IMG/VR virus record: IMGVR_UViG_3300025133_000083
Reading direction: 5' to 3' (one strand)
Length of the DNA: 64,000 bases
Source of the DNA: an uncultured virus (IMG/VR IMGVR_UViG_3300025133_000083)
Lineage: Duplodnaviria > Heunggongvirae > Uroviricota > Caudoviricetes
Shown here: positions 1-64,000 of the stretch, piece after piece
Layout: each line of letters opens with the position of its first letter
Position numbering within the stretch: the stretch's first letter is position 1
Program-made: the position numbers and the translations under genes
Notes under the pieces: model-generated
What the model saw: only the letters and a program-made list of their open reading frames with translations
What the model was told of the DNA's origin: nothing
Database searches by the model: none

Positions 1-714
1 TCTCTACATACAGGCATCCCTGCATGGAAGATAAGAGAAGGAAGTCTTAGTGAGGACGAATGGGGAGTATTGAACGCTGAAATGCAGGAGATAATCGACA
101 GCGAGTTGATTATAATAGACGATTGCCTGAAGCTACATGAAATAAGAAACAGGATTGTAGCAGAGAAACACAAGAACGACATAGAGATAGTTTACGTTGA
201 TTACCTACAACGAGTACAGAATTCAGGGAAGGGAAAAAACAGAGAACAGGAAGTTGCTGAAATAAGCACAACACTAGCAAATGTTTCCAAGAAACTGAAT
301 ATCCCCTTAATTGCTTTGGCTCAATTAAGTAGAGATGTTGAGAAAAGGGGCGGAGACAAAAAGCCCCAAATGTCAGACCTACGTGAATCAGGCTCCATTG
401 AGCAGGACGCACATATAATCGCTTTCTTATATCGACCTGAATATTACAAGATTGACATGGACGATAATTACGGCTCAACCGATGGATTGTGCTTGTATTT
501 AGTAGAGAAGAACCGAGAAGGAAAGACAGGGGAAGTGGCTATTAGATTTCATAGCGAAACAACTTCTTTCAGCGAATGGGAGGAGCCATCCCTTACAGCG
601 CCATCCCCAAACGACATACCTGATAACTATCGTTCTCCTATGCCACGCTCAGAAGAATTTGACGACCTAGACGACCTAGACGACACCTCTTCGCAAGGGG
701 ATATGGGGTTTTAA
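1..714 (+). CDS. dnaB: Replicative DnaB-family helicase, C-terminal part (5' end outside window)
   Basis: Frame is open from base 1. DnaB motifs VDYLQ, ALAQLSR, SDLRESGSIEQDA, KNREG. Confidence 0.95.
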   Translation, partial: SLHTGIPAWKIREGSLSEDEWGVLNAEMQEIIDSELIIIDDCLKLHEIRNRIVAEKHKNDIEIVYVDYLQRVQNSGKGKNREQEVAEISTTLANVSKKLNIPLIALAQLSRDVEKRGGDKKPQMSDLRESGSIEQDAHIIAFLYRPEYYKIDMDDNYGSTDGLCLYLVEKNREGKTGEVAIRFHSETTSFSEWEEPSLTAPSPNDIPDNYRSPMPRSEEFDDLDDLDDTSSQGDMGF

Positions 715-758
715 ACCCTATTTCATCTTAAAATACATTTCAACTATCTTTACGCTTC

Positions 759-2954
759 ATGTTTGAAGACGAGATAGAGGAAAACGAAATACCTGTATTG
801 GTTCTACCCGAACCTATACCCGTTAAACCCCCGAAGTTTGAATACGCCCAATACGAGAAGGAAGAAAAACCTTTAAGAGATGCTTGGGAAAAGCAGTTTG
901 CTTTATCTGATAAATGTCAGGAAAGAGCAAAGGAGATAAAGATTGAACTCCCCCCGTTACGGAAGGAACTTGCCAAAATAAAGAAGGCAAAGGATGTCGA
1001 TAAATACGAAAAGGAGAGTGAAATAGATAGGCTCAACGAAGAGATTGACGAACTAAAAGACGAGTATGACGAGCAGTTAGAATTGGTCCTGATACACAAG
1101 GAGAAGGGGGAGAAGATAATAAAGCCTTGGCACAGGGAGCAAAAACGGAGATGGGGAGAAGGACATGACAACCTATCGGGAATACACTACTTCTACTTGA
1201 CCCAAATGAAGATAAAGGACGCAGAGGGAAACCTTATACGCCCGTTTTGGAGAGATGTAGATGAAGTGACCCTGAATGAATTCCTAACAAGCTTTGAGAA
1301 TGAGATTGACCTCTACGTATTTAAACGTAGAGAGATTGGGCTTTCATCTGTATTCGGAGGGTTAATTCCATTATGGATTTCAATCATGTTCGCAGGATCT
1401 ACATCGTTGATGACATCTGCCGACCTCACTAGAGCAACAGACCTACTTGCAAATAAATTCATAGCGCAACACGCTTCTATGGATGACAGGTTGAGGAGTA
1501 ACAGGATTTCATACGACAAGAGTAAGGGAGCCAAACTTGGGGAAATTGACGAAGACGGGAACCCAACAGGAAACATAGCTGATATAGTTTGTAGGCAAAC
1601 ATCTCAAGACAAGAATGATGTAACTAACCTAGAGGGCGCTAGAGCGAAATACGGCTTCCTAGATGAGTTATTCCTTCATCCATATCCTGAAGAAGTAAGG
1701 GCTTCTGTTGAATCTTGTCTGATGTCAGGACTTGGAAGGGTTGGTATTATGGTTGCAGGAGGTTCAGCAGGTTCAGTATCTAGACTAGGACTGAAGCAAG
1801 CGAGAACCATTTGGGAGAGCGCAAAACACGGTCAAGTAAGATGCTTATTCCTTTCAGGGGCTATGGGTATCACATCCGCAACAATAAGGGACTTAGACGG
1901 AAAGAAAGTATCTGAAGAAAACTTCTGTATCAACGGACACTCAGACGTAGAGAGAGCGACAGCATACATCCTTTGGTGGAGAAAGATTCTTGACCTTAAC
2001 CCCGATAAACGACCTCTTAACTCCTTTATTAAGAGATACCCGATTGATATTGATGAAGTATTCCAATCGGATGAAGTAGGGGTAATTCCGAAAGACGTTG
2101 CAGACAAGATACCCGACCAAGAAACGGAACTTAGAAACAACCCTAGAAACATACGGTCAATAAAAATCAAGGAGGTCAACGGTAAGATGAGCTTCGAGAA
2201 CGACCCTAAAGGAGCTTGGATAATATCGCAAGCGCCTGAAAAGGGGATGACGTACATAATGGGAACAGACTGTATCCCTATGCTTATGTCTAAAGAAGAA
2301 TCGACTCTAGACCCCGAAGACACAGACCACTCCATGCACTGTACTGTAATCAAGTGTATAGAACTGAATACCTATGTTGGGATATACCTAAGAAGGACTT
2401 CAGATATAGACCTCATTTACGGAGAACTGAAAGATGCTCAGGCGCTTTACGGAGAAACAGCACCATGTCAAAATATGATTGAGCGTAACTCCGCACAATT
2501 ACTCTACGATAGGTATAAATTCGACAACAACCTCAATAGCCTTGCTTATCAACCTAGATGGATTGGCTCAAAGGCATACAAGAAGAATTCTGTAAGGGGG
2601 GTGTATAAGGACAATCACAACAGGGAGAGAATTTACAGCGCAGGATTCGACCACTTCAGAGACCACATGGAGAATGTTGATTTCCCAATCATTCTAGAGC
2701 AGTTGAGAGTATTTGGAACCGCGAACACGGATGTTATGGATGCTATCTTCATGGCTGAAGTGTTCCATAGAGGAATGGCAATAACAGACGGGCAAAGAGC
2801 TTCATTTGCTATGAAAGCCACTTACAAAGAGGTTGCCTACACCACAACAGATAATAAAGGAAGGACAGTAGTTAGATACAGGAAGGAAATGGACCCGAAA
2901 TACAGATCAGAGCATGACGCTATGATGGAAAACATGAAACCTCTAGGGATATGA
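759..2954 (+). CDS. terL: Terminase large subunit with N-terminal coiled-coil extension
   Basis: KRREIGLS Walker-A-like, FLDE Walker-B-like, nuclease acidic motifs GTD and DVMDA. Lies upstream of the portal gene. Confidence 0.85.
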   Translation: MFEDEIEENEIPVLVLPEPIPVKPPKFEYAQYEKEEKPLRDAWEKQFALSDKCQERAKEIKIELPPLRKELAKIKKAKDVDKYEKESEIDRLNEEIDELKDEYDEQLELVLIHKEKGEKIIKPWHREQKRRWGEGHDNLSGIHYFYLTQMKIKDAEGNLIRPFWRDVDEVTLNEFLTSFENEIDLYVFKRREIGLSSVFGGLIPLWISIMFAGSTSLMTSADLTRATDLLANKFIAQHASMDDRLRSNRISYDKSKGAKLGEIDEDGNPTGNIADIVCRQTSQDKNDVTNLEGARAKYGFLDELFLHPYPEEVRASVESCLMSGLGRVGIMVAGGSAGSVSRLGLKQARTIWESAKHGQVRCLFLSGAMGITSATIRDLDGKKVSEENFCINGHSDVERATAYILWWRKILDLNPDKRPLNSFIKRYPIDIDEVFQSDEVGVIPKDVADKIPDQETELRNNPRNIRSIKIKEVNGKMSFENDPKGAWIISQAPEKGMTYIMGTDCIPMLMSKEESTLDPEDTDHSMHCTVIKCIELNTYVGIYLRRTSDIDLIYGELKDAQALYGETAPCQNMIERNSAQLLYDRYKFDNNLNSLAYQPRWIGSKAYKKNSVRGVYKDNHNRERIYSAGFDHFRDHMENVDFPIILEQLRVFGTANTDVMDAIFMAEVFHRGMAITDGQRASFAMKATYKEVAYTTTDNKGRTVVRYRKEMDPKYRSEHDAMMENMKPLGI

Positions 2955-3181
2955 ACATTAATGAAGTAGGCTCAAAATGTGTAGTTAAAACCAAAAAAGG
3001 AAGCTACCCATCTCTATACTTTGGAACATTCCAATACAAGCAGGGAGATAGCGAAACACCCGTTGCAATCGTAAAGCTTAAAGAAGGAAACTTAGGAATG
3101 GTGAATGTTTCATCCGTTTTCTTTGAACCTGCCCCATACATGGATGACAAAATGGGGAAGAGAATATATTTGGAAGAGTAA
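2951..3181 (+). CDS. Hypothetical protein
   Basis: 76-aa ORF with ATGA overlap to terL. Confidence 0.6.
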   Translation: MNINEVGSKCVVKTKKGSYPSLYFGTFQYKQGDSETPVAIVKLKEGNLGMVNVSSVFFEPAPYMDDKMGKRIYLEE

Positions 3182-3240
3182 TTCCTTCCTTCAAAACTTT
3201 AAAGCATTATTTGCTAATAATTTTTACGCTATGCTTTTTG

Positions 3241-3248
3241 TAAATTTG
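3241..3248 (+). promoter_or_regulatory. Bacteroidota-type -7 promoter element (TAAATTTG)
   Basis: Matches TAnnTTTG in the intergenic gap before the portal gene. Confidence 0.65.
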
Positions 3249-3271
3249 CATTACAACTTTTTCTCGATAGA

Positions 3272-5509
3272 ATGTCAAACTACTATATTCTCGACAATCC
3301 CAATAAGGGCATAGCTACAACAGAAAGACCCGATGTGGTCGGCACTAAAAGAACCTTAAAGAAGAAACACGGAGGGATACACGGGATGGTGTCGGAATAT
3401 CTTCGGTTTATGGTTTCTCAATGGAACACGCAGTATAACACCCCCATTGAGACCTTCAACGACAACAGGAAGGTGATGGTTAAAAACTCCCCTGTCGATG
3501 AAATCCGCCTAAACTACCAATTCTACCAAGCTCAACAGGAGAACTACCCTTACGCATATCTTACAGAGTGGCAAGAAGGAAAGGAATTACCCTCTCCTTG
3601 GAGTAATGGACATGAAATCTTTCAGACCGTTCAACACATGGTCGGACCCGTTGTAAAGCATTTCGTAGGCACAACAATAACAGTAGAGAGTTTAGACCCA
3701 TCCGTTCAGTCTATTAAGCAGGGTAAGATTGCCATGCTAGAGGCTAAGAAGAAACTTCCTGAAATCTTCAAAAGGTTCGCAGAAATGGGAGCCAACTTCA
3801 TGCCTGAAGGAGAAGCAGGAACAGATATGGATGTAGCAATACAAGAGGCAATAAGAAAGCCTTCCCATAAGATTGAGAAGTTCGGAATGGATTTATTGAA
3901 CTTCATCAATAACGTGAATTCCGTAAAGGAAACAATGCCTAGAAGGTATAGGGATGTTGTAATAGGAAGATACTGCGGGACACACGTAGATTCCTCAAGC
4001 TCTAGAATCAACCTAGAAGGAATACGACCTGAAGACCTGATGTGGGATAGGAGCGATGAAGATGATGATTTCAACAGATACTCACTGTTCAAAGGGTTCC
4101 TTTCTTGGAAAACGAAAGAAGAAATAGTTCAAGCATACAATCTCACAAGTAAAGATGTTCTCGAAGAATTGGACAACATGTTCAGTAAGAATACATCTTC
4201 AGCCACAACCACTTTAGCCGCTATCTCCCGAAACGAACAACCTGATGAAGGGTTCGCTTGGGTTGAGAGTGGAAAAGTTAGGAGAATGGCTTGTGTTACA
4301 GGCTACTTTGTAGCTTCAGTCTACAATAAAGGTGATGACGAAGGCTTTTACAATACACTATATAGAGGAACATTAATTGGAGACACTATTCTAGTTGATT
4401 ACGGAGAGGCTAACAATATCGTTTACGATATGGCTAAACCTGAATACCCTATCATACCGATATTCATATATAGCCCCGACACCGTTCTAGGGAGGAATGT
4501 TTCTCCTGTAGATAGATTCAGGCAAGCACAATCAGATTGTGATGCTTTCCTAAACAGGGTCAGGGAACGAATAAGTAAAGACTTAGGTAAGGTTCCTATT
4601 ATATGGGCTGAATCTTTAGGGGGCGATGCTGTTACAGCGAAAACCCTTGTTGAGGATTTCAAACGTGACGGAATAACCGTATTGAAAAGGGGAGATGGAG
4701 AAGAGCCTATCGTCAACGGGAAGCCCGTAGAAGTGTTAGACCTTTCACTTGACCCGAACATAAAGGTCTATATGGAACTTCGTAAGGAAATGTTCCAAGA
4801 CATGCGCGATGTTGTTTCTCAATCTCGTATCACTACAGGTATGCAGCAAACATACATTGGAGGAGGTACGCAACAAGCAACCATATCTCAAGCAAATAAC
4901 GGAACAGTAGGTATAATGCAAGGCTTCTTTCAGCACTTTGCTCATATCGAACACTACATCCTCAATGCAGCGAAAACAATGCTGTTGGACGCGAAGAACG
5001 CTGATGAAGCTGAATTGATATTCTCTAAAGCAAGTAGAGAGTTTTGGAAAGCTATTAAAGAAGTCAACGTAGAAGATCTCCAAGTCCGAGTGGAAATGGA
5101 AGACTTTATAGATGACGAGCTTAGAGCAGAACTTAACACGATGGCTCTTGCTTGGGCGCAGAACTTTAAGGAAACAGGCTTCGGTCCTATTGAGTGGTTG
5201 GATAGTAAGACCGCAAGAACCGTTACGGAGCTTCAAAGAAAAATGAAGGAGACTTTCGAACTCAAAGAAATGAAGAGGGAGAGAGAGCGTAAAGAAGATA
5301 TGGCTTTCCAACAACAACAACAGGAACGTCAGATACAAGCGCAACAAGAACAGGACGCAGCCAACAACCAAGCTTCAGCGCAAAGAGATATGATACGGGA
5401 AGCACCCGAACACGAAAAGAACCAAATTAAGCGTGAGGAGCTTAATATGCAACGAAACGTGGACATGGGAAGCGAAGCAGGAATGCCATCTTCCAATCCG
5501 TTGATTTAA
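3272..5509 (+). CDS. Portal protein
   Basis: 745 aa, between terL and scaffold/MCP. Q/E-rich coiled-coil C-terminus typical of podovirus portals. Confidence 0.8.
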   Translation: MSNYYILDNPNKGIATTERPDVVGTKRTLKKKHGGIHGMVSEYLRFMVSQWNTQYNTPIETFNDNRKVMVKNSPVDEIRLNYQFYQAQQENYPYAYLTEWQEGKELPSPWSNGHEIFQTVQHMVGPVVKHFVGTTITVESLDPSVQSIKQGKIAMLEAKKKLPEIFKRFAEMGANFMPEGEAGTDMDVAIQEAIRKPSHKIEKFGMDLLNFINNVNSVKETMPRRYRDVVIGRYCGTHVDSSSSRINLEGIRPEDLMWDRSDEDDDFNRYSLFKGFLSWKTKEEIVQAYNLTSKDVLEELDNMFSKNTSSATTTLAAISRNEQPDEGFAWVESGKVRRMACVTGYFVASVYNKGDDEGFYNTLYRGTLIGDTILVDYGEANNIVYDMAKPEYPIIPIFIYSPDTVLGRNVSPVDRFRQAQSDCDAFLNRVRERISKDLGKVPIIWAESLGGDAVTAKTLVEDFKRDGITVLKRGDGEEPIVNGKPVEVLDLSLDPNIKVYMELRKEMFQDMRDVVSQSRITTGMQQTYIGGGTQQATISQANNGTVGIMQGFFQHFAHIEHYILNAAKTMLLDAKNADEAELIFSKASREFWKAIKEVNVEDLQVRVEMEDFIDDELRAELNTMALAWAQNFKETGFGPIEWLDSKTARTVTELQRKMKETFELKEMKRERERKEDMAFQQQQQERQIQAQQEQDAANNQASAQRDMIREAPEHEKNQIKREELNMQRNVDMGSEAGMPSSNPLI

Positions 5510-5605
5510 TTACTCGCTCATTTCACACCTGCAAAGTGTAGCCACTTGAAAGATGTAAAGGGTTGTGTTTCAACAACTTACAATTCGTAGATTTCATGGA
5601 ATTTG

Positions 5606-5613
5606 TATATTTG
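5606..5613 (+). promoter_or_regulatory. Bacteroidota-type -7 promoter element (TATATTTG)
   Basis: TAnnTTTG upstream of the scaffold/MCP genes. Confidence 0.65.
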
Positions 5614-5663
5614 CTTTACGCTTTCGGGCTTTAAAACAATTATACAAACACTAACATAACGAC

Positions 5664-6839
5664 ATGGCAGATTTAGAAGACGAAAAGAAAGACGATAAGT
5701 TGCAAGATGACGCAGCGTTTGAATTTGAACTTTCCGATGATGCGGTTTCCGATGTAGAGGAAGCTGTATTAAAGGCTAATGCAGGAAAGGCTAAAGACGA
5801 ACTTGCTGATGAGATTGAAGCAGCTAAAGTTGAGAGATTGAGTGAGATGAAGAAGGACAACGAAGCAGTTATTGCTAAGTTGAATGAGTTTTCTAAAGAC
5901 CCTGAAAACGAAGGGAAGTCAGAGAGTGAGTTAATGGAAATGGCTCAAAAAGCTGTTGTTGATGGTGCGGATGATGATGATAGTGATGATTATTTAGGTG
6001 ATGACTTCTTTGGAAAGGGAAGTAAAAACGGGGTTGCTCCTTCGGGAGGTGACACAGGAGGCGATAAGAATTCCGATACCGAACTCCCGTCTGATGTAAG
6101 GGCGGAATTGGATGAATACAGGAAGATGAAAGAAGACGAAGGTTTCAAAGCCTACGTTGAAGCCAAGAAGTCAGGAGAAGTTGATTTTATAGGAATGGTA
6201 ACAGAATCAGGTTTAGCGTTTAACGCAAAGAACTTGAGTCCCGAACAATTGAAACAATATGAGTTGAACCAACTACAGCAAGCAGACCCATCTATTACAG
6301 ATGAAGAGATTGCTGATGAGATGGACGACTTTAACGATAAGTCAAAAATAGAGAAGGCTAAAGCGGTCCTTTCAATACGTGCTGATATAGAAAAGCAACA
6401 GAAAGAAGGATTGAAAGCTTTTTCAACAAAGATTTCGTCAAATGCGATTGAATCTAAAGAAGAACTAACCAAAGTCGTGACCGAAGCCGAAACTGCGCTG
6501 AAAAACGATTACTTAGGTAACACATTCTTTGGGGTCAAAGTAGATAACGAAAGAACCGCTAAGGTTTTGAAGAACATTCGCTCTAAGGGGGTTTCCTCCA
6601 AAAAAGCTGATGGAACTCCGAACATTAGTGAAGCTATAGAGAAAGAACTTCTATGGGAGAACAGATATGAAATAATCGAAGCAGCCCAACAGAGGATGTC
6701 TAAGAATATGAAAAGGATGTTCGCCCTAAAGCAAGGAAAGCCTCTTGGTTTGAAAGCCCGATCTTCTGCGTCAAGAAAGAGTCCAGTTGACTCTAGAAAG
6801 GCATTAGCCGCAGCACAGAAGGAGGCAGGAATGATTTAA
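5664..6839 (+). CDS. Putative capsid scaffolding protein
   Basis: Very acidic helical protein with basic C-terminus, between portal and MCP. Confidence 0.65.
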   Translation: MADLEDEKKDDKLQDDAAFEFELSDDAVSDVEEAVLKANAGKAKDELADEIEAAKVERLSEMKKDNEAVIAKLNEFSKDPENEGKSESELMEMAQKAVVDGADDDDSDDYLGDDFFGKGSKNGVAPSGGDTGGDKNSDTELPSDVRAELDEYRKMKEDEGFKAYVEAKKSGEVDFIGMVTESGLAFNAKNLSPEQLKQYELNQLQQADPSITDEEIADEMDDFNDKSKIEKAKAVLSIRADIEKQQKEGLKAFSTKISSNAIESKEELTKVVTEAETALKNDYLGNTFFGVKVDNERTAKVLKNIRSKGVSSKKADGTPNISEAIEKELLWENRYEIIEAAQQRMSKNMKRMFALKQGKPLGLKARSSASRKSPVDSRKALAAAQKEAGMI

Positions 6840-6868
6840 TTTGAACTAACGCCTAAAAAAATAAGAAA

Positions 6869-8230
6869 ATGGCATTAACAACACTAAGCGTTTTGGATAA
6901 CCTCCAAATCAGCACACTTATTGATTGGAACGATGTTTCAAGGGTAAGAAAGATAAGCAAGGGTTGCTACTTCATGCAGGATATTGAGCAATTGAATGTA
7001 GGAATCCCTATGGCTTCAAAATCTATTGATGTACTCGAATACCGCGAGACCTTTATCGGTGACGATGAATTGGTTGCAGAGGTTCAGGCAACAGCTATTG
7101 TAGGTGGAAACCTTGTAGTTGACCTTGTACCGATTGGTGGTAATCCTGTTGATTATTTCCGTGAGGGAAGCATCATGTTTGGTAACTCAAAGCAAATTCA
7201 AGGTAAGATTGTCGCTGCTGTAGCAGGACAGATTACAGTAGCTCCTGTTTCAGGTTCAACTGTTGCTCAATTGAACGCATCCTTCACAGTAGGGAACAAC
7301 GTTCAGGCAATGGGTGTAACGAAGAAGTACCGAAACTCTTCTAGAGTTGAAGGTATCAACTACTTCCCTGAAGTACAGACCAACTACTTAAGCCTTATGA
7401 GAGAAGGTGCTGAGTGGAACCGAGTGGACATGCACAAAGCACGTATCGAATCAGCAGGTAAGTATTGGGTTAATGGTGACATTACTCGTACTCTTGACCG
7501 TATGTTGAAAGACATTGAGCGAACTTGGTTATGGGGGCTTCCTGATTGGGACCCGAATAACGACTACTCACGAAATGGTGGTGTAGATTGGGCTATCCGA
7601 AACAGAGGCGGTATCGTTTCTACGTTTGGCGCTCTACCTACTCAGGGACAGTTCCAAGATTTCTTGGATAACGTTGCTGATAGACGAGCAGGATACATCC
7701 GATTGAAGAAACTATACATGGGTCGTAAGCTTTATGCTCACATCATGAATAACTTCACCGCAGGATACATTCGTCAGATTGACCCACAGGCTCCAAGAAC
7801 GGACGCTATCAACGAGAATGCTAACAAGTATTTGGTTGGAGGTCACGAAGTAGATTTGATCCACAGCCTTGCATTGTTCCAAGAGCGTGATTTTGACAAC
7901 TACCCTACGGCAGGAGTTGGAATGACAGGAATGAAGAAGGAGTGGTCAGCATACTACATTGACCAAGATCCTGTTGAAACAGTTGGTTCAGGAACGGTTC
8001 CTGCAATCGAAAAACTTCACTTTGGAAGTTCTCCTTTCTATATCGGAAGAAGTACGGGTATCGGTGATTGTCCTGTAGGAATGCCTACTGCTGATGGTCA
8101 ACTACAAAACCCTGATATGTACCAAGTAAGCACTTCAGCGGTTGACCGTTCTGAATTGAACTTGATGTATCATGGTGGAGTAAACATGGTAACAGGTAAT
8201 TTCTCAGGGATATTTGAGGCTTCACTTTAA
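6869..8230 (+). CDS. Major capsid protein
   Basis: 453 aa after the scaffold gene. IERTWLWG...GGVDWAIR resembles HK97-fold MCP segments. Confidence 0.8.
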   Translation: MALTTLSVLDNLQISTLIDWNDVSRVRKISKGCYFMQDIEQLNVGIPMASKSIDVLEYRETFIGDDELVAEVQATAIVGGNLVVDLVPIGGNPVDYFREGSIMFGNSKQIQGKIVAAVAGQITVAPVSGSTVAQLNASFTVGNNVQAMGVTKKYRNSSRVEGINYFPEVQTNYLSLMREGAEWNRVDMHKARIESAGKYWVNGDITRTLDRMLKDIERTWLWGLPDWDPNNDYSRNGGVDWAIRNRGGIVSTFGALPTQGQFQDFLDNVADRRAGYIRLKKLYMGRKLYAHIMNNFTAGYIRQIDPQAPRTDAINENANKYLVGGHEVDLIHSLALFQERDFDNYPTAGVGMTGMKKEWSAYYIDQDPVETVGSGTVPAIEKLHFGSSPFYIGRSTGIGDCPVGMPTADGQLQNPDMYQVSTSAVDRSELNLMYHGGVNMVTGNFSGIFEASL

Positions 8231-8259
8231 TTCTAACGCCTAAAAAAAACTAAGAAATA

Positions 8260-9288
8260 ATGGCAACAGCAAAAAACACACAAAATTTCGTAATCAACTC
8301 GGTAGCAGCTACCGCAGGTGATTTATCAACAGGAGACGGAAGAGTTACTGTAACGGGAGATACCGAAGGGTTTCTACGTAGAGAAGCAAGTAGCATCGTT
8401 GTAAACAAGTTCATTGCAGAAACATTGCAAGTGAGTACGGTTACAGCTACGGCTGCTCCTGCGGCAGGAACTACTTACTCTTACTTGCTAGAGCAAGAGG
8501 TTGGAGGTAAAGTGCTTTCACACTACATGGAGTATTATGCTCCTTCAGGTGTAACGGCAGCTATCCTTGGAGCAGCTTTCGAAGCAGGAGTTCAGTCTTT
8601 GATTGACGCAGGACAATTGTTCGCAACAGCAGCAGAGATCACTTCAGGAAACGGAGGTGTAACTATCACAGCCCTTACGGGTTATGCGGTTATTCGATTG
8701 AAGCAAGCAAACAATGTGACTTTCGCAAGCTCTCTTGACGCTGAAACATCAAGCGGAAACTTATCTGTAAGCGGATTGGTTCTTACAATGCTAGAAGGTG
8801 ATACAACCTACTTGGCTGTCGGACAACTTCACAAGTTATCAGGATGGACAGGAACGGCTGTAATCAACGGAAAGACAGCAGCACAAGGAGTAATCCTTAG
8901 AGCAGCATCCGTAACGACCAACACAAGTGTCACTTACGACATCTTGGTAATTACAGGTTCAATTACCGCTGCATCTTGTGACTACGAACTGCTTTCGTCT
9001 AACGCAACAGGCATTGGAGCAGATCTTACAGCAGACAGAGGTATTACAGGTGGGGGTGACCCTAATGTAGACATCGTTGCAACCAACGTTTATCATGAAG
9101 TTGTTGTTTCAGGAGGCGAGCCTTCAGGAAGCACAATGACTGTTGGTGATGTAGCACCGTTCGAGAAGCATTTCTTTATCGACACTGTAGCAAGCGCATC
9201 TAATGCACTATTGCTTACAGATAGATTTGAAGAGGTTCAGAACTACTACGCAGCAGGAACTACTGACGCTGATCCTTCATTGCTCTAA
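8260..9288 (+). CDS. Putative auxiliary capsid/decoration protein
   Basis: A/T/G/S-rich beta protein right after MCP, sharing the MCP leader motif and followed by a terminator. Confidence 0.6.
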   Translation: MATAKNTQNFVINSVAATAGDLSTGDGRVTVTGDTEGFLRREASSIVVNKFIAETLQVSTVTATAAPAAGTTYSYLLEQEVGGKVLSHYMEYYAPSGVTAAILGAAFEAGVQSLIDAGQLFATAAEITSGNGGVTITALTGYAVIRLKQANNVTFASSLDAETSSGNLSVSGLVLTMLEGDTTYLAVGQLHKLSGWTGTAVINGKTAAQGVILRAASVTTNTSVTYDILVITGSITAASCDYELLSSNATGIGADLTADRGITGGGDPNVDIVATNVYHEVVVSGGEPSGSTMTVGDVAPFEKHFFIDTVASASNALLLTDRFEEVQNYYAAGTTDADPSLL

Positions 9289-9310
9289 GCAACTAAGAAG
9301 GCACTTTATT

Positions 9311-9347
9311 GAAGAGGAAAGCATTAAGTTGTTTTCCTCTTTTTTTT
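9311..9347 (+). terminator. Rho-independent terminator
   Basis: AAGAGGAAA/TTTCCTCTT stem followed by a T run. Confidence 0.8.
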
Positions 9348-9350
9348 GGA

Positions 9351-9358
9351 TACCTTTG
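9351..9358 (+). promoter_or_regulatory. Bacteroidota-type -7 promoter element (TACCTTTG)
   Basis: TAnnTTTG just after the terminator, upstream of 9394. Confidence 0.6.
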
Positions 9359-9393
9359 TCTAAACCCTAGTTTAAAATAAACATAGTTTCACA

Positions 9394-10512
9394 ATGGCAA
9401 TTCAAAAGAGAAATCAAAAAGCAGTAACGCAAGACCCCGATGTTCTATTCAGGATAGGTATTAATCGAAATTTCACGGCTAACAAGCAGATTTTCGATAC
9501 GACCCTAGAAATCGCTAACCCCGATGGAGGAACCTTCACAATGACAAAGGGTTGGAGAATAATCGAAAGAAAGTTCGATACAGAGAAGGAACTTCAGGCG
9601 GCTTGTAAAGTTGCCCCCCTATTGATTTCAGTATCTAGGAGTAAGCCTAACGTGATTATACGCAAAGGAGATGTTCCTCAGAAGACGCTGCAAAAGCTAA
9701 TAGACTTCCTTAACAAGGTTCCTTTTATGTTAGACAGGAACGATAGAGAGCAGTACGACCCGTATTTGGAAGAGGCTATTGGTCCAAAGGCAAATGCAGA
9801 GTGGTACTTTGAAGATATGCGTACAGCTAGAAAGCAGAAAATCTCTACAAACGAAGACACTATTGAAATCGGTGCGAAGTTGCATGAGATGAAAGGAGAT
9901 GTGAATAAGCTTAGAGATGCTTTATTCCTTATAGGGGAAGCGCCTACTAAGGACGACACAGCGGAAGACCTTTACTTCATGCTTTCCGATAAGGTCATTA
10001 CAGACCCTAAGTCAAAGACAAGACGGATGTTCATCAAATACTTTGTGAACCCTGAAATGACTGAAAAGGAAATCAGCCTACTCAAATGGGTAAACAAGGG
10101 TGTTGCAAGCTCAGTTATTGAAGCAAGAAACGGGTTCCTAGTTTACGGAAGCGAAAGACTTGGTGTAGATGAAAGAGAGGCTGTTGAATACTTAGGGTAC
10201 AGCGAAGATGTTCTTAGGTCTTTAAAAGTTGCGGTATCCAATGCTACAGGCATGAAAGAGGATATTAAGGCTGCAAACAAGGTTATCGAAGCTGTAGATG
10301 GGTCAGCAGACACCGCTAGAGCCATTTCCTACATTAGCGACAAGATGAAGTCTTCAGGTCTTTCTAGCGCCCCTCACATGGTTCTTAGAGGAATTGACAA
10401 CGTGAATGACGCTGTTTCCAAATACAACGCGAAAGCAAAGGACGCAGGTCTTACTAAAGCAGAGTACATTTCTACTGATTTCGTTCTTGACGAGATCGGA
10501 GCAGAAGCATAA
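9394..10512 (+). CDS. Putative virion/head-associated protein
   Basis: 372-aa ORF. Position matches the post-capsid gene of crAss-like structural blocks; synteny only. Confidence 0.45.
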   Translation: MAIQKRNQKAVTQDPDVLFRIGINRNFTANKQIFDTTLEIANPDGGTFTMTKGWRIIERKFDTEKELQAACKVAPLLISVSRSKPNVIIRKGDVPQKTLQKLIDFLNKVPFMLDRNDREQYDPYLEEAIGPKANAEWYFEDMRTARKQKISTNEDTIEIGAKLHEMKGDVNKLRDALFLIGEAPTKDDTAEDLYFMLSDKVITDPKSKTRRMFIKYFVNPEMTEKEISLLKWVNKGVASSVIEARNGFLVYGSERLGVDEREAVEYLGYSEDVLRSLKVAVSNATGMKEDIKAANKVIEAVDGSADTARAISYISDKMKSSGLSSAPHMVLRGIDNVNDAVSKYNAKAKDAGLTKAEYISTDFVLDEIGAEA

Positions 10513-10527
10513 GGTTCCATCCAACCT

Positions 10528-10569
10528 AAAAAACGAAGCCCCAACGGAGGACTAATCCATTGGGGCTTC
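10528..10569 (-). terminator. Terminator between convergent genes
   Basis: Minus strand GAAGCCCCAATGGA/TCCGTTGGGGCTTC stem followed by GTTTTTT. Confidence 0.75.
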
Positions 10570-10737
10570 TCTTAGGTTTGGTCCTAATTTACCTCCGTTC
10601 TCGTTCATTTTCGAATAAGTGTTACTCTAAAGAACATACCCCCCAAAGAATCGAATATTGACCTTAAGCTGAAACGAGCATCTACTTTACTCACTCCTTG
10701 GAATTGGAGTGCATACATGTTCTTTGGTATTGTAAAT

Positions 10738-11208
10738 TTAAGCGAATTCCTCGTACTTCTCAATTTCAGCCTCAATCCAAGACGCATCGAACTTAACTCC
10801 ACTAGCCAACATGAAGTCCAAGTGCTTCTGAAATAGCCAAGACATATACTGCTTCTTATCTCCGTATTCTACGTGTTCATCTCTTGTAAGCGCCATAAGG
10901 TTCTCGATTCGGTCTTTACTTTTTGAACCCCCGACACCTTTGCAGTCAATATGATGAACGTCAACAGCAGGGCTACCTGAAATCTCCGAAGGAACGTAAT
11001 CTTCGTCACCATACCCGAATTTCGCATAATAAAGGGCTGTGTGAAGTAATTTGTTTCCAACCTTCACTTTAGGCTTGACCTTTATAGGGGCTTGTTTTTT
11101 GCCCGACCACACCCTAGCCGCACAATCCTTACACAATGGAGGATTGGACCTCCAAAGGTATCTCTCTTTATTGCACCCTGAACAGAGTTTTTTCTTAGCT
11201 TTTATCAT
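10738..11208 (-). CDS. HNH-like nuclease with N-terminal CxxC zinc-finger motifs
   Basis: DVHHID...IENLMALTRDEH; CSGC and CKDC. Confidence 0.65.
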   Translation of the reverse strand: MIKAKKKLCSGCNKERYLWRSNPPLCKDCAARVWSGKKQAPIKVKPKVKVGNKLLHTALYYAKFGYGDEDYVPSEISGSPAVDVHHIDCKGVGGSKSKDRIENLMALTRDEHVEYGDKKQYMSWLFQKHLDFMLASGVKFDASWIEAEIEKYEEFA

Positions 11209-11782
11209 TACTACTTATCCATTCTATTGTAGGCTCCCCTTTGTAATCTTTATCCCATACGTACCAAGCATAAGCTATCATTCCGCTGTTTTTCATTCGC
11301 TCCCCATTCTTATACAGCGTAACCCTCTTGCTGAATTGATAAACAGTTTTCAACGGGAATTCAGTATCCTGAAACATCTCATAACGCTTCTCGCTTTCTA
11401 GGAAGACGGTCTTGAGGAACATAGCTATTTTATGGTCGGCACACTTCTTTGCTTGAAGAACGAAGTCTAAGGCATTTCTATAAGGGGGATTGGTTATGAT
11501 ATTACTCGCCTCTACTTCTTTCCATCCACTATTTAGAAAATCAATTCCCGTATGTCCATAACCTCTATCAATAAGATCAGAACTACTCACCGCATAATTG
11601 TGTTTTTCCAACACTTTACTGATGGCTCCATCCCCACAGGCGCATTCCCAAATATTACCGTAAAACTGTTCCCTTTTAAGAAGCTCCTCTACAGCATAGG
11701 CAGGAGTTGGGTAAAAATCGTCTTTCTCCCTAGCTCCATTTGCTCTACTGCTACCTACTATGCTAAGTCCTTTATCTCCCAT
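11195..11782 (-). CDS. DNA amino-methyltransferase (N6-A/N4-C)
   Basis: DFYPTP, WECACGDG SAM-binding motif, ITNPPY catalytic motif. Confidence 0.85.
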   Translation of the reverse strand: MGDKGLSIVGSSRANGAREKDDFYPTPAYAVEELLKREQFYGNIWECACGDGAISKVLEKHNYAVSSSDLIDRGYGHTGIDFLNSGWKEVEASNIITNPPYRNALDFVLQAKKCADHKIAMFLKTVFLESEKRYEMFQDTEFPLKTVYQFSKRVTLYKNGERMKNSGMIAYAWYVWDKDYKGEPTIEWISSNDKS

Positions 11783-12239
11783 TCAATTTATCGTTTCCGT
11801 AGATTGAAATTGCAGCGGCACTCCAAATGTCATTTCCTGCAAGACCGTAAAAGAAGCCCTTATTTGCCTTTGTTCCCTTCCCTCCGAACCTTTCTATCAA
11901 CGCAGCCCTAATGTTGCTGTCCTTCGCTCTTGTCGTGTTACAGTGATGTAATTTGATTTCTGTACGCTTCACCATCTCGTAAGGGATATTATTTTGCTCA
12001 CATAGAAGCTGTAAGCGCCCTATGTATTTACATGTATTGAAAACACTTTGTCCAACAGGCATTCCCATTACTTGAATGTCTTCAATATACACCATAGCAA
12101 TATCGTTCTTAACATAGCTATCCAAAATGCTCCCGAAAAACGACCCGTTATCCACAAGTCCGAATTCCACTACCTTCCCGTCAAACACGCAGAACGCAGA
12201 ACGTACATTCGCAGGGTCTATTCCTATTATTGTTTTCAT
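11772..12239 (-). CDS. RuvC-like Holliday junction resolvase
   Basis: IIGIDP, YIE, C-terminal DIWSAAAI. Confidence 0.7.
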   Translation of the reverse strand: MKTIIGIDPANVRSAFCVFDGKVVEFGLVDNGSFFGSILDSYVKNDIAMVYIEDIQVMGMPVGQSVFNTCKYIGRLQLLCEQNNIPYEMVKRTEIKLHHCNTTRAKDSNIRAALIERFGGKGTKANKGFFYGLAGNDIWSAAAISIYGNDKLNGR

Positions 12240-13504
12240 ATCCTACTCCCAAATTTATCTACGGGTGTCTCCTGCTCATCTAGAGCAACCCCTGTTAGTA
12301 ACCGACCTCCCGTTCCTGTTATGCAGGGAAGCCCTAATTTATCCATGTCTACTTTCAACTCTTCAACACGCCCGAAGACGTTCATATTCCCACACATATC
12401 AACCAACCAAGCTTCCTTGTCAGGATAGTCAGCAGGAAAGCGCATTGCTCTCCCGAACATCTGATAATACATTGACAGGGACCGCATTGGACGGGCAATA
12501 AGAACACAATCCAAATAAGGATGGTCAAAACCTGTTGTCCATACCCCACAATTGACTACGGATTTAAGCTTTCCACTCTTGAAATCAGCCTCTATCTTAG
12601 CTCGTTCCTTTTTAGATGTTTTTCCATGTACGGTTGCGCTATCCTGCAAGGTTGCAGAAACAAACTCCGCATCCTCTACGAAGTTCAAAAACGCAAGAAC
12701 ACTCCTTCCTTTTGCGTTGATACGCTGTATCACCTCCACGACATCCGCCTTAAAGTTGATGGTCTGATAATACTTTTTCAAAGACTGCTCATCGAAGTCA
12801 GCGCCCGTACTGTTCACTTTTAATTCAACTCTATTGAACCTGAAGTTCTTTGCTAGGGAATAATACTTAGTTGGAGCCAAATACCCACGCTTTTTCAACT
12901 CTTCTATTTGAACATAATAAGCCAACTTCCCGAATATCTTAGGACGGGTCCTAGTTATTATCTTCAACATACTTGTGTCGAAAAAGGGGTATAGCCTGAA
13001 TGGAGTTGCTGTAAAGCCCAATACTCTAGGTTTGTGCAACATTGCCAAGAAATCTTTCGTCTGAGAACCTTTAGGATTTACTAAAAAGTGACATTCGTCA
13101 ATTATTATCCTGCGATAAAGCAGGAATTTCTCTACCGAAACGTATTTACCCTTAACCCTAGACATGACGCTTTGTATCGAAGCGAACGTAACATGGCTAA
13201 GATCCTTACGACCTAGAGACGCAGAATAGATGCCCGCTTCCCCTCCGTAGGAAATGTACTTCTCGTAGTTCTGTTTAAGGATTTCCTGCGAAGGCTGAAG
13301 TACAAGAATGGGTTCATCAACCCTATCGGCTATCCCTGCTATACAAATGGACTTTCCGCTTCCTGTTGGAAGTACATGAATTTCATTCGGACCCTTTGTA
13401 GCATTGAAAAAACGAACACCCTCTCGGATACTCTCTTCTTGATAGTCTCTAGGGGTGAACACTTCTCTATTTGGCGTCTTCACTATTTTGAGGGTTGACT
13501 GCAT
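12236..13504 (-). CDS. Superfamily 2 DExH helicase (RadD/YejH-like)
   Basis: PTGSGKS, DECH, TATP, TTGFD, QMFGRAMR. Confidence 0.9.
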   Translation of the reverse strand: MQSTLKIVKTPNREVFTPRDYQEESIREGVRFFNATKGPNEIHVLPTGSGKSICIAGIADRVDEPILVLQPSQEILKQNYEKYISYGGEAGIYSASLGRKDLSHVTFASIQSVMSRVKGKYVSVEKFLLYRRIIIDECHFLVNPKGSQTKDFLAMLHKPRVLGFTATPFRLYPFFDTSMLKIITRTRPKIFGKLAYYVQIEELKKRGYLAPTKYYSLAKNFRFNRVELKVNSTGADFDEQSLKKYYQTINFKADVVEVIQRINAKGRSVLAFLNFVEDAEFVSATLQDSATVHGKTSKKERAKIEADFKSGKLKSVVNCGVWTTGFDHPYLDCVLIARPMRSLSMYYQMFGRAMRFPADYPDKEAWLVDMCGNMNVFGRVEELKVDMDKLGLPCITGTGGRLLTGVALDEQETPVDKFGSRI

Positions 13505-13507
13505 GTA

Positions 13508-13648
13508 TTATTCTCCCGATTCGTATTTCTTTTTCTTGAAAAGGATTTCAGTTAGCTCACTTATTGAAAGTATTAAAAAGGAAACCCCCCAAAGCGCCAC
13601 AACCACCATTAAAACAATGAATTGCCAATCTTCTAGATAGATTATCAT
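13508..13648 (-). CDS. Small membrane protein (46 aa, not in ORF track)
   Basis: MIIYLEDWQFIVLMVVVALWGVSFLILSISELTEILFKKKKYESGE. ATGA overlap with the upstream gene, fills the gap to the helicase. Confidence 0.6.
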   Translation of the reverse strand: MIIYLEDWQFIVLMVVVALWGVSFLILSISELTEILFKKKKYESGE

Positions 13649-13974
13649 TTCCGAACAGGTTTTTCACGTATAACAACCTTGTCGAATACTATCTTTTTCT
13701 CCAAATAGCCTTTCTTTACCCTGTAGTAAATAGCCTGTGCTGTATCGGGTCCCTTATCCTTCACCACCTTAACATCTTTCTCTATTGGTTTTGCATCCAA
13801 TCTAGGACGACCCATTGTAGGTGTATCTCCATCCTTACGAACCAAGACTTCCCTTTTAGCTATCTTCTCAGATATACGGTCTCTATACTCCCTCACGGAC
13901 ATCCATTCAGTACCACTTCCGTCATCCGAAAGGAATACCATATTCTGTCTTTTTTGTTTTTCGTCTTTACTCAT
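13645..13974 (-). CDS. Hypothetical basic protein, possibly DNA-binding
   Basis: K/R-rich with GRPR motif. Start set at MSKDEK, downstream of the minus-strand promoter element. Confidence 0.55.
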   Translation of the reverse strand: MSKDEKQKRQNMVFLSDDGSGTEWMSVREYRDRISEKIAKREVLVRKDGDTPTMGRPRLDAKPIEKDVKVVKDKGPDTAQAIYYRVKKGYLEKKIVFDKVVIREKPVRK

Positions 13975-13995
13975 TTCAATTACATTACGTTTAAA

Positions 13996-14003
13996 CAAAG
14001 TTA
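13996..14003 (-). promoter_or_regulatory. Bacteroidota-type -7 promoter element (TAACTTTG on minus)
   Basis: TAnnTTTG heading the minus-strand operon. Confidence 0.6.
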
Positions 14004-14072
14004 GACAAACTTTCTTTATTGAAAATGAATTTACTTTTCTTTATTAAAGAATTATTGCTTTACTTTAGCCGC

Positions 14073-14312
14073 ATGAAGAAACCCACTATACGAGAAATGT
14101 TAGACCACATTGTAGTAGTTGGTCCGAATGGAGAAAAGTTTGAATTAACAGAAACCCAAAAGAAGGAAGCTGAAATATTTATCCAAATGGCTGAAGATAT
14201 ACGGTCTTGCGGTGAAGGTGAGTGGATGTACCCATACCTAAGAAAATCACACTCCAATCAAAAATGGGAGTACCATTGTAACTCACACGAATTTCCAATA
14301 GAAAAGATATGA
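14073..14312 (+). CDS. Hypothetical protein
   Basis: ATG at 14073; overlaps the next gene by ATGA. Confidence 0.5.
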   Translation: MKKPTIREMLDHIVVVGPNGEKFELTETQKKEAEIFIQMAEDIRSCGEGEWMYPYLRKSHSNQKWEYHCNSHEFPIEKI

Positions 14313-14617
14313 GCAAGAAAAAGAAACCCGAAACTCCGAAAGAGGAGAAGGAAAAGACATATTCCTACAAAGCCTTTACAACAAGAGGGCTGAAGAAAAG
14401 AACCTTTAAAGAGAGTGAGATGACGGAAAGAGATTTCCTTCACTTCTACAAGAACCTAGCTGATGCTTATAACTTGGCTCCATTCGGAGTGAAACTTGCA
14501 TTTATCCAACAGGCAAGCCCTAAAATGCAGGAACATCTTGAGAAGGATTCTACTCAAGCCGCCATTAAAGCAGGAATAATGATGGACGATAGTTCCGATA
14601 TGAAAATTGTTAATTAA
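14309..14617 (+). CDS. Hypothetical protein
   Basis: 102-aa ORF. Confidence 0.6.
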   Translation: MSKKKKPETPKEEKEKTYSYKAFTTRGLKKRTFKESEMTERDFLHFYKNLADAYNLAPFGVKLAFIQQASPKMQEHLEKDSTQAAIKAGIMMDDSSDMKIVN

Positions 14618-14628
14618 AAAGTTATTTG

Positions 14629-14636
14629 TAGTTTTG
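14629..14636 (+). promoter_or_regulatory. Bacteroidota-type -7 promoter element (TAGTTTTG)
   Basis: TAnnTTTG ahead of a long structured non-coding region. Confidence 0.55.
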
Positions 14637-14641
14637 TACCA

Positions 14642-15080
14642 CAGACCTGTCGAAGGGTTGGAAATTGAAAATATTAGAGACAACATAGTTGTTTCGGAAT
14701 TAAGACCCTCTTTGACCCTTCGACACTAAAGGGTCTTTTTTTTGGGATAAACTTTCGATGATCTGAATGAAAGAGTGTCAGACTACCAACAGCAACTTCC
14801 AAAAAACATATTTTCGGATAGAACAGGACGCTTTACGATCGCGGTAGCTGTCTATCTTAAAGGCTACTACGGGAACTTGATATAGCCAAAGGGGAGTGCA
14901 AGAGAACAACCCCATCAAGAGGTCGGCAGATTAGATCTTAAGTTGGTTCTTAGTCATTTGCAACTGTCTTGTAAATGATTGCCTCGATAGAAAACGGCTC
15001 CGCGAAGGAAGTTCGAACATATTAGGGTACTAATCGCACTACTAGATTTTGAAAAATCTCTAGGAAGGCGTGCTGTACCC
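14642..15080 (+). ncRNA. Putative structured ncRNA A
   Basis: About 590-nt ORF-free gap. Stems GATAG(A)ACAG/CTGTCTATC, GGCTA/TAGCC, AGTCATTTGCAA/TTGTAAATGATT, GGGTAC/GTACCC. Shares a motif with 41121-41143. Confidence 0.5.
14702..14743 (+). terminator. Terminator/attenuator hairpin
   Basis: AAGACCCT/AGGGTCTT stem plus T run. Loop is complementary to 14648-14659. Confidence 0.65.
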
Positions 15081-15206
15081 ACTCCTAAAAACTCTCCTTA
15101 AAGGAAGTCAACCCCAATAAGGGTTTAAACCTAAAAGGAGAAAATCTTAAAAAGAATAAAACTTAAAAAGATAAACCTAAAGAAGTAAGAATCTAATGAG
15201 TGTGTT

Positions 15207-15473
15207 ATGAGAAAGAGGAAAGGGAGGCTTAGGAATCCTAAGCTAAAGATTGATTGGTTAAGAGTGGAAGCAGCATTCTACGACCTTCCTGAAATAGGAC
15301 ACGACAAGAATGTTGGGATGATTTCCTTCAGAGGGTCTAAAAGGGAAAGGATGAATGTCTACACAACCACTGCAACAGTTGTAGTTCAACCTAGACATGG
15401 TTCTTGGAGCATAACTAAAGGGAACTCCTTCGAAAAGGTGGTCGCTATAATGAGTGGGTTATCTAGATATTAA
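15207..15473 (+). CDS. Hypothetical protein
   Basis: 88-aa ORF. Confidence 0.55.
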   Translation: MRKRKGRLRNPKLKIDWLRVEAAFYDLPEIGHDKNVGMISFRGSKRERMNVYTTTATVVVQPRHGSWSITKGNSFEKVVAIMSGLSRY

Positions 15474-15534
15474 TACTTGTTAGTTATAAAGTAAATATAT
15501 ACTTTAGCACTTCACTTAACAAGAAGCAGAAAAC

Positions 15535-15825
15535 ATGGCTAGAAGAATAACAAGAACGCAAGAAAGGCACGAAACACAGACTATCAACCGACCTAGATTT
15601 AGGAAAAGTGGAAAGAAAGAAAAAAGAGAGCTAACGGAGGTTGTAAGAATCAACGTTTCAGATGTTTTCATCTTAAAACCATTCCCTTTAAATAGAAGTA
15701 TTCCTACAAGCGGTTTCCTTCATAAGGGCTTGGATACTAAAGAAAAACAGAGAAAGGTTTTGCAGGAGAACTACGGTGACGTAAGATACTCAGGGAAGGA
15801 TAAGTGTTTCTATGTAAATAATTGA
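15535..15825 (+). CDS. Hypothetical basic protein
   Basis: 96-aa ORF with AGAAAAC-ATG leader. Confidence 0.6.
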   Translation: MARRITRTQERHETQTINRPRFRKSGKKEKRELTEVVRINVSDVFILKPFPLNRSIPTSGFLHKGLDTKEKQRKVLQENYGDVRYSGKDKCFYVNN

Positions 15826-15826
15826 G

Positions 15827-16123
15827 ATGAGAAAAGACTACGCAATAGGAATGGTTACTTTAATTATAGGATGGCTTCCTATGGTGTTCATTAACCTGAT
15901 CGGAAATTATTTTGGCGTAACAGCAACTATTATTGCCTTTGCGTTTGGAATCTTTTGTTGTCTTTTCGGGGCGCTTGTTGCGCTTTCATTGGGGATGAAT
16001 AATGAATTTTGGATGTCAATGGAAGATATTCGGAAGGAAAGACGTAAGATGATAGACGCAAGGATTGAGTATAACGCAGCTAAAAAGAAACTTGAACAGG
16101 CTGCATTGAAAGTAGAAAACTAA
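15827..16123 (+). CDS. Two-TM membrane protein with C-terminal coiled coil
   Basis: Two hydrophobic stretches followed by a charged helix. Confidence 0.6.
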   Translation: MRKDYAIGMVTLIIGWLPMVFINLIGNYFGVTATIIAFAFGIFCCLFGALVALSLGMNNEFWMSMEDIRKERRKMIDARIEYNAAKKKLEQAALKVEN

Positions 16124-16135
16124 AAACAAGAAAAT

Positions 16136-16291
16136 ATGAGTTTTGATACATGGTTTGATGAAATGAAAGCCGAATGCAGAGAGTTGGGCTATAAAGGAGT
16201 GATTGACAAGGAATCCTTCAGAATGGATTACGATGAAGGTAAAGATGAATTGGAAATAGCGAAGGAGTTTGTTGCTGAGATGCTAGATTAA
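16136..16291 (+). CDS. Small acidic protein (51 aa, not in ORF track)
   Basis: MSFDTWFDEMKAECRELGYKG...AEMLD, with A-rich leader. Confidence 0.6.
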   Translation: MSFDTWFDEMKAECRELGYKGVIDKESFRMDYDEGKDELEIAKEFVAEMLD

Positions 16292-16309
16292 TTCAACCCT
16301 CTAATTTCA

Positions 16310-16317
16310 TATCTTTG
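16310..16317 (+). promoter_or_regulatory. Bacteroidota-type -7 promoter element (TATCTTTG)
   Basis: TAnnTTTG upstream of 16337. Confidence 0.6.
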
Positions 16318-16336
16318 TCAGTAAACACATCGACTG

Positions 16337-17431
16337 ATGACAACGGGCGTAGATTTACTGAAGCACATAAAAGACGGAATCGACCAAGAGTATAGCGGTT
16401 TCCTCAACACAGACAGGGCAAATAGACTTATTAGAGACTGCGAAATAAAGGTCGCTGAAAAGCACTACAGCACAAGCAAGACACAGAAGCAGTCGGATGA
16501 GCTTTCGCCACTTACACTTCTCGACCAAAGCATAACCGTAAAAAGTAACAGCTTCAGAACGGAGCCTTTACGGATATTCGCTCTTACGGTTGTGGGTACA
16601 ACAGCAACACTTACACTAGAACAGAACCATCAACTGTCTATCGGGGATGCATTGACCCTAGCAGACACACAAGGTTTTACACCCTCATTGGACGGGACTT
16701 ATACCGTCATATCCGTTCCCTCAGCTTTACAGGTAACTTTCACCGTACCTGTAGTAGCGGGAACATGGACGCAGGGTTCGGGAGGCGTTACTCATGCTTA
16801 TATGTTTCCTGAATTACTGCATCCCTTAGCTATTGAAACAACTTTTGCGGAGAATAAGACATTCGAAATAAACGAAACAACAGTAGCCGCAGACCCTTAC
16901 ATTAGTTTCTTACTCCACAACAGTATCCGAACAGGGTCCAAGATCAGAATAAGTGGCGCTTTAGGGGTTACAGGATTGAATGGGGATTTTTATGTTCGTC
17001 AAAGGAATTTGACATCTTATTTCCTGTTTACAGATAGCGCATTACTTGTACCCGCAGTTATTTCGGGAACCTATCAAGGAAGCGGAACGGTTAAAATGGT
17101 AGTTTCTGAATATGCTACAAGGTTGCATTCCGACAGAAGGATTTCAGCTTCTACAAGGAATTCAGATATGTGGACACCCAAATATGGGGTTGACAGCAAT
17201 GCCATTAAACTGTATCCTGACAACGCAGTTTGCGAAACCGTTAAGGTTGATTACATGCGAGATCCGTTTGTAACGATTAACGTAGCAGATACAAGTGTTG
17301 ACCTAGAGAACTACTACACTTTCAAGTACATCATGCGAATAAAGAATGAATGCGTATTGTCATTCATGCTTGAAATGAGAGAGCTTCAACAAACACAGGC
17401 TGAAGCAGCCGTAAACACCGCTAATCCTTAA
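16337..17431 (+). CDS. Putative head-tail ring/adaptor protein with two inserted beta domains
   Basis: Helical termini, IKLYP...VKVDYMRDP adaptor-like segment, two HxLxxGDxxxI...(N/D)GxYxV repeats. Confidence 0.5.
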   Translation: MTTGVDLLKHIKDGIDQEYSGFLNTDRANRLIRDCEIKVAEKHYSTSKTQKQSDELSPLTLLDQSITVKSNSFRTEPLRIFALTVVGTTATLTLEQNHQLSIGDALTLADTQGFTPSLDGTYTVISVPSALQVTFTVPVVAGTWTQGSGGVTHAYMFPELLHPLAIETTFAENKTFEINETTVAADPYISFLLHNSIRTGSKIRISGALGVTGLNGDFYVRQRNLTSYFLFTDSALLVPAVISGTYQGSGTVKMVVSEYATRLHSDRRISASTRNSDMWTPKYGVDSNAIKLYPDNAVCETVKVDYMRDPFVTINVADTSVDLENYYTFKYIMRIKNECVLSFMLEMRELQQTQAEAAVNTANP

Positions 17432-17557
17432 ATCAAAACCACTATCTTCGTAACGCTATCTTGTTGTGAAGAAATTTAACAAAGCCTTTCATTCGATGTT
17501 GCCAAATGCTCAATCGAGCAAACAGGATAGCCTTCATCGTTTGGGAGGTTTTTTATT

Positions 17558-18163
17558 ATGAAGGTTAAAAAGAAATGTTCAGGGTGTTCTAAAAAGAAAC
17601 CACTAGATCGGTTTTATAACAACAAATCAAGGGTTGACGGGAAAAGCGGATTCTGCAAGAGGTGTTATGGAAAGTCAGCACAAAAGTATAACAGAACGAA
17701 AAAAGGTATTGTTAATAGAATTTACTCAAATCAAAAATCACACTCAATAGAAAGAAATCACTCCTTGCCCACGTATAGCAGGGCGCAACTAGGAAAATGG
17801 ATGCTTGACCAATACGTATTTCATAAATTGTACGACAATTGGGTGAAATCGGGCTACGATAAACATGAAACTCCATCAATAGATAGGATAGACGATTATA
17901 AGCCATACACTCTCGACAACATACAGTTAATGACTTGGAGAGAAAACGAGACAAAAGGAAGGTTAGATAGAATAAATGGAATTAACAATAAGTCTAATCA
18001 CACTGTTTCTCAATACACCTTGAACGGAGTGTTCATCCAAACATTCCACTCCATAGCGGAAGCAGCGAGAGTTACTAAAGGAAGCAAAGGGAATATATCA
18101 GAATGTTGTTCAGGGAACAGAAAATCAGCAGGTGGGTTTGCTTACCAAAAAACTAACCCCTAA
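17558..18163 (+). CDS. Free-standing HNH-type homing endonuclease with NUMOD1-like C-terminus
   Basis: CSGC/CKRC, SIDRID...YTLDNIQLMTWREN, VSQYTLNG...SIAEAAR...ISECC. Confidence 0.8.
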   Translation: MKVKKKCSGCSKKKPLDRFYNNKSRVDGKSGFCKRCYGKSAQKYNRTKKGIVNRIYSNQKSHSIERNHSLPTYSRAQLGKWMLDQYVFHKLYDNWVKSGYDKHETPSIDRIDDYKPYTLDNIQLMTWRENETKGRLDRINGINNKSNHTVSQYTLNGVFIQTFHSIAEAARVTKGSKGNISECCSGNRKSAGGFAYQKTNP

Positions 18164-18167
18164 TAAC

Positions 18168-18175
18168 TATCTTTG
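18168..18175 (+). promoter_or_regulatory. Bacteroidota-type -7 promoter element (TATCTTTG)
   Basis: TAnnTTTG between the HNH gene and 18192. Confidence 0.6.
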
Positions 18176-18191
18176 TTAAAATCACTAAAAT

Positions 18192-18848
18192 ATGCCCACC
18201 TTAAAAGAGTCCATTGAGCTATTACAATCATCCGTTGGCGGAGGGGTTTTTACATCTGAGAACCTAGTAGACGTAAAGTTTGCAGAATATGTTCTAGCAA
18301 CAGCTAGAGCGATATGCGTAAGAGAGTTATATCCGACACAGAATAACGTGCATGAGATATACTACCAAACAATCAACCTTCAATACGAAGAATCGTTACA
18401 GGATGACGATTGTTATACGATATTCCGATACCCTGCTATTTTGAATATAAACTCTCAAATAGACGGGCATCAATACGCAGGAACACGAAAAGGGGATAAT
18501 TCTTGGGTAAGAGTAAAGAGTTTAGCGCATTGGCAGAACTTCCTGAAGGCAAGACCATCTAGGATAATTGACCATACCGTGTATTACACATTGAACCCGC
18601 AGACAGAAAGGCTTATTGTATTCAAGTCAGGGCTAAAAGCAGCGACAGGGGTGTCTATATTCCAAGACCCACTTCACGAACTATTACCGTTCAATAAGCA
18701 GGTTGACCAATACCCTATCACGCCTGAATGCCTATCCCTTGCCGAGCAATACCTAAGAGAGGGTAAGTTTGCGAAATACCTTGCAAGACCTTCGAATTTA
18801 GTTGCTAACGGGACTGATGATGTCAACACTATTTCAGCCACTCAATAA
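18192..18848 (+). CDS. Putative tail ring protein
   Basis: Size and position; FQDP...YPI segment resembles crAss-like ring proteins. Confidence 0.5.
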   Translation: MPTLKESIELLQSSVGGGVFTSENLVDVKFAEYVLATARAICVRELYPTQNNVHEIYYQTINLQYEESLQDDDCYTIFRYPAILNINSQIDGHQYAGTRKGDNSWVRVKSLAHWQNFLKARPSRIIDHTVYYTLNPQTERLIVFKSGLKAATGVSIFQDPLHELLPFNKQVDQYPITPECLSLAEQYLREGKFAKYLARPSNLVANGTDDVNTISATQ

Positions 18849-19207
18849 TGGATGGTGTCAATAGAGACATAGAATTTGAGAAGGATTTTTTCAGATACAG
18901 GCAATCCCCTAAAGGAGACAGCACTAGAATGGATGCTATTTGGAGTGTTTGGTCCATTCTAAGGATGAGAGACCTTAAGGCAATCCGAATAAGCCAATAC
19001 AAGACCATTACTGCATGTTTGAAACTTGCAGAGCTTCACTTCAGAATGGATGAAACTGAAATGCCTTACTTTGAGTATGTGAAGTGGTTTACGTACAATA
19101 GAATCCTAACGGGTCCAAATGGAACGGCAAGATGCCAAAGAAGCACCTTGTTCAAGCACCATCCTGAAGGAGCATTTAAAGAACACAAGAAAGAAACCTC
19201 CAAATGA
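18848..19207 (+). CDS. Hypothetical protein
   Basis: Translationally coupled to both neighbours. Confidence 0.55.
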   Translation: MDGVNRDIEFEKDFFRYRQSPKGDSTRMDAIWSVWSILRMRDLKAIRISQYKTITACLKLAELHFRMDETEMPYFEYVKWFTYNRILTGPNGTARCQRSTLFKHHPEGAFKEHKKETSK

Positions 19208-19917
19208 GATTTGAAGAAATTCCATACAATCAAGTAATCGCATCTGCTAAGATGTTTTTGAACTTGGAGAACACTACCGACCACGACCCATTCTTTCTAC
19301 TTATGGCAGACGAAGCCATGCGTAAGATAAACGACAGGTCAATGTTTGAGTTCAAGACACAGGACGTTACCGTAGATAGCGGAACGGCTCCATTACCATG
19401 TGGTTTTATGCAGATAATGGCAGCTTGGTTTTCCAATCAAGACGGAAGATGTACTTACGCCCCTTATGTAGAGAGAAGTATTGTGGATTTTTGCGGTTGC
19501 GACACTACCAATTGTGGTTCTTTAGGGAATTCATATCAGATAAACGGAAACTATATCGTGTTCCACAACCCCGATGCAATGTCTGCTGATGAAGTGACAT
19601 TGGCTTACTTGAGCATTCGATTAGATGAGAACAACCAACCCGTCATGTACGAAAGACACGAAAGGGCGGTAAGAGCGTATATTCTTTGGAGGGCTTTGTC
19701 TAAGTTCGCTAGAGCAGAGAAGCAAGCAGGGTTGAGGCAATCTATGATGAAGGACGCAATTATAAATCAAAGAGAATGGGGCTTGCAGAAAACAGATCTT
19801 CGCGCAACAGCAGTATTGGAGGGATGGAAAGAAGATAAGGTCAACATTTCGAGAACTTACAACGCTTGGATAGGTCAAGCAGAAAGGGGTCTTACAGGTA
19901 CGTACCGACAGAGATAA
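19204..19917 (+). CDS. Putative tail tubular/ring protein
   Basis: LPCGF...YQINGNYI...VTLAYLSI...AVRAYI pattern, directly before the muzzle-like gene. Confidence 0.6.
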   Translation: MRFEEIPYNQVIASAKMFLNLENTTDHDPFFLLMADEAMRKINDRSMFEFKTQDVTVDSGTAPLPCGFMQIMAAWFSNQDGRCTYAPYVERSIVDFCGCDTTNCGSLGNSYQINGNYIVFHNPDAMSADEVTLAYLSIRLDENNQPVMYERHERAVRAYILWRALSKFARAEKQAGLRQSMMKDAIINQREWGLQKTDLRATAVLEGWKEDKVNISRTYNAWIGQAERGLTGTYRQR

Positions 19918-19922
19918 CATAA

Positions 19923-22900
19923 ATGGCTGATAAGATAAATAAGCTCACTCCTATTGGGAATATGGATAAGGATTCCGATGTCAGGTATGTCGGGAAAAGG
20001 GAAGATAGACAAGGGGATACCATCAACAATAGGAACACCCAAATAGCAGGGGATGACGGAGCAAGTTCAGGGGATACAACACCTACACTTGGATGTGAGT
20101 TAGCATTTGACTTAGGGGAAGTAAATGCTCAGAATAAGAAATACACAATTACAGTAGACGGGGACGCAACCAAGTCACATGCAATTAGGTTTTTATCCAC
20201 TAAAAGGGATGTCAACATTACATCGGGAACAGGTTCAGCAGGGGAGATAGAGTTCAATGGAACAATAGCTTCTTTACAAGTAGCCTTTCTTGCTTCAACA
20301 CTACCTGCGGTATTCTTATTTACTGTAAATGGCAACGTAGCTACGTTTGAGCTTATCCCATATAACTACTATCAATGGTATTTACAGGGTTCGGGTGATG
20401 ATGATGTAGAAATAACCTGTACACAAGAAGCTATCCCAACAGACCTTGCGGGAGAGTTGAAGGACATAGGGGATAGAGATATATTGAGTGACCTGTTCAT
20501 TATGTCAACATCTCAAGACAACCTTCCTGAAGTGACCGATCTTCACGTTAATGGGATTGGTCCCTTGTCAGGAGGGCAGTTAGTGGGTCCACTTACATCG
20601 CTTTCATTTACCACAGAACATAATCTGATACAAGGTCAGTGGATACGGATAACCAACAGCAACGCAACATGGCTGAGTGGTGTATTCTTAGTTCAAAACG
20701 TAACATCTCTAACAGGAATAGAAATTGTTACAGATACCGCTTGGGGAGTTACACATCCAACATTTGTAATAGGTCAGGAATCAGTTACAATAAATCCTTA
20801 TGGGATAGGAGAAATAGGGGTTGCACAAAAAAATGACAACACAGATAGTTGGACGTACACAAGACTCCTTAGAAGTGTTGAATTAAACTTCGTAAGTAAG
20901 AAATACACCGATATAACAGGGGATAAGGACATCGACAAGGTTTCTATTTATTACGAGAACGACCACACCCCTTCAGGAGTGTTCTACTATTACGGAGAAT
21001 ACAGTAATGACGGAGCTTTAGCACACAACAATTCCGAGAACTTTTATTCTTACGGGAATATAGCCTACGCCATTAGCGCCACACAAAGGAAGCCGCCTAT
21101 AAGGATAGACTTTGATTCACAGGACCAATCGGGAGGAAACGTTCCTTCAGGAAATATCAGATATTTCGTTCTTTTGGAAGACCACTTCGGTAATTGGACA
21201 TTCCCTTCCGACCTATCGAATATTGTAATCACATATTCAGAAGAAAGTTCAGGGGAATCTCTTGGGGATGAAGCATCCGTACTTAATACAAATAAGGCGA
21301 ACAACCTCACAATTAGCGGTATAAACACGCAGGTCTACGAAAGACTAAGATTAGGGTATGTTTTAAGTATTGAGGGGGCTGTATCAGCGTATATAATGGA
21401 CGAGTCCGATATAACGGGTTCTAGCACTACCATTAAACACGATGGATTTTGCGGTGAAGAGCTTTACGACATAGGGCTTATAGGAGCCAACTTCTATTCA
21501 GGATATGACTTTGCTAAAAGCAATAACATAATTGACAAACGATTGGTCAGGTCAAATCTTAGAAAGAAAGAATTAAGCGACCTCTCAGCGTGGGCTGCAA
21601 CATTTAAGCACCGAATAAAGGAAGAGTTCATTCAATGCTCTTCTTATGCTAGTGACGCAAATGAATTCCAAGACCCCGAAAATGGCTTCTACAAGTCAGG
21701 ATACATGTTCAACGAGTCGTATCGTTATTCTGTTAGAGGTAGGTTTATAGACACGGGAGAATTTACTCCTTGGTTTTGGGTGGACGACATTAAGATAGAC
21801 CCATTTGCAACGAACACTTATAACCCTAACGACAATAGAAGAGACCAAACAGGTTCAGACATCGTTACAAACTTTGACCTTACAAAGAACTTAGGAGGTC
21901 CATTCCCGACAAGTAAATGGGTTAAAATCCCTTACGTTGAATTCTTTGATGTAGACACAAACCATCTTGTAGACGGTCAGCCTATATCAGCTATTATTGA
22001 CAGTATAGAATTCGGTAGGGCAGAGGTTGTTCCTGAAGTATTATGTACGGGATTAGCAACCATGTCGGTTGTTTTTCAAGGATTAAGAGGTATTTTCTAC
22101 AATAACTTAGGGGGAAATCAACCATTTACTTCTGATGATGGAGAAAGAGCAGCTTGCTTCCCATTCAATCAACTTGAAAATCAAGGGGATTATTTTATGG
22201 GATACCTTATTCAAGTTCCTTCCACTGATGATATTGCAGAAACTAGGTATGAATACCCATTCGTATATGGACCTCCTTACATGGGGTCGAACACCATAAA
22301 TGGAGCATACCCTGATGTGGGAGCAGACAATACAACTCCTATTTACGATTACCCGAACACAACGGATACTTTTTTCGGTGACCCCGTTCTTATTCAATCG
22401 GACCCCGCTGTTAATCCGTTTACCCCTTGGAAGTCGGATAGAACGATGCTTTCAATCTATTCACCCGACATCATATTCAGGAATAAAGAAGACATTTCAG
22501 GATACTCATTACTTGACTTCGGTGAAATGTTCTTAGGAACAGACGACCCTTTTTACAACAGAACAAATGCCAACAAAGGGGCTATGTTTTCTCAATACTC
22601 AAAGTACTTTCCTGAAAACTTAGGTCAAACATTTCAAATATATAACGTAGATGATTGGAAGGCTTTAGAGGCAGGTGAAAAAGACTTCATAACAACAGGG
22701 AAGTCATTCTCTAAGGGTTTCGGAATCGCACACAGAGGTCTACCTAGTCAAGATATGGTTGCTGTTGAGATGTCGCATAAGAATGTTGCAAGTCCTGTAG
22801 TACATATTGACAATCAAGGATTAGGGGTTACCCCACAGGGAAAGAACGCAGATTACGGAGTTCGATACATCCAAATGTACAAGCCTCTTACTAACAAATA

Positions 22901-24674
22901 TTGTTCTAAAGAGTCCACTACTTATTATACTACAAACAGTATATACGACCTAAAAGATATTCAAACCCAATCGGGAGTGATCGGCAAGGGTGTTTTCAAT
23001 GTATTTGGAGGAGACACATTTACTCAATTGACCTATTTAAAAGGTAGGTACATAGATAAATCAGCATTGATAGATTCGGGTCTCACAGAATGGTCGGAGG
23101 CTAATTTCGGACCGCTTCAATCCGCAGGATTTGGAGGGGGGTTCAAGTTTTACTCTCAGAATAGGGTGAACTCTCAAATGAGAAATGACAATGAAGACCA
23201 AATAACATACCTAGCAGACGGTACTGAACCTGTACATCCTTGGCTAGAGGAATTTGAAGGTAAAATTGATTTACTTTCTTATTCAGACAAGTACACTCCT
23301 GACTTCCTTTACACTCAAATAGGACAGCCTTCATTTGAACTTGTAAGCAAGGATAAAACAGACTTCCCACAGAGAATTGAATACAGTTCAAGAAAGACCT
23401 ATTCAGCAGAGCAAGACGATTATCTAGACAGACCCGTTCTGAATATACACGACCTTAATTTGACCTTTGGGGAAATACACCATCATGAAGATATTTTAGG
23501 TGAGTTATTTTCTATACAAACAAGAAAGTTCTCCATTTTAGCGTTCAACGCAAGAGGGCAACTAGAAACATCCGCCAATAGCGTTGATGTCATATTGAAA
23601 TCGGGAGATGTATTTACAACGGATGGTAAAACACTTTCATCTTACGGAACAGACCACAAATGGAGCGCAATAAAAGGTTTTAACCCACAAGGGAAAGACG
23701 TTGCTTATTGGCTCAATGTAGAGAATGGCGTAATGATGCGCTTCGGTGCGGATGGAACAAAAGTTATCTCATCTAGGGGCTTAAAAGCTTTTATGGCTAA
23801 CTATTCCAAATGGCTAAAGAACAAGCACGAACACGCTTACGATGAAGGGATAAGAGGAGTGTGGGATAACAGAAGGAATGAAGCTATTTGGACATCTACA
23901 GCATGGAGAGAACACCCACAATGGGCTAATTCAGGGCTTATTCAGATACAGGTATTGGAAGGAACAGTGGTAAGAAATGACAACGCTCCTTCAGATACGT
24001 ATGAAGGGTTCCCTAGATTTTTCAGATGTATTCTAGGGCATACAGCATCCTCAATAGCGGAACCTGCTGTAGGGGTAGATTGGGAAACGTATTGGGAGCA
24101 GATACCCTATACAGATTACAATCACTACTCCATTTTCACCGTTTGCTTTAATGAGATGACAAATGGATTCAGATGTTTTTACGGACATATCCCTAAGACC
24201 TATTTGAAGTGGCAAAACACTTTCCTAAGCTCACATCCTATACATAGGAATTTGATCTTCGAACACAGGAAAGGGCTTCCTACTACTTGGTATGGAGCGC
24301 CTAATTATAAAGGCGGTGCAATAGCCCCTAAAGTAGAAGACGCTGAATTCGAAATGGTTGTCAATGAACTCCCCGAACAAAGCGTTAGAGGGGTCGCTGT
24401 TGAATTCCTTACGGATAGAGCGCCTGACAGAGTGGAATACAGAACCAAAAGGCAATACACCTTCGATGAAGAAGAACAATTCGAAGCAAGGGATGACGGC
24501 TTCTTTGCCCCTATAAGAAATGACGCTACTGCAACAGGAAATCCTGACAGTGATGACGGTATGTTATCGGGCAGTTATTTACGGGTCAAGTTCACTATCT
24601 TTGGGGGAACATATAACCTATTACATAGCATTGTTGTAAAGGTTCGAGACAGAATAAGACGAATTAATACTTAG
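19923..24674 (+). CDS. Tail stabilisation/muzzle-like protein
   Basis: 1583-aa beta-rich protein, N-terminal GNMDKDSD, C-terminal MLSGSYLRVKF, crAss-like synteny. Confidence 0.65.
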   Translation: MADKINKLTPIGNMDKDSDVRYVGKREDRQGDTINNRNTQIAGDDGASSGDTTPTLGCELAFDLGEVNAQNKKYTITVDGDATKSHAIRFLSTKRDVNITSGTGSAGEIEFNGTIASLQVAFLASTLPAVFLFTVNGNVATFELIPYNYYQWYLQGSGDDDVEITCTQEAIPTDLAGELKDIGDRDILSDLFIMSTSQDNLPEVTDLHVNGIGPLSGGQLVGPLTSLSFTTEHNLIQGQWIRITNSNATWLSGVFLVQNVTSLTGIEIVTDTAWGVTHPTFVIGQESVTINPYGIGEIGVAQKNDNTDSWTYTRLLRSVELNFVSKKYTDITGDKDIDKVSIYYENDHTPSGVFYYYGEYSNDGALAHNNSENFYSYGNIAYAISATQRKPPIRIDFDSQDQSGGNVPSGNIRYFVLLEDHFGNWTFPSDLSNIVITYSEESSGESLGDEASVLNTNKANNLTISGINTQVYERLRLGYVLSIEGAVSAYIMDESDITGSSTTIKHDGFCGEELYDIGLIGANFYSGYDFAKSNNIIDKRLVRSNLRKKELSDLSAWAATFKHRIKEEFIQCSSYASDANEFQDPENGFYKSGYMFNESYRYSVRGRFIDTGEFTPWFWVDDIKIDPFATNTYNPNDNRRDQTGSDIVTNFDLTKNLGGPFPTSKWVKIPYVEFFDVDTNHLVDGQPISAIIDSIEFGRAEVVPEVLCTGLATMSVVFQGLRGIFYNNLGGNQPFTSDDGERAACFPFNQLENQGDYFMGYLIQVPSTDDIAETRYEYPFVYGPPYMGSNTINGAYPDVGADNTTPIYDYPNTTDTFFGDPVLIQSDPAVNPFTPWKSDRTMLSIYSPDIIFRNKEDISGYSLLDFGEMFLGTDDPFYNRTNANKGAMFSQYSKYFPENLGQTFQIYNVDDWKALEAGEKDFITTGKSFSKGFGIAHRGLPSQDMVAVEMSHKNVASPVVHIDNQGLGVTPQGKNADYGVRYIQMYKPLTNKYCSKESTTYYTTNSIYDLKDIQTQSGVIGKGVFNVFGGDTFTQLTYLKGRYIDKSALIDSGLTEWSEANFGPLQSAGFGGGFKFYSQNRVNSQMRNDNEDQITYLADGTEPVHPWLEEFEGKIDLLSYSDKYTPDFLYTQIGQPSFELVSKDKTDFPQRIEYSSRKTYSAEQDDYLDRPVLNIHDLNLTFGEIHHHEDILGELFSIQTRKFSILAFNARGQLETSANSVDVILKSGDVFTTDGKTLSSYGTDHKWSAIKGFNPQGKDVAYWLNVENGVMMRFGADGTKVISSRGLKAFMANYSKWLKNKHEHAYDEGIRGVWDNRRNEAIWTSTAWREHPQWANSGLIQIQVLEGTVVRNDNAPSDTYEGFPRFFRCILGHTASSIAEPAVGVDWETYWEQIPYTDYNHYSIFTVCFNEMTNGFRCFYGHIPKTYLKWQNTFLSSHPIHRNLIFEHRKGLPTTWYGAPNYKGGAIAPKVEDAEFEMVVNELPEQSVRGVAVEFLTDRAPDRVEYRTKRQYTFDEEEQFEARDDGFFAPIRNDATATGNPDSDDGMLSGSYLRVKFTIFGGTYNLLHSIVVKVRDRIRRINT

Positions 24675-24677
24675 AAG

Positions 24678-25292
24678 ATGTCATACGCAGCATTAGCACA
24701 ATTTGGATTAGGAGCGATACAGACAGGTGTATCTGCTTCACAGGCAGCAAAACTTCCGCAAGACAAAAAAATCACTGTATCTCCTGAATTAAGGTTAGCG
24801 TACAATATGTCAAGAAGAAAGGCTACAGAAGGGTGGGACCCCGTAGAAAAGCGGATGTTCGACCAAGCACTAGGAAGACAAGGTTCAGCCGCTAAGAGAA
24901 TGTTTCAAAACGCAGGGCTTGCAGGAGCAGGTTCAGCAGCAGCTAATATTATGGGTATTGATGCCTTAAATCAATTTGCAGCACAGGGAGCAGCTAATAA
25001 ACGAGCATCTTTCGGTCAATTTGCTAACCTAGCAGGTCAAATAGACCAAGTTGGGCAGAATGAAGTCAATCGCTTTAACATAGGTCTTGAAAAAGAAAGA
25101 GATAGATTAGGGATGGCTTCAAAAACAGGTTCGGAGAACATGTTCAAAGGTCTTCAGTCGCAAGAGGTTTCAGGACAGAACAAAACCGCTATGGATATTT
25201 GGAAAGAAATGGGACAGCAGGACGAAACCTTAACAGCTTTCTCCGACTCACCGTATATTGGTGGAGAAACACCAAGTTGGTTTAGTTCTTAA
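24678..25292 (+). CDS. Putative internal virion/ejection protein
   Basis: A/G/Q-rich helical protein following the muzzle-like gene. Confidence 0.55.
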   Translation: MSYAALAQFGLGAIQTGVSASQAAKLPQDKKITVSPELRLAYNMSRRKATEGWDPVEKRMFDQALGRQGSAAKRMFQNAGLAGAGSAAANIMGIDALNQFAAQGAANKRASFGQFANLAGQIDQVGQNEVNRFNIGLEKERDRLGMASKTGSENMFKGLQSQEVSGQNKTAMDIWKEMGQQDETLTAFSDSPYIGGETPSWFSS

Positions 25293-25310
25293 TTGGGTAA
25301 TCAATAAACA

Positions 25311-26819
25311 ATGGGAAACGGATCATATTTAGGGTTAGCACTCTCAGGAGAAACTAAAGCAGATCATTCAGGAGAGCAAAACCTTATTGATGCAGAAAAA
25401 GGCGCAGCACAACAACGACTTGCAGACCAAGCGAAGAAGGATAAGGCACGTAAAGACCTATTAAAAGAGGTCCACAAGAATACCGTTTGGTCTCAGAATA
25501 TGCTCCTGTCTAGAAATCAAGCTAGAGCAGAGGAGATTGTTGGGGAGAGCATGTTGGATATTGTCAACGGCATTAATGACGGAAGCATGGCAATGGGAGA
25601 GGTGTATGAATCGATGCGTGGAGTAGAGTCTAAAATGAATGCTTTATCTAGGGCTGATAAGCAGAATTTCGATGCCTTTCAGAAATACGCAGAGAACCCA
25701 TCCATATACGGGGGTGTAAAAACCATAAACGTTAAAGGGAAAGACTACAAGACCCCAATAGAGCTTTACAACGATAGGTCGCTTACAACACAGGAGATAG
25801 CGGAAGCAATGCGTACAACAGAATTCGCATCCATGCCTAATGAGGTTCTTGGGGAGGACGTAATGAACATAGACTTCAGAGAAAGAATGACAGCGGAAAA
25901 CGCTGCTGACGTAGCTCTAAAAGAGAAAGCGGAATGGTTTAATGTTTACAACGAAGGGAAGAAAATAACAAACCCAAGCGGGAAGCAAACATACGTTCCA
26001 ACATTCCATACTCTTAGCGATGAAGGAAAGGCTGCTACAATGCAAGCCGTTAAGAAAAGCACTATGGTAATGGACCATTATACAGATCAAATACTTGACG
26101 AGCCAAGCAATGTATTGAAGGTCGGTAGCGATGAGATGTTCGATGAAGTTCAAAAAAGAATAGATACTGACCTGACAACGTATTTAGATAACGCAAAGAA
26201 GACGGGTAGGGTGTTGGACTTCAGCCACGACAAAGCCAAAGCAACGGGTGTTGATGTATTGTTCAACGTATCTAAAGAGCCTCAAGTAACAAGAGGGCAT
26301 AGGGGAACACCTTCGGGAGCTACATCTTATGAGTATATCCCTACAAAAGCGAAAATGAAGATAACGCCACTACCTGTAGGTACTGTTAGCGTTAATAGTG
26401 AAGGGTATTTCACAGAAGGAGGTCCTGACGATGAATTGTTTGACGCAAAAGGAGCTTCAAAAAAGGTTGCACAAGCAAAAGCAATGCCTTGGAGGTTGTC
26501 TTTCTCCGACAAGGATATATGGTTCGATTACGCAGGAGATGAAGAAGAATACCACGCAGTTCCTTTAAGCGCGAGTTCATATAGGGATTGGGTAAACCGA
26601 ACAGAGGAAACTCCTGAAGAGGTGATGAGAAAGATAAAAAAGCTTACCAAGAACGATGCTTCTATTATGAAGCAGACAAGGGGCTTCTATAAGGAGCTTT
26701 GGGGTGATGATGAAGGAAGTAAAAACCCAACAGAAGCAGAGTTTAATGCTGCTTGGGCAAAATTGAAAAGTGGAGAATCTACAATAGGACCAGACGGTAA
26801 AACTTATACTAAAAAGTAA
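25311..26819 (+). CDS. Putative internal virion/ejection protein
   Basis: 502 aa, between the small ejection gene and the giant gene. Ends in KSGESTIGPDGKTYTKK. Confidence 0.5.
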   Translation: MGNGSYLGLALSGETKADHSGEQNLIDAEKGAAQQRLADQAKKDKARKDLLKEVHKNTVWSQNMLLSRNQARAEEIVGESMLDIVNGINDGSMAMGEVYESMRGVESKMNALSRADKQNFDAFQKYAENPSIYGGVKTINVKGKDYKTPIELYNDRSLTTQEIAEAMRTTEFASMPNEVLGEDVMNIDFRERMTAENAADVALKEKAEWFNVYNEGKKITNPSGKQTYVPTFHTLSDEGKAATMQAVKKSTMVMDHYTDQILDEPSNVLKVGSDEMFDEVQKRIDTDLTTYLDNAKKTGRVLDFSHDKAKATGVDVLFNVSKEPQVTRGHRGTPSGATSYEYIPTKAKMKITPLPVGTVSVNSEGYFTEGGPDDELFDAKGASKKVAQAKAMPWRLSFSDKDIWFDYAGDEEEYHAVPLSASSYRDWVNRTEETPEEVMRKIKKLTKNDASIMKQTRGFYKELWGDDEGSKNPTEAEFNAAWAKLKSGESTIGPDGKTYTKK

Positions 26820-29800
26820 TGCAGGACAAACAAACTTGGAAACCACCTACTGACGCTGTTGTAGAGGAAGATGCACAATGGACACCGCCTACTGATGCCC
26901 TTACAAAAGAAGACCCTGAAAAAAAAAAGACTTCTCCATCGTCTTCCCAAGATGGTTCAGATGTGTTACAGGCTTCTCAAGAATCATCTTCCAAAGAGCC
27001 TCAACCTGAAGTTCAGCCTGAAGAAACTCAAATTGAGCCTGAAGTTGCCGACCCTGACTTTATCCCAACTCCCGACCAACCGTTAGAAGGATTAGGAGGA
27101 GAGGCAAGACAACCTATATCCGTATTACAAGACCCTCTTGAAGCATCTAGGAAAGTTCCTGAAGAAAATCCCTTCAAAGCTTTCGAGAGAATACAAGGAG
27201 AAAGAGAGGGGCTTGATAAAAGCCATTTAAGCGATGCTCCTGCTATTGATTTCGGGGGTAAATGGGCGAAAGCGAAAGAGCAGAAAGAAGAGGAGATAAG
27301 CGGTAAAATGAGTTCTAGCCAAGCTCAATTAGAGAAGAACCTTCCAAAGGTGAATGAACGTCTTAACGAGATGTTCAAAGAAGACTTCGTTATAGGAGAT
27401 GCCCTGTCTAGGGAGTTTATAACGAAGGATACGGATGGAATGGATGTTCCTGATGCAGAAAGCCTTAGTGAGTACGCAAAAGAGAAGGCTGAAGAAATGG
27501 GTCTCCCTGAAGATGGATACGCATGGAAGCATATATGGAACAAGGCAAAGGACCATATAGCTTACAAGATCATTCAGCCTAGAGTTGAAAAAGAAGCGGA
27601 AGCCATATACAAGGAGAAACACGGCACATCCATTAAGGACGCAGGTTCAAGTGACGAGATAGCCAAGTACGCAGACATACAGGGCATTCAAGACAAGGCG
27701 ATATTGGAATTCAAAAGCTTCCAAGACGAACAGCTTGAGCAAGCAGACCAATACGCTAACGAACTTGTTCTAAATAAATACGGAGCAGAACCCGATGAAG
27801 TGGTTGCTCAAATGAATGAGCGAAATGAGCAGAATATGGCTGCTATTGAAGCTCAATACGGAAGGTTTATTCAGGGCGAACAATTCACAGGTACGGAAGA
27901 ACAATTTGCCGAATACCAAGAAGTAAACAAGCAAGCAAGACAAGCCTACGAACAGGAGTTTTCAGAAGTTCTAGCAACGCTGTCTTCAGCAGAAGCAGAA
28001 GCGAACAGGAGATATAAGCGTACCGTACTTGCTAAAGGAGAAGAGATTGAGAGGGGTATGAAGTCCATTATGGAGGATAAAAGGAAGCTTATCGACCCTC
28101 TTATCCAAGAAAGAATAGGGGATGCGTACAACCAAGCCTACAAGAAGGTTGCAGGAGATGATGAGAACGCAAAGAATCTTGTTGAAAGGAGCTTTGGGGA
28201 GAACTTGACGAGTACTATGACATCCGCTTTTTCAGGCTCTATTAAAGCAATGGGAACCACATTCGGTAACCAAAGAATGCAGGAGTGGGGAGACTACATG
28301 GAAAAGCATTACCATATCGGGGATGTGAACATGGAGGAGTGGTCCGATTGGTTAGACCTCAGTAAAGCCGCACGTTCAACAGGTAACCTTATTGGTACTA
28401 TGGGAACGTCTATGATACCTGCAATAGCAGCAGGAGCCGTTACAGGCGGTCTAGGGGCATCTCCATTCGTATCGGGAATGGTTGCATCCATTGCAGGGTT
28501 TGGAGGAGAGTCTTCAGACCTAGCAGGTAGAATGTATGACGATACCTTCAGGGAAACGGGTGACGCAGCAAAAGCAGCGGAACGTTCTAAGATGGTATTC
28601 GACAGTCAAATGATATTGGCTCCAACATACATGCTTGAAATGCTTCCTGTATTCGGAGATCTTACAACCAAGTTTACGAAAGGACTTTTCTCTAAGGTGC
28701 TTTTAGGGGCAGGGATAGAATACACAACGGAAACATTCCTACAGGAGTTCCCGCAGAATTCATTTGAGAAAGCCATCCGAGAAGACGAAGACCTTGCAAA
28801 GGTTTTCAAACACATGACTTGGGCTAGTCTTGAAGAAACCGCTAAGAACACCGTAGGAGTTGTGTTTATGGGGGGCGCAGGTCAAGCGAACCAACACTTC
28901 AGCGAGAAGTTGGACGACAAGGCTGCTGAAAAGAAACTAAAAGCCAATGCTAAGACTATGGCAGCTAAGGTTGCTTTAGGTAGGCTTTCCGATAACGATG
29001 CACAACAGGCAATCCTGAAGATGGTAGCCCAAAAGGGTGTAAGGTTTGCTGATGCTGTTATTTCTAGTACTTGGCAAAGCGGAGAGATCACATACGAGCA
29101 AGCAGGACCATTACTTGCTAATGTGAAAACCGCTGAAAGTGTAATAGGAAAGGTTCGGGAATACAATCTTTCAGACGTACATAGCTACGTTCTATCCTCA
29201 ATGTTCTTGAAGCATGAGAAAGCAGAACAGGAAGCTGAAAGAGAAAAGAGTGGTGTTATACAGAAGCTAAAACAGAAGAAAGCGGCTAGTATTCAAGCTG
29301 ATATAGACGCGATGTTCAGTAAGGGAGAAGCACACTACGCTACTCTTACTTACGCCAATGGAGACTTCGCTGTTCTTACGGTTGATGAAGCAAGAAAGAA
29401 GATGAAGGAAGAAGGTTTTGCTAAGACCTTTGAGGAAGGAGATTTAAAGATGGAAGCTTTTGGACCCGAAGCAGAGCAATTTGCGGAAGAGTTGAATGCT
29501 GTATTGGACGTAAAAGAAGAAGCTCCTAAAGCGAAGGAGAAAGCCAAGCCAACTCCCGAACAAGCTGCTGAAAGACAGGAAACCCTTAAGAAGCGAGAAG
29601 AAGCAGGTATTGAGCCTGAAGTAATGAAGGACGCTCCTAAGCAGATAATGAATACTGTTTTGGATGTTGCAGAAGGGAAGCCCGTTTCCAAGCAACAGGC
29701 AAAGAGCGCATCCGATTGGCTATACAAGGAATTCAAGAAGGTAAAAGCTATGAAGGGGGATGAGAACGCCCCTATCTCACAGGATAAGGTTCAAACTTAT

Positions 29801-32800
29801 TTGGATAATCTTTCTAGCGATATAGAGGCTCTTGAGAATTACGAGCAGCCTAAAGCGGAGGTTAAGAAGGAAGAAAAGGTTGAGTTAGTTAAGAAAAAGG
29901 ACGAAAACTTAACTAAGGAACCCGTTATTAAAGAAAAGGCTGAAAAAGTTAAACAGCCAAGTAAATCCGAGAAGAAAACAGAATCCGTTGTAGAGGAGAA
30001 GACGAAGGAGGAAGTTGCCGAAAAACCTAAGCCAACACACACCGTAAAAGGGGAGAAGGTTGACGCTTATGATTTAGGGATAGTCCCGAAATCTTCGCAA
30101 TCGGCTGCTGACATGGGCATTAAACCCGTCTTTAGTAAAGTAACCAAAAAAGAAGGTCTTGAGGTAATTGACGAAAAAATAGACGACCAATCCAAATATA
30201 TATCAGGTCTTGAAAAAAGTTTGCAAAAGGAGAAAGATGAAGACGCTAAATATGGATCTGAAGGGGGTGGTGTAAAAGCTTTCACTTCTCAACTTAAAGA
30301 AGCCAATGGGCAACTAAAGGAGTTAGAAGGTAAAAAGAAAGAATTTCTAAGCCGATTTAAAGCAGAAAAACCCGTAGCAAAGCCAACCCCTAAGAAGGCT
30401 GAGAAGAAACCCGAAGGGGCAGAGAAATTCAAAAATGAAGTCTTTGCTGAAGCTAAGAAGCAAGGGATAGACCCGAAAGACCTTAATGTTGAGGACATTG
30501 AATTAACACACAATGCAACCATCCAAAACGCGGAGGAATACATAGCGCAATACAAAAAAGGAGAACACGGTTATCAAAAAAAGGCGGAAGAAAAGCCAAC
30601 CTTGCAAAAAGGAGAGGTGGTTAAAACGGTAGGATTACCAAAAATTGTTGATGGGAAACTAAACCCGTTTTTAGGAATTGAGGGGGTGGTTACTGATGTT
30701 TCGAGTGAAGAGGTAACTATTGACACGAAGAAATATGGGCGTATTTCTTATTATCCAAAAAACCTAGAGTCCGTTTCCAAGAAACCCGAAGCAAAGAAAG
30801 CCCCCGCAAAGAAGGAGCCTAAGAAGAAAGAAGCTAAGAAAGACCCCCAAATAGAGGCAATCGCTAAAGATGTCAGCATGAAGGCTTCCGACATAAGGGG
30901 GTTATATCAGGTCGCTAGAGACATCTTCGGGCAAACACAGGACAAAGCCCTTGCATCGGCTATTGTTATGGATGCTATGATAGGGGAAATGGCTTCTAGA
31001 GAAGGAATCTCTAAAGAGGAGATGTACGACAAAATAGAGTTTAGGAAAGGGGATAAGGATACGGAGAAGGCTCTTAGAGAAGGTAACGAAGCCATATTTC
31101 AAGGAAAGAAAGAGGTTGAAGAATCTAAGAATCTCATAGCCTTCCATAATCTAAACGCACTTAACGTACATAATATTGACAATATTGGAGGGATACCGAT
31201 GCCTTCCTTAGCTGTAACTAAGAAGGATATTCCATTTGAATCTTATGGCGAGATTTCTTTAATAGCCGATAAGAGTATGGTTGACCCCAAAACAGGGGGA
31301 AGAACATTTGCATCGGATATATATTCTCCAAGGTATCCAAGCATTACTTATGACGCTAATTACAAGCAATTACAGAAAAGGTTTGGTCAATACGAAAGTC
31401 TATTGCCTGAAAACATAAGTAGAGGTACAATACACTCTCTAGTAAGCGAAATTGAAGAAAGAGGACTAGAAGAGGCGCATAGAAATTCACTGATTCAGGC
31501 AGCATATTTACAAGAAACGCAAGGTAAGCTACCTAGAATCAAGAACGTACCTAAGCCTAAAGTAAGTAAGGCTTTACTTGAACACTACAAGAAGCAGAAA
31601 GAAGAAAAAGGTTGGTATGATTCATTAGACGCTCAGAAGGATGAAGAGTTTCAGGAGTTGTGGTTGGACGAGCAAAGAAAATATTATGAATCTAAATTAG
31701 GGAAAGAAGAAGGGTTGGATGTATTTAACAGCCTGTATAGCGATGGGATTAAACATCATGCGTATCATGGGATAATCAATAAATTATCACAAGCGGCAAA
31801 CCCTAACATAAGGCAAGATGAATTAGCATTCAAAAGAGCGTTAGAAGACAAAACCACAGGCAATCCATTAAGAGAGAGAAAATTCAAAAAGTGGATTGAT
31901 AATCAATTCAAAGACATAGATATAAATGAGAAGCTATTTACGGGATATGACCGAGATGGTTCAAGAAAATATCTAAATCACACAGTAGAGAACGTAATGC
32001 GTATTCTTAAAAAGGGTGATTTAAGAGGAGGGGAAGCGTGGAATTACGGAGCAGGATCATTACGTTCAGCGGTTGTGCCGAAATTCAAGTCCGTACAAGA
32101 CATAAAAGACTCTGAAAATAAGCTTATTACAGATGAGGAGTTTGAAAAGATAAAAGACGAAGCTAATGAAGCACTAATTGACTTAGCCCACAAAATATCT
32201 AAAACAAACTCTCGCCCTAACTCTAATCCATTCATGGAGACTGATAGGGTAACGTCAATAATCGAAGAGGCGGCTAAAACAGGGAGGTATGACTTTTCTG
32301 AGTACGGGTACAATATGACTCCTGAATTGTATCAAGAAGTCAGAGATTTCTTGGAGAAACTTAGAAATATGCCAACAACATATTTCGAGTCTAAACCCAA
32401 GCGTGTAGTTGATCTATCGGAATTTAAAGCAGCATTAGTTCCTAAAAACGTTGACAAAAAAGCAGAGCAAATACTTAAAGATAAAGGGGTTAAGATCGTT
32501 AAGTATGACCAAAGAAAAGAAACAGGGCGTAAAGAAGCGTTAGACAAATACATTGAAAAAACTAAAGACATCCTCTTCCAAGACGATACAACCCCCGAAA
32601 TATGGAAATCAACCGCGCAGGAGGGTCTTTCTAAGGTACAGCAGAAGAACGCTACACCCGAACAGTGGGTTAAAATGATAGCCGATAAAGGCGGGAAGGG
32701 AACCTTGCAGGAGTTGGAGTGGATAGGACTCAGCGATTTCCTTAACGATTGGAAGAAGTCGAATAAGGCGAAATCCGTTCCGAAAGAGGTTGTAGAGCAG

Positions 32801-35800
32801 TACATAAAGGACAATCAAATTGAGGTTGTCGATGTTACGAGGGGGAAGCCTGAAGAGAAGGAAAGGGCTACGAGAGGTGCGATTTCAGACATTGAGTTAG
32901 TAGATGACACATGGTACGTGAATATAGGTGAAACTGAAATTACAGTACGAAAGTTTGACGCTGAAACAGAAAACGAAGCTATTGACCATGCTCTTGACGA
33001 ATACAATGATGAAGAATACGGACCTACTGTAGATAATCTTGCTAATACCAAATACTCCCAATACGTACTCGAAGGCGGAGAGAATTACAGAGAGGTTCTG
33101 TTGACGTTGCCTGATGTAGGGTTAAAAGCCATAGGGGAATACAACTCAATATACGGTGATGAACAGATATTTTTAAAAGAACTGAATATTCCTACTGAAG
33201 CAGATAGAGCTAAAGCAAAAGAATTCGAGGACCGATTAAAAGAAGCAAAAGAGAAGCTTCCTCAAGACGTAGCTTTCCAAGCAGGATATGCCTACAGCGC
33301 AAAAACTCAAGACGACTATATCTCAACTCATTGGGACGGACAGAAAAACATCCTTGCCCATCTAAGGATGAATGAAAGAACACTTCCTAACGGGGAGAGG
33401 GTTCTGTTTTTGGAAGAAATGCAAAGCGATTGGGCGCAAGGAGGAAAGAAGGACGGGTTTAAAAGAGATCTTAACCAAGAAGAGAAGGACAGAATAGAAG
33501 AGATTGAAGTCGAAAAAGGGGAAATCCTTTCTAATATCCCTAGTCTACAATATCTAAAAGAAATACTAGGGTCTTTGGACGAAATGTCTGAATACAACGA
33601 GTACACAAAGAAGTCTCCTGCGCATAAATTGAGGTTCATGTATTCTGTAATAGAGCCTAACATGGAGATGCTGCAAAGAAGGCTCGAAGGGAAATTCATG
33701 CCTGAAGATGAAGCCCGTGAAAGATACATGGACAACGCAAGAGGTCGTGTTGATTATTGGTTTAAAAATGCAAGATCAGTTCCTGAAGTAACCGACAAAC
33801 AGCTTCTTGAATTATTTGAATTATACAAGAAGGACGCAACCAAACAAGGAACCACTAAAGTATTTGAAAGAGGGCTTGGTAGAGAGGATATTACAATAAA
33901 TGACTTGGTTGAATACGATAAAATTCACGAAGAATCGTTGACTATTGTGTTCAATGCTGACAAAGCCAATTCTGTTCCCGACATGCCTTACAAGAAGACC
34001 GACCAGTGGGTAGGTATGGCTATGCGAAGGGTTATGAAGATGGCTGCGGAACAGGGAATGGATAGAATTGCTTGGGTTACAGGTGAACAGGCTGCGGATA
34101 GGTTTGACCTGAGCAAGCAGATACCTTACTTGCAATATGATGTGGTCGAGGATTCGGACGGGAATATTGATAGCTACGTTTTAAGAGTTCCAAATGAAGG
34201 CGGTGCTATTCAGCAGGAATTAGACCTGACTGAAAGTGAACTTGAATCGCATGTAGGAAAGGAGGTTGCTCAAAAAATAATTAACCAAGAAGGCAACATT
34301 AATAAAGATGTAAAATCCGTAGATGGAGTGTTGTACGGAGGTAAAAAACTTGTAGGCAATGACCTAAAAGTAGGCGGTGAAGGAATGAAAGCCTTTTACA
34401 ACAGTATTCTCCCTAAAGTAGCGAAGAAAGAGGCGCAACGTTTCGATAAGAAGGCTAGGATTGAGGTTGTTGACATGCTCAATACAGATGATATGCCAAT
34501 CGACACATACGCAGTACCGTTCGATAAGGCTGTTCATATTTTACAGGAAATTCCAAATAAGGAGAGTCTTAAAGATGGAGATTGGGTAATTAGCCATAAA
34601 GGTGAATATGTAAGTACAATTCCCAAAAACAAGGCAAAAACTGAAGACGATGCACTTGCCCAATGGGTTAGCACCAATATGGGGACTAGTGAAATAACAA
34701 AACAACCTTCCAAACAACTCTCTATCCCGATAACCCCCGAAATGAGAATGAACCTTAACGGGGCTATTCCACTTTTCCAAGGCGCACAGGGAGCAATGCT
34801 TGCTGAAGACGGTAACTACGTTATATACGCTCTTACCGACCCTAACGTAAGCACACCTTTACATGAGCTAAGTCATGTTTTCGAGAAGTACCTATCCGAA
34901 GATGAAGTGAAGAAGGTTCTAGCTTGGACAGGACACCGTAAATGGGATACAAAGACATCCGAGCGTTTTGCTAGAGGGTTCGAGAGGTATTTAAAGAACG
35001 GAAAGGCTCCAACACCGCAACTTCAGAAGATATTCGACAAGTTCAGGTCTTGGCTTACCGACATCTACGAAACGGTTAAGAATTCCGAAGTGAACATTCC
35101 TTTAAATGACGACATGATAGAGATATACTCTAAAATGTTGGGAGCCGAAGAGGTTCAGTCATTCGTAGAGGAAATGGAACAGAGAGTGGCTGATGAGAAA
35201 GCGGCTGACGAGAAGTTTGCAGAGGAAGAAGCGGCTAAAATGGACGCTAGAGCCGAAGAAGAAGCGGAAGAACTCAAAAGCCTTAAGTCTTCTGATGAAG
35301 AGATGACGAAAGAGGATTGGATTCGAGAGAATATAAAACTCACAAAAGGAGATGTAAAGAAATACGCTGACCTGAAGGCTTGGGAAGAAAGCAAGCAATA
35401 TTACAGAGGTATTGTTGATTGGAGCAGCGATAAAGCACAGGTTGACACAGCGGTAGAGGTTCTTTCAGGAGAATCAGGACAGGACATTTCAATACAAGAC
35501 GTTATTGATTGGGCGAACGGTGTAGCAGCAGAAAGGTCCACAACGGGTTCAACCGACAAGAAGATCCCTGCAATAAAGAAAAGGAAGCAGCCAACTCAAA
35601 AGAAAGCCATTACCAACAAAACATCTGTTGGAGACATGCTTAGGAAGCTTTCTGAAAATGTAGGGGGCATTAAACTAGATACAGACCCAAGAAAGGCAAG
35701 AGGATTCATCATTCCTCCGCAGTTATGGAACTTAGCAATAGCGGCAGCCGAAAAAACACTCGACCTTACCGCTACGGGCGCTGACAAAACAACAGAATTT

Positions 35801-38800
35801 GTAGATTTCATTGTTGACTTTATAAAGAAGTCTAAGGAATATAGGAGGGCAAAGCATAAAAAGGCTATAAGCGTGAGGAGTAGTGTTCTCGACAAGATGG
35901 GCATTACCCAAGATGAGTTTGATAAAATGCGTAAGCAGGCAACGGAGATATACAAGAAGCAAGCTAAGAAAGAGGCTGATAAAGACCTTAAAACAAAGCT
36001 GAAAGACGCTAAGAAGGAAACAGCACGACTTCTCAAGAAGTATGACGCAGAGGAGCAGGAAACCCGTAGAAACTATTCCCCTAGAATGGTTGATGCAGGA
36101 GGGAAATCTGTTGAGAAGACAGTAGCAGGAAGACGAGCATACAGAGGGAACATACGAGATGAAGTAAAGGACTTCCTAGAAGGAAACGGTCTAGATAGGA
36201 TAGTTGTATCCCAAGAGGAACGGTCTGTAGCAGCAACAGCCTTTATAGACCAATTCGGAGAGAATAATGCAATAGAGGCGGTAAGAGAATACGATGTAAG
36301 GGGCGCTCAAGCAGCTTCCATACTCGCTCAAACCATTAAGAACATCGACCAACGCATGTCTGAGCTTACAGCAACGGATGTTGATGAATTGGACAGACTA
36401 TCCAAGAAACAGGCTGATGTTATCGGGATAATGGATAGAGAAGCCTTTACGGGTGGTAACTTCAACTCGCAGTTAGCTTACGAATATGCTGATGCTGATT
36501 TAGGCTTCAACGTAGATAAGATCATAAGCAAGTGGGAAGAGGACTTCAGCGAAGAGATACCTAAAGATGTTGAGGATAAGTTCCGAAAGTGGGATGAAGA
36601 ACGACAAGAGCTTAAAGTTCAATTAACGGACGCTATAAAACGTGCTGAAGCAGCAGAAGCGGATGCGGCTATTAAGAACATACGGGAATCTGTCGGAAGA
36701 GCCAAGGAAGGAGGTAAAACCTACAAGGCGAAAGCGAAAGACCTTGCAGCCCAATTCAGAAAGCTTAAAACAAAGCCGATTAAATTCAGGGATGCAGACG
36801 GTAACGAGATAACAATCACCGAGAATGCTATTATTTCTTGGAACGATATTATTGAAATCGGAGCGAAAGCAATTGAATTGACAGGAGATATTGCTGACGG
36901 TATAAAAGCTATGAAAGATGCTCTTGCCGATGCTGATTGGTTTACCAAACTAGCAAAGAGAGACCAAGACGCAGTTGTTCAACAACTAGAGGACCATTTC
37001 AGTGCTGATACCGCTGAAGAGGTAGTAGAAGAGCAGGGAATTAAAATCCCAAAGGCTGTTATCCGAGAGTTGGTAGAAGGCGGAATAGACAACATCGAAG
37101 ACCTAGTTGAAGCGGTTAAGGAGTTCCTTATAGAGGACTATCCTGACGTTACAGACAGGGAGATAAGAGATGCTATTACAGGTTACGGGAAGACCGTAAA
37201 CATGGATAAGACAGAGGTTGGGAAGGAAATAAGACGACTGAAGGAAATAGGTCGTATCATATCCCAATTAGAAGATGTTGCCAACAAGCAAAGACCCCTA
37301 AGAAGTGGAGCGCAAAGAAAACCGTTTACGGCAGAGCAAAAAGCGGAGATAAGAAGACTGAAGCGACAGCTTAGAGAGGCGATGAAAGACCTTCCTATCG
37401 ATTCCGAAACAGAAGCCCGTCAATTAGCTACTGCATTGGATGTAGCGAAGAACAGGTTACGTAATCAAATTGAAGACCTAGACAGGGAAATAAAGGAGAA
37501 GAAGGTAGCAACTAGAAAACCTAGAGACCTGAAGGGAGATGCTAAATTAAAGCAGCTAACAGAGAGGAGGGACGCTTTAAAAGCCATACATGACGAAACC
37601 TTTAAGGATGACGAAAAACTCACACAGCAGAAGATAAACGCTGCTGTAAGCGCCACTAAGAAGAGTATTGACGAGTACGAGCGAAGAATAAAGGAAGGAG
37701 ACCTATATCCTGAAAAAGCACCTCCACTACCTGAAACCCCTGAATTGAAGGCTTTAAGAGCTAAGAAGGATAAGCTGAAGGAGACGTTGGAGGCAATGAG
37801 AAGGGCTGCTAATCCTAAGAGAACAGAAGCTCAAAAAGCTCTAGATAGGGTCAATAGAAGCATTGAAAAAGTTGAAGAGCGCATTGCTAAGAAGGAGTTG
37901 ACAAAAAGAAAGAAAACCCCGATAGTAAGTGCTGAAATATCGGCAGCTAAGAAGGTATTGGCAGAGCAGCGAAAGCTTTTACGCCAAATGCAAGAGGACG
38001 CAGGGATAATAGAAGACCGCAGACTTGAATTGGCTAAGAACCGTGTTAATTCACGAATAAAGGATTTCGAAAGAAGGCTTTTAACAGGTGATTTCTCCAA
38101 GAGAGAAGCTAAACCTCTTATTCAGGATACCGAATTAGCGGCAATACAAGGAGATCTTCTCCGAATAAAGGAGGAGTACGAAAAGGCTTTCTACAAAAGG
38201 AAATTGCAGAACAGAACAGCAGGAGAAATCCGTTGGGACAGGTTTTGGGATGGATGGGCTTTACTAAGGGTTATTAAGGCTACGGCTGAAGCTTCTTTCA
38301 TACTTATACAAGGTGGGACACAAACGATTGCACATCCTAAGAACGCTTTGAAAGCCCTTAAGAATTCTTGGGATTTCTTTAAGAGTGAAAGACATTCTGA
38401 GCAATGGATAAGACACATCAAGTCGCAAGAGTTCTATCCTGTTATGAAGCGATCCAAATTAGCCCTTACGGAGCCACACGCAGAGCTTAAGGCAAGAGAG
38501 GAACTTTTCTACAGCGAATGGTTTACTATGGTGTGGAATATCTTAGGAAAACCTTTGAATATTCTTGGAGAAAAAGCTTACGACAAGTTTGTAGCGGCAA
38601 ACCCTGTTCAAGCTATTGAACGAGCAGCGGTAGGGTACTTGGACACGCATAGAGCGTTGAGATTCCTGCAAGTAATGGAGAAACTTGAATCCGAAGGGAA
38701 ACCATTTCACGGCAACGAGCAGGAGTATAAAGACGTAGCTGATGTGATAAACACCTTAACAGGTAGAGCTTCACTAGGCAAGGCTGAACTGTTTTCTGAC

Positions 38801-40078
38801 AACCTGACAAAGGTGTTCTTTTCACCTAGAAATTGGGCTTCTCAATTCAAAACAGCCACTCCTTACGCATTCATTCACTTCGGTAAAATGAGAGCAGGGG
38901 CAGAGCCTTGGAGGACTTCTACAGCGCAGAAAATGGTATTAGGGGACCTAAGTAAGCGTGTAGCTTTTACTATGTCAATGCTTACGATGGCTGCTGTTTA
39001 CTTGAACAACGATGATGACGATGAAACAGGTGTAGAATTTGACCCTAGAAGTTCAGATTTCCTTAAAATCAGACTTGGAAGAATAAGAATTGATCCTTGG
39101 GGAGGAATGATACAGCAGGTCATATTAACAGCAAGGATGCTTATGGATGTTCTGCATGATGTAGACACAAAGGCAGGTTTAAAAGGAAGACTCAGTAAAG
39201 GAGGGATGAAAAAAGATGATGGCTCAATACTTCCTTTGGGAATGGCTTATAAAACAAGAAATAAATGGGAAGCAATGGAATCGATGGCAATAAACAAGCT
39301 ATCGCCAACCGCACACCTACTTTATGAATACCTTACTAAAAGTGAAGATGCTGAAGGTAATTGGGAAACCCCATACGGACAGGAGTATGAAATTCTAGAA
39401 AGCGTTGAACCATATCCTATATATTGGGGATTATGGGGGGAAGAGGAGTTAAATGTAATTAATGAGTTAAGGGAGGGCGACCCATCCGCACTTGATGGAA
39501 TGCTTTTATTCTACGCTTTCTTAGGGGGTGGTGTTAGTGTTTACGAGAAAAAGGACAGTAAATCCAAGAAGGGAGAAGCTGAAACAGCTTTGGACGAAGA
39601 AGAAACACGAATTTCAGAAGAAAGGAAAGCTATTAAGGATGAAGCTCTATCCAAGATAACCAATAGTGGTCCAATAAGAACCTCACAAGTAAGGGAGGAT
39701 GTAGCCGAAAAGCTAGAAAGAGACCTAAAGAAGGTCAACGGGAAGTCGGTTGGTTGGAAGTCCTTACGAAGGAACCTTGCAGAGAAACACAATGTATCTG
39801 TTTTTAGAAACGATTCTACGGTAGCGCCTCTATTGAATTCTTTCCTTACGGAGCCGCAAGAAGGTTCTGTTGGGTCCATAAGAGATATAAATACATTAGC
39901 CGCCAAGTATATTGACGACTTCCTTGATAAGGAAGATTATAAGGGTCCTTGGAAAATGGATGTAAAACATAGATCCGCCCTAAAGAAGCTCCTTAAGCAT
40001 AAGGAAGAAGCAGAAAAACAAGAGTTCATAAGGGCTGTCAATAAGTACATACGAACACATCCAAAAGCCAAGAAATGA
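26819..40078 (+). CDS. Giant polyvalent (probably virion-ejected) protein with zincin metallopeptidase domain
   Basis: 4419 aa. STPLHELSH...ERFARGFERYL metallopeptidase, long coiled coils, G/A-rich hydrophobic segments, C-terminal DPRSSDFLKIRLG...IDPWGG. Confidence 0.7.
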   Translation: MQDKQTWKPPTDAVVEEDAQWTPPTDALTKEDPEKKKTSPSSSQDGSDVLQASQESSSKEPQPEVQPEETQIEPEVADPDFIPTPDQPLEGLGGEARQPISVLQDPLEASRKVPEENPFKAFERIQGEREGLDKSHLSDAPAIDFGGKWAKAKEQKEEEISGKMSSSQAQLEKNLPKVNERLNEMFKEDFVIGDALSREFITKDTDGMDVPDAESLSEYAKEKAEEMGLPEDGYAWKHIWNKAKDHIAYKIIQPRVEKEAEAIYKEKHGTSIKDAGSSDEIAKYADIQGIQDKAILEFKSFQDEQLEQADQYANELVLNKYGAEPDEVVAQMNERNEQNMAAIEAQYGRFIQGEQFTGTEEQFAEYQEVNKQARQAYEQEFSEVLATLSSAEAEANRRYKRTVLAKGEEIERGMKSIMEDKRKLIDPLIQERIGDAYNQAYKKVAGDDENAKNLVERSFGENLTSTMTSAFSGSIKAMGTTFGNQRMQEWGDYMEKHYHIGDVNMEEWSDWLDLSKAARSTGNLIGTMGTSMIPAIAAGAVTGGLGASPFVSGMVASIAGFGGESSDLAGRMYDDTFRETGDAAKAAERSKMVFDSQMILAPTYMLEMLPVFGDLTTKFTKGLFSKVLLGAGIEYTTETFLQEFPQNSFEKAIREDEDLAKVFKHMTWASLEETAKNTVGVVFMGGAGQANQHFSEKLDDKAAEKKLKANAKTMAAKVALGRLSDNDAQQAILKMVAQKGVRFADAVISSTWQSGEITYEQAGPLLANVKTAESVIGKVREYNLSDVHSYVLSSMFLKHEKAEQEAEREKSGVIQKLKQKKAASIQADIDAMFSKGEAHYATLTYANGDFAVLTVDEARKKMKEEGFAKTFEEGDLKMEAFGPEAEQFAEELNAVLDVKEEAPKAKEKAKPTPEQAAERQETLKKREEAGIEPEVMKDAPKQIMNTVLDVAEGKPVSKQQAKSASDWLYKEFKKVKAMKGDENAPISQDKVQTYLDNLSSDIEALENYEQPKAEVKKEEKVELVKKKDENLTKEPVIKEKAEKVKQPSKSEKKTESVVEEKTKEEVAEKPKPTHTVKGEKVDAYDLGIVPKSSQSAADMGIKPVFSKVTKKEGLEVIDEKIDDQSKYISGLEKSLQKEKDEDAKYGSEGGGVKAFTSQLKEANGQLKELEGKKKEFLSRFKAEKPVAKPTPKKAEKKPEGAEKFKNEVFAEAKKQGIDPKDLNVEDIELTHNATIQNAEEYIAQYKKGEHGYQKKAEEKPTLQKGEVVKTVGLPKIVDGKLNPFLGIEGVVTDVSSEEVTIDTKKYGRISYYPKNLESVSKKPEAKKAPAKKEPKKKEAKKDPQIEAIAKDVSMKASDIRGLYQVARDIFGQTQDKALASAIVMDAMIGEMASREGISKEEMYDKIEFRKGDKDTEKALREGNEAIFQGKKEVEESKNLIAFHNLNALNVHNIDNIGGIPMPSLAVTKKDIPFESYGEISLIADKSMVDPKTGGRTFASDIYSPRYPSITYDANYKQLQKRFGQYESLLPENISRGTIHSLVSEIEERGLEEAHRNSLIQAAYLQETQGKLPRIKNVPKPKVSKALLEHYKKQKEEKGWYDSLDAQKDEEFQELWLDEQRKYYESKLGKEEGLDVFNSLYSDGIKHHAYHGIINKLSQAANPNIRQDELAFKRALEDKTTGNPLRERKFKKWIDNQFKDIDINEKLFTGYDRDGSRKYLNHTVENVMRILKKGDLRGGEAWNYGAGSLRSAVVPKFKSVQDIKDSENKLITDEEFEKIKDEANEALIDLAHKISKTNSRPNSNPFMETDRVTSIIEEAAKTGRYDFSEYGYNMTPELYQEVRDFLEKLRNMPTTYFESKPKRVVDLSEFKAALVPKNVDKKAEQILKDKGVKIVKYDQRKETGRKEALDKYIEKTKDILFQDDTTPEIWKSTAQEGLSKVQQKNATPEQWVKMIADKGGKGTLQELEWIGLSDFLNDWKKSNKAKSVPKEVVEQYIKDNQIEVVDVTRGKPEEKERATRGAISDIELVDDTWYVNIGETEITVRKFDAETENEAIDHALDEYNDEEYGPTVDNLANTKYSQYVLEGGENYREVLLTLPDVGLKAIGEYNSIYGDEQIFLKELNIPTEADRAKAKEFEDRLKEAKEKLPQDVAFQAGYAYSAKTQDDYISTHWDGQKNILAHLRMNERTLPNGERVLFLEEMQSDWAQGGKKDGFKRDLNQEEKDRIEEIEVEKGEILSNIPSLQYLKEILGSLDEMSEYNEYTKKSPAHKLRFMYSVIEPNMEMLQRRLEGKFMPEDEARERYMDNARGRVDYWFKNARSVPEVTDKQLLELFELYKKDATKQGTTKVFERGLGREDITINDLVEYDKIHEESLTIVFNADKANSVPDMPYKKTDQWVGMAMRRVMKMAAEQGMDRIAWVTGEQAADRFDLSKQIPYLQYDVVEDSDGNIDSYVLRVPNEGGAIQQELDLTESELESHVGKEVAQKIINQEGNINKDVKSVDGVLYGGKKLVGNDLKVGGEGMKAFYNSILPKVAKKEAQRFDKKARIEVVDMLNTDDMPIDTYAVPFDKAVHILQEIPNKESLKDGDWVISHKGEYVSTIPKNKAKTEDDALAQWVSTNMGTSEITKQPSKQLSIPITPEMRMNLNGAIPLFQGAQGAMLAEDGNYVIYALTDPNVSTPLHELSHVFEKYLSEDEVKKVLAWTGHRKWDTKTSERFARGFERYLKNGKAPTPQLQKIFDKFRSWLTDIYETVKNSEVNIPLNDDMIEIYSKMLGAEEVQSFVEEMEQRVADEKAADEKFAEEEAAKMDARAEEEAEELKSLKSSDEEMTKEDWIRENIKLTKGDVKKYADLKAWEESKQYYRGIVDWSSDKAQVDTAVEVLSGESGQDISIQDVIDWANGVAAERSTTGSTDKKIPAIKKRKQPTQKKAITNKTSVGDMLRKLSENVGGIKLDTDPRKARGFIIPPQLWNLAIAAAEKTLDLTATGADKTTEFVDFIVDFIKKSKEYRRAKHKKAISVRSSVLDKMGITQDEFDKMRKQATEIYKKQAKKEADKDLKTKLKDAKKETARLLKKYDAEEQETRRNYSPRMVDAGGKSVEKTVAGRRAYRGNIRDEVKDFLEGNGLDRIVVSQEERSVAATAFIDQFGENNAIEAVREYDVRGAQAASILAQTIKNIDQRMSELTATDVDELDRLSKKQADVIGIMDREAFTGGNFNSQLAYEYADADLGFNVDKIISKWEEDFSEEIPKDVEDKFRKWDEERQELKVQLTDAIKRAEAAEADAAIKNIRESVGRAKEGGKTYKAKAKDLAAQFRKLKTKPIKFRDADGNEITITENAIISWNDIIEIGAKAIELTGDIADGIKAMKDALADADWFTKLAKRDQDAVVQQLEDHFSADTAEEVVEEQGIKIPKAVIRELVEGGIDNIEDLVEAVKEFLIEDYPDVTDREIRDAITGYGKTVNMDKTEVGKEIRRLKEIGRIISQLEDVANKQRPLRSGAQRKPFTAEQKAEIRRLKRQLREAMKDLPIDSETEARQLATALDVAKNRLRNQIEDLDREIKEKKVATRKPRDLKGDAKLKQLTERRDALKAIHDETFKDDEKLTQQKINAAVSATKKSIDEYERRIKEGDLYPEKAPPLPETPELKALRAKKDKLKETLEAMRRAANPKRTEAQKALDRVNRSIEKVEERIAKKELTKRKKTPIVSAEISAAKKVLAEQRKLLRQMQEDAGIIEDRRLELAKNRVNSRIKDFERRLLTGDFSKREAKPLIQDTELAAIQGDLLRIKEEYEKAFYKRKLQNRTAGEIRWDRFWDGWALLRVIKATAEASFILIQGGTQTIAHPKNALKALKNSWDFFKSERHSEQWIRHIKSQEFYPVMKRSKLALTEPHAELKAREELFYSEWFTMVWNILGKPLNILGEKAYDKFVAANPVQAIERAAVGYLDTHRALRFLQVMEKLESEGKPFHGNEQEYKDVADVINTLTGRASLGKAELFSDNLTKVFFSPRNWASQFKTATPYAFIHFGKMRAGAEPWRTSTAQKMVLGDLSKRVAFTMSMLTMAAVYLNNDDDDETGVEFDPRSSDFLKIRLGRIRIDPWGGMIQQVILTARMLMDVLHDVDTKAGLKGRLSKGGMKKDDGSILPLGMAYKTRNKWEAMESMAINKLSPTAHLLYEYLTKSEDAEGNWETPYGQEYEILESVEPYPIYWGLWGEEELNVINELREGDPSALDGMLLFYAFLGGGVSVYEKKDSKSKKGEAETALDEEETRISEERKAIKDEALSKITNSGPIRTSQVREDVAEKLERDLKKVNGKSVGWKSLRRNLAEKHNVSVFRNDSTVAPLLNSFLTEPQEGSVGSIRDINTLAAKYIDDFLDKEDYKGPWKMDVKHRSALKKLLKHKEEAEKQEFIRAVNKYIRTHPKAKK

Positions 40079-40854
40079 TAACTCTAGCAACAGTAGGAGC
40101 ATTTTTATCCAAGTTCGGAATTCCGTTACTTGAGTTCTTGAAAAAGAATTGGAAACAATTATTCGTAGGGGGGCTTATTCTTTGGGTGGTCATCTGCTAC
40201 ATGTCGCATTGTAGAGGATACTCCCCCTTTGGAGGAGGGGGTTCAGATACTCTTTCGGTTGAAATAGATACGGTATGGATTCAGCCCGACACCAATCTTA
40301 TTATCCATCTGAAGGGGTTCGACACCATTCCTGAAGTTGTTTATGTAGACGAAACTCCTAATTGGGGAATTCCTGCTACTAATTTCGAAGACGCTAAGAA
40401 TTGTAAGGACAGTCTTATTCTACTTCGGGAAACCCTGTTCGCAGCCAATTACATCCTAGACCAATGCGACAGCCTATACAGATGGCATACCGCTAGAAGG
40501 GTGTATAATGACACTGTTTCCAACGACAGTATTAAGCTGTATGCGGAAACGATAGTAAAGGGGTTCAGAATAGGAGAACCGACAATCGGATACACTTGGC
40601 TCCGCCCTCAACCTGTAATAACCAAAACAATTACCCTTATTGATACAGTGGGTCCATTCAGGAAGATATATGTAGGAGCAGGGCTTGGTCCGAGATTGCC
40701 TTGGGAGAGCGATAGGCTTGACGCTATTGTAGGTTCTGTCGGTGTAGGTTATACCGATAGGAAGAACAATAGTTATGGGCTTAGAGGCGATTTCTCGCAG
40801 AAAGATTATTCTGTATTGTTCGAGTACAAAAAGAGTTTCAATATAGGGCGGTAA
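40075..40854 (+). CDS. Membrane-anchored protein, spanin-like candidate
   Basis: N-terminal TM helix, DT[VIL] repeats, C-terminal amphipathic beta strands. Confidence 0.45.
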   Translation: MITLATVGAFLSKFGIPLLEFLKKNWKQLFVGGLILWVVICYMSHCRGYSPFGGGGSDTLSVEIDTVWIQPDTNLIIHLKGFDTIPEVVYVDETPNWGIPATNFEDAKNCKDSLILLRETLFAANYILDQCDSLYRWHTARRVYNDTVSNDSIKLYAETIVKGFRIGEPTIGYTWLRPQPVITKTITLIDTVGPFRKIYVGAGLGPRLPWESDRLDAIVGSVGVGYTDRKNNSYGLRGDFSQKDYSVLFEYKKSFNIGR

Positions 40855-40910
40855 CTACTCGTTTCTTATCGTTATTATGCTTTATTTGCTTTTGTTTAAA
40901 GTGAAACACA

Positions 40911-40918
40911 TATATTTG
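40911..40918 (+). promoter_or_regulatory. Bacteroidota-type -7 promoter element (TATATTTG)
   Basis: TAnnTTTG ahead of the second long non-coding region. Confidence 0.6.
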
Positions 40919-40923
40919 TACTT

Positions 40924-41302
40924 CCCTTACGGGTTTTTCTTTCAGGAAAATTAGCCTTAGCAGAAATGTTGGGGCTTTTTTTATAGATTTGTTGGACATA
41001 CATTTCGGTGTTACCGACAAGTTGACCGAAAGTTCCTGAAAGAAACGAAAAACCTCAACTTACGTACCGAGTAAGAAAACCCTTAATCCGAGCAATGACG
41101 CCCTACTGTCAACTCGGTCTATAGAACAGACGCTATATCGCGGAGTAAGTAAAAGGGTTAGAGTCGTAAAAGAGTAATGTGAGCGAAGATATAGATGTAA
41201 GAGGAGGCTCACTCGTATGACGACCATTATTGCTTTTCAGCCATTCATCCCCGTATGTTTGTATAGAGTAGGTGTGGACTTTTCTCTAAAAAAAGCTGAA
41301 AA
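40924..41302 (+). ncRNA. Putative structured ncRNA B
   Basis: About 510-nt gap with no credible ORF. Stems TTTCTTTCAGGAA/TTCCTGAAAGAAA, AACCCTT/AAGGGTT, CCGAG/CTCGG, GTGAGC/GCTCAC, TTTTCAGC/GCTGAAAA. Confidence 0.5.
40953..40982 (+). terminator. Terminator-like hairpin
   Basis: AGCCTTAGCA-GAAA-TGTTGGGGCT followed by a T run. Confidence 0.7.
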
Positions 41303-41322
41303 TATACTACTCGATTTTTGTA

Positions 41323-41330
41323 TATCTTTG
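41323..41330 (+). promoter_or_regulatory. Bacteroidota-type -7 promoter element (TATCTTTG)
   Basis: TAnnTTTG upstream of the tail-fibre genes. Confidence 0.6.
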
Positions 41331-41363
41331 TTTACGAAAATTCCTATTTAAGAATAAATACTG

Positions 41364-42203
41364 ATGGCAGAAGTTAAGCCTAAACTTGGAGTGTGTTTTT
41401 CGTGTTGTAACGAAGATTTCACTCTATCTGACCAAACAGGTCTTTATGACGCAACATTAAACCCCTATGCTTGGGGAGAGAATGGTTCAGGAGATAATAT
41501 TGAACCGCAGGACATAATGTCTTCAGGTCTTACTATCACATCTCCACAAGGAACAGTCTACGGAACATATCCATTACATGCTTTAAGTCAAGAAACAGGC
41601 GGTTTTACCGTTCCTGCTGTAGACGCAACAGTTTCAATAGCTACTTCTACTACAAGTCCATTCTATACGGGTTGGATGTCGGTGGGATTACCTATTTATA
41701 TTGAGGGAGCAGGAGTTTACACGATAGATTCATTCACTTCGAATACAGCAGTTGTAAAGAATACAGGCGCTACAGGCAATACGGCTCCAACAACAGCTAT
41801 TTCAGCAGGAAAGAACATCGGTATTGAAGCTCTAGGGAGTTTACTTGGGTATTCTATTACAATAGATCCAACAAACATTCTAGGAACAGGAGAGGGAGAA
41901 GCTTTTTCAGACGGGATGTGGAGATTTGATTGGTCCATGCAAGGGGAATACGGTTCAAGCGTTGCCTTCCATGCAAGATGCGTTGTAGACAGACTTCCTT
42001 TGTGTGCTGTTGAGCTTTGTGTAGATAAGCTTGCGGCTAAAGGGCATTGTAAGTGTGATGGAAAAGGAGATTTAAAGGCGCAAAACGCCCACTTAACACT
42101 TGTAGCTACAAAAGGGGCTTGGGATAGCGGTCAAAAAGAAATCGCTGTCGGTCACCTTTCCACGCTACAGGATATTTGTAACAACAATTGTAAAAACTGT
42201 TAA
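41364..42203 (+). CDS. Putative tail hub/fibre-attachment protein
   Basis: T/S/G-rich with Cys-rich termini; DQTGLY...NPYAWG N-terminus. Confidence 0.5.
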   Translation: MAEVKPKLGVCFSCCNEDFTLSDQTGLYDATLNPYAWGENGSGDNIEPQDIMSSGLTITSPQGTVYGTYPLHALSQETGGFTVPAVDATVSIATSTTSPFYTGWMSVGLPIYIEGAGVYTIDSFTSNTAVVKNTGATGNTAPTTAISAGKNIGIEALGSLLGYSITIDPTNILGTGEGEAFSDGMWRFDWSMQGEYGSSVAFHARCVVDRLPLCAVELCVDKLAAKGHCKCDGKGDLKAQNAHLTLVATKGAWDSGQKEIAVGHLSTLQDICNNNCKNC

Positions 42204-42205
42204 AA

Positions 42206-43123
42206 ATGAGTTGTACAGGATGTAACGGAGGTTGCGATGATTGCGGAGGTATACAATGTGGCACAGGAGCCGCAGGTCTTGACGGGTTGAACGCTTTCAC
42301 AGAAACAACAGGAACCTTCCTTCAACCTGCTTTCGGTGATCCCGCTATAAAAATAGATGTATCTGCTATCTCGCAGTTTACAGGGATTTGGGCGCAAGTA
42401 GGTCAAATAATATTCATTGAAGGTGCAGGGTACTTCACTATTGTAACAAGTACAACCACTGTTATTACCGTCATTGTTCCTTCAGCTACGATACAAGCGA
42501 TAAACTACGCTATAGCAGCAGGAGGCTCAACAATTGCAATCGGTTCAGGGGTAAGCCCTGCGGGAGTAGAGGGTCCAATAGGTGTAACGGGTCCAACGGG
42601 TCCTGTTGATGAATCTGTAATAGCTCTTGACACAACTTACACAGGCGGAAACACCACAACGAATGCAGGTCTTACATTGATGAAGACCACTACAATAGAT
42701 GCTAATACACTGCAAAGTGTAGGAGATATTCTTAGGGTTGAAATTGATGTTATAGGTGATGCTGCTCCTGTTATATTGTTATCGAATTACTCTCTTACTA
42801 TTGAGTTTGACGGGAACTTAATGTTCAATTTCGCTAATCAGATTTCGCAAAATGCCAATGGAATTAAACTCACGATTGACATTTGTGTGACAGCTATAAA
42901 TCAAGTTACTCCATACGTTAATTACGCATTAGGGATTGGGGTTAGGGCGCAACAGAAAATAACGAACATAGCAGGAGGTTCAGGTCACTTTTTTGACCCT
43001 GCGTTACAGGCGGCAATAACACTTAGTTCTAGTGCTGACCTGAAGATCTATTTAGCGTCTTCGAGTGGTTCTAATAGCGTTTCAATTACCCACTACAAGG
43101 TCACAAAACTGTTAAAACCATAA
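42206..43123 (+). CDS. Putative tail fibre protein
   Basis: Cys-rich N-terminus and short collagen-like GxxGxx repeats. Confidence 0.55.
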   Translation: MSCTGCNGGCDDCGGIQCGTGAAGLDGLNAFTETTGTFLQPAFGDPAIKIDVSAISQFTGIWAQVGQIIFIEGAGYFTIVTSTTTVITVIVPSATIQAINYAIAAGGSTIAIGSGVSPAGVEGPIGVTGPTGPVDESVIALDTTYTGGNTTTNAGLTLMKTTTIDANTLQSVGDILRVEIDVIGDAAPVILLSNYSLTIEFDGNLMFNFANQISQNANGIKLTIDICVTAINQVTPYVNYALGIGVRAQQKITNIAGGSGHFFDPALQAAITLSSSADLKIYLASSSGSNSVSITHYKVTKLLKP

Positions 43124-43124
43124 A

Positions 43125-44159
43125 ATGAGTTCTATTAAACAAATACCTATAGGAGAAATAGCCCTTACAACGGGAACTACCGTAAATGTAAGTTCAGGGG
43201 ATGTTACCGCAGCCCCTTTTATGATTGCTGACATTCCTAGCGTTTACAGGGTAACGGGTTCGGAGACCTTAAGTGTTGCAGATTTTGTGATTACAATTTC
43301 AGCGGCTAGTGGTCCAACTAAGAACACAAAGGTTGATATTCTTTGGGAGGCTGTATGTGTTCCTGCTTCTAACGATGTGATTATTGCAGGTGCAACTATA
43401 CCTCAATCTATTGTAGGGGGAAACTTCAAAGCGGAATGCACATATAACGGTTCATCTTGGACTGTGATGATATTCCCTGATTGGGAAGTGGCTTCTATTG
43501 TTGGTCCTGATAGACTAGCAACAGATTCGGTTGAAACAGCAAAAGTAAAAGACGATGCAATTACTACTGTTAAAGTGATTGATGACGCTATTACTATTGC
43601 TAAGATGGCAGGGCTTGCTAAGGGAAGTGTAATTATAGGAGATGCAAGTGGAGACCCTTCCGCTGTAAGTCTTGCTTCAGATGCAAAACTTCTTATTGGA
43701 GATACGGCATTAGGGTATCAAGTAGCTGTAATGAGTGGGGATGCCTCCATGTCTAAGTCGGGGGCGGTGTCTATTGCGAATTCAGCCATTGACACAATAA
43801 AACTAGACGCTTCACTTAAAGAGGAAATCATTGTTGTTCCTGTTTCTTTCGAGACAGGCGAACAAGGCGATAATAAGATAAAGATGCCTTACGGGGGAAC
43901 CGTAAACCATATTTACGCTATCGCTACAAAAGCAATAGCAGGTACGGACGATGCGACCATTGTATTGAAAGATAACGCAGGTACGACCATGACAGACGGA
44001 ACGATAACGTTTTCCGCTTCAGATGCAATAGGAACAGCATACACAGACGACCCATCCGCCAACAACACATTCGCTGACACGGAAGTTATTTATCTCACGA
44101 CATCTAAGGTAACCGCAGGAGGAAAGGCTTTGGTGTCTATCCATATTACTAGGTCTTAA
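43125..44159 (+). CDS. Putative tail fibre protein
   Basis: DDAITTVKV / DSVETAKV-type fibre repeats. Confidence 0.55.
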   Translation: MSSIKQIPIGEIALTTGTTVNVSSGDVTAAPFMIADIPSVYRVTGSETLSVADFVITISAASGPTKNTKVDILWEAVCVPASNDVIIAGATIPQSIVGGNFKAECTYNGSSWTVMIFPDWEVASIVGPDRLATDSVETAKVKDDAITTVKVIDDAITIAKMAGLAKGSVIIGDASGDPSAVSLASDAKLLIGDTALGYQVAVMSGDASMSKSGAVSIANSAIDTIKLDASLKEEIIVVPVSFETGEQGDNKIKMPYGGTVNHIYAIATKAIAGTDDATIVLKDNAGTTMTDGTITFSASDAIGTAYTDDPSANNTFADTEVIYLTTSKVTAGGKALVSIHITRS

Positions 44160-44169
44160 ATGAAATGAA

Positions 44170-44805
44170 ATGAGACTCACATCTTACAACGTAGCAGTAA
44201 AAGCCCTTAACGCAGGAAGTTGTCTTTCTCAAATAGTAGGGTATATGTGGGATTTCGAAGAGCAGGGTGACGTTAAACACGCTCAATGCGCTAGAGAGAA
44301 GGCTTTACTACTTGATGCGCTTATATGCGCTCTAAAGAGATGGAAGCCTACAATCGACAATGCTTATTACTACACATACACATCTACATACGTTTCAGGA
44401 GATTATGCAATACCAATTCAGTTATTTTCACTATCTGCAAATGGCATAAACCTAATGTCTACCGAGCCGATAATCGAAGTTGGGGGGTATGTTGAAGTTC
44501 ACGATGCTCTTGCTTACGCTGTCAATACAGCTATATCGAAAAATGACGATATAATTTCAGTAGACATAACGAAACTGAATGACGATGTTTATTTAGCGGA
44601 AGTTCTTTTCGATGCAGAATACTTCGGTTCTACTACAATTACAGGCGGTTCGGGCATTTTAAAAAGCGTTCCAAGCGTTCCTGTTCCTGTTACTACGTCA
44701 ACAAGTACCACTTCAGTTTCATCTCCTCAATCAGTTAAGGGGCTTACGAATGATGAAGTGTATGCTATTATAAAGAAAATTGACGAAATTTGTGAAAACC
44801 TTTAA
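44170..44805 (+). CDS. Putative tail hub-type structural protein
   Basis: Position; helical termini ending LTNDEVYAIIKKIDEIC. Confidence 0.4.
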   Translation: MRLTSYNVAVKALNAGSCLSQIVGYMWDFEEQGDVKHAQCAREKALLLDALICALKRWKPTIDNAYYYTYTSTYVSGDYAIPIQLFSLSANGINLMSTEPIIEVGGYVEVHDALAYAVNTAISKNDDIISVDITKLNDDVYLAEVLFDAEYFGSTTITGGSGILKSVPSVPVPVTTSTSTTSVSSPQSVKGLTNDEVYAIIKKIDEICENL

Positions 44806-44816
44806 GACAAAATAAA

Positions 44817-45431
44817 ATGACATTAGTACGCAAAGGAGGCTCATTATACCCACTTATGGGAGGAAGCCCTAAAATAGAAGGGATCGGAGAGGGAGTTAAT
44901 GACAACGATGTGTTAGTCAAAAGCCAACTAGGAGGCGTAACATTTACAGGGGGAGACGTATCAACTTCAGGAGATATTTCGGGAGCAGATGTTTCTGCAT
45001 CGTCTTTATCTCTTTCGGATAATGTTGTAGAAAGGTCTTTAGAGGTCACTATTTCAAAAGCGAACATCTTAGCAATGAATGGAACACCTGTAGAGGTTGT
45101 TCCCGCTGTTGCAGGAGCGTCTATTGAATTTGTTTCAGCAGTACTTATATACGATTACGATACCGCAGGATACGGAGGCGGAGGGGTTGTTACTCTTGAG
45201 TATTCAGGAGGAGCCGCTGTTACCACTACCATTTCCGCAGCAAACTCTTTTGGAGCTTCAGGCGACAAGGTATTCAGTATGATGAGATTGAACGCAGCAG
45301 GAGGATACACAATGCCTGTTAATACTCCTTTAGATATTACTAATGCTACAGGCGCTTTCACAGACGGAGGAACTTCAGCAGGAGTAGGTAGATTGCACGT
45401 TACATACAGGGTTCACACAACGAATCTGTAA
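44817..45431 (+). CDS. Putative structural/fibre protein
   Basis: G/T/A-rich beta protein, last of the plus-strand structural block. Confidence 0.45.
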   Translation: MTLVRKGGSLYPLMGGSPKIEGIGEGVNDNDVLVKSQLGGVTFTGGDVSTSGDISGADVSASSLSLSDNVVERSLEVTISKANILAMNGTPVEVVPAVAGASIEFVSAVLIYDYDTAGYGGGGVVTLEYSGGAAVTTTISAANSFGASGDKVFSMMRLNAAGGYTMPVNTPLDITNATGAFTDGGTSAGVGRLHVTYRVHTTNL

Positions 45432-45779
45432 TCAGAACCTTCCATTACTATCGTGACATGTAGGCTCTTCAGGAGGGTCAACAACGGGCGGTTCCACAAC
45501 GGGAGTTGGTTTAGGTTGTTCTCCCCCGTAATAAGCCGCTGCATTACTTGCTCCGAATAATCCAATTAAGGTCACCATTCCTGCAATGTATTCCCCTGTT
45601 GACATTCTAGGGTACATGTGAATGTAGGTCATGTCGAAGCATATTTCGTAATAGTCAAACAACATAAAAGCCGTTATCTGAGGGTATTGAAGAAGGTAAA
45701 CAACAGTAAGTATTAGCATTACCGCTAAAGTAGCTGCCGATTTACGACCCCCACTCTTCATTATCTTGTACATGCTCAT
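45432..45779 (-). CDS. Two-TM membrane protein, holin candidate
   Basis: GGRK followed by two hydrophobic helices. Start placed at the ATGA overlap with the upstream gene. Confidence 0.45.
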   Translation of the reverse strand: MSMYKIMKSGGRKSAATLAVMLILTVVYLLQYPQITAFMLFDYYEICFDMTYIHMYPRMSTGEYIAGMVTLIGLFGASNAAAYYGGEQPKPTPVVEPPVVDPPEEPTCHDSNGRF

Positions 45780-46120
45780 TCCTCCTTGCCTTTCTGTCGG
45801 TTCATCCATTCTATGACTTCAGCCATCTGCTCTCTTAAGGGATTGACCATTCTTTGCATTTTCGCCTTTACTTCTGAATCCCCATCTTCTATTTCATTAT
45901 GCAGGTCTTTCTCAAGGTCGTAAATGGCTGCTTTCATCTCCTCTTCCTCTTCAGTAGCATTCTCCTTTATAAGTTTTATCTCTAGGGATTGGACCTTATC
46001 ATTAGCTTGCATACCACGAAACTCACCATACCCTATCCCTAATAGAATGAACATCCCAAAAGAACCAACAATTTGCTTGTTGTTCAGCCAATACTTGTCA
46101 GCTACATTTTCACCACTCAT
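45776..46120 (-). CDS. Single-TM protein with coiled coil
   Basis: IVGSFGMFILLGIGYG followed by an E/K-rich helix. Confidence 0.55.
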   Translation of the reverse strand: MSGENVADKYWLNNKQIVGSFGMFILLGIGYGEFRGMQANDKVQSLEIKLIKENATEEEEEMKAAIYDLEKDLHNEIEDGDSEVKAKMQRMVNPLREQMAEVIEWMNRQKGKEE

Positions 46121-46569
46121 AATCCTGCAATATTGGTTAGGTCAATATGGGAACCAACCATAACTACAGGTTTGTCTCCATCCCACTTGATAACCTCACC
46201 TCTACAAATGAATTTCTTAACACTCCCGTCTTTGCAATAGTAGTTCACTACCTGATGATACTTGTGTTCTCCTTTTGTTGCTACATACTCTTCAAAATTC
46301 TTATTGGCTATCTCAAGATCTTCAGGGAAGATGAGCTTTTGCCACATTGAGGGGTGATTGGGGAAATCTTCATCCGTGTAACCTAGAGCAGCCTTGAATT
46401 TAGGCGACATGTATTCGTAATCTTCACTTATATACCAAACCCAAAAACCATCTGTAGCGCCTTCAAACCCCTTTTCTAGGGTCTTAATGTCGTTGAGGTG
46501 TTTAGTGTTCTTGTCGGTTACCTTTTTGAGTAACGATTGGATGTTTATGTCTTTTAAACGGTCATCCAT
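46117..46569 (-). CDS. Stand-alone PAS/PAC domain protein
   Basis: DGFWVW...SPKFKAALGY...WQKLIFPED...KDGSVK...RG...MVGSHIDLT matches the PAS_3 consensus. Probable start MDDRL. Confidence 0.85.
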   Translation of the reverse strand: MDDRLKDINIQSLLKKVTDKNTKHLNDIKTLEKGFEGATDGFWVWYISEDYEYMSPKFKAALGYTDEDFPNHPSMWQKLIFPEDLEIANKNFEEYVATKGEHKYHQVVNYYCKDGSVKKFICRGEVIKWDGDKPVVMVGSHIDLTNIAGL

Positions 46570-46750
46570 GACAGCGTTTTCTAACAATACTGTCAATCAA
46601 AGTTAGACGGTTCTCGATTCTGTTCAAGTGGGCTGCTGATTTCTTAAACAGGTCGTCAATTATCTTAGCTTTCTGTTCGCTATTGGCTTTAGCTTCAGCA
46701 AGATCCGACTTCGTTTCGTCAATCATGGTCAATAGTTCTTTCTTGCTCAT
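46562..46750 (-). CDS. Small coiled-coil protein
   Basis: 62 aa, overlaps both neighbours. Confidence 0.55.
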   Translation of the reverse strand: MSKKELLTMIDETKSDLAEAKANSEQKAKIIDDLFKKSAAHLNRIENRLTLIDSIVRKRCHG

Positions 46751-47073
46751 GAGTCTACCTGTTTTTCAAGTTCATCTAATATCATTTCCAACTTGGTCCT
46801 GTATTTAACCTTGTCAGCCCTTTCGTCACTTAGCTTTTCACGAAGTTCAACCTCAACGGTCTTCTGTCTTTCGATGTCTTTTCGCATATCTTCAATCGTG
46901 TCAAGTAATACCTTGTCTCCGTTTTCGGATTTCTCAAGCTCCTTCAGCTTCTTAGCTTTCCGTTCCTCACTCCAACCTTTAAATAGGATTGCGAGTATTT
47001 CACGAACCCCTAAAGCGCCAAAAATTGCAACTACAACGGCAATCCATGTCGGCAACCCTGCTTCATTTCCCAT
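46747..47073 (-). CDS. N-terminal TM plus coiled-coil protein (holin/chaperone-like)
   Basis: WIAVVVAIFGALGV followed by heptad repeats. Confidence 0.55.
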   Translation of the reverse strand: MGNEAGLPTWIAVVVAIFGALGVREILAILFKGWSEERKAKKLKELEKSENGDKVLLDTIEDMRKDIERQKTVEVELREKLSDERADKVKYRTKLEMILDELEKQVDS

Positions 47074-47099
47074 ACGTTCATATTCCTGATTTCGTTTTG

Positions 47100-47456
47100 T
47101 TAATCTTCATCTATGGCTTCTATTGCATGATCCTTCCCAAGAACATTTAAAGCCTTAGCAAACCCAATTCCAAATGGCGTAAGCGTTTTATCTCTTAAAT
47201 TTCTACCTGTAACGTCTGATGTACTGTCGTCTTCATCTCCGAACTGATAGCCGTATTTCTTTATCAATAGGTCATTACCGAATTCTTGACCCCAAACATT
47301 TTGTAAATGCGACCAAAGAACCGCTGATTTTTTCAGCTTGCGGTCAAGTAACCTCCAAAAGCGTTTAGTGAGGATGTATCGTAAAGAATAAGCGAACCCG
47401 ATTAAAATCCCTATCGGAAAAGCTATATTGGCTAATATGACAAGGACGATACCCAT
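47100..47456 (-). CDS. Phage membrane protein of unknown function
   Basis: N-terminal TM; FGDEDDSTSDVTGRN...TLT...DH pattern recalled from tail/lysis regions. Confidence 0.55.
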   Translation of the reverse strand: MGIVLVILANIAFPIGILIGFAYSLRYILTKRFWRLLDRKLKKSAVLWSHLQNVWGQEFGNDLLIKKYGYQFGDEDDSTSDVTGRNLRDKTLTPFGIGFAKALNVLGKDHAIEAIDED

Positions 47457-47866
47457 TACTCTGTCAATGGAGTGATTTCTGCTATAGCTATCTCTCTTGG
47501 GGAAGGACTTTCAGCACTTTGTCTCATATCCCACCAAGGAAGAACTGAATCAGTTACCTCTGTCAAAAGAACATCCGAACCGCTACTTATGAAAGCAGCA
47601 AGTAAAGGTTCTGCGCCTACATACCATGCTGTAATGTAGGGTCTAAGAGCAAGAGGGCTTTCAGCAGCTTGGTCTTTCAACGACTTTACCACATCAACCC
47701 TACCTTCCCATTTCTGAAAGTCGGTCTTAACAGGAATAGGTTCTTCGTCATACCACTTCCATCCTTCATGCTCAATCTTGTTATCTTCACTCAGGACTAC
47801 TCCATCAGGGAATGCAATCCCGTTGGACGATATGTATTCATTATCTGCGTTTAGTTTGTAAAACAT
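47456..47866 (-). CDS. Hypothetical protein (tail-fibre associated)
   Basis: 136 aa directly downstream of the repeat protein. Confidence 0.5.
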   Translation of the reverse strand: MFYKLNADNEYISSNGIAFPDGVVLSEDNKIEHEGWKWYDEEPIPVKTDFQKWEGRVDVVKSLKDQAAESPLALRPYITAWYVGAEPLLAAFISSGSDVLLTEVTDSVLPWWDMRQSAESPSPREIAIAEITPLTE

Positions 47867-47870
47867 GGCT

Positions 47871-49091
47871 TTAAGTTACGACTGTCCAATTCTTTGCGGT
47901 AGCTATGCTTGTATCACAAGTAGCTGCGCCTATATTATTAGTTACGGTTACTGTTTGTCCTGTACCGTCACCTAAGTTCGTGAACATTTCGTTTATTTCA
48001 TCTTCGCCTAATAGGTTTCGATTTACTGTAAACGTCTTGGTTAATCCTGTTGCCAAAAATCGCTTCATATTTAATCCGTTGAAAGTATTTGTTGTTGGCG
48101 CAGTTGTCACACCACTCAAATCCCAAGCAGGGACAATAGAGGGCGACTTCATTTTTAATGTTTGCCTAAATATTTCCGCAATAGTAGTAACTGCACTTGT
48201 ATCCCAATCGGCAGGAAGCACAGCTATGCCGCATTCTCTAAATGCGCTGCTCATGTTGGTACATGATGAAGATATTGGTACGGTGTATTCAATAGACTTC
48301 AACCCTAGAGTGCTTTGAAATATACCGTACACGGTAGTTACATTAGATAAATCAGTGAATTTTGCAATAGGTAGAGAAGTGCATGAACTAAACATTGAAG
48401 CTAATGTATTTGCGCTTGACGTGTCGTATGTAGGCGTTTCTATTAGTTGCGTGTTGAAGTAGTGAAAGTTACTGAATGTTGTGAAATTTGAAGTGTCTAA
48501 CGCCACCACCTTTTTCAACGCTCTTAAAACATAGAAAAAGTATTGTCCATTAGTAACCGAATTAGAGCCTACCCATTCAAATTGCTCTAAATAATCAAAG
48601 AAAATACCTGTATTACCATTAATATTCCTTGTGTTCCACGTAGCAATGGAACTACCTGCCATGCGTATGTCCAATAACGGTGTTGAGTATCTGACTGCAT
48701 TTGCAAGAGCAGTGTGCTTCTGATTAAGGTCAACCGCAGTAAATACGCTGCCGCCTGTAGTTGGGGTAACTGACACGATACACTGTCTGTACCCTCTTGT
48801 AGTGAGGTCATCTACATCAGCGTAGTCATAGAAGTGTTCAGCCCATGTTCCACTTGTAACTGTTTCCACATTGCCATCACCCCAATCAACATCATAATCT
48901 CCTGCATCACAAGTGAATTTGAATGTAAGTGGGTTACCGTAAGCATCCCAAACTGCTACTAGCGCAGTAAATCTTTGATCTGTTAACACTACCGAAGGGA
49001 GGTCTAGCCAATCACTAGGTCTTTCGTAAGGCACAACTTTACTACCACCACTTCCGCCTCTAGGTCCTGATATTCCTACTCCTACTGCCAT
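47871..49091 (-). CDS. BspA/DUF285-like leucine-rich-repeat protein with PKD-like domain, receptor-binding candidate
   Basis: VDWGDG motif. Repeats DTSNFTTFSNF, DTSSANTLASMF, DLSNVTTVYGIF, WDTSAVTTIAEIF. Confidence 0.7.
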   Translation of the reverse strand: MAVGVGISGPRGGSGGSKVVPYERPSDWLDLPSVVLTDQRFTALVAVWDAYGNPLTFKFTCDAGDYDVDWGDGNVETVTSGTWAEHFYDYADVDDLTTRGYRQCIVSVTPTTGGSVFTAVDLNQKHTALANAVRYSTPLLDIRMAGSSIATWNTRNINGNTGIFFDYLEQFEWVGSNSVTNGQYFFYVLRALKKVVALDTSNFTTFSNFHYFNTQLIETPTYDTSSANTLASMFSSCTSLPIAKFTDLSNVTTVYGIFQSTLGLKSIEYTVPISSSCTNMSSAFRECGIAVLPADWDTSAVTTIAEIFRQTLKMKSPSIVPAWDLSGVTTAPTTNTFNGLNMKRFLATGLTKTFTVNRNLLGEDEINEMFTNLGDGTGQTVTVTNNIGAATCDTSIATAKNWTVVT

Positions 49092-49094
49092 CTC

Positions 49095-49406
49095 TTATAG
49101 ATTGTAAATGACGACATCTCCTGAAGCACAGGTTATATCTGTTATCTTACTTCCTCTAGGAACACATATATACAGACCTGCCGATAAAGTAACGCCACTA
49201 AGACCGTAATCAGATAAAGCGTCAGCATCGTCAACGTAAAACTTAGAAATAACGGCATCTGTATTGGCTACAAAAGCATATCCGTTTAAACTTGCGTGTG
49301 CTGTTGTAACGGCTAGAAACTTACAGCCTCCTGAGCCTGTTATCTTGTTTACACTGTCTTCAGTGTTTCGTAGAATCGATTGCTCTACTTCTCCTGCGAT
49401 TGACAT
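49095..49406 (-). CDS. Small beta-rich structural protein
   Basis: ITDITCASGDVVIYN C-terminus; first gene of the minus-strand operon. Confidence 0.5.
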   Translation of the reverse strand: MSIAGEVEQSILRNTEDSVNKITGSGGCKFLAVTTAHASLNGYAFVANTDAVISKFYVDDADALSDYGLSGVTLSAGLYICVPRGSKITDITCASGDVVIYNL

Positions 49407-49439
49407 TTATTCAATTTTTTTACATTAAATACCTATCCC

Positions 49440-49447
49440 CAAATTTA
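49440..49447 (-). promoter_or_regulatory. Bacteroidota-type -7 promoter element (TAAATTTG on minus)
   Basis: TAnnTTTG in the divergent gap. Confidence 0.6.
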
Positions 49448-49508
49448 AGCAATTCTTACTTATGGAATTTAGAGGTAAATTTACTTCGCTAAACACAAAA
49501 TCATTTCA

Positions 49509-50099
49509 ATGACTATAACAGTTGACAAATTGATAAAGGGAATGCAGCGGAAAGGACACAAGTTGTTCGAGGATGACAGAAAACCCTACAACCTCAATAT
49601 AATAGGTGTAAGGAGTTCGGATATGACACCCGATAAATTCAACGATAGCATTTCTATTCTTTGGAAGTGGAAAGGAAATTGGAATATCTACACTTCCCCT
49701 GCTACAACAGACGCAGGATTATACTACCTGAATAACCCTCTTAACGTTGATGGGACCTTTATTATAGCTGAAGGACAACACAAAGGGCTTTGGACAAAAG
49801 ACAAACATCGCGGATACCCTGCATTCAAACAGAAAGGCATTGTAAGGGGATACCGAGACTCAAACAAGGATAACAGGTACGACCTAGACCCCAACAATAT
49901 AGTTGAAGGCATCTTCGGAATAAACGGACACCGAGCGAAAGATGAAGGGTTCTCTACAAGAGTTCAAAAATGGAGCGCAGGATGCGTGGTTTGGCAATAC
50001 GATGACGACCATGAGATCGTTATGGAAATAGCGCAGAGGTCCATTCCACATTGGGGAAATTCATTCACCTTCACGTTGCTAAATGAAAACGATTTATAA
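49509..50099 (+). CDS. Endolysin candidate, YkuD/L,D-transpeptidase-like fold
   Basis: GINGH...WSAGC His/Cys catalytic pattern; adjacent to the membrane-gene cluster. Confidence 0.6.
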   Translation: MTITVDKLIKGMQRKGHKLFEDDRKPYNLNIIGVRSSDMTPDKFNDSISILWKWKGNWNIYTSPATTDAGLYYLNNPLNVDGTFIIAEGQHKGLWTKDKHRGYPAFKQKGIVRGYRDSNKDNRYDLDPNNIVEGIFGINGHRAKDEGFSTRVQKWSAGCVVWQYDDDHEIVMEIAQRSIPHWGNSFTFTLLNENDL

Positions 50100-50767
50100 T
50101 GTCTATAAAAGAGAGACAAATAGATATTTATACACTAAAATGCCCTACATCCAAGACGGTTTGTTATGTTGGACAAACAGGTAGAGGAAAAAGAAGGATG
50201 TACGAACACAATTCCAATCTATCTTCTCCAAGATACCCCGTATCAAGATGGGTTGCCAAATTAAGGGTAAGCAATATGCGCCCCATATATGAGATAATTG
50301 ACAATGTGCCAAAATCGGTTGCAGATGAAGCTGAAATAGGTTACATACTGCTGTTCAGGTCATTCGGAGCTAATCTATATAATTTATCAAGAGGCGGAAA
50401 CGGGAATTTAATAAGCGAAAACCACAACTCTAAATGCACTAAAGGGAAACGCCTAGAAGACTATTATGGAGAAAAAAGGGCTGAAGAAATCAGGTCAAAA
50501 ATTAGCAACTCGGTTTCAGGCAAGAAAAACCCCAACTACGGAAGAAAGTTCCCAAAAGAATATTCCGAAAAGCAAAAAGAAGTTCAAAGCAAAAAACCTC
50601 TTATTGTGAAAGATAAAAACGGAACCATAGTAGGGGAATTTAGAAACTCTAAAGACGCAGCGGAATTCATTGGGTGCGGGCATTCTTTAATAAGAGAGGC
50701 TAAAAGCAAGGGTTATTATGTGAGAAGAAAATACTTAATACTTGATAAGTATGAAAATGATTTATAG
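50099..50767 (+). CDS. GIY-YIG homing endonuclease with NUMOD3/NUMOD1-like repeats
   Basis: IYTL...YVGQT...RMYEH, EIGYI, YNLSRGG, SGKKNPNYGRK. Confidence 0.8.
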   Translation: MSIKERQIDIYTLKCPTSKTVCYVGQTGRGKRRMYEHNSNLSSPRYPVSRWVAKLRVSNMRPIYEIIDNVPKSVADEAEIGYILLFRSFGANLYNLSRGGNGNLISENHNSKCTKGKRLEDYYGEKRAEEIRSKISNSVSGKKNPNYGRKFPKEYSEKQKEVQSKKPLIVKDKNGTIVGEFRNSKDAAEFIGCGHSLIREAKSKGYYVRRKYLILDKYENDL

Positions 50768-50797
50768 ATAAACACTTGTTGGTGTTAAAATAATTCA

Positions 50798-50805
50798 TAC
50801 ATTTG
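50798..50805 (+). promoter_or_regulatory. Bacteroidota-type -7 promoter element (TACATTTG)
   Basis: TAnnTTTG upstream of 50818. Confidence 0.55.
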
Positions 50806-50817
50806 TCTCAATAACGG

Positions 50818-51339
50818 ATGCAGCCGTTGGAAGAAACAAACAAAGTCCCTTACGGGGGAGGGTCTGCATACCCGAACCCGATAAGGGATTTTTTATTAAA
50901 CGACATGAGAACCTTAGAGACAACGACCAAGTATTTATTGAACAATGTTCATCTAAAGGATGACATAGCCTACTTCGTGCATAAGTCAATAAAGTACGCT
51001 AAGATGGTTTCGTTACCTCTTAAGATGAATATGTTCATCCCTTGCGACAGCGACAACAACATTATTTCCGAACCCAAACACATAGACGGGGAGACTCCTA
51101 TAGATAGAATGAGAAGGAAGGATGTTCAGGAGTATGTGAAAGCTGAAGGGAGATGCCTATTCGAGGACTTCGTTCTAACAAGCTCAGACGAGGACCCATT
51201 ACGTGCATCTATCCGTCACGTAAAGACCAACCACACAATTACATTCAACAACGAAACGGGATTTTACGATAACGAAAGATGGGTTGAGACCGTTGAGGAT
51301 CTTATCCCTCTCAAACCTAAATTCAAAAAAGATTGGTAA
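50818..51339 (+). CDS. Hypothetical protein
   Basis: 173-aa ORF. Confidence 0.6.
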   Translation: MQPLEETNKVPYGGGSAYPNPIRDFLLNDMRTLETTTKYLLNNVHLKDDIAYFVHKSIKYAKMVSLPLKMNMFIPCDSDNNIISEPKHIDGETPIDRMRRKDVQEYVKAEGRCLFEDFVLTSSDEDPLRASIRHVKTNHTITFNNETGFYDNERWVETVEDLIPLKPKFKKDW

Positions 51340-51575
51340 TGGAAAAGAAACGAATGCTTAAAACACTTCGGAGATGGTACGCATTTATAGCGTTTGTAGC
51401 TCTCTTATTCTTAATCAGTGGGCTTACATTCCCCTTTGTGTGGATTTGGGCAGGATGGTCCTACGCTTGGAAGATAGCGGTATCCGCAGTAGCAGGGATG
51501 TTTGTATGTGGGTTCCTTAAGTCAGTCCTAAAAAGGGTAATGACAGAAATAGATGATGATGCACCGTCTACGTAA
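51339..51575 (+). CDS. Two-TM membrane protein
   Basis: Hydrophobic helices; TAATG coupling. Confidence 0.6.
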   Translation: MEKKRMLKTLRRWYAFIAFVALLFLISGLTFPFVWIWAGWSYAWKIAVSAVAGMFVCGFLKSVLKRVMTEIDDDAPST

Positions 51576-51609
51576 AATGCGTAGAAAGAACTAAGTAAAA
51601 CACGTAGAA

Positions 51610-51957
51610 ATGAAACTAACAGGACAAGCGAAAGCGTTATTTGAGAAGTGGTTAATAGATAATCATGGGGCAGAAAAGAATACAGAACGGTCAAAGCTGA
51701 AAATACTTATAGACTATGCGTGGGTAAAATGTGATAGTTTACCTGAAGCCATGCAATGGGGCGTGGTTCAAGAATTTGCTGATAGTTTGGGGTATGATCT
51801 ACACATAAGTAAAGAAGGCAACGGATTTTGGTATGGAATAGAAATACCTGACGGGAATTTATTTACAAACACGCTGATTGATTATTACGAAGGAGGTAAG
51901 TTATTGGATTTCGTTTGGATGTACGCCCCTGTTGAACTCGAAAAAGCATTGAAATGA
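51610..51957 (+). CDS. Hypothetical protein
   Basis: 115-aa ORF starting MKLTGQAKALFEKWL. Confidence 0.6.
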   Translation: MKLTGQAKALFEKWLIDNHGAEKNTERSKLKILIDYAWVKCDSLPEAMQWGVVQEFADSLGYDLHISKEGNGFWYGIEIPDGNLFTNTLIDYYEGGKLLDFVWMYAPVELEKALK

Positions 51958-52474
51958 GCAAAGCAAGAGAGTTTAGAAACGAGTTTGCGGTGGAACGAGG
52001 TTATAGTGATTGGGCTGATTTGTGCGGTCAATGCTACTACGAAACATTCATTAACGATTTAATGGAAGAATACGCCAAAGAAGCCAACCAACAAGAGGAA
52101 GTCGGATGCTATTGTGACCATAACAAATTGACCAGAGAGGATTGTGCAAGTAAATCGGAATGTGATCTATTAACTAAAGAGAAACCCCAACAACAGAGCG
52201 TTGATATTACAGCAGGTCAAGAGTTTTTTGAAGCAATAGTGCGCACTTGTGATTTTACGCCATTGTTAGACGATATGCACGAATTGATAAACGCATTGGC
52301 CAAAGACAATCCACAATTAAACACCCTCAACCAAACAGGGTTAAGAGATGCGGTTGAAGAAATGTATGAATACATGACCGAATACCCAATACTTCCTAAG
52401 ATATCTGAAAAGGACTGGAACTATTGGATAAAAAAGTTTGCACCGTTTATGAACTCAAAAAAGCATTGAAATGA
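51933..52474 (+). repeat. 25-bp direct repeat (51933-51957 / 52450-52474), one mismatch
   Basis: TGAACTC(G/A)AAAAAGCATTGAAATGA. Confidence 0.85.
51954..52469 (+). CDS. Hypothetical protein, probably recently acquired
   Basis: 171 aa, flanked by the direct repeat, contains otherwise avoided tetramers. Confidence 0.6.
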   Translation: MSKAREFRNEFAVERGYSDWADLCGQCYYETFINDLMEEYAKEANQQEEVGCYCDHNKLTREDCASKSECDLLTKEKPQQQSVDITAGQEFFEAIVRTCDFTPLLDDMHELINALAKDNPQLNTLNQTGLRDAVEEMYEYMTEYPILPKISEKDWNYWIKKFAPFMNSKKH

Positions 52475-52614
52475 AAGCAACTTTTGTATCTAAGTTAGGC
52501 TTCAAAGTAATCGTGGAACCTATGAAAAAACAATCCCAAGAACAACTCCTTAAACACACACAAAGAATTCTCCGAAAAAGAAAGATCAACGCACAAATAA
52601 AAATCGAACCCTAA
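52471..52614 (+). CDS. Small basic protein (47 aa, not in ORF track)
   Basis: MKATFVSKLGFKVIVEP...IKIEP. Confidence 0.5.
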   Translation: MKATFVSKLGFKVIVEPMKKQSQEQLLKHTQRILRKRKINAQIKIEP

Positions 52615-52674
52615 AACAACTACGCATTTTACGTAGATACAAACACAAAACTAGAACTTAAGAAATGAAAAAAC

Positions 52675-53235
52675 ATGGGAAGCATAAAAGGACAAAGACA
52701 TAATCCATACATACAAGGAAAATACGGACACCTAAACCCTAACGATGTAGTATTCACCCCCGATTGGTTAGCAAAACAAATCGTAGAGATGTTCCCCTTA
52801 AAAGGAAAGATCTTAGAACCCTGCAAAGGAGAAGGCGCTTTCCTGAAATATCTACCCGAAAACACCGATTGGTGCGAAATAACCGAAGGAAAAAACTTCT
52901 ACGACTACAAAACAAAAGTAGATTGGATAATAACAAACCCCCCGTACTCCGACTACAATAGATTCCTAGAACACAGCTTCAGCATCGCAGACAATATCGT
53001 ACTCCTTGTTCCCGTATCTAAAATGTTTAAAAGCATGGGTACTCTATCCGAAATATTCAACTACGGAGGATTTGTACAAATACACACCCTCCCAAGTAGC
53101 AAAGCAGGATTCCCTTTCGGATTCCCATCCGCTGTCTACTACATCAAACGAGCATACAAAGGAAACACACAAATAAAAATGCTTGACGGAATTACTTTCA
53201 AAAAAAGAAAACCCAAACCACCAACCCTATTCTAA
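52675..53235 (+). CDS. DNA amino-methyltransferase (second copy)
   Basis: DVVFTP, LEPCKGEGAF, ITNPPYS. Confidence 0.85.
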   Translation: MGSIKGQRHNPYIQGKYGHLNPNDVVFTPDWLAKQIVEMFPLKGKILEPCKGEGAFLKYLPENTDWCEITEGKNFYDYKTKVDWIITNPPYSDYNRFLEHSFSIADNIVLLVPVSKMFKSMGTLSEIFNYGGFVQIHTLPSSKAGFPFGFPSAVYYIKRAYKGNTQIKMLDGITFKKRKPKPPTLF

Positions 53236-54300
53236 ATCAAATAACCTATAACTAAAAACTTAGTTAATACCCATTTTACGGGGAAAACACTTCCTCCCCG
53301 TGCTTAACCCCCCGAAAAATAGGTCCACCCCAAAAAATACCCCCTACGGAGATAACCCTAAACACCCCCTCCCTATAAAGGAAGACCCCTATAAAGAAGA
53401 AACCCCCTACGGAGACAATCCTTAGTTGATACCCCCATTGAGGAGGAAAACCCCACAAAGGAAGAAACGTCTGAAGGGAATTCGCATGGACGGGCGATGC
53501 CTACCCTATAGATTTTATTTTTTTCTATCCGTCCAAAGCACCCCCCCTATGCGATTCCTGCTTCGGGAGGCTCCTGAGTTCTGTCCTATTGTGTGCTTCC
53601 TCTTCCTAGTTCGATCCCTTTGGGGAGTGACCTCTCTCGCGGTGTCTTCCTCTTCGGTGTCTACCTTGTGTGGGTTTGGCATATTTCGTGCTTGATTGGC
53701 TAACATGCACCTCTTCAGGTTATACTCTTAACACTGCACACTGACAGGGGTTACACCCGCAACGGGGCTACAACTACCGAAGATTGCCACATCTTCAGGG
53801 GTTACACCTGCAACGAATGCACACACAACAAGGGATAAACATCTACGTAAAACACGTAGAACAGTACAACACGCAAGGAGGTGAAATTCTTGCGGGGAAG
53901 CTCCGCCTCAAGGGTTGTATTGTGCTTGGAATATCTTGTTCCATGCTTAGAATACGACTACGTGAAACACGTACAACTTCCTACGTGAAACCCTTAGAGG
54001 CGCTTACACCTTCATAGACGAGTTCTGACGTACTATCTATCTATTACTATACTCTTATATCTATTAGCTCTAGTTATACGCGCGTGTTAAGCCTTATGAA
54101 GTGAATAAGCAAGCAATAGGAGGATTGATCTTCCTTTTTTTTCTTATGATGGAAATTGTATAGCTACGCAGGAGCCACACCGATAACTAAAACATTAGTT
54201 GATTATTACCTCTTAAGTGTAACGCAGGATGTTACACGTTGAAATTAAACGCCCTGATAATCAAGCACTTACACATTTATTTTAATTATTTCACTTTAAT
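53236..54300. other. Repeat-rich non-coding junction (candidate genome end/packaging or origin region)
   Basis: About 1.1 kb without a credible ORF. C runs, CCCCCTACGGAGA x2, CCCTATAAAG x2, CAGGGGTTACACCYGCAACG x2, local strand-skew flip. Confidence 0.5.
54118..54142 (+). terminator. Terminator-like hairpin
   Basis: AGGAGGA-TTGA-TCTTCCT followed by a T run. Confidence 0.55.
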
Positions 54301-54301
54301 G

Positions 54302-54334
54302 TTTGGAAGTATAGACATAGTTTGCCTATATTTG
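54302..54334 (+). promoter_or_regulatory. Consensus Bacteroidota promoter (TTTG -33, TATATTTG -7) for the small-gene array
   Basis: TTTG 54302-54305, 21-nt spacer, TATATTTG 54327-54334, preceded by an AT-rich tract. Confidence 0.75.
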
Positions 54335-54377
54335 ATGTAAGCAAACAAAGAGAAACAAACACTAATAACAAGAACAC

Positions 54378-54686
54378 ATGAAACATACAAGAGAGCAATT
54401 GCAAAAGGAATTCGAAGCAATAGACAAGATAAAGGTATTCGAAATAAGAGTAACTGACAGGAGGACAGGAGAGAATGATTATATCTTATTCGATATTACT
54501 GCCAACGATGAAGGATTGAGAGCCGAACACGTAGGACTAACAGTGAAAGAGGAAGACAGTAACAAGATAGCGTTCAAGCTCGAAAAGTGGGATGATTGTT
54601 TCAGCTTAGACGAACACTTACAAGGACTCTTGGAGACATGCACCAACGCAATACACGACAGTTCATTTTACTTACTAGCACCCTAA
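54378..54686 (+). CDS. Hypothetical protein (first of array)
   Basis: 102 aa, follows the consensus promoter. Confidence 0.65.
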   Translation: MKHTREQLQKEFEAIDKIKVFEIRVTDRRTGENDYILFDITANDEGLRAEHVGLTVKEEDSNKIAFKLEKWDDCFSLDEHLQGLLETCTNAIHDSSFYLLAP

Positions 54687-54699
54687 ACACCTAGAAAAT

Positions 54700-55044
54700 A
54701 TGAGAACCAAAGAGAAAGCAATAAGATACTTTGAGCAAAAGTTAGGGAACTTAACCTACCCAAGCAAGAACGACAGAACCGACCCCGAATACAGGAAAGC
54801 GTTAATAGCGGAAGCCCTGAAGAACCTAGAATTCGTGAGGAACGTTAAAGAGTACGAGAAAGACAACTTTTTCGAGAAGTTCCAAACGCTAGCCAATATC
54901 AAATGTACGCAGTCCTGCGGAGGACACCATAAAGGAATGATGAACGACAATCTGTACAAGAAAGAGAAAGTTAGGCTAGGGGAAGAACCATCTAACGACC
55001 TGCTGTACAGCTTCGGAATCTTCAACGGAACGGGAAGTTACTAA
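54700..55044 (+). CDS. Hypothetical protein
   Basis: CTAGAAAAT-ATG leader. Confidence 0.65.
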   Translation: MRTKEKAIRYFEQKLGNLTYPSKNDRTDPEYRKALIAEALKNLEFVRNVKEYEKDNFFEKFQTLANIKCTQSCGGHHKGMMNDNLYKKEKVRLGEEPSNDLLYSFGIFNGTGSY

Positions 55045-55066
55045 CCAACGATAAAAACTAGAAAAC

Positions 55067-55339
55067 ATGAGCATACCACAAATAGAAAACTTTACAAGCA
55101 GCAGGGGAAACAAAGTTCCCAACCAATTCAGAGTAATAACCAATGAAGGAAGCTACTTTAAATCGTATGAAACGATGATAGCGGCAAAGCTGAACAACGG
55201 TAAGATATTACTAGACAAGGATAATTGGAACTACTCCTCAACAACGGCAACTTACAGGAACCAATTCTTGGGGCTGACAACAAAGGAGACACAACAACAG
55301 ATTGAAGACGGAACAATAGAGCTAACCAATTTAAACTAG
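55067..55339 (+). CDS. Hypothetical phage protein
   Basis: Motif leader; FKSY...WNYSSTT...RNQFLG. Confidence 0.7.
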   Translation: MSIPQIENFTSSRGNKVPNQFRVITNEGSYFKSYETMIAAKLNNGKILLDKDNWNYSSTTATYRNQFLGLTTKETQQQIEDGTIELTNLN

Positions 55340-55344
55340 GAGAC

Positions 55345-55569
55345 ATGAATCGATTATATCCCGAAGGAATGAGCAAGCAAGAGATTGAAACACTTAGCAA
55401 AGCTTACAAGATACAAGAGAACCTGAAGCAGGTAAACGAATACCAATCAGAGATACACCCACTATTACACGACAAGGGAAGAGCTAACGACCACACAGAC
55501 TCTTGGAGGAAGATTGAACACACGCAAAAACTGATAAAGAGCTTAATACATGAACTCAAAAACTACTAG
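55345..55569 (+). CDS. Hypothetical protein
   Basis: CTAGGAGAC-ATG leader. Confidence 0.6.
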   Translation: MNRLYPEGMSKQEIETLSKAYKIQENLKQVNEYQSEIHPLLHDKGRANDHTDSWRKIEHTQKLIKSLIHELKNY

Positions 55570-55574
55570 AAAAC

Positions 55575-55730
55575 ATGAAGACGAAGCACACAACAATCTT
55601 AATTAATTGGAATTCTGAACGATCTATGAAGAGAGCAACGAGACTCAAGGCAAAGCTAGAGAACGCAGGAGCCACACTTATAAACACGATAAGCACACCG
55701 AACACGGCAGCATTTATATACCAACACTGA
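55575..55730 (+). CDS. Small protein (51 aa, not in ORF track)
   Basis: Exact motif leader; MKTKHTTILINWNSERSMKRATRLKAKLENAG... Confidence 0.65.
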   Translation: MKTKHTTILINWNSERSMKRATRLKAKLENAGATLINTISTPNTAAFIYQH

Positions 55731-55751
55731 AAACATAAACATCTAGAAAGC

Positions 55752-56027
55752 ATGAGAACAATCAAGGAAATAAAAGAGTACTGCGTACAAGTAGACCTAC
55801 AAAACGTTCTAGCAGGAGATAAGAGCATACAGGCGTATGATGGAGATAACCATATCCCACTCACAACAGAGAAAGAGATTCGGCTATTCTACATGAACGC
55901 GAACATCAAGGATCTACTTCAAATCTACGCTGAATACAATGGATTGAAATGCTACAAAAAAGACGAGCCTGAAGATTATGCAATATCATACGGCTTAGAC
56001 ATTATTGACCTGATACAAAACATCTAA
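55752..56027 (+). CDS. Hypothetical protein
   Basis: CTAGAAAGC-ATG leader. Confidence 0.65.
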   Translation: MRTIKEIKEYCVQVDLQNVLAGDKSIQAYDGDNHIPLTTEKEIRLFYMNANIKDLLQIYAEYNGLKCYKKDEPEDYAISYGLDIIDLIQNI

Positions 56028-56039
56028 AAACTAGAAAAC

Positions 56040-56720
56040 ATGAGCAGGATACACGATGAAACAAGCGAATTCTACAAAAGAGCATTGAAGAGAGCTAACG
56101 ACAACCTGATTAAACTACTTGACGACCCTAACGTGAAGGAGACCGACCTAACAGTAGCAGCGGCAAAGATTAAAGTGTTAGAGGACGAGAAGAAAGAGAA
56201 GGAGACAATTAAGCTACTTGAAAGGCACAACGAAGAACAGGACAAAAAGAGAGCAATGTTGAAACGAGTACTATCAATTCAACTTCCTGAAGAGGATATT
56301 ACTACGCAAGAGTCAACCATTCACGGAACCAAAATTCGTAAGCATCCTGAATTAATGAAGTTGCAGGAGGACACATGGAGAATCTACTTGACATTTGAAA
56401 AAGGAATGTACCCGAAGATCCAAGTAAACGGGGAATCAATTAACCTACTCAAGTATAAGAGCAACGGCTACACAGAAGACTCAAGCTACGAACCATTCGA
56501 GACATTTGAAGAGGCATGTAATTACAACGGTATTCAGTTCAAGAATCCGACCATAAAAAAGTCTCTTCAGAACATTGCAAAATTACAAGCTGAATCCGAT
56601 AAGATGAAGGCAAAGCTAGAGGAGTATAGCGAGAAGTGTAAAAAGCTGAACAGTTACACCTTAAGCAGTATTGGAGCCATAAGACAACAACAGAGACACC
56701 ACTACGAATATTTTCACTGA
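56040..56720 (+). CDS. Hypothetical coiled-coil protein
   Basis: Exact motif leader; 226 aa. Confidence 0.7.
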   Translation: MSRIHDETSEFYKRALKRANDNLIKLLDDPNVKETDLTVAAAKIKVLEDEKKEKETIKLLERHNEEQDKKRAMLKRVLSIQLPEEDITTQESTIHGTKIRKHPELMKLQEDTWRIYLTFEKGMYPKIQVNGESINLLKYKSNGYTEDSSYEPFETFEEACNYNGIQFKNPTIKKSLQNIAKLQAESDKMKAKLEEYSEKCKKLNSYTLSSIGAIRQQQRHHYEYFH

Positions 56721-56750
56721 AACAGGATAACACGTAAAAGGATAGGACAC

Positions 56751-56957
56751 ATGAGATATACAGGACAACAAGAACCGACACAACAGGAGAGAAAAAAAGG
56801 GGCTGAAGTAGTATTCACATACGAAACAGAACAGGGAGAGGTAAGAATAAAAGCTTGCGCATGTTACGAAAGTTGGGAACAGTGGGGAGCAACAACCGAC
56901 CAACTATACAAGAACGTTGAAAGAGTTGAAAATTGGAGACAAAACATAAACAACTAG
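56751..56957 (+). CDS. Hypothetical protein
   Basis: 68 aa; its stop codon lies within the next motif. Confidence 0.6.
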   Translation: MRYTGQQEPTQQERKKGAEVVFTYETEQGEVRIKACACYESWEQWGATTDQLYKNVERVENWRQNINN

Positions 56958-56962
56958 AAAAC

Positions 56963-57130
56963 ATGAAAAAATTAGAATTCAATATCAGTTACATGGTAAA
57001 CGGCACAAGGGAGATTGAACGCATATTTGCTAACAGTCATAGAGAAGCAACTACAAAGGCAAAATCTAAAGGTAAAGACGTTACAGTGACATACATTGAA
57101 AAGCCTACCGACCTACTTTATTTACACTGA
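56963..57130 (+). CDS. Hypothetical protein
   Basis: Start reassigned to the motif ATG. Confidence 0.6.
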   Translation: MKKLEFNISYMVNGTREIERIFANSHREATTKAKSKGKDVTVTYIEKPTDLLYLH

Positions 57131-57143
57131 AAAACTAGAAAAC

Positions 57144-57728
57144 ATGAGAACAGAAACGACAACAAGAACACTTTACAAGTTCAACGAACTTAGCGAAGAA
57201 GGCAAACAGAAAGCACTTGAAAACATGTACAACATAAACGTAGATCATGAATGGTACGAATTCATATTTGAAGACGCCAAAACAATAGGTGCATTGATAG
57301 GGATAGACATTGAAAAAATATACTTCAGTGGATTCTCTTCACAAGGAGACGGGGCATGTTTTGAGGGATATTACAGATACGAAAAAGGTTCAGCTAAGAA
57401 CCTGAAGGAACACGCACCAAAAGACAAGGAGCTGCATAGAATCGTAGAAGAACTTCAGGAGCTACAACGTAAGAACTTTTACGGATTGACTGCAAACGTA
57501 AAGCATTCAGGACACTATTCACATGAAAATTGCACGATTATAAACGTAGATAGCGAAACAGAACAGGAGATACCTGAAGACGAGATTGAAGACCTATTGA
57601 GGGACTATATGAGATGGATCTACAGAGTTCTAGAAAAGGAATACGAATATCTAACAGGAGACGAAGCAATTAAAGAAACGATTGAATGTAACGAGTACGA
57701 ATTCACTGAAGACGGAGAACAAGCATAA
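57144..57728 (+). CDS. Acidic phage protein of unknown function
   Basis: Start at the motif ATG; YFSGFSSQGDGACF and NEYEFTEDG. Confidence 0.7.
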   Translation: MRTETTTRTLYKFNELSEEGKQKALENMYNINVDHEWYEFIFEDAKTIGALIGIDIEKIYFSGFSSQGDGACFEGYYRYEKGSAKNLKEHAPKDKELHRIVEELQELQRKNFYGLTANVKHSGHYSHENCTIINVDSETEQEIPEDEIEDLLRDYMRWIYRVLEKEYEYLTGDEAIKETIECNEYEFTEDGEQA

Positions 57729-57751
57729 CTAACCATAAAAAACTAGAAAAC

Positions 57752-58036
57752 ATGAAAAAGGTAACAACACTATTGACGGCAGTATTATTAATCGCAACAG
57801 GAGCAACGGCACAAAACTCGACAAGAGGCAAGGACGGGAACTTTGCAGCCATTAAGACGGTAATAGCAGCCCACGACAGTACAACGACCTACACCTACAC
57901 CGACAACAAGGGAAACGTAGAACCCGTATTTGTAGGCAAGAGACACGCCTATTACCTAGCGAGAACAAGCAAACCAAGTAAACGAAACGGATACAAGGGG
58001 AAATATTACAGAAAGTACCTGAAGACGGACGACTAA
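57752..58036 (+). CDS. Secreted protein with signal peptide
   Basis: MKKVTTLLTAVLLIATGATA-Q resembles an SPI signal. Confidence 0.65.
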   Translation: MKKVTTLLTAVLLIATGATAQNSTRGKDGNFAAIKTVIAAHDSTTTYTYTDNKGNVEPVFVGKRHAYYLARTSKPSKRNGYKGKYYRKYLKTDD

Positions 58037-58047
58037 AACAAGGAGCC

Positions 58048-58284
58048 ATGAAAAACGCTAGAAAGTACATTTCACTTTGGGAAAGAGAGGAACGGCAAAA
58101 TAAAAAAGCTGAATACTACTCAATAGGATTGAACTACAACCCCGAAAGAAGGGATAATTGGCAAGATAAAGTCCTGAAGACCAACCAAGAGATGTATCAA
58201 CTAGAAAGCACCCTGACAACAGAAGAAAAGGAATACATAAACGAATACTACAACGTAGAAATATTTAACGACAAGGAGCTATGA
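58048..58284 (+). CDS. Hypothetical protein
   Basis: ACAAGGAGCC-ATG leader. Confidence 0.6.
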   Translation: MKNARKYISLWEREERQNKKAEYYSIGLNYNPERRDNWQDKVLKTNQEMYQLESTLTTEEKEYINEYYNVEIFNDKEL

Positions 58285-58478
58285 AATTTACAAGGATACA
58301 AGACCAACACACCCACGAAATAATTCAATACAGGGTAAACGACACAAGGACAACAAGAAGTGTTTACAATGAATATAAATGGAGATACGAGACACAAAAA
58401 AGGGGAGCTTATAATTGTTCACTTACAAGTAGGACGAAAACAGGCAACTTCAGGCACACACACTACATATCAATTTAA
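58281..58478 (+). CDS. Hypothetical protein
   Basis: ACAAGGAGCT-ATG leader, ATGA overlap. Confidence 0.6.
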   Translation: MKFTRIQDQHTHEIIQYRVNDTRTTRSVYNEYKWRYETQKRGAYNCSLTSRTKTGNFRHTHYISI

Positions 58479-58497
58479 CAGGATAAAACTAGAAAGC

Positions 58498-59100
58498 ATG
58501 AAAAAGGAATACGACATACTTACAACAGTAACAATGGATAGAGACAATTTTTTCGATTATATAACCGAAGGATTGATAGACCATCTACCTGCAAAGGTTC
58601 CACAAATAGAGAACAAGAGAGGTAAGAATAATTTCACGTATAACGGTAAGGACTATTTAATTGAAGCTTTCGACACGGAGATAGAATTAGTTAATAGCAT
58701 TGCACGTACATACAAGCAACCGACAAGAAACTACCGACTCAAATGTTTAAACGGGGAAAGTGAGATAGACGCCCTATCCTACGCAAGTACAAAAAGAGAC
58801 CTTGTTGATAGTATAAACTTCAACTTGAAAAGCCAATGGACTCTTCAGTATAAAAACGAAGCCCCTGAATTTTGGGAGCTTAAAACCCTGAAGGACTATT
58901 TAAAGAACACAACCGACAAGGAGAGAGCCGAAATATTTGAAACGGCATTGAATGAAATGGAATACGGACTCAAAAAATGGGATGCAATTATAAGAGCAAC
59001 AGGGTACTATTCAACACCTTCAGGTAAGCTAGTTAAAAACGACTACATACAAGAACACAAAAACAGGAGCCTAGAATACGCAATTAAGAACCTACTTTAA
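58498..59100 (+). CDS. Hypothetical protein
   Basis: Start reassigned to CTAGAAAGC-ATG. Confidence 0.65.
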   Translation: MKKEYDILTTVTMDRDNFFDYITEGLIDHLPAKVPQIENKRGKNNFTYNGKDYLIEAFDTEIELVNSIARTYKQPTRNYRLKCLNGESEIDALSYASTKRDLVDSINFNLKSQWTLQYKNEAPEFWELKTLKDYLKNTTDKERAEIFETALNEMEYGLKKWDAIIRATGYYSTPSGKLVKNDYIQEHKNRSLEYAIKNLL

Positions 59101-59111
59101 AACTAGAAAAC

Positions 59112-59504
59112 ATGATAACGAAAGAACACTACGATAAGAGCTATTTCTGTAAAGAATGGGCAGCAACCCCACAAATAGCAAAAGAGAAGCTTAGAGGCAT
59201 GTATGTACAAGCATGGAAGGAATATTTAGAAGGTAGCGAGAACGCCCAAATGGATATTGACGACCTGAAGGAGGACTACAAACTACTTCAGGTAGAAGCA
59301 CCCGAAGTTCTGTATCAACTAACAGATGAAGAAGCATGGAAACGGATATACGACAAGTTTGCTATTGACTTCTTGACCGCGCCAATAACATTCGACCAAT
59401 TCAGGGGAATGGTACAAGAGAAGTTTATCCTGAACGGAACCCAACAGTTAGAGCTTCAGGTTCAATGGGAAGATAAAGAGGAGATATTAACCGAAGAAAA
59501 CTAG
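59112..59504 (+). CDS. Hypothetical protein
   Basis: Exact motif leader. Confidence 0.65.
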   Translation: MITKEHYDKSYFCKEWAATPQIAKEKLRGMYVQAWKEYLEGSENAQMDIDDLKEDYKLLQVEAPEVLYQLTDEEAWKRIYDKFAIDFLTAPITFDQFRGMVQEKFILNGTQQLELQVQWEDKEEILTEEN

Positions 59505-59509
59505 AAAAC

Positions 59510-60361
59510 ATGATACCCTTAACATTCAACAACTTAGACAATTGGAGACACAACAGTCAGCTTTGGAATAAGTTTGACAACCTGAACCAAGAACAAGAAC
59601 ATAGACACGTACATTGGAACGAAAGCACCGATAGGTACAAGTACAATAGCAGCACAAGTTACAGGAACATTATGTTCAGTCACATAATGAAGGAGTACAG
59701 ATCCATGTTTGGGGTAGAGTACAACCAAGACGTAAAACACTATGGACACTACGACCTCTTCACACAAAAGAAGCTGAATGAAGAGGAGCGATTCCAACAA
59801 CGAGCGCAAGTATATATACACACTTCAATAAGTAGTATCCTAGATAATTGGAGTATTGAATTCACTGTAAAAGCTAACGGCTTTGAACAAGGCAGTAAAC
59901 GCTTCAACTTCACACCACGCAGCAATGCACCCCTAACAGAGGAGTACATAGTACAAGCAACCTTTGAATACATAAACAAGCACCTGATATTCCCTGAAGG
60001 ACTATTCAGGAACTTTCAAGAAGCTTTCAACGGCACAAAGGAATACGCCCTGAAGCAATACAGATTAGCGACAGAACAAAGAGCGCAGGATATAAAAAGA
60101 CAGGACAGGGAAGACAGGGTAAACGAATATATATTCAAACGCTTCAATATCGACATAGACTACGATCTGAATGCTACTGAAAAACAGATTATCGACAGGT
60201 GTAAAGAATTCACACGTATAAACGGTAAGCCTCAAGATACTTTGACACTTTGTCAATTCAGACCGCTATACATATTAGACGGCTTTGACGGGGATATTGA
60301 CGAAGTTGAAAGTCTACTAGACGAACATCTAACAGAAAACCCAACAGTTATTTACCTATAA
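59510..60361 (+). CDS. Hypothetical protein
   Basis: Exact motif leader; 283 aa. Confidence 0.7.
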   Translation: MIPLTFNNLDNWRHNSQLWNKFDNLNQEQEHRHVHWNESTDRYKYNSSTSYRNIMFSHIMKEYRSMFGVEYNQDVKHYGHYDLFTQKKLNEEERFQQRAQVYIHTSISSILDNWSIEFTVKANGFEQGSKRFNFTPRSNAPLTEEYIVQATFEYINKHLIFPEGLFRNFQEAFNGTKEYALKQYRLATEQRAQDIKRQDREDRVNEYIFKRFNIDIDYDLNATEKQIIDRCKEFTRINGKPQDTLTLCQFRPLYILDGFDGDIDEVESLLDEHLTENPTVIYL

Positions 60362-60373
60362 AAACTAGAAAAC

Positions 60374-60637
60374 ATGAAATTTGAAAGGAGCCTTAACGCA
60401 ATCGAAAAAGCATATTTGAAGCACGTAAATCTATGTAATAGCCTATTGAAAAGGATTGAACCGCACATTGAATACGACACAGAAGAGACGGAGTTCGGTA
60501 TTGGTTATCAAGAAAGTGATAGTTGCCACACGTTATATGATGACTATGGAAATGTCGCTCCCTTAGATTCGGTATTGCGAATAATTACCGACAACGGTAA
60601 AATAACATACAGCGAATTCCACGAACTATGTATTTAA
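60374..60637 (+). CDS. Hypothetical protein
   Basis: Exact motif leader. Confidence 0.65.
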   Translation: MKFERSLNAIEKAYLKHVNLCNSLLKRIEPHIEYDTEETEFGIGYQESDSCHTLYDDYGNVAPLDSVLRIITDNGKITYSEFHELCI

Positions 60638-60657
60638 ACACTGAAAAACTAGAAAAC

Positions 60658-60996
60658 ATGAAAGAGCAACTAACAGAACTACTCGAAATGCTGAAGACCG
60701 ACTCCAACTGCGATTGGTCGGTATGCAACCCGAATGATGAATTCAAAACCCTATCTGAAACAGTACGGGGAATGATAGACGGATACAACCCAAGAGAAGA
60801 GTACAAAAAAACAGGGTACTTTGGTCTACATTGGAGTACAGAAGACATAATAGGGAAAGCTAAAGAACATGGTCACACATGCACCGAAGAGCAAGCCCAA
60901 GAGATAGCTGAAGGACTAGAAAGCAAAGGAGATTGTAACTACGGGATAACTTGGGAACATATAGACATGGAAATTGCAGACTATTTTGGAAACTAA
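60658..60996 (+). CDS. Hypothetical phage protein
   Basis: Start at the motif ATG; WSTEDI...YGITW. Confidence 0.65.
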   Translation: MKEQLTELLEMLKTDSNCDWSVCNPNDEFKTLSETVRGMIDGYNPREEYKKTGYFGLHWSTEDIIGKAKEHGHTCTEEQAQEIAEGLESKGDCNYGITWEHIDMEIADYFGN

Positions 60997-61009
60997 AAAC
61001 CTAGAAAAC

Positions 61010-61291
61010 ATGAAACATACACAGGGAGAGTGGCAAGTAAAAGCAGACAATTCAGTAACGCCAAAAGATAATGTAGGCACTGTAATAGCTCAAATATGTA
61101 GCGCGAACAATAACGAAGAAGAAGCACAAGCAAACGCTGCATTGATAGCGGCTGCACCTGAACTATTGAAAGCATTGAACAGTCTTTTACATTGCCCCGA
61201 CTTAAATCTTTGTGAAATAGAAATCGAAACGAGAGAAGCAATAGACATAGCTGCAAATGCAGTCCACAAAGCAACAAACGTAAACGGATAG
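61010..61291 (+). CDS. Hypothetical phage protein (HTxGxW...ANAxLIAAAPELL type)
   Basis: Start at the motif ATG; motif recalled from many small phage proteins. Confidence 0.7.
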   Translation: MKHTQGEWQVKADNSVTPKDNVGTVIAQICSANNNEEEAQANAALIAAAPELLKALNSLLHCPDLNLCEIEIETREAIDIAANAVHKATNVNG

Positions 61292-61296
61292 AAACT

Positions 61297-61533
61297 ATGC
61301 AGGAAGACAACAGATATTGCAAAGGAGAGATACTACACACCCCGAAAGGAGAAAGTATCCCGAATACATTCAAATTCAGGTACGACCCCCACACCGACAC
61401 AATGCGAGTAACCGACATAAAAGGGGAGCTATTAATATTCACTAACCAAATGGAGCAAGTGAGTAAAGTGATAGACGACATGTACAACTTAGACGAAAGC
61501 AAACAACACCCGAAAGCATACATCTTAAACTAG
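61297..61533 (+). CDS. Hypothetical protein
   Basis: 78 aa. Confidence 0.6.
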   Translation: MQEDNRYCKGEILHTPKGESIPNTFKFRYDPHTDTMRVTDIKGELLIFTNQMEQVSKVIDDMYNLDESKQHPKAYILN

Positions 61534-61538
61534 AAAAC

Positions 61539-61718
61539 ATGGACTTATACACGCAACAACGAAACGCATCAAGAGAAGCAACTACTCTAACAAATGAAGG
61601 TAAAATACCATCATACGACCTACTGATGAAATGCAGTAAAGAACAGTTAAGTGAGAAGTTAATACACCACCTGAAGGTTATTGAAGCACTTAGAGAAATG
61701 ATAAAACGTAACGACTAG
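61539..61718 (+). CDS. Small protein (59 aa, not in ORF track)
   Basis: Exact motif leader; MDLYTQQRNASREA...; ends at the next motif's TAG. Confidence 0.65.
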   Translation: MDLYTQQRNASREATTLTNEGKIPSYDLLMKCSKEQLSEKLIHHLKVIEALREMIKRND

Positions 61719-61723
61719 AAAAC

Positions 61724-61984
61724 ATGAGCAAGCTAACAACAAGACAGCGAACAGGATCACTTTTGCAATACGCAAACTTCAAAGACGGTACTCGCATCAA
61801 CCTGATACGGATTGATAAACCATTGGAGGGATACAAAGCAAAGTTTTCAATTTTACAGAACCTCAACAACCCCTTTGCAAAAGATAAAACATTCAAAGGA
61901 ATCAATGAAGCTTCAAAATACTTTGAGCTTCTTACAGAATGTACCAAGTCTACACTTACCAATAGAGGAATAACAGCTAACTAA
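61724..61984 (+). CDS. Hypothetical protein
   Basis: Exact motif leader. Confidence 0.65.
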   Translation: MSKLTTRQRTGSLLQYANFKDGTRINLIRIDKPLEGYKAKFSILQNLNNPFAKDKTFKGINEASKYFELLTECTKSTLTNRGITAN

Positions 61985-61997
61985 AAAACTAGAAAAC

Positions 61998-62366
61998 ATG
62001 GAAAACACAGAAGAGAACAACGCATTGATAGCAGAATCTAGGGGATTCAAATTTGACCCACTCCGAGAGAAGTCTTGGGAAGACCGTATAGGTTGGAGGT
62101 ATGACGAATTAAAATTTCACACTTCTTGGGATTGGTTGATGCCCGTAGTTGAGGAATGTTTGGTAGGAGAAGCAGAACAAGGAGAACACGCAACTGGTCT
62201 TATAAAACAAATCTATGAAGGACTAAACAACATAGATATTAACGCCACGCATAGAGCAGTAGTAAAGTTCATCAAATGGGTAAACGACCAACTACCTAGA
62301 GAAGCCACAATAGTAATACATGACGGAATGATGTACAACCCTGAAAAACCTGAAGACGATGCCTAA
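61998..62366 (+). CDS. Hypothetical phage protein (FHTSWDWLMPVVE motif)
   Basis: Exact motif leader. Confidence 0.7.
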   Translation: MENTEENNALIAESRGFKFDPLREKSWEDRIGWRYDELKFHTSWDWLMPVVEECLVGEAEQGEHATGLIKQIYEGLNNIDINATHRAVVKFIKWVNDQLPREATIVIHDGMMYNPEKPEDDA

Positions 62367-62667
62367 ACCAAGCACCGAGAAAGCCAAAGTTCAATGGGTA
62401 TTGGAGAGATCCAAGAAGAGCAGGGATAACAACCTTGTTCTGTACAAGAACATCTTCAAACACTTCCTGAAGATAGACCTGAACAGTATTACAGGATACG
62501 ACCTACTGAAAGGTATAAAACATAAAAAGTATCCCAATTACGACAGCGTAACAAGAGCCTCAAGAAAGCTTCAGGAACTAAACCCCGAATTAAGAGGAGC
62601 CGAATGGGAAGCTAGACATGGGAAGCCCGTAGATGAAACAATTAAAGACCTGAAACAAAACTTTTAG
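62359..62667 (+). CDS. Hypothetical protein
   Basis: 102 aa; SVTRASRKLQELNPELRG. Confidence 0.65.
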   Translation: MPKPSTEKAKVQWVLERSKKSRDNNLVLYKNIFKHFLKIDLNSITGYDLLKGIKHKKYPNYDSVTRASRKLQELNPELRGAEWEARHGKPVDETIKDLKQNF

Positions 62668-62672
62668 AAAAC

Positions 62673-62891
62673 ATGGAAGCTAAGATTACAACAGTAGTAA
62701 CTAAAACAAAACGCTACGGGAGGACAACTCAACATACTCAATACCATATTTCAGGAGGTAGCCAAAACAACAAATATTTAACGTGTGGCAATAGATTCAA
62801 ATCTATTACAGGAGTTAAGAAGTGGCTATTGTCCATTGGGTATGATAAAGTGACCACAGGCAAGAAAGAAACAACAACATACAACAACTAA
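62673..62891 (+). CDS. Hypothetical protein
   Basis: TTAGAAAAC-ATG leader. Confidence 0.6.
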   Translation: MEAKITTVVTKTKRYGRTTQHTQYHISGGSQNNKYLTCGNRFKSITGVKKWLLSIGYDKVTTGKKETTTYNN

Positions 62892-62896
62892 AAAAC

Positions 62897-63142
62897 ATGG
62901 AGAGCAAAAAAACATACCACTACAAAGTAGCATTCCACAAATCATCAATACACAGAGTAGCATCTGTTGAAATAGACAACGGAGTAATAACCCTTAAATC
63001 TATCTTCTTAACAGATACCTATGCAACTGTAAAAGAAGCCTTAGACGAACTAAAAATAGACTTCAAATACATAGAGCATACCCACACAACCCGAACAACA
63101 ACAGAAAACGTAAACAACATAATCCAAGACAAGGAAGCATGA
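62897..63142 (+). CDS. Hypothetical protein
   Basis: CTAAAAAAC-ATG leader. Confidence 0.6.
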   Translation: MESKKTYHYKVAFHKSSIHRVASVEIDNGVITLKSIFLTDTYATVKEALDELKIDFKYIEHTHTTRTTTENVNNIIQDKEA

Positions 63143-63447
63143 AAATGAAAACGGCACATACAATAGAGGGAACCGAAATAGAATTGGATATTGCATTCGA
63201 CTACACCCCCGAAGAACCTGAAGTACGGTATTACAAAGACGGTTCAGGACAACCTGCAACTCCGCCCGACATCGAAATAACAGATGTTATATGGACAAGA
63301 GAAGACCTGAAGGTTGGAAGTGGATTGACATTCGAGAAGACTAAAACTCCCGTAGATGTATTCGAGCTAATGGACAAACTAGGACACATGGACGAGATTG
63401 AAAAAACCTGTTGGGGTATGATTGAGAACATAAACTTTGAAGATTAG
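63139..63447 (+). CDS. Hypothetical acidic protein
   Basis: ATGA overlap; RYYKDGSGQP. Confidence 0.65.
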   Translation: MKMKTAHTIEGTEIELDIAFDYTPEEPEVRYYKDGSGQPATPPDIEITDVIWTREDLKVGSGLTFEKTKTPVDVFELMDKLGHMDEIEKTCWGMIENINFED

Positions 63448-63452
63448 AAAAC

Positions 63453-63635
63453 ATGAAAAAAGAAAAGATCAAAAAACTTATCCTCGAAGAGGGACTTACA
63501 ATAACAGATGTAATTGATGTTGTTGTAGAAATGAACGGCTTTGTCGGAGTAGGACTCATCTCGCTTGGAGACGGTCTAAAGAAGTATGTTTACGACAAGA
63601 TAGAACAACACACACCTGATTATTGGAACACATAA
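63453..63635 (+). CDS. Hypothetical protein
   Basis: TTAGAAAAC-ATG leader. Confidence 0.55.
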   Translation: MKKEKIKKLILEEGLTITDVIDVVVEMNGFVGVGLISLGDGLKKYVYDKIEQHTPDYWNT

Positions 63636-63646
63636 AAACTACAAAA

Positions 63647-63997
63647 ATGGACAGAACAAGAATAACAGACACACTTGGAATAAGAGTTTCCAAATCAACA
63701 GCTAGAGGTTCAAATCTCGCATACTTTAGACCTGAACCTACACGGATCTTAAGAGGATACCCTAGAGAGGAAGCGGTATTCGAAATGATAGAAAATGATG
63801 ACGGAATATTAACAGCAGCAATAGGGGTTATACCTGAAACAAGCTCAAAAAATGGACTGAACTTCATCGAAAAACCGAATGGATGTATGACGGTGCAAGC
63901 CCCTAAAAAAATGATGTCGGTTGGAAGCTACATCATGCAATCTGAACCAATATTCGAAAAGGGGATTGATTGGTACTTACTTGAAAGAAAGCAATAA
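63647..63997 (+). CDS. Hypothetical protein
   Basis: Probable start MDRTR after AAAAACTACAAAA. Confidence 0.55.
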   Translation: MDRTRITDTLGIRVSKSTARGSNLAYFRPEPTRILRGYPREEAVFEMIENDDGILTAAIGVIPETSSKNGLNFIEKPNGCMTVQAPKKMMSVGSYIMQSEPIFEKGIDWYLLERKQ

Positions 63998-64000
63998 TGG

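Follow-up and report, generated by a model that had tools for sequence, protein, structure and literature searches.

The two largest gene-free stretches of a marine phage genome raise the question of whether they encode related structured RNAs or are separate elements of the genome. The window, i.e., the whole stretch of 64,000 nucleotides that was analyzed (IMG/VR record IMGVR_UViG_3300025133_000083), is a divergent marine crAss-like phage whose host probably belongs to the Bacteroidota. The crAss-like markers in the window include a Crassvirus muzzle, an SU10 adaptor/ring-like protein, a portal and a 4419-aa ORF, and the sequencing runs containing the window sequence carry the label marine metagenome, with no RNA run listed among them. 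Among the INPHARED phages, no DNA match to positions 14000-16200 and no protein match to the portal was detected. A metagenome relative, represented by L084 and L085, has a helicase 74% identical to that of the window phage and was used for comparison throughout.

Common features of the two gaps

The gaps at 14618-15206 (589 nt, region A) and 40855-41363 (509 nt, region B), both reported in the initial annotation, are the two largest ORF-free gaps in the window and are followed by gaps of 360, 225, 213, and 205 nt. The genome is otherwise tightly packed, as stated there, with a coding share of 94% in a greedy ORF map. Region A heads a long + strand gene block, which extends to 45431 and holds the genes for tail ring and muzzle as well as the giant cargo genes.

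Each gap contains near its start the element TAnnTTTG that had been reported for it (14629-14636 in A and 40911-40918 in B), a putative -7 box of the Bacteroidota primary-sigma promoter, whose consensus also has a -33 TTTG. This element is enriched in intergenic DNA: 15 of its 49 matches in the window fall in the non-coding 5.8%, and most of these 15 lie 13-56 nt upstream of a gene start. The early terminator-like hairpin is likewise present in each gap, at 14714-14735 followed by T8 in A and at 40953-40976 followed by a T-run in B. Both show the G+C-rich hairpin plus U-run of a predicted intrinsic (rho-independent) terminator, at a distance from the box of 78 nt in A and 35 nt in B. The usual order is terminator-then-promoter, as at 9312-9358. 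A third candidate for a box before a terminator (9222/9312) was rejected, as its box lies inside coding sequence and is not kept in L084. The features of the two regions are as follows.

14629..14636, + strand: orphan Bacteroidota-type -7 box of A, TAGTTTTG, 571 nt from the next gene
14643..14743, + strand: 5' element of A, one long predicted hairpin (z -3.73, 0/200 shuffles as good)
14739..14805, + strand: domain 1 of A, in which the U-run/GGG is predicted to pair with CCAAAAAA, enclosing the hairpin 14762-14768 / 14775-14782
14816..14856, + strand: predicted hairpin of A with the "core motif" as its 5' strand and an apical CGC/GCG mini-stem
14867..14990, + strand: predicted multi-branch core of A, 90% mean column identity to L084
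14994..15183, + strand: 3' part of A, with predicted hairpins 14994-15014, 15025-15080 (GGGUAC...GUACCC), and 15091-15140, then an A-rich tail
40911..40918, + strand: -7 box of B, TATATTTG, with TTTG at 40891-40894, 445 nt from the next gene
40931..41055, + strand: 5' element of B, a predicted three-way junction of 125 nt (-45.9 kcal/mol, z -4.82, 0/200 shuffles as good)
41063..41330, + strand: remainder of B, a spacer that holds the motif (TCGG 41114-41117, motif 41121-41134)
41217..41351, + strand: 44-aa ORF in B, with GAGGAGG 9 nt before the ATG

The claim that about 300 nt of nested stems follow in both gaps proved true of A (z -3.35, with covariation) and failed for B past its first 139 nt: the segment 41063-41330 folds with a z of 0.03 (104/200 shuffles as good), and 40985-41363 with a z of -0.86 (20/100 shuffles). 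The likeness of A to B probably goes no further than their openings, where a putative promoter box of the host type precedes a hairpin and a U-run.

The motif common to both gaps

The proposed motif, ATAGAACAG(G)ACGCT, is indeed present at 14818-14832 in A and 41121-41134 in B, each time after TCGG, and the CGC/GCG mini-stem can also be found in the sequence. In favor of the original proposal, in which A and B are paralogous structured RNAs or carry the same protein-binding module (TCGG..ATAGAACAG(G)ACGCT..ATCGCGG), the 64-kb window has just two copies of the motif, one in each of its two largest gaps and both in the same orientation, and both gaps open with a box, then a hairpin and a U-run. 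The best local alignment of A and B, which is the 27-nt motif, has a score of 27 vs. 21.6 +/- 2.6 for dinucleotide shuffles, in the top 4-6% of controls. The same score was nevertheless reached by 21/500 shuffles and by 21/377 random real 509-nt segments of the window, and the similarity of A and B is thus at chance level, although the nominal p of about 0.04-0.06 leaves some room for a short common protein-binding site.

Comparison with the relative weighs further against a family. In the orthologue of A in L084/L085 the motif reads ATGGATAAGGGCGCG, and the altered positions are balanced by changes in the opposite arm of the hairpin; therefore, the letters common to A and B are not the conserved feature. 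The A region of L084 has no similarity to B, with 113/500 shuffles scoring as high. Two covariance models were used, both two-lineage models: R1 for the motif hairpin and R2 for the most conserved domain. R1 matches 14816-14856 alone in the window, and R2 scores 171.6 bits at the core of A, 168 bits in L084/L085, and matches nothing else; with filters off and E values up to 10 allowed, neither model matched anything within 40855-41363. B lacks the 3' strand of the motif hairpin, and its copy of the motif falls in the segment for which shuffles fold equally well. Motif scans of IMG/VR yielded 1 + 70 loci, and all 71 match the bare 15-21-mer alone, as expected by chance. Based on these sequence comparisons and models, the common 14-15-nt motif is best taken as a coincidence and A and B are judged not to form a family; a paralogous or modular relationship is very improbable.

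Region A as a candidate large phage RNA

Region A is conserved in the relative: positions 14731-15183 are kept in L084/L085 with 75.1% DNA identity over 462 nt (blastn), and conservation fades near 15183, the end of the alignment. The coding blocks in the same synteny show 64-78% identity between the window and L084/L085, the small ORFs flanking A have 47-50% amino-acid identity to the relative, and three ORFs downstream of A have no match in L084/L085. The 78 mismatches between A and its relative are distributed 27/27/24 over the codon positions, i.e., with no codon periodicity, and the 10 indel columns include single-nucleotide indels. The lineages of A compared were two, namely the window with its near-identical strains and L084/L085, so that covariation in A comes from one pairwise comparison of two lineages. 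The invariant blocks of A had no match in two scans and none in genome_contigs. Four 16-mer matches to these blocks were considered chance (R2 at most 8.9 bits on them), and a 580-nt gap of more distant relatives (L001/L002 type) was set aside as well, being unrelated to A and B by sequence and without an R2 match.

The single-sequence fold of A has a z of -3.35, with 0/100 shuffles as good, and that of L084 a z of -2.94; the - strand of A likewise folds better than shuffles (z -3.18). Among 143 predicted pairs in A, 17 are changed on both sides, compared with 7.9 +/- 2.2 in shuffles (0/500 reach 17) and 1-5 with the partners slid, and these compensatory changes are spread over six helices. 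Paired cells amount to 94.6% vs. 42-47% when slid, a figure inflated because the structure was predicted from the same sequences. In one lineage 24/143 pairs are broken, mainly in the 5' loop region and the helices at 15025-15140. The consensus energy is -128.7 for the + strand and -115.6 for the reverse complement, and the invariant helices contain G-U pairs; in these predictions, energy and G-U pairs together favor the + strand for the RNA. A thus shows what is looked for in a structured RNA, i.e., conservation beyond its neighbors, a non-coding pattern and compensatory pairs, in a comparison of two lineages.

The domains of A differ in their conservation. Within the -7 box, GTAGTTTTG is invariant in L084/L085 amid variable flanks, and a -33 TTTG upstream of the box is not clearly present in A or L084. 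In the predicted 5' hairpin, the main helix pairs 14648-14663 with 14710-14725 and its base abuts U8 (14736-14743); relative to L084, this 16-bp helix differs on both sides in 6 pairs and on one side in 4. The terminator-like hairpin 14714-14735, detected by the terminator scan, is an alternative fold of the same element, and its stem GACCCTT/AAGGGTC becomes GACCCAA/TTGGGTC in L084/L085, with stem and U8 kept. The single-stranded stretches of domain 1 are strongly conserved, and its hairpin has 2 compensatory pairs (TCTGA/TCAGA to TGTGC/GCACA) with all cells paired. All cells are also paired in the hairpin 14816-14856, with 3 of 14 pairs changed on both sides. The multi-branch core is predicted to consist of a closing helix that is invariant, a GGGG/CCCC hairpin whose loop is invariant as well, the hairpin 14920-14938, and, at 14951-14981, an 11-bp hairpin, also invariant, that includes three G-U pairs. 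Two helices of the core show compensatory pairs, and its G-U pairs favor the + strand. In the 3' part, the detail of the 15025-15080 helix is uncertain owing to 7 broken pairs.

None of the Rfam 15 covariance models, including those for RNase P, tmRNA, 6S, group I/II introns, GOLLD, ROOL, HEARO, and OLE, matched the window at the gathering threshold. Permissive scans gave 5 and 7 matches, none of which came near its threshold (GcvB scored best, with 18.4 bits vs. 42), and ARAGORN detected no tRNA or tmRNA gene in the window. The initial annotation, which had not recognized A as tRNA, tmRNA, RNase P or an intron, is therefore borne out by the Infernal/Rfam comparison it suggested, in which no existing family was matched. 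Large structured ncRNAs of bacteria and phages that have no assigned function are represented by GOLLD, ROOL, HEARO, OLE, and raiA, some of which are phage-borne. Like these, A spans several hundred nucleotides with many predicted helices, invariant loops and a multi-branch core; unlike A, they have their own models, which fall below threshold here and are absent even from the permissive matches. A also differs from these RNAs in having no neighboring tRNA genes, and in being known from two compared lineages. Its sequence and modeled structure make A a new candidate for a large ncRNA or leader of a phage, about 450-550 nt long.

Region B and the proposed roles of the two regions

The predicted junction of B is closed by a 13-nt perfect inverted repeat (40936-40948 / 41033-41045), which can be extended; inside it lie the terminator hairpin 40953-40976, together with its U-run, and another hairpin at 40986-41023. 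The - strand of this element reaches -32.7 kcal/mol (z -2.78). Two further -7 boxes lie at 41254-41261 and 41323-41330, the latter 34 nt before the gene at 41364. Contigs of X3, X5, X6, and X7 were aligned to 39800-42400; over B, those of X3 and X5 show no difference from the window. A diverged contig of X6 aligns over 40525-40736 with 36 differences and is then unlike the window, so that B lies outside the aligned part. For the proteins encoded beside B (40075-40854 and 41364-42203), IMG/VR yielded no relative, and the one 39-residue match of the 42206-43123 protein in genome_contigs was dismissed as unrelated. As modeled from this one sequence, B is an operon-boundary control region.

Taken together, we consider it probable that A and B are unrelated intergenic control regions, A being a conserved structured ncRNA and B an operon boundary, with the motif coincidental. 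Transcription of A would start at about 14643, as inferred from the conserved TAGTTTTG box, and its first product would be a 100-nt hairpin ending in U8. The read-through RNA would carry a conserved fold of about 400 nt, from 14739 to about 15140, with at least 12 helices. Expression of this body would depend on read-through, since the hairpin and U8 lie upstream of it and no separate body promoter was found. In B, the 125-nt structured element may hold the terminator that ends the cargo-gene block, followed by about 270 nt of presumably unstructured spacer and then by the promoter boxes of the next genes. Within this explanation, the read-through product of A may well be a stable protein-binding ncRNA acting in trans, a role for which we stop just short of claiming probability; this RNA would be comparable to the abundant, unexplained early lncRNAs of Cellulophaga crAss-like phage phi14:2. 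Such lncRNAs are located at the g004-g005 and g005-g006 junctions, and these gene-free stretches are reported to out-transcribe most genes, to persist through infection and to be of no known function (bioRxiv 10.1101/2020.03.07.982082). In the literature searched on crAss-like ncRNAs and non-coding regions, this preprint was the sole relevant match. Both phi14:2 and the window phage are marine crAss-like phages with long gene-free stretches and a known (phi14:2) or probable (window) Bacteroidota host. Each of the two phi14:2 stretches, like the window gaps, also begins with a TAnnTTTG box, which directly follows the stop codon of the preceding gene, although the box count in the phi14:2 locus is not above chance (12 vs. 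15.4 expected). The two differ in that the phi14:2 regions head early genes whereas A precedes tail/cargo genes, and an early terminator was not found in the phi14:2 stretches. Comparison of A with phi14:2 (NC_021806 1-9000) revealed no homology, with short blastn matches and a best R2 score of 6.9 bits (E 0.4).

A cis-acting role is less likely but deserves serious weight. A would then be the 5' leader of the + strand tail/cargo operon, in which the U8 hairpin stops most transcripts and a phage factor or the leader RNA permits read-through, the box and terminator of B forming a second checkpoint. The box precedes the terminator in both gaps, the reverse of the usual order, and A heads the + strand block. 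In addition, the terminator scan found no + strand terminator after 14743 in A, and no -7 box lies between A and the ORFs at 15207-16123, so that these ORFs must be transcribed through A. Precedents for read-through are the short transcript of lambda PR'-tR' with Q antitermination and the put RNA of HK022; like these, A has a promoter and then a hairpin/terminator within about 100 nt, before a very long late operon. However, neither a Q-like gene nor a qut site, a double hairpin of the put type or any other antiterminator gene was identified in the window phage. In A, unlike lambda and HK022, the complex RNA that is conserved comes after the terminator, where a put- or riboswitch-like element, which must act before the terminator, would come too late. 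What precedes the terminator is an uncomplicated hairpin whose sequence varies, and a conserved sensing fold upstream of, and competing with, the terminator, as in a riboswitch or attenuator, was not found in A. Moreover, the ORFs directly downstream differ between the two lineages even though the RNA is kept, and later genes are served by internal -7 boxes at 16310 and 18168.

The two remaining readings place the function of the gaps in DNA or protein. A replication origin, packaging site or protein-binding DNA element at A would suit its position near the replication module (helicase gene 12236-13504, - strand), its high non-coding conservation and the fact that both strands fold better than shuffles. 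We regard it as highly improbable, since neither iterons nor repeat arrays (short two-copy matches alone) nor an AT-rich unwinding element was found in A, GC skew tracks gene strand without an independent turning point, and compensatory changes in six helices with a one-strand G-U preference fit RNA over duplex DNA. Missed coding, in the form of small, recoded or degraded genes, is scarcely credible in spite of the opposite-strand ORFs (88 and 62 aa) in the A region of L084/L085 and of the 44-aa ORF in B. Both gaps contain 3-16 stops per frame, of at least two kinds in all six frames, so that no single stop reassignment opens them, and the lack of codon periodicity and the single-nucleotide indels in A also argue against coding. 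The ORFs of the relative are closed in the window, the 88-aa frame being full of stops. An SD-like 4-mer precedes only 10/73 genes vs. an 18% background, which indicates that the window phage shows no SD usage; the GAGGAGG of the 44-aa ORF is also the 3' arm of a hairpin, and this ORF is probably not a gene.

Large, highly structured ncRNAs are rare, and each further example has tended to uncover new biology; few known phages are as abundant as the crAss-like ones. With the A/B family removed as a false lead, the sequence 14640-15190 is defined for structure probing and a wider homology search. To our knowledge, phi14:2 provides the one crAss-like transcriptome available, and A would add a second, unrelated, covariation-supported RNA from another crAss-like lineage and at another genome position. 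This suggests that lncRNAs belong to the infection programme of crAss-like phages in general, though they evolve fast. It is a tentative possibility that A is the first member of a new class of multi-domain, trans-acting RNAs of uncultured marine crAss-like phages, large (about 450 nt), produced in the course of infection and protein-sequestering or even catalytic. If so, then A, together with the phi14:2 lncRNAs and the family of the 580-nt gap, would mean that the crAss-like phages infecting Bacteroidota routinely set aside 0.5-2 kb for large ncRNAs specific to each lineage, and the 125-nt junction of B could be a second, independent example.

Gene content and the two largest gaps

The window (64 kb, 41% G+C, zero N) carries several hallmarks of crAss-like phages, and a search for a close relative among named phages returned none. 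Sequencing runs containing its sequence are labelled marine metagenome.

Selected genes of the window
12236-13504, - strand: SF2 helicase; crAss-like hallmark
19204-19917: SU10-adaptor/ring-like protein; crAss-like hallmark
19923-24674: ORF with Crassvirus muzzle domain; crAss-like hallmark
26819-40078: single ORF of 4419 aa; crAss-like hallmark; PBECR5 (Barnase/EndoU/RelE-like) nuclease domain at residues 1425-1625
Portal: crAss-like hallmark

The 4419-aa ORF, which beyond PBECR5 had zero Pfam matches at E up to 1e-4, presumably encodes the crAss-like phages' giant virion cargo/RNAP-type protein. Free-standing homing-endonuclease-like genes lie at 17558-18163 (NUMOD1) and 50099-50767 (GIY-YIG with NUMOD3), and the former looks recently inserted, since its counterpart is absent from L084, a syntenic locus of a metagenome relative. 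A 159-aa protein with a PAS fold (46117-46596, - strand; PF08447, E 2e-15) is unusual for a phage.

The element TAnnTTTG, the Bacteroidota promoter -7 box, occurs 49 times, including 15 copies in non-coding DNA, which makes up 5.8% of the window; the majority of these 15 lie 13-56 nt upstream of a gene start. This placement, together with the absence of Shine-Dalgarno enrichment upstream of genes (10/73 genes against 18% background), fits a Bacteroidota host.

The window is tightly packed (94% coding in a greedy ORF map). Its two largest gaps, termed here A (14618-15206, 589 nt) and B (40855-41363, 509 nt), are each opened, as described in the initial annotation, by a TAnnTTTG box (14629-14636 and 40911-40918) followed by a terminator-like hairpin with a T-run (14714-14735 with T8 in A; 40953-40976 in B). 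The third largest gap, of 360 nt (54018-54377), lies amid small + strand ORFs and contains a terminator-like hairpin (54118-54135). Its -7 box, at 54327, precedes gene 54378 by 44 nt.

Conservation and predicted structure of region A

Querying metagenomes with the helicase yielded 19 loci. Two of these, L084 and L085, belong to a single relative with 74% helicase identity and gene synteny across window 5.7 kb to 20.9 kb. Window 14731-15183 is 75.1% identical to these loci at the DNA level over 462 nt, with conservation tailing off by 15183; coding blocks in the same synteny show 64-78% identity. To the left of A, small ORFs share 47-50% amino-acid identity with the relative, the three right-flank ORFs (15207-16123) have zero counterparts in it, and apart from A none of the intergenic DNA aligned. 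An ordinary operon boundary (9312-9358; L084 reverse strand, ~9790-9850) serves as a reference case, in which compensatory changes preserve the terminator hairpin and both phages have a -7 box behind it. Region A is not a known RNA, in line with the initial annotation: a search of the full 64 kb against Rfam 15 gave 0 matches at the gathering score, permissive scans gave only sub-threshold noise, and ARAGORN found nothing.

In A, GTAGTTTTG is invariant in the relative while its flanks vary, and in L084 the TAG within it serves as stop codon for the ORF upstream. From ~14643 a single long hairpin is predicted, its base abutting the T-run at 14736-14743 (U8; z -3.73); its sequence is almost wholly different between the lineages and its pairing is retained. 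The body then comprises a U-run-closed domain, the "core motif" hairpin, a multi-branch core and three further hairpins. RNAalifold predicted 143 pairs on the alignment of A from the window, L084 and L085. In this covariation, which spans two lineages and was tested on the sequences from which the structure was derived, an independent count gave 17 pairs altered on both sides with pairing kept; column shuffles gave 7.9 +/- 2.2 (0/500 reached 17), and sliding partners by 1-3 columns gave 1-5. Paired cells amounted to 94.6%, against 42-47% after sliding, and 24 of the predicted pairs are broken in one lineage. The compensatory changes are distributed over six helices.

Pairs changed on both sides, by helix of region A
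14648-63 / 14710-25: 6
14762-68 / 14775-82: 2
14816-31 / 14841-56: 3
14876-81 / 14914-19: 1
14920-24 / 14934-38: 1
15091-96 / 15119-26: 2

Identity to the relative is 90% in the multi-branch core (14867-14990), whose loops are invariant and whose likewise invariant 11-bp hairpin has three G-U pairs; read from the other strand, these pairs become mismatches. Consensus energy was -128.7 on the + strand versus -115.6 on the - strand; single-sequence folds gave z -3.35 (window) and -2.94 (L084), and the - strand likewise folds well (z -3.18). Region A is predicted to be structured as RNA on the + strand.

L084 and L085 differ at only 16/8716 positions, and 6 of the 16 differences are three GA/AG (CT/TC) dinucleotide swaps in the 5' hairpin arms of the A orthologue (4605-4675 in both loci, orthologous to window ~14650-14725). 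Each version retains one or two mismatches, and one arm of one contig is identical, once reverse-complemented, to the opposite arm of the other. This may reflect hairpin-arm gene conversion or a hypervariable site.

Relationship between regions A and B

The initial annotation had proposed that A and B are paralogous RNAs or carry a common module, and the motif ATAGAACAG(G)ACGCT is indeed present at 14818 and 41121 and nowhere else in the window. The best local A/B alignment covers only this 27-nt stretch, and its score of 27 was equalled or exceeded by 21/500 dinucleotide shuffles (21.6 +/- 2.6); 21/377 random real 509-nt window segments align to A at least as well as B does. A motif scan of IMG/VR gave 71 loci matching solely over the bare 15-21-mer. 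Within A the motif makes up the 5' side of hairpin 14816-14856. The orthologue has ATGGATAAGGGCGCG there, with altered positions compensated on the 3' strand, so selection acts on pairing and not on the letters common to B. No 3' strand matching this hairpin is present in B, and the orthologue shows no similarity to B (113/500 shuffles score equally high; best match, the terminator tail). Covariance models of the motif hairpin and of the multi-branch core recovered A at 94.9 and 171.6 bits, the latter also the orthologue at 168 bits; neither matched B, even with filters off and E values as high as 10 admitted. The motif likeness does not exceed chance, and the proposal that A and B form a family is not supported.

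The view that both gaps are structured holds for A and for the 5' element of B, but not for the motif-bearing remainder of B. Folded from after its terminator, B looks unstructured (z -0.86). A repeat scan revealed that the terminator is bracketed by a 13-nt inverted repeat free of mismatches (40936-40948 / 41033-41045), which can be extended to ~22 bp, and the fold of 40924-41062 is a three-way junction (-45.9 kcal/mol, z -4.82, 0/200 shuffles; -32.7 kcal/mol on the - strand), predicted from thermodynamics alone. The other 268 nt, motif included, gave z 0.03. They hold two further -7 boxes, one at 41254 and one at 41323, which precedes gene 41364 by 34 nt. We therefore read region B as three parts in order: a structured terminator region, an intervening spacer and the next operon's promoter.

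Putative function of the region A RNA

That gap A is coding sequence is excluded: both gaps contain 3-16 stops in every frame, of at least two kinds, the 78 mismatches between A and its orthologue fall evenly over codon positions (27/27/24) with 10 indel columns, a pattern that is not gene-like, and the relative's opposite-strand ORFs of 88 and 62 aa are interrupted by stops in the window. A DNA-level element such as a replication origin is argued against by zero iterons, by a GC skew that follows gene strand and by strand-specific covariation. Neither a + strand terminator closing A nor a -7 box between A and ORF 15207 was found, so the A RNA would physically be a leader of the downstream ORFs, even if processed later. 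This layout speaks for the main rival, a cis-acting read-through leader heading the tail and cargo operon, which we consider rather unlikely. A leader would need far less complexity than this RNA has, and the RNA is retained while the ORFs behind it are swapped between lineages. For these reasons, and given the precedent of the Cellulophaga crAss-like phage phi14:2, a stable, protein-binding, trans-acting RNA is the most likely putative function.

Region A is shown to be conserved and non-coding, with covarying pairs, a preferred strand and the layout described above. We infer that the conserved box would start transcription, that many transcripts would stop at U8 to give a 100-nt hairpin RNA, and that read-through would produce the large folded RNA. 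According to the phi14:2 preprint, transcription of two long intergenic regions exceeds that of most genes already at the earliest time point, and their function "remain[s] to be determined" (bioRxiv 10.1101/2020.03.07.982082). The gene-free stretches in the phi14:2 record (1279-1983 and 2905-4601) are not homologous to A or B; phi14:2 is the closest precedent for A. Region A alone is a credible candidate for a new large phage ncRNA.

In more distant relatives, whose helicases are ~33% identical, a separate ORF-free gap of 580 nt lies immediately upstream of the helicase operon (L001 2966-3549, L002 2162-2741, also L088 and L091-L095); it has no sequence relationship to A or B. Six versions are ~93% identical; one hairpin has three compensatory pairs, a strand preference is seen (-126 versus -108 kcal/mol; 4 versus 14 broken pairs), and a TATATTTG box lies at the 3' end. 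The helicase ORF of L001 (4016-6616; also L088) encodes 866 aa, against 422-476 aa elsewhere, and it aligns to the window's helicase in two parts (4001-4918, 6047-6355) separated by ~1.1 kb of additional in-frame sequence, which may be an intein or an inserted domain. Given the gap these relatives possess, long lineage-specific non-coding elements seem to recur in this phage group.

Follow-up and report, generated by a model that had tools for sequence, protein, structure and literature searches.

Some 25 unrelated small genes of a putative crAss-like phage share a near-identical leader before the start codon that resembles mycobacteriophage start-associated sequences

About 25 unrelated small genes in the genome of an uncultured marine virus carry, directly before their start codon, a near-identical leader of 14-17 bases. 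Some mycobacteriophages have similar, unexplained start-associated sequences. The leader of the phage genes has a recurrent anatomy, is restricted to one gene array, is poor in RNA structure and depleted in AUG, and has its A residues at positions that fit published determinants of translation. On balance, we lean towards reading it as a standardised intercistronic junction of one long accessory-gene operon, which would combine stop codons for the upstream gene with a site where translation starts or restarts independently of Shine-Dalgarno (SD) pairing. Host preference does not account for the choice of its non-A letters (C-9, T-8, G-6 and C-1); for C-9, G-6 and C-1, a trans-acting factor or the copying of the junction during cassette gain are possible explanations.

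The window, i.e., the whole stretch of 64,000 nucleotides that was analysed, is from a putative divergent crAss-like phage with Bacteroidota-type promoters. A match to the muzzle-protein profile crAss_MUZ (PF25731, E 1.7e-22) is limited to the C-terminal part of that profile, and our searches gave no full relatives of the phage, no population variants and no relatives in PDB and INPHARED. The promoter type supports the Bacteroidota host proposed in a preliminary description of this DNA.

The leader and the array that carries it

The array consists of small, co-oriented, unrelated genes on the + strand (54378..64000) and extends beyond the window: a metagenome contig identical to the window (L122) carries it to ~66020, for a total of 33 genes. 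A Bacteroidota-type promoter-like site, TTTG-N22-TATATTTG, was found by a regular-expression scan 44 nt upstream of the first gene (54302..54334, + strand). It agrees with the -33/-7 consensus of Bacteroidota promoters, TTTG/TAHHTTTG (PMC6847099), and near-identical sites were retrieved at 40885-40918 and at the window-equivalent positions 64522-64555. Within the unit of 30 genes from 54378 to 64506, the scans revealed neither internal promoter-like sites nor + strand terminator-like sites. Upstream of the array lies a long non-coding stretch (53240..54301) containing direct repeats rich in C and hairpins of the form CTACGT-N5-ACGTAG, where independent assemblies break (at 53611/53667).

The preliminary description had listed 14 exact copies of CTAGAAAACATG, and all of them were recovered, from 55058 to 61989 and on the + strand only, against 0.02 expected from dinucleotide shuffles (<=1 in 100 shuffles). 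Some are part of the full junction AAAAACTAGAAAAC-ATG (55053..55069, 56026..56042, 57130..57146, 57738..57754, 60360..60376, 60644..60660 and 61984..62000); at 56026..56042, the upstream gene ends in the TAA of positions -15..-13, which is in frame with the next ATG. The others are exact motifs at 55566..55577, 56954..56965, 59103..59114, 59501..59512, 61001..61012, 61530..61541 and 61715..61726. The variants described earlier were also found, all on the + strand: CTAGAAAAT-ATG (54691..54702), CTAGGAGAC-ATG (55336..55347), CTAGAAAGC-ATG (55743..55754 and 58489..58500), TTAGAAAAC-ATG (62664..62675 and 63444..63455) and CTAAAAAAC-ATG (62888..62899, with TAA as the upstream stop). The TAG of the motif is indeed the stop codon of the preceding gene at the seven places where this had been claimed (55569, 56957, 59504, 61533, 61718, 62667 and 63447), and it plays this role at two more (55337-55339 and 61289-61291).

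An ORF of 51-283 codons begins at the ATG of each motif copy. The encoded proteins are unrelated, as had been thought, since an all-against-all blastp of the 33 array proteins produced no pair at E<=1e-3. The spacing between motif and ATG has zero variance, the motif is strand-specific, and of the array genes that lack an exact copy, most have purine variants at the same distance from the ATG (e.g., CAAGGAGCC, CTAGGAGAC and ATAGGACAC). When up to two mismatches are allowed, CTAGAAAAC occupies positions -9..-1 in 25 of the 33 array genes, compared with 2 of the 55 other genes of the window, none of the 10 genes downstream of the array and 3 of the 154 non-start ATGs within it. Structural genes lack the full motif, in line with the earlier observation: the only other exact 9-mer (37512) lies inside an ORF of 4419 codons and is not followed by an ATG.

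The conserved block extends past the motif noted earlier and can be written as A-run(-14..-10)-CTAG-AAAAC-ATG. The same 9 nt are found in 15 of the 33 array genes; A is present at -13 in 31, at -12 in 22, at -4 in 32, at -3 in 28 and at +4 in 24 of them, and G at -6 in 30. Conservation ends abruptly at -14, with none further upstream. All three frames are closed by a stop codon within the consensus TAAAAACTAGAAAACATGA (TAA, TAG, and the TGA within ATGA). Gaps to the upstream gene are 5-30 nt long, and the stop-to-start distances fall into classes of 5 nt (10 junctions), 11-13 nt (11) and 19-23 nt (5). Where the gap is 5 nt (10/33), the upstream stop is TAG in nine junctions and TAA in one, and the motif is missing from the four overlapping starts. 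RNA structure is lacking in the windows at the starts (mean minimum free energy over 50 nt of -0.78 versus -4.86 kcal/mol in 400 random array windows; Mann-Whitney p 7e-16), and positions -20..-1 of the 33 genes contain no extra ATG, against ~0.32 expected per gene.

Translation starts in the array and in host-like genomes

In Flavobacterium johnsoniae, translation is raised by A at -3, -6, -12 and -13, a run of A occupies -14..-10 of the EF-Tu leader, and AUGs are depleted near starts as a trait of Bacteroidetes (PMC6847099). The A-run, the A at -3, the low structure and the depletion of AUG in the array thus agree with the determinants known in Bacteroidia. The preliminary description had proposed three functions, i.e., a translation enhancer, a site for a regulator or endoribonuclease, and a microhomology for the exchange of cassettes. 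Of these, the evidence most favours a role in translation start, on the basis of the fixed spacing to the ATG, the A-run, the A at -3 and the unstructured, AUG-depleted starts.

A cistron junction of this type would have two roles. It would terminate the upstream gene through its stop codons in three frames, and it would offer an unstructured, A-rich and AUG-free landing site (A-13/-12 and A-3), followed by the ATG and an A-rich second codon. A ribosome that terminates there, or one that newly binds, could then start the next gene without SD, and the junction might in this way raise or equalise the translation of the internal cistrons.

We compared the leaders with 165 start regions from ribosomal-protein gene regions of five Flavobacteriaceae genomes, an arbitrary set that may not include the host. 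The full-motif leaders rank between the 84th and 96th percentiles among these regions, which often read TAAGAAA-N-ATG or TAGAAA-N-ATG. C-9 (14/165), G-6 (26/165) and C-1 (18/165), which belong to the most conserved letters of the leader, are minority letters among them, and in F. johnsoniae the output of a reporter fell by 40% when A-6 was changed to G (PMC6847099). Across 401 Flavobacteriaceae genomes, which may not include relatives of the host, the motif occurs in 138 (~0.5 copies per genome, at most 5), and two to three of 10 sampled copies are at plausible gene starts, i.e., it is not a common start context there. The late genes of the window and the early genes of phage phi14:2 show loose A-richness only, and a fixed sequence is therefore not needed for translation. 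Both the sharply bounded conservation and the rarity of the conserved letters in host-like start regions support the earlier suggestion that the motif itself is under selection. The identity of the non-A letters may have two causes: the TAG serves as a stop in nine junctions, and a single junction could have spread through the array as genes joined existing junctions.

Recombination, trans-acting factors and other explanations

The uniformity of the leaders might instead be mainly a by-product of recombination, with the 14-17-nt junction acting as a microhomology for the gain, loss and swap of cassettes, a possibility that we take seriously without favouring it. Insertion into a junction would duplicate the junction, such that a serially built array would carry the same one throughout, and the unrelated genes of this array are each bracketed by the same direct repeat. 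One relative's contig (run X3) has a gene start similar to that of gene 57144, behind the same ...AAAAACT-AGAAAACATG; upstream of 57136 its sequence is unrelated to that of the window, and the similarity thus ends at the motif. In an unrelated array (L362), adjacent non-paralogous genes have identical junctions that form separate families (TAAACAACAAGAACA-ATG three times, AAAAAATAGAAAAC-ATG twice). The observations in X3 and L362 hint indirectly at the copying of junctions, and in our array three TTAG variants are grouped at the distal end (62664, 63444 and window-equivalent 64590). However, extended homology tracts past -14 were not found (at least 12 of 20 bases are identical in only two pairs, against 1.8 expected by chance), the array is free of indels and rearrangements in four other runs, and both cassette-type hairpins and integrases are absent (no integrase family among 58+29 proteins searched with PHROGs). 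The fixed ATG register, the A-run at a known enhancer position and the low structure also go beyond what recombination alone would produce.

We find it rather doubtful that the motif is the operator of a sequence-specific RNA-binding repressor or endoribonuclease, encoded by the phage or delivered by the virion, by which ~25 cistrons would be switched off or processed together, an explanation that is compatible with the junction also serving as a start site. The invariance of C-9, T-8, G-6 and C-1, which the host does not prefer, argues for specific recognition; the sharp-edged conservation fits recognition by a factor, and the motif is confined to one temporal or functional gene block. The start-associated sequences of cluster K mycobacteriophages are likewise suspected to be factor-binding sites (PMC3203893). 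A PBECR5 RNase-type domain in the 4419-aa ORF (PF18814, E 8e-25) is a candidate nuclease, unlinked to the motif. Against such a factor, searches of the 33 array proteins and four downstream ones (Pfam, PHROGs) gave no family of RNA-binding proteins or nucleases, near-matches within genes are not avoided (nine 9-mers with one mismatch in the array), and a single factor would not explain the several junction families of L362. It is similarly unlikely that the invariant letters are read by a dedicated factor (an RNA-binding protein or endonuclease of the phage or delivered by the virion) or through a novel ribosome contact. If this were true, the motif would be a master switch (on, off or processing) for ~25 accessory cistrons in a host without SD recognition. 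No operator that acts on start sites in a sequence-specific manner would have been described before it in phages of Bacteroidota.

Two further explanations are unlikely. The first, which we consider improbable, is that a phage RNA polymerase uses each motif as an initiator or promoter, such that every gene would have its own mRNA, leaderless or with a very short leader. The late TAAATG element of poxviruses overlaps the ATG and provides a precedent for a fixed distance to it. The crAss-like phages have a virion RNA polymerase, and their early promoters are described as not established in a study where early transcripts of phi14:2 gave no common upstream motif (bioRxiv 10.1101/2020.03.07.982082). 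Yet the motif of our array is absent from the phi14:2 early genes, a host-type promoter lies directly upstream of the array and another in its only long gap, and the motif overlaps the stop of the preceding gene in 10 junctions. The DFDxD catalytic motif is absent from the 4419-aa ORF and from every other large ORF of the window, and the 4419-aa ORF has no PDB relative, so a virion RNA polymerase is hypothetical here.

The least probable explanation is that the motif replaces the SD sequence by pairing with the 3' tail of the host 16S rRNA, either AGAAA(G) with the terminal CUUUCU or CTAGAAA with the tail and the next two genomic bases: the F. johnsoniae tail reads ...ACCUCCUUUCU-3' (PMC7797042), AGAG follows the gene end in 67 of 120 Bacteroidota 16S genes (...CCTTTCTAG), and the variant CTAGAAAGC extends the pairing, but the mature end at C1543-U1544 leaves only five A-U-rich pairs, bS21, bS18 and bS6 keep the tail inaccessible in ribosomes that ignore SD (PMC7797042), positions -7..-3 are much too near the ATG for SD geometry, and 44 full-length Flavobacteriia-type 16S genes have no other conserved site complementary at >=8/9 positions.

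Comparison with known systems

The cassette junctions of integrons and of PeSL are structured (an attC hairpin, or a promoter and a stem-loop) and have a dedicated recombinase, whereas the junctions here are unstructured, the 30-gene unit is promoter-free inside and there is no integrase. In phage T4, RegA represses genes at their start regions and RegB cleaves early leaders at GGAG; their elements permit joint control, and the PeSL of T4-type phages permits gene shuffling. As in these systems, a short element is shared at many early-gene starts or boundaries, but the junctions have no promoter or stem-loop and no regA- or regB-like gene was found.

The array shares with termination-reinitiation coupling (Huber et al. 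2019, PMC6728339) the co-oriented genes on one transcript with stop and start 5-23 nt apart or overlapping, and Bacteroidetes perform such reinitiation without SD. Coupling as it is known needs no fixed sequence, and the conserved block would be an addition to this scheme. With the SD-independent, A-rich ("Kozak-like") starts of Bacteroidia (Baez et al. 2019, PMC6847099), the leaders have in common A-3, A-12, A-13, the A-run at -14..-10, the low RNA structure and the lack of nearby AUGs. Those starts are degenerate, whereas 15 of our 33 are identical over 9 nt; the favourable A-6 is replaced by G, and C-9, G-6 and C-1 are conserved here but minority letters in host-like regions.

The start-associated sequences (SAS) of cluster K mycobacteriophages (Pope et al. 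2011, PMC3203893), whose function was still described as unproven in 2025 (PMC12699233), differ from our leaders in several respects. The SAS is GGGATAGGAGCCC, with an AGGAG SD core, whereas the consensus AAAAACTAGAAAAC has none (GGAG or GGA occurs in only 4-5 variant junctions) and the host phylum ignores SD. The SAS lies 3-7 bp from the start codon and is scattered over half the genome; here, no nucleotide ever separates the motif from the ATG (a spacer of 0 nt), and its copies are crowded into a single operon. About half of the SAS sites have 17-bp inverted repeats upstream (ESAS), for which gaps of 5-30 nt leave no room. The SAS is rare in host genomes, to be set beside ~0.5 copies per genome in 401 Flavobacteriaceae that are possibly not the host's. 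The two also have features in common: each is short and asymmetric and stands, always in the same orientation, at most a few bases ahead of the ATG in many unrelated genes, each keeps to the non-structural part of the genome, both sometimes include the upstream stop, and in both the conserved letters exceed what ribosome pairing would require (PMC3203893).

Extent of the array and anatomy of its junctions

The 64-kb window contains 14 copies of the sequence CTAGAAAACATG, always on the + strand and between 55058 and 61989, against 0.02 copies expected (maximum 1) in dinucleotide-preserving shuffles of the window. The preliminary description had counted the same 14 exact copies and proposed this comparison with shuffled sequence; the seven variants that it listed were all found as well. 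Its two other general statements also hold: the ATG behind the motif always opens an ORF (51-283 codons), and the downstream proteins are unrelated, with no pair at E<=1e-3 in an all-against-all blastp of the array proteins. The array does not end with the window. A metagenome contig (L122) that matches positions 53667-64000 with 100% identity over 10,334 nt reaches 6.3 kb further, and on it the array runs on to about 66020, adding one exact copy of the motif and two variants, before giving way to motif-less genes, one of which encodes a PD-(D/E)XK nuclease. The analysis therefore covers the 33 genes between 54378 and 66020, whose models are plain ORF calls restricted to ATG starts. At positions -9..-1, 25 of the 33 have at most two mismatches to the 9-mer CTAGAAAAC (15 exact, 6 with one mismatch, 4 with two), compared with 2 of 55 other window genes, none of the 10 post-array genes, and 3 of 154 non-start ATGs within the array. 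In most array genes that lack the motif, a purine variant stands in its register, e.g., CAAGGAGCC, CTAGGAGAC or ATAGGACAC. One further copy of the 9-mer lies at 37512, inside a 4419-codon ORF, with no ATG after it. The motif is thus confirmed and is highly non-random.

The motif of the preliminary description stands, but not its extent, since the conserved block is longer and includes an A-run at -14..-10. Among the 33 genes, A is present at -14 in 23, at -13 in 31, at -12 in 22, at -11 in 24 and at -10 in 25; then follow C-9 (26), T-8 (27), A-7 (31), G-6 (30), A-4 (32), A-3 (28), C-1 (25) and, past the ATG, A+4 (24). Conservation has a sharp edge at -14, and 3' of the ATG there is merely a general A-rich bias. 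Likeness between junctions in -34..-15 is at the level of chance (2 pairs with at least 12 of 20 shared bases vs a null mean of 1.8). Junction subfamilies of 24-27 nt, a first impression, were rejected because likeness beyond -14 is not above chance.

The distance between the upstream stop codon and the ATG falls into a few classes. In ten junctions it is 5 nt, and the stop is the TAG of the motif itself (nine, as had been noted for some copies) or TAA (one). In 11 junctions it is 11-13 nt, and a TAA or TGA adjoins the A-run. The gap is 19-23 nt in five cases, 30 nt in one and 92 nt in another, the last containing a promoter-like site, and four junctions have overlapping starts (-1, -4, -8) without the motif. 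The consensus TAAAAACTAGAAAACATGA has stop codons in all three frames. A -1 frameshift heptamer, A_AAA_AAC, was dropped as a candidate: six A's were seen, by eye, in two junctions only.

Phage identity and transcription of the array

The window encodes a portal (phrog_6547), a DnaB-type helicase, a resolvase, an endolysin-like gene and a 1583-aa protein that matches the crassvirus muzzle family PF25731 (E 1.7e-22). In the 4419-codon ORF (26819-40078), aa 1425-1625 form a PBECR5 (Barnase-EndoU-ColicinE5/D-RelE-like) nuclease domain; a polyvalent virion or ejection protein is the probable product. Neither giant protein has PDB relatives by sequence, and the DFDxD motif is absent from every large ORF of the window, this one included. 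Two ORFs, 11195-11782 (-) and 52675-53235 (+), of 194 aa and 186 aa, match the phrog_799 DNA methyltransferase family; no tRNA and no Rfam family was found in the window. INPHARED gave no match by megablast of 54000-64000 or by tblastn of the portal, and the matches of a metagenome scan for relatives were L122, the phage itself at 100% identity, and one weak one. Protein scans of IMG/VR found no relative for two late proteins and, for the array genes, one relative of one gene (34% identity, on contig L121). We call the phage very divergent and crAss-like, judging from these matches, and the label makes no claim of a virion RNA polymerase. The relative on L121 (G001) itself lies in a small-gene array with a weaker, different motif, (T/A)AATC-ATG, and TAATCATG has 8 forward copies there vs 2 for the control.

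A promoter-like site, TTTG-N22-TATATTTG, is present in three near-identical copies: at 40885-40918, at 54302-54334, 44 nt 5' of the first array gene, and at the window-equivalent of 64522-64555 (L122 10856-10889), within the array's one long gap. These sites agree with the Bacteroidetes -33/-7 consensus TTTG/TAHHTTTG as given in PMC6847099 and would mark the starts of transcription units; TAnnTTTG is found directly 5' of several late genes too. Between 54378 and 64506 there is no promoter of the TTTG-N22 type and no + strand terminator-like site, so that the 30 genes of this stretch look like one host-transcribed operon.

The array is preceded by about 1.1 kb of non-coding sequence (53240-54370) with C-rich direct repeats, e.g., CCCTATAAAGGAAGA and ACCCCCTACGGAGA, two occurrences of CAGGGGTTACACC(C/T)GCAACG, and CTACGT-N5-ACGTAG hairpins repeated at 53843 and 53958 (and also at 52620). 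Independent assemblies break at 53611/53667 and have an alternative sequence for 53612-53666. The stretch may serve as an origin or a packaging site, or may form an end of the genome; in the cultured crAss-like Cellulophaga phage phi14:2, a comparable place is taken by non-coding regions with high transcription. Elsewhere, two consecutive late genes share a string, CTAACGCCTAAAAAAA...TAAGAAA, in their upstream regions (6839-6868 and 8230-8259), and make up a further, smaller set of repeated leaders.

Translation start and the exactness of the motif

As reported in PMC6847099, translation in Flavobacterium johnsoniae is increased by A at -3, -6, -12 and -13; an A-run occupies -14..-10 of the EF-Tu leader there, and AUG depletion is seen close to starts. 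The motif has its A-run in exactly the same place and an A at -3, and the 33 genes have no extra ATG in -20..-1, where about 10 would be expected. Windows of 50 nt centred on the starts have essentially no structure (mean MFE -0.78 kcal/mol, median 0), in contrast to 400 random array windows (mean -4.86 kcal/mol; p 7e-16), and the unpaired fraction is 0.71 for the block -14..+3 vs 0.54 for random stretches. We compared the leaders with 165 start regions from five Flavobacteriaceae genomes, taken within 20-kb stretches round the operons for ribosomal proteins; the genomes were chosen arbitrarily from a 16S scan and may not represent the host of the phage. These start regions are rich in A from -14 to -11, show a purine at -3 and in many cases read stop codon, GAAA, 1-3 nt and ATG. 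On the weight matrix of these arbitrarily chosen genomes, leaders with the full AAAAACTAGAAAAC fall in the 84th-96th percentile, and the median score is 3.44 for the array vs 0.77 for the late genes of the phage. The motif thus agrees with the Shine-Dalgarno-independent start region of Bacteroidia in all tested features but A-6, a position where the change to G lowered reporter expression by 40% in F. johnsoniae (PMC6847099). Coupling of termination and reinitiation is reported to occur in Bacteroidetes without Shine-Dalgarno sequences (PMC6728339), a scheme that the junctions fit. Our best reading, towards which we lean, is that the motif would be a standard junction at which ribosomes stop and restart along a long operon devoid of Shine-Dalgarno sequences.

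Host preference leaves several letters unexplained. Those at C-9, G-6 and C-1 are minority letters (14/165, 26/165 and 18/165) in the arbitrarily chosen genomes, and TAG as a stop accounts for T-8, A-7 and G-6 in nine junctions only. Across 401 Flavobacteriaceae genomes the 12-mer motif is at background level (at least one copy in 138, maximum 5 per genome), with 2-3 of 10 sampled copies at plausible gene starts; the 11-mer TAGAAAACATG has 30 occurrences in five genomes vs 17 for its reversed control. These background counts led us to reject the motif as a common host start context for the sampled genomes. In phi14:2, 61 early genes are preceded by loose A-richness with no position above 0.26 bits, which speaks against a general crAss-like feature. 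Taken together, loose A-richness and background counts imply that a fixed sequence is not required for translation in the phylum, and the exactness of the motif therefore needs a second cause: probably copying of junctions, a specific reader, or both, all of them compatible with a restart junction. The only site in the 401 genomes with two nearby motif copies is a bacterial contig end (L345 4553-4788, genome G050) in a 163-nt tandem repeat, every unit of which has AAAAAACTAGAAAACATGAGAGCA at its start and opens an ORF of 36 codons.

Copying of junctions during cassette gain is a possibility that we hold tentatively. On one contig from a relative (sequencing run X3), a gene start similar to that of gene 57144 lies behind the same ...AAAAACT/AGAAAACATG with unrelated sequence upstream, and three TTAG variants are grouped at the distal end of the array. 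Similarly, an IMG/VR contig unrelated to the window (L362) has an array of about 29 small genes (reverse strand, 5054-14066) in which non-paralogous neighbours share identical junctions (TAAACAACAAGAACA-ATG three times, AAAAAATAGAAAAC-ATG twice), and these separate families look like local junction duplication. It is the only comparable array among five IMG/VR loci with the two-copy pattern; a 14-mer scan gave single copies only among the matches listed, and a 17-mer scan gave 82 loci with at most 3 copies each and no array among them. Against copying, the junctions have no extended homology tracts, and four other DNA runs with the array show no variant, indel or rearrangement inside it, save for a doubtful 93-nt skip (62161 to 62255) in a single contig of run X6. 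That a trans-acting reader, a repressor or an RNase, keeps the motif exact is less likely still: none of the array proteins matches a known RNA-binding or nuclease family, and the PBECR5 domain in the giant ORF, albeit a candidate nuclease, has no link to the motif.

Pairing with the tail of host 16S rRNA is unlikely. AGAAA(G) complements the terminal CUUUCU, and after ...CCTCCTTTCT the Bacteroidota-type 16S gene ends (L215-L334) go on with AGAG in 67/120, giving CCTTTCTAG, and with GGAG in 41/120. However, the mature F. johnsoniae 16S is reported to end at C1543-U1544 with its tail sequestered by bS21, bS18 and bS6 (PMC7797042), and -7..-3 is too near the ATG, and we rejected pairing as the function of the motif; in 44 full-length 16S genes no other conserved site is complementary to it at 8 or more of 9 positions. 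An RNA polymerase initiator at every array gene is also unlikely, given that promoters of the host type bracket the array, upstream stops are overlapped by the motif, the large ORFs of the window yielded no polymerase motif and, according to bioRxiv 10.1101/2020.03.07.982082, phi14:2 early transcripts have no common upstream motif.

Comparison with start-associated sequences

A full-text search for the letters of the motif gave, among the matches listed, only unrelated papers, e.g., on MS2 hairpin constructs; going by this and by topical literature searches, we regard the motif as undescribed. Bacteroidota ignore Shine-Dalgarno sequences, and how their ribosomes choose start codons is only partly understood. 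One exact 14-17-nt leader before about 25 unrelated genes is a naturally occurring and portable sequence that may act as a strong element for starting or restarting translation, of use in Bacteroidota expression tools, and its non-A letters can be mutated singly to ask what is read beyond A-richness. Together with the L362 families, it hints that phages may generally build and reshuffle accessory-gene arrays by means of standard junctions.

The analogy with cluster K mycobacteriophages made in the preliminary description proved apt: their start-associated sequence (SAS) is the closest analogue of the motif, though the motif is not a member by sequence. From what PMC3203893 reports, the two are alike in orientation and position before start codons, in preceding only non-structural genes that are unrelated to one another, in sometimes overlapping the upstream stop, in having conserved letters beyond rRNA pairing and perhaps, judging for the motif from the sampled Flavobacteriaceae, in being rare in host genomes. 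Unlike SAS, the motif has another sequence without a Shine-Dalgarno core, a spacer that is zero and invariant, a dense single-operon arrangement, and no room for the inverted repeats (ESAS) often found upstream of SAS. The function of SAS is described as still unverified in 2025 (PMC12699233), and with the motif this unexplained phenomenon of actinobacteriophages extends to a marine phage of the crAss-like type. By analogy, the motif would work like SAS while standing apart from it in sequence.
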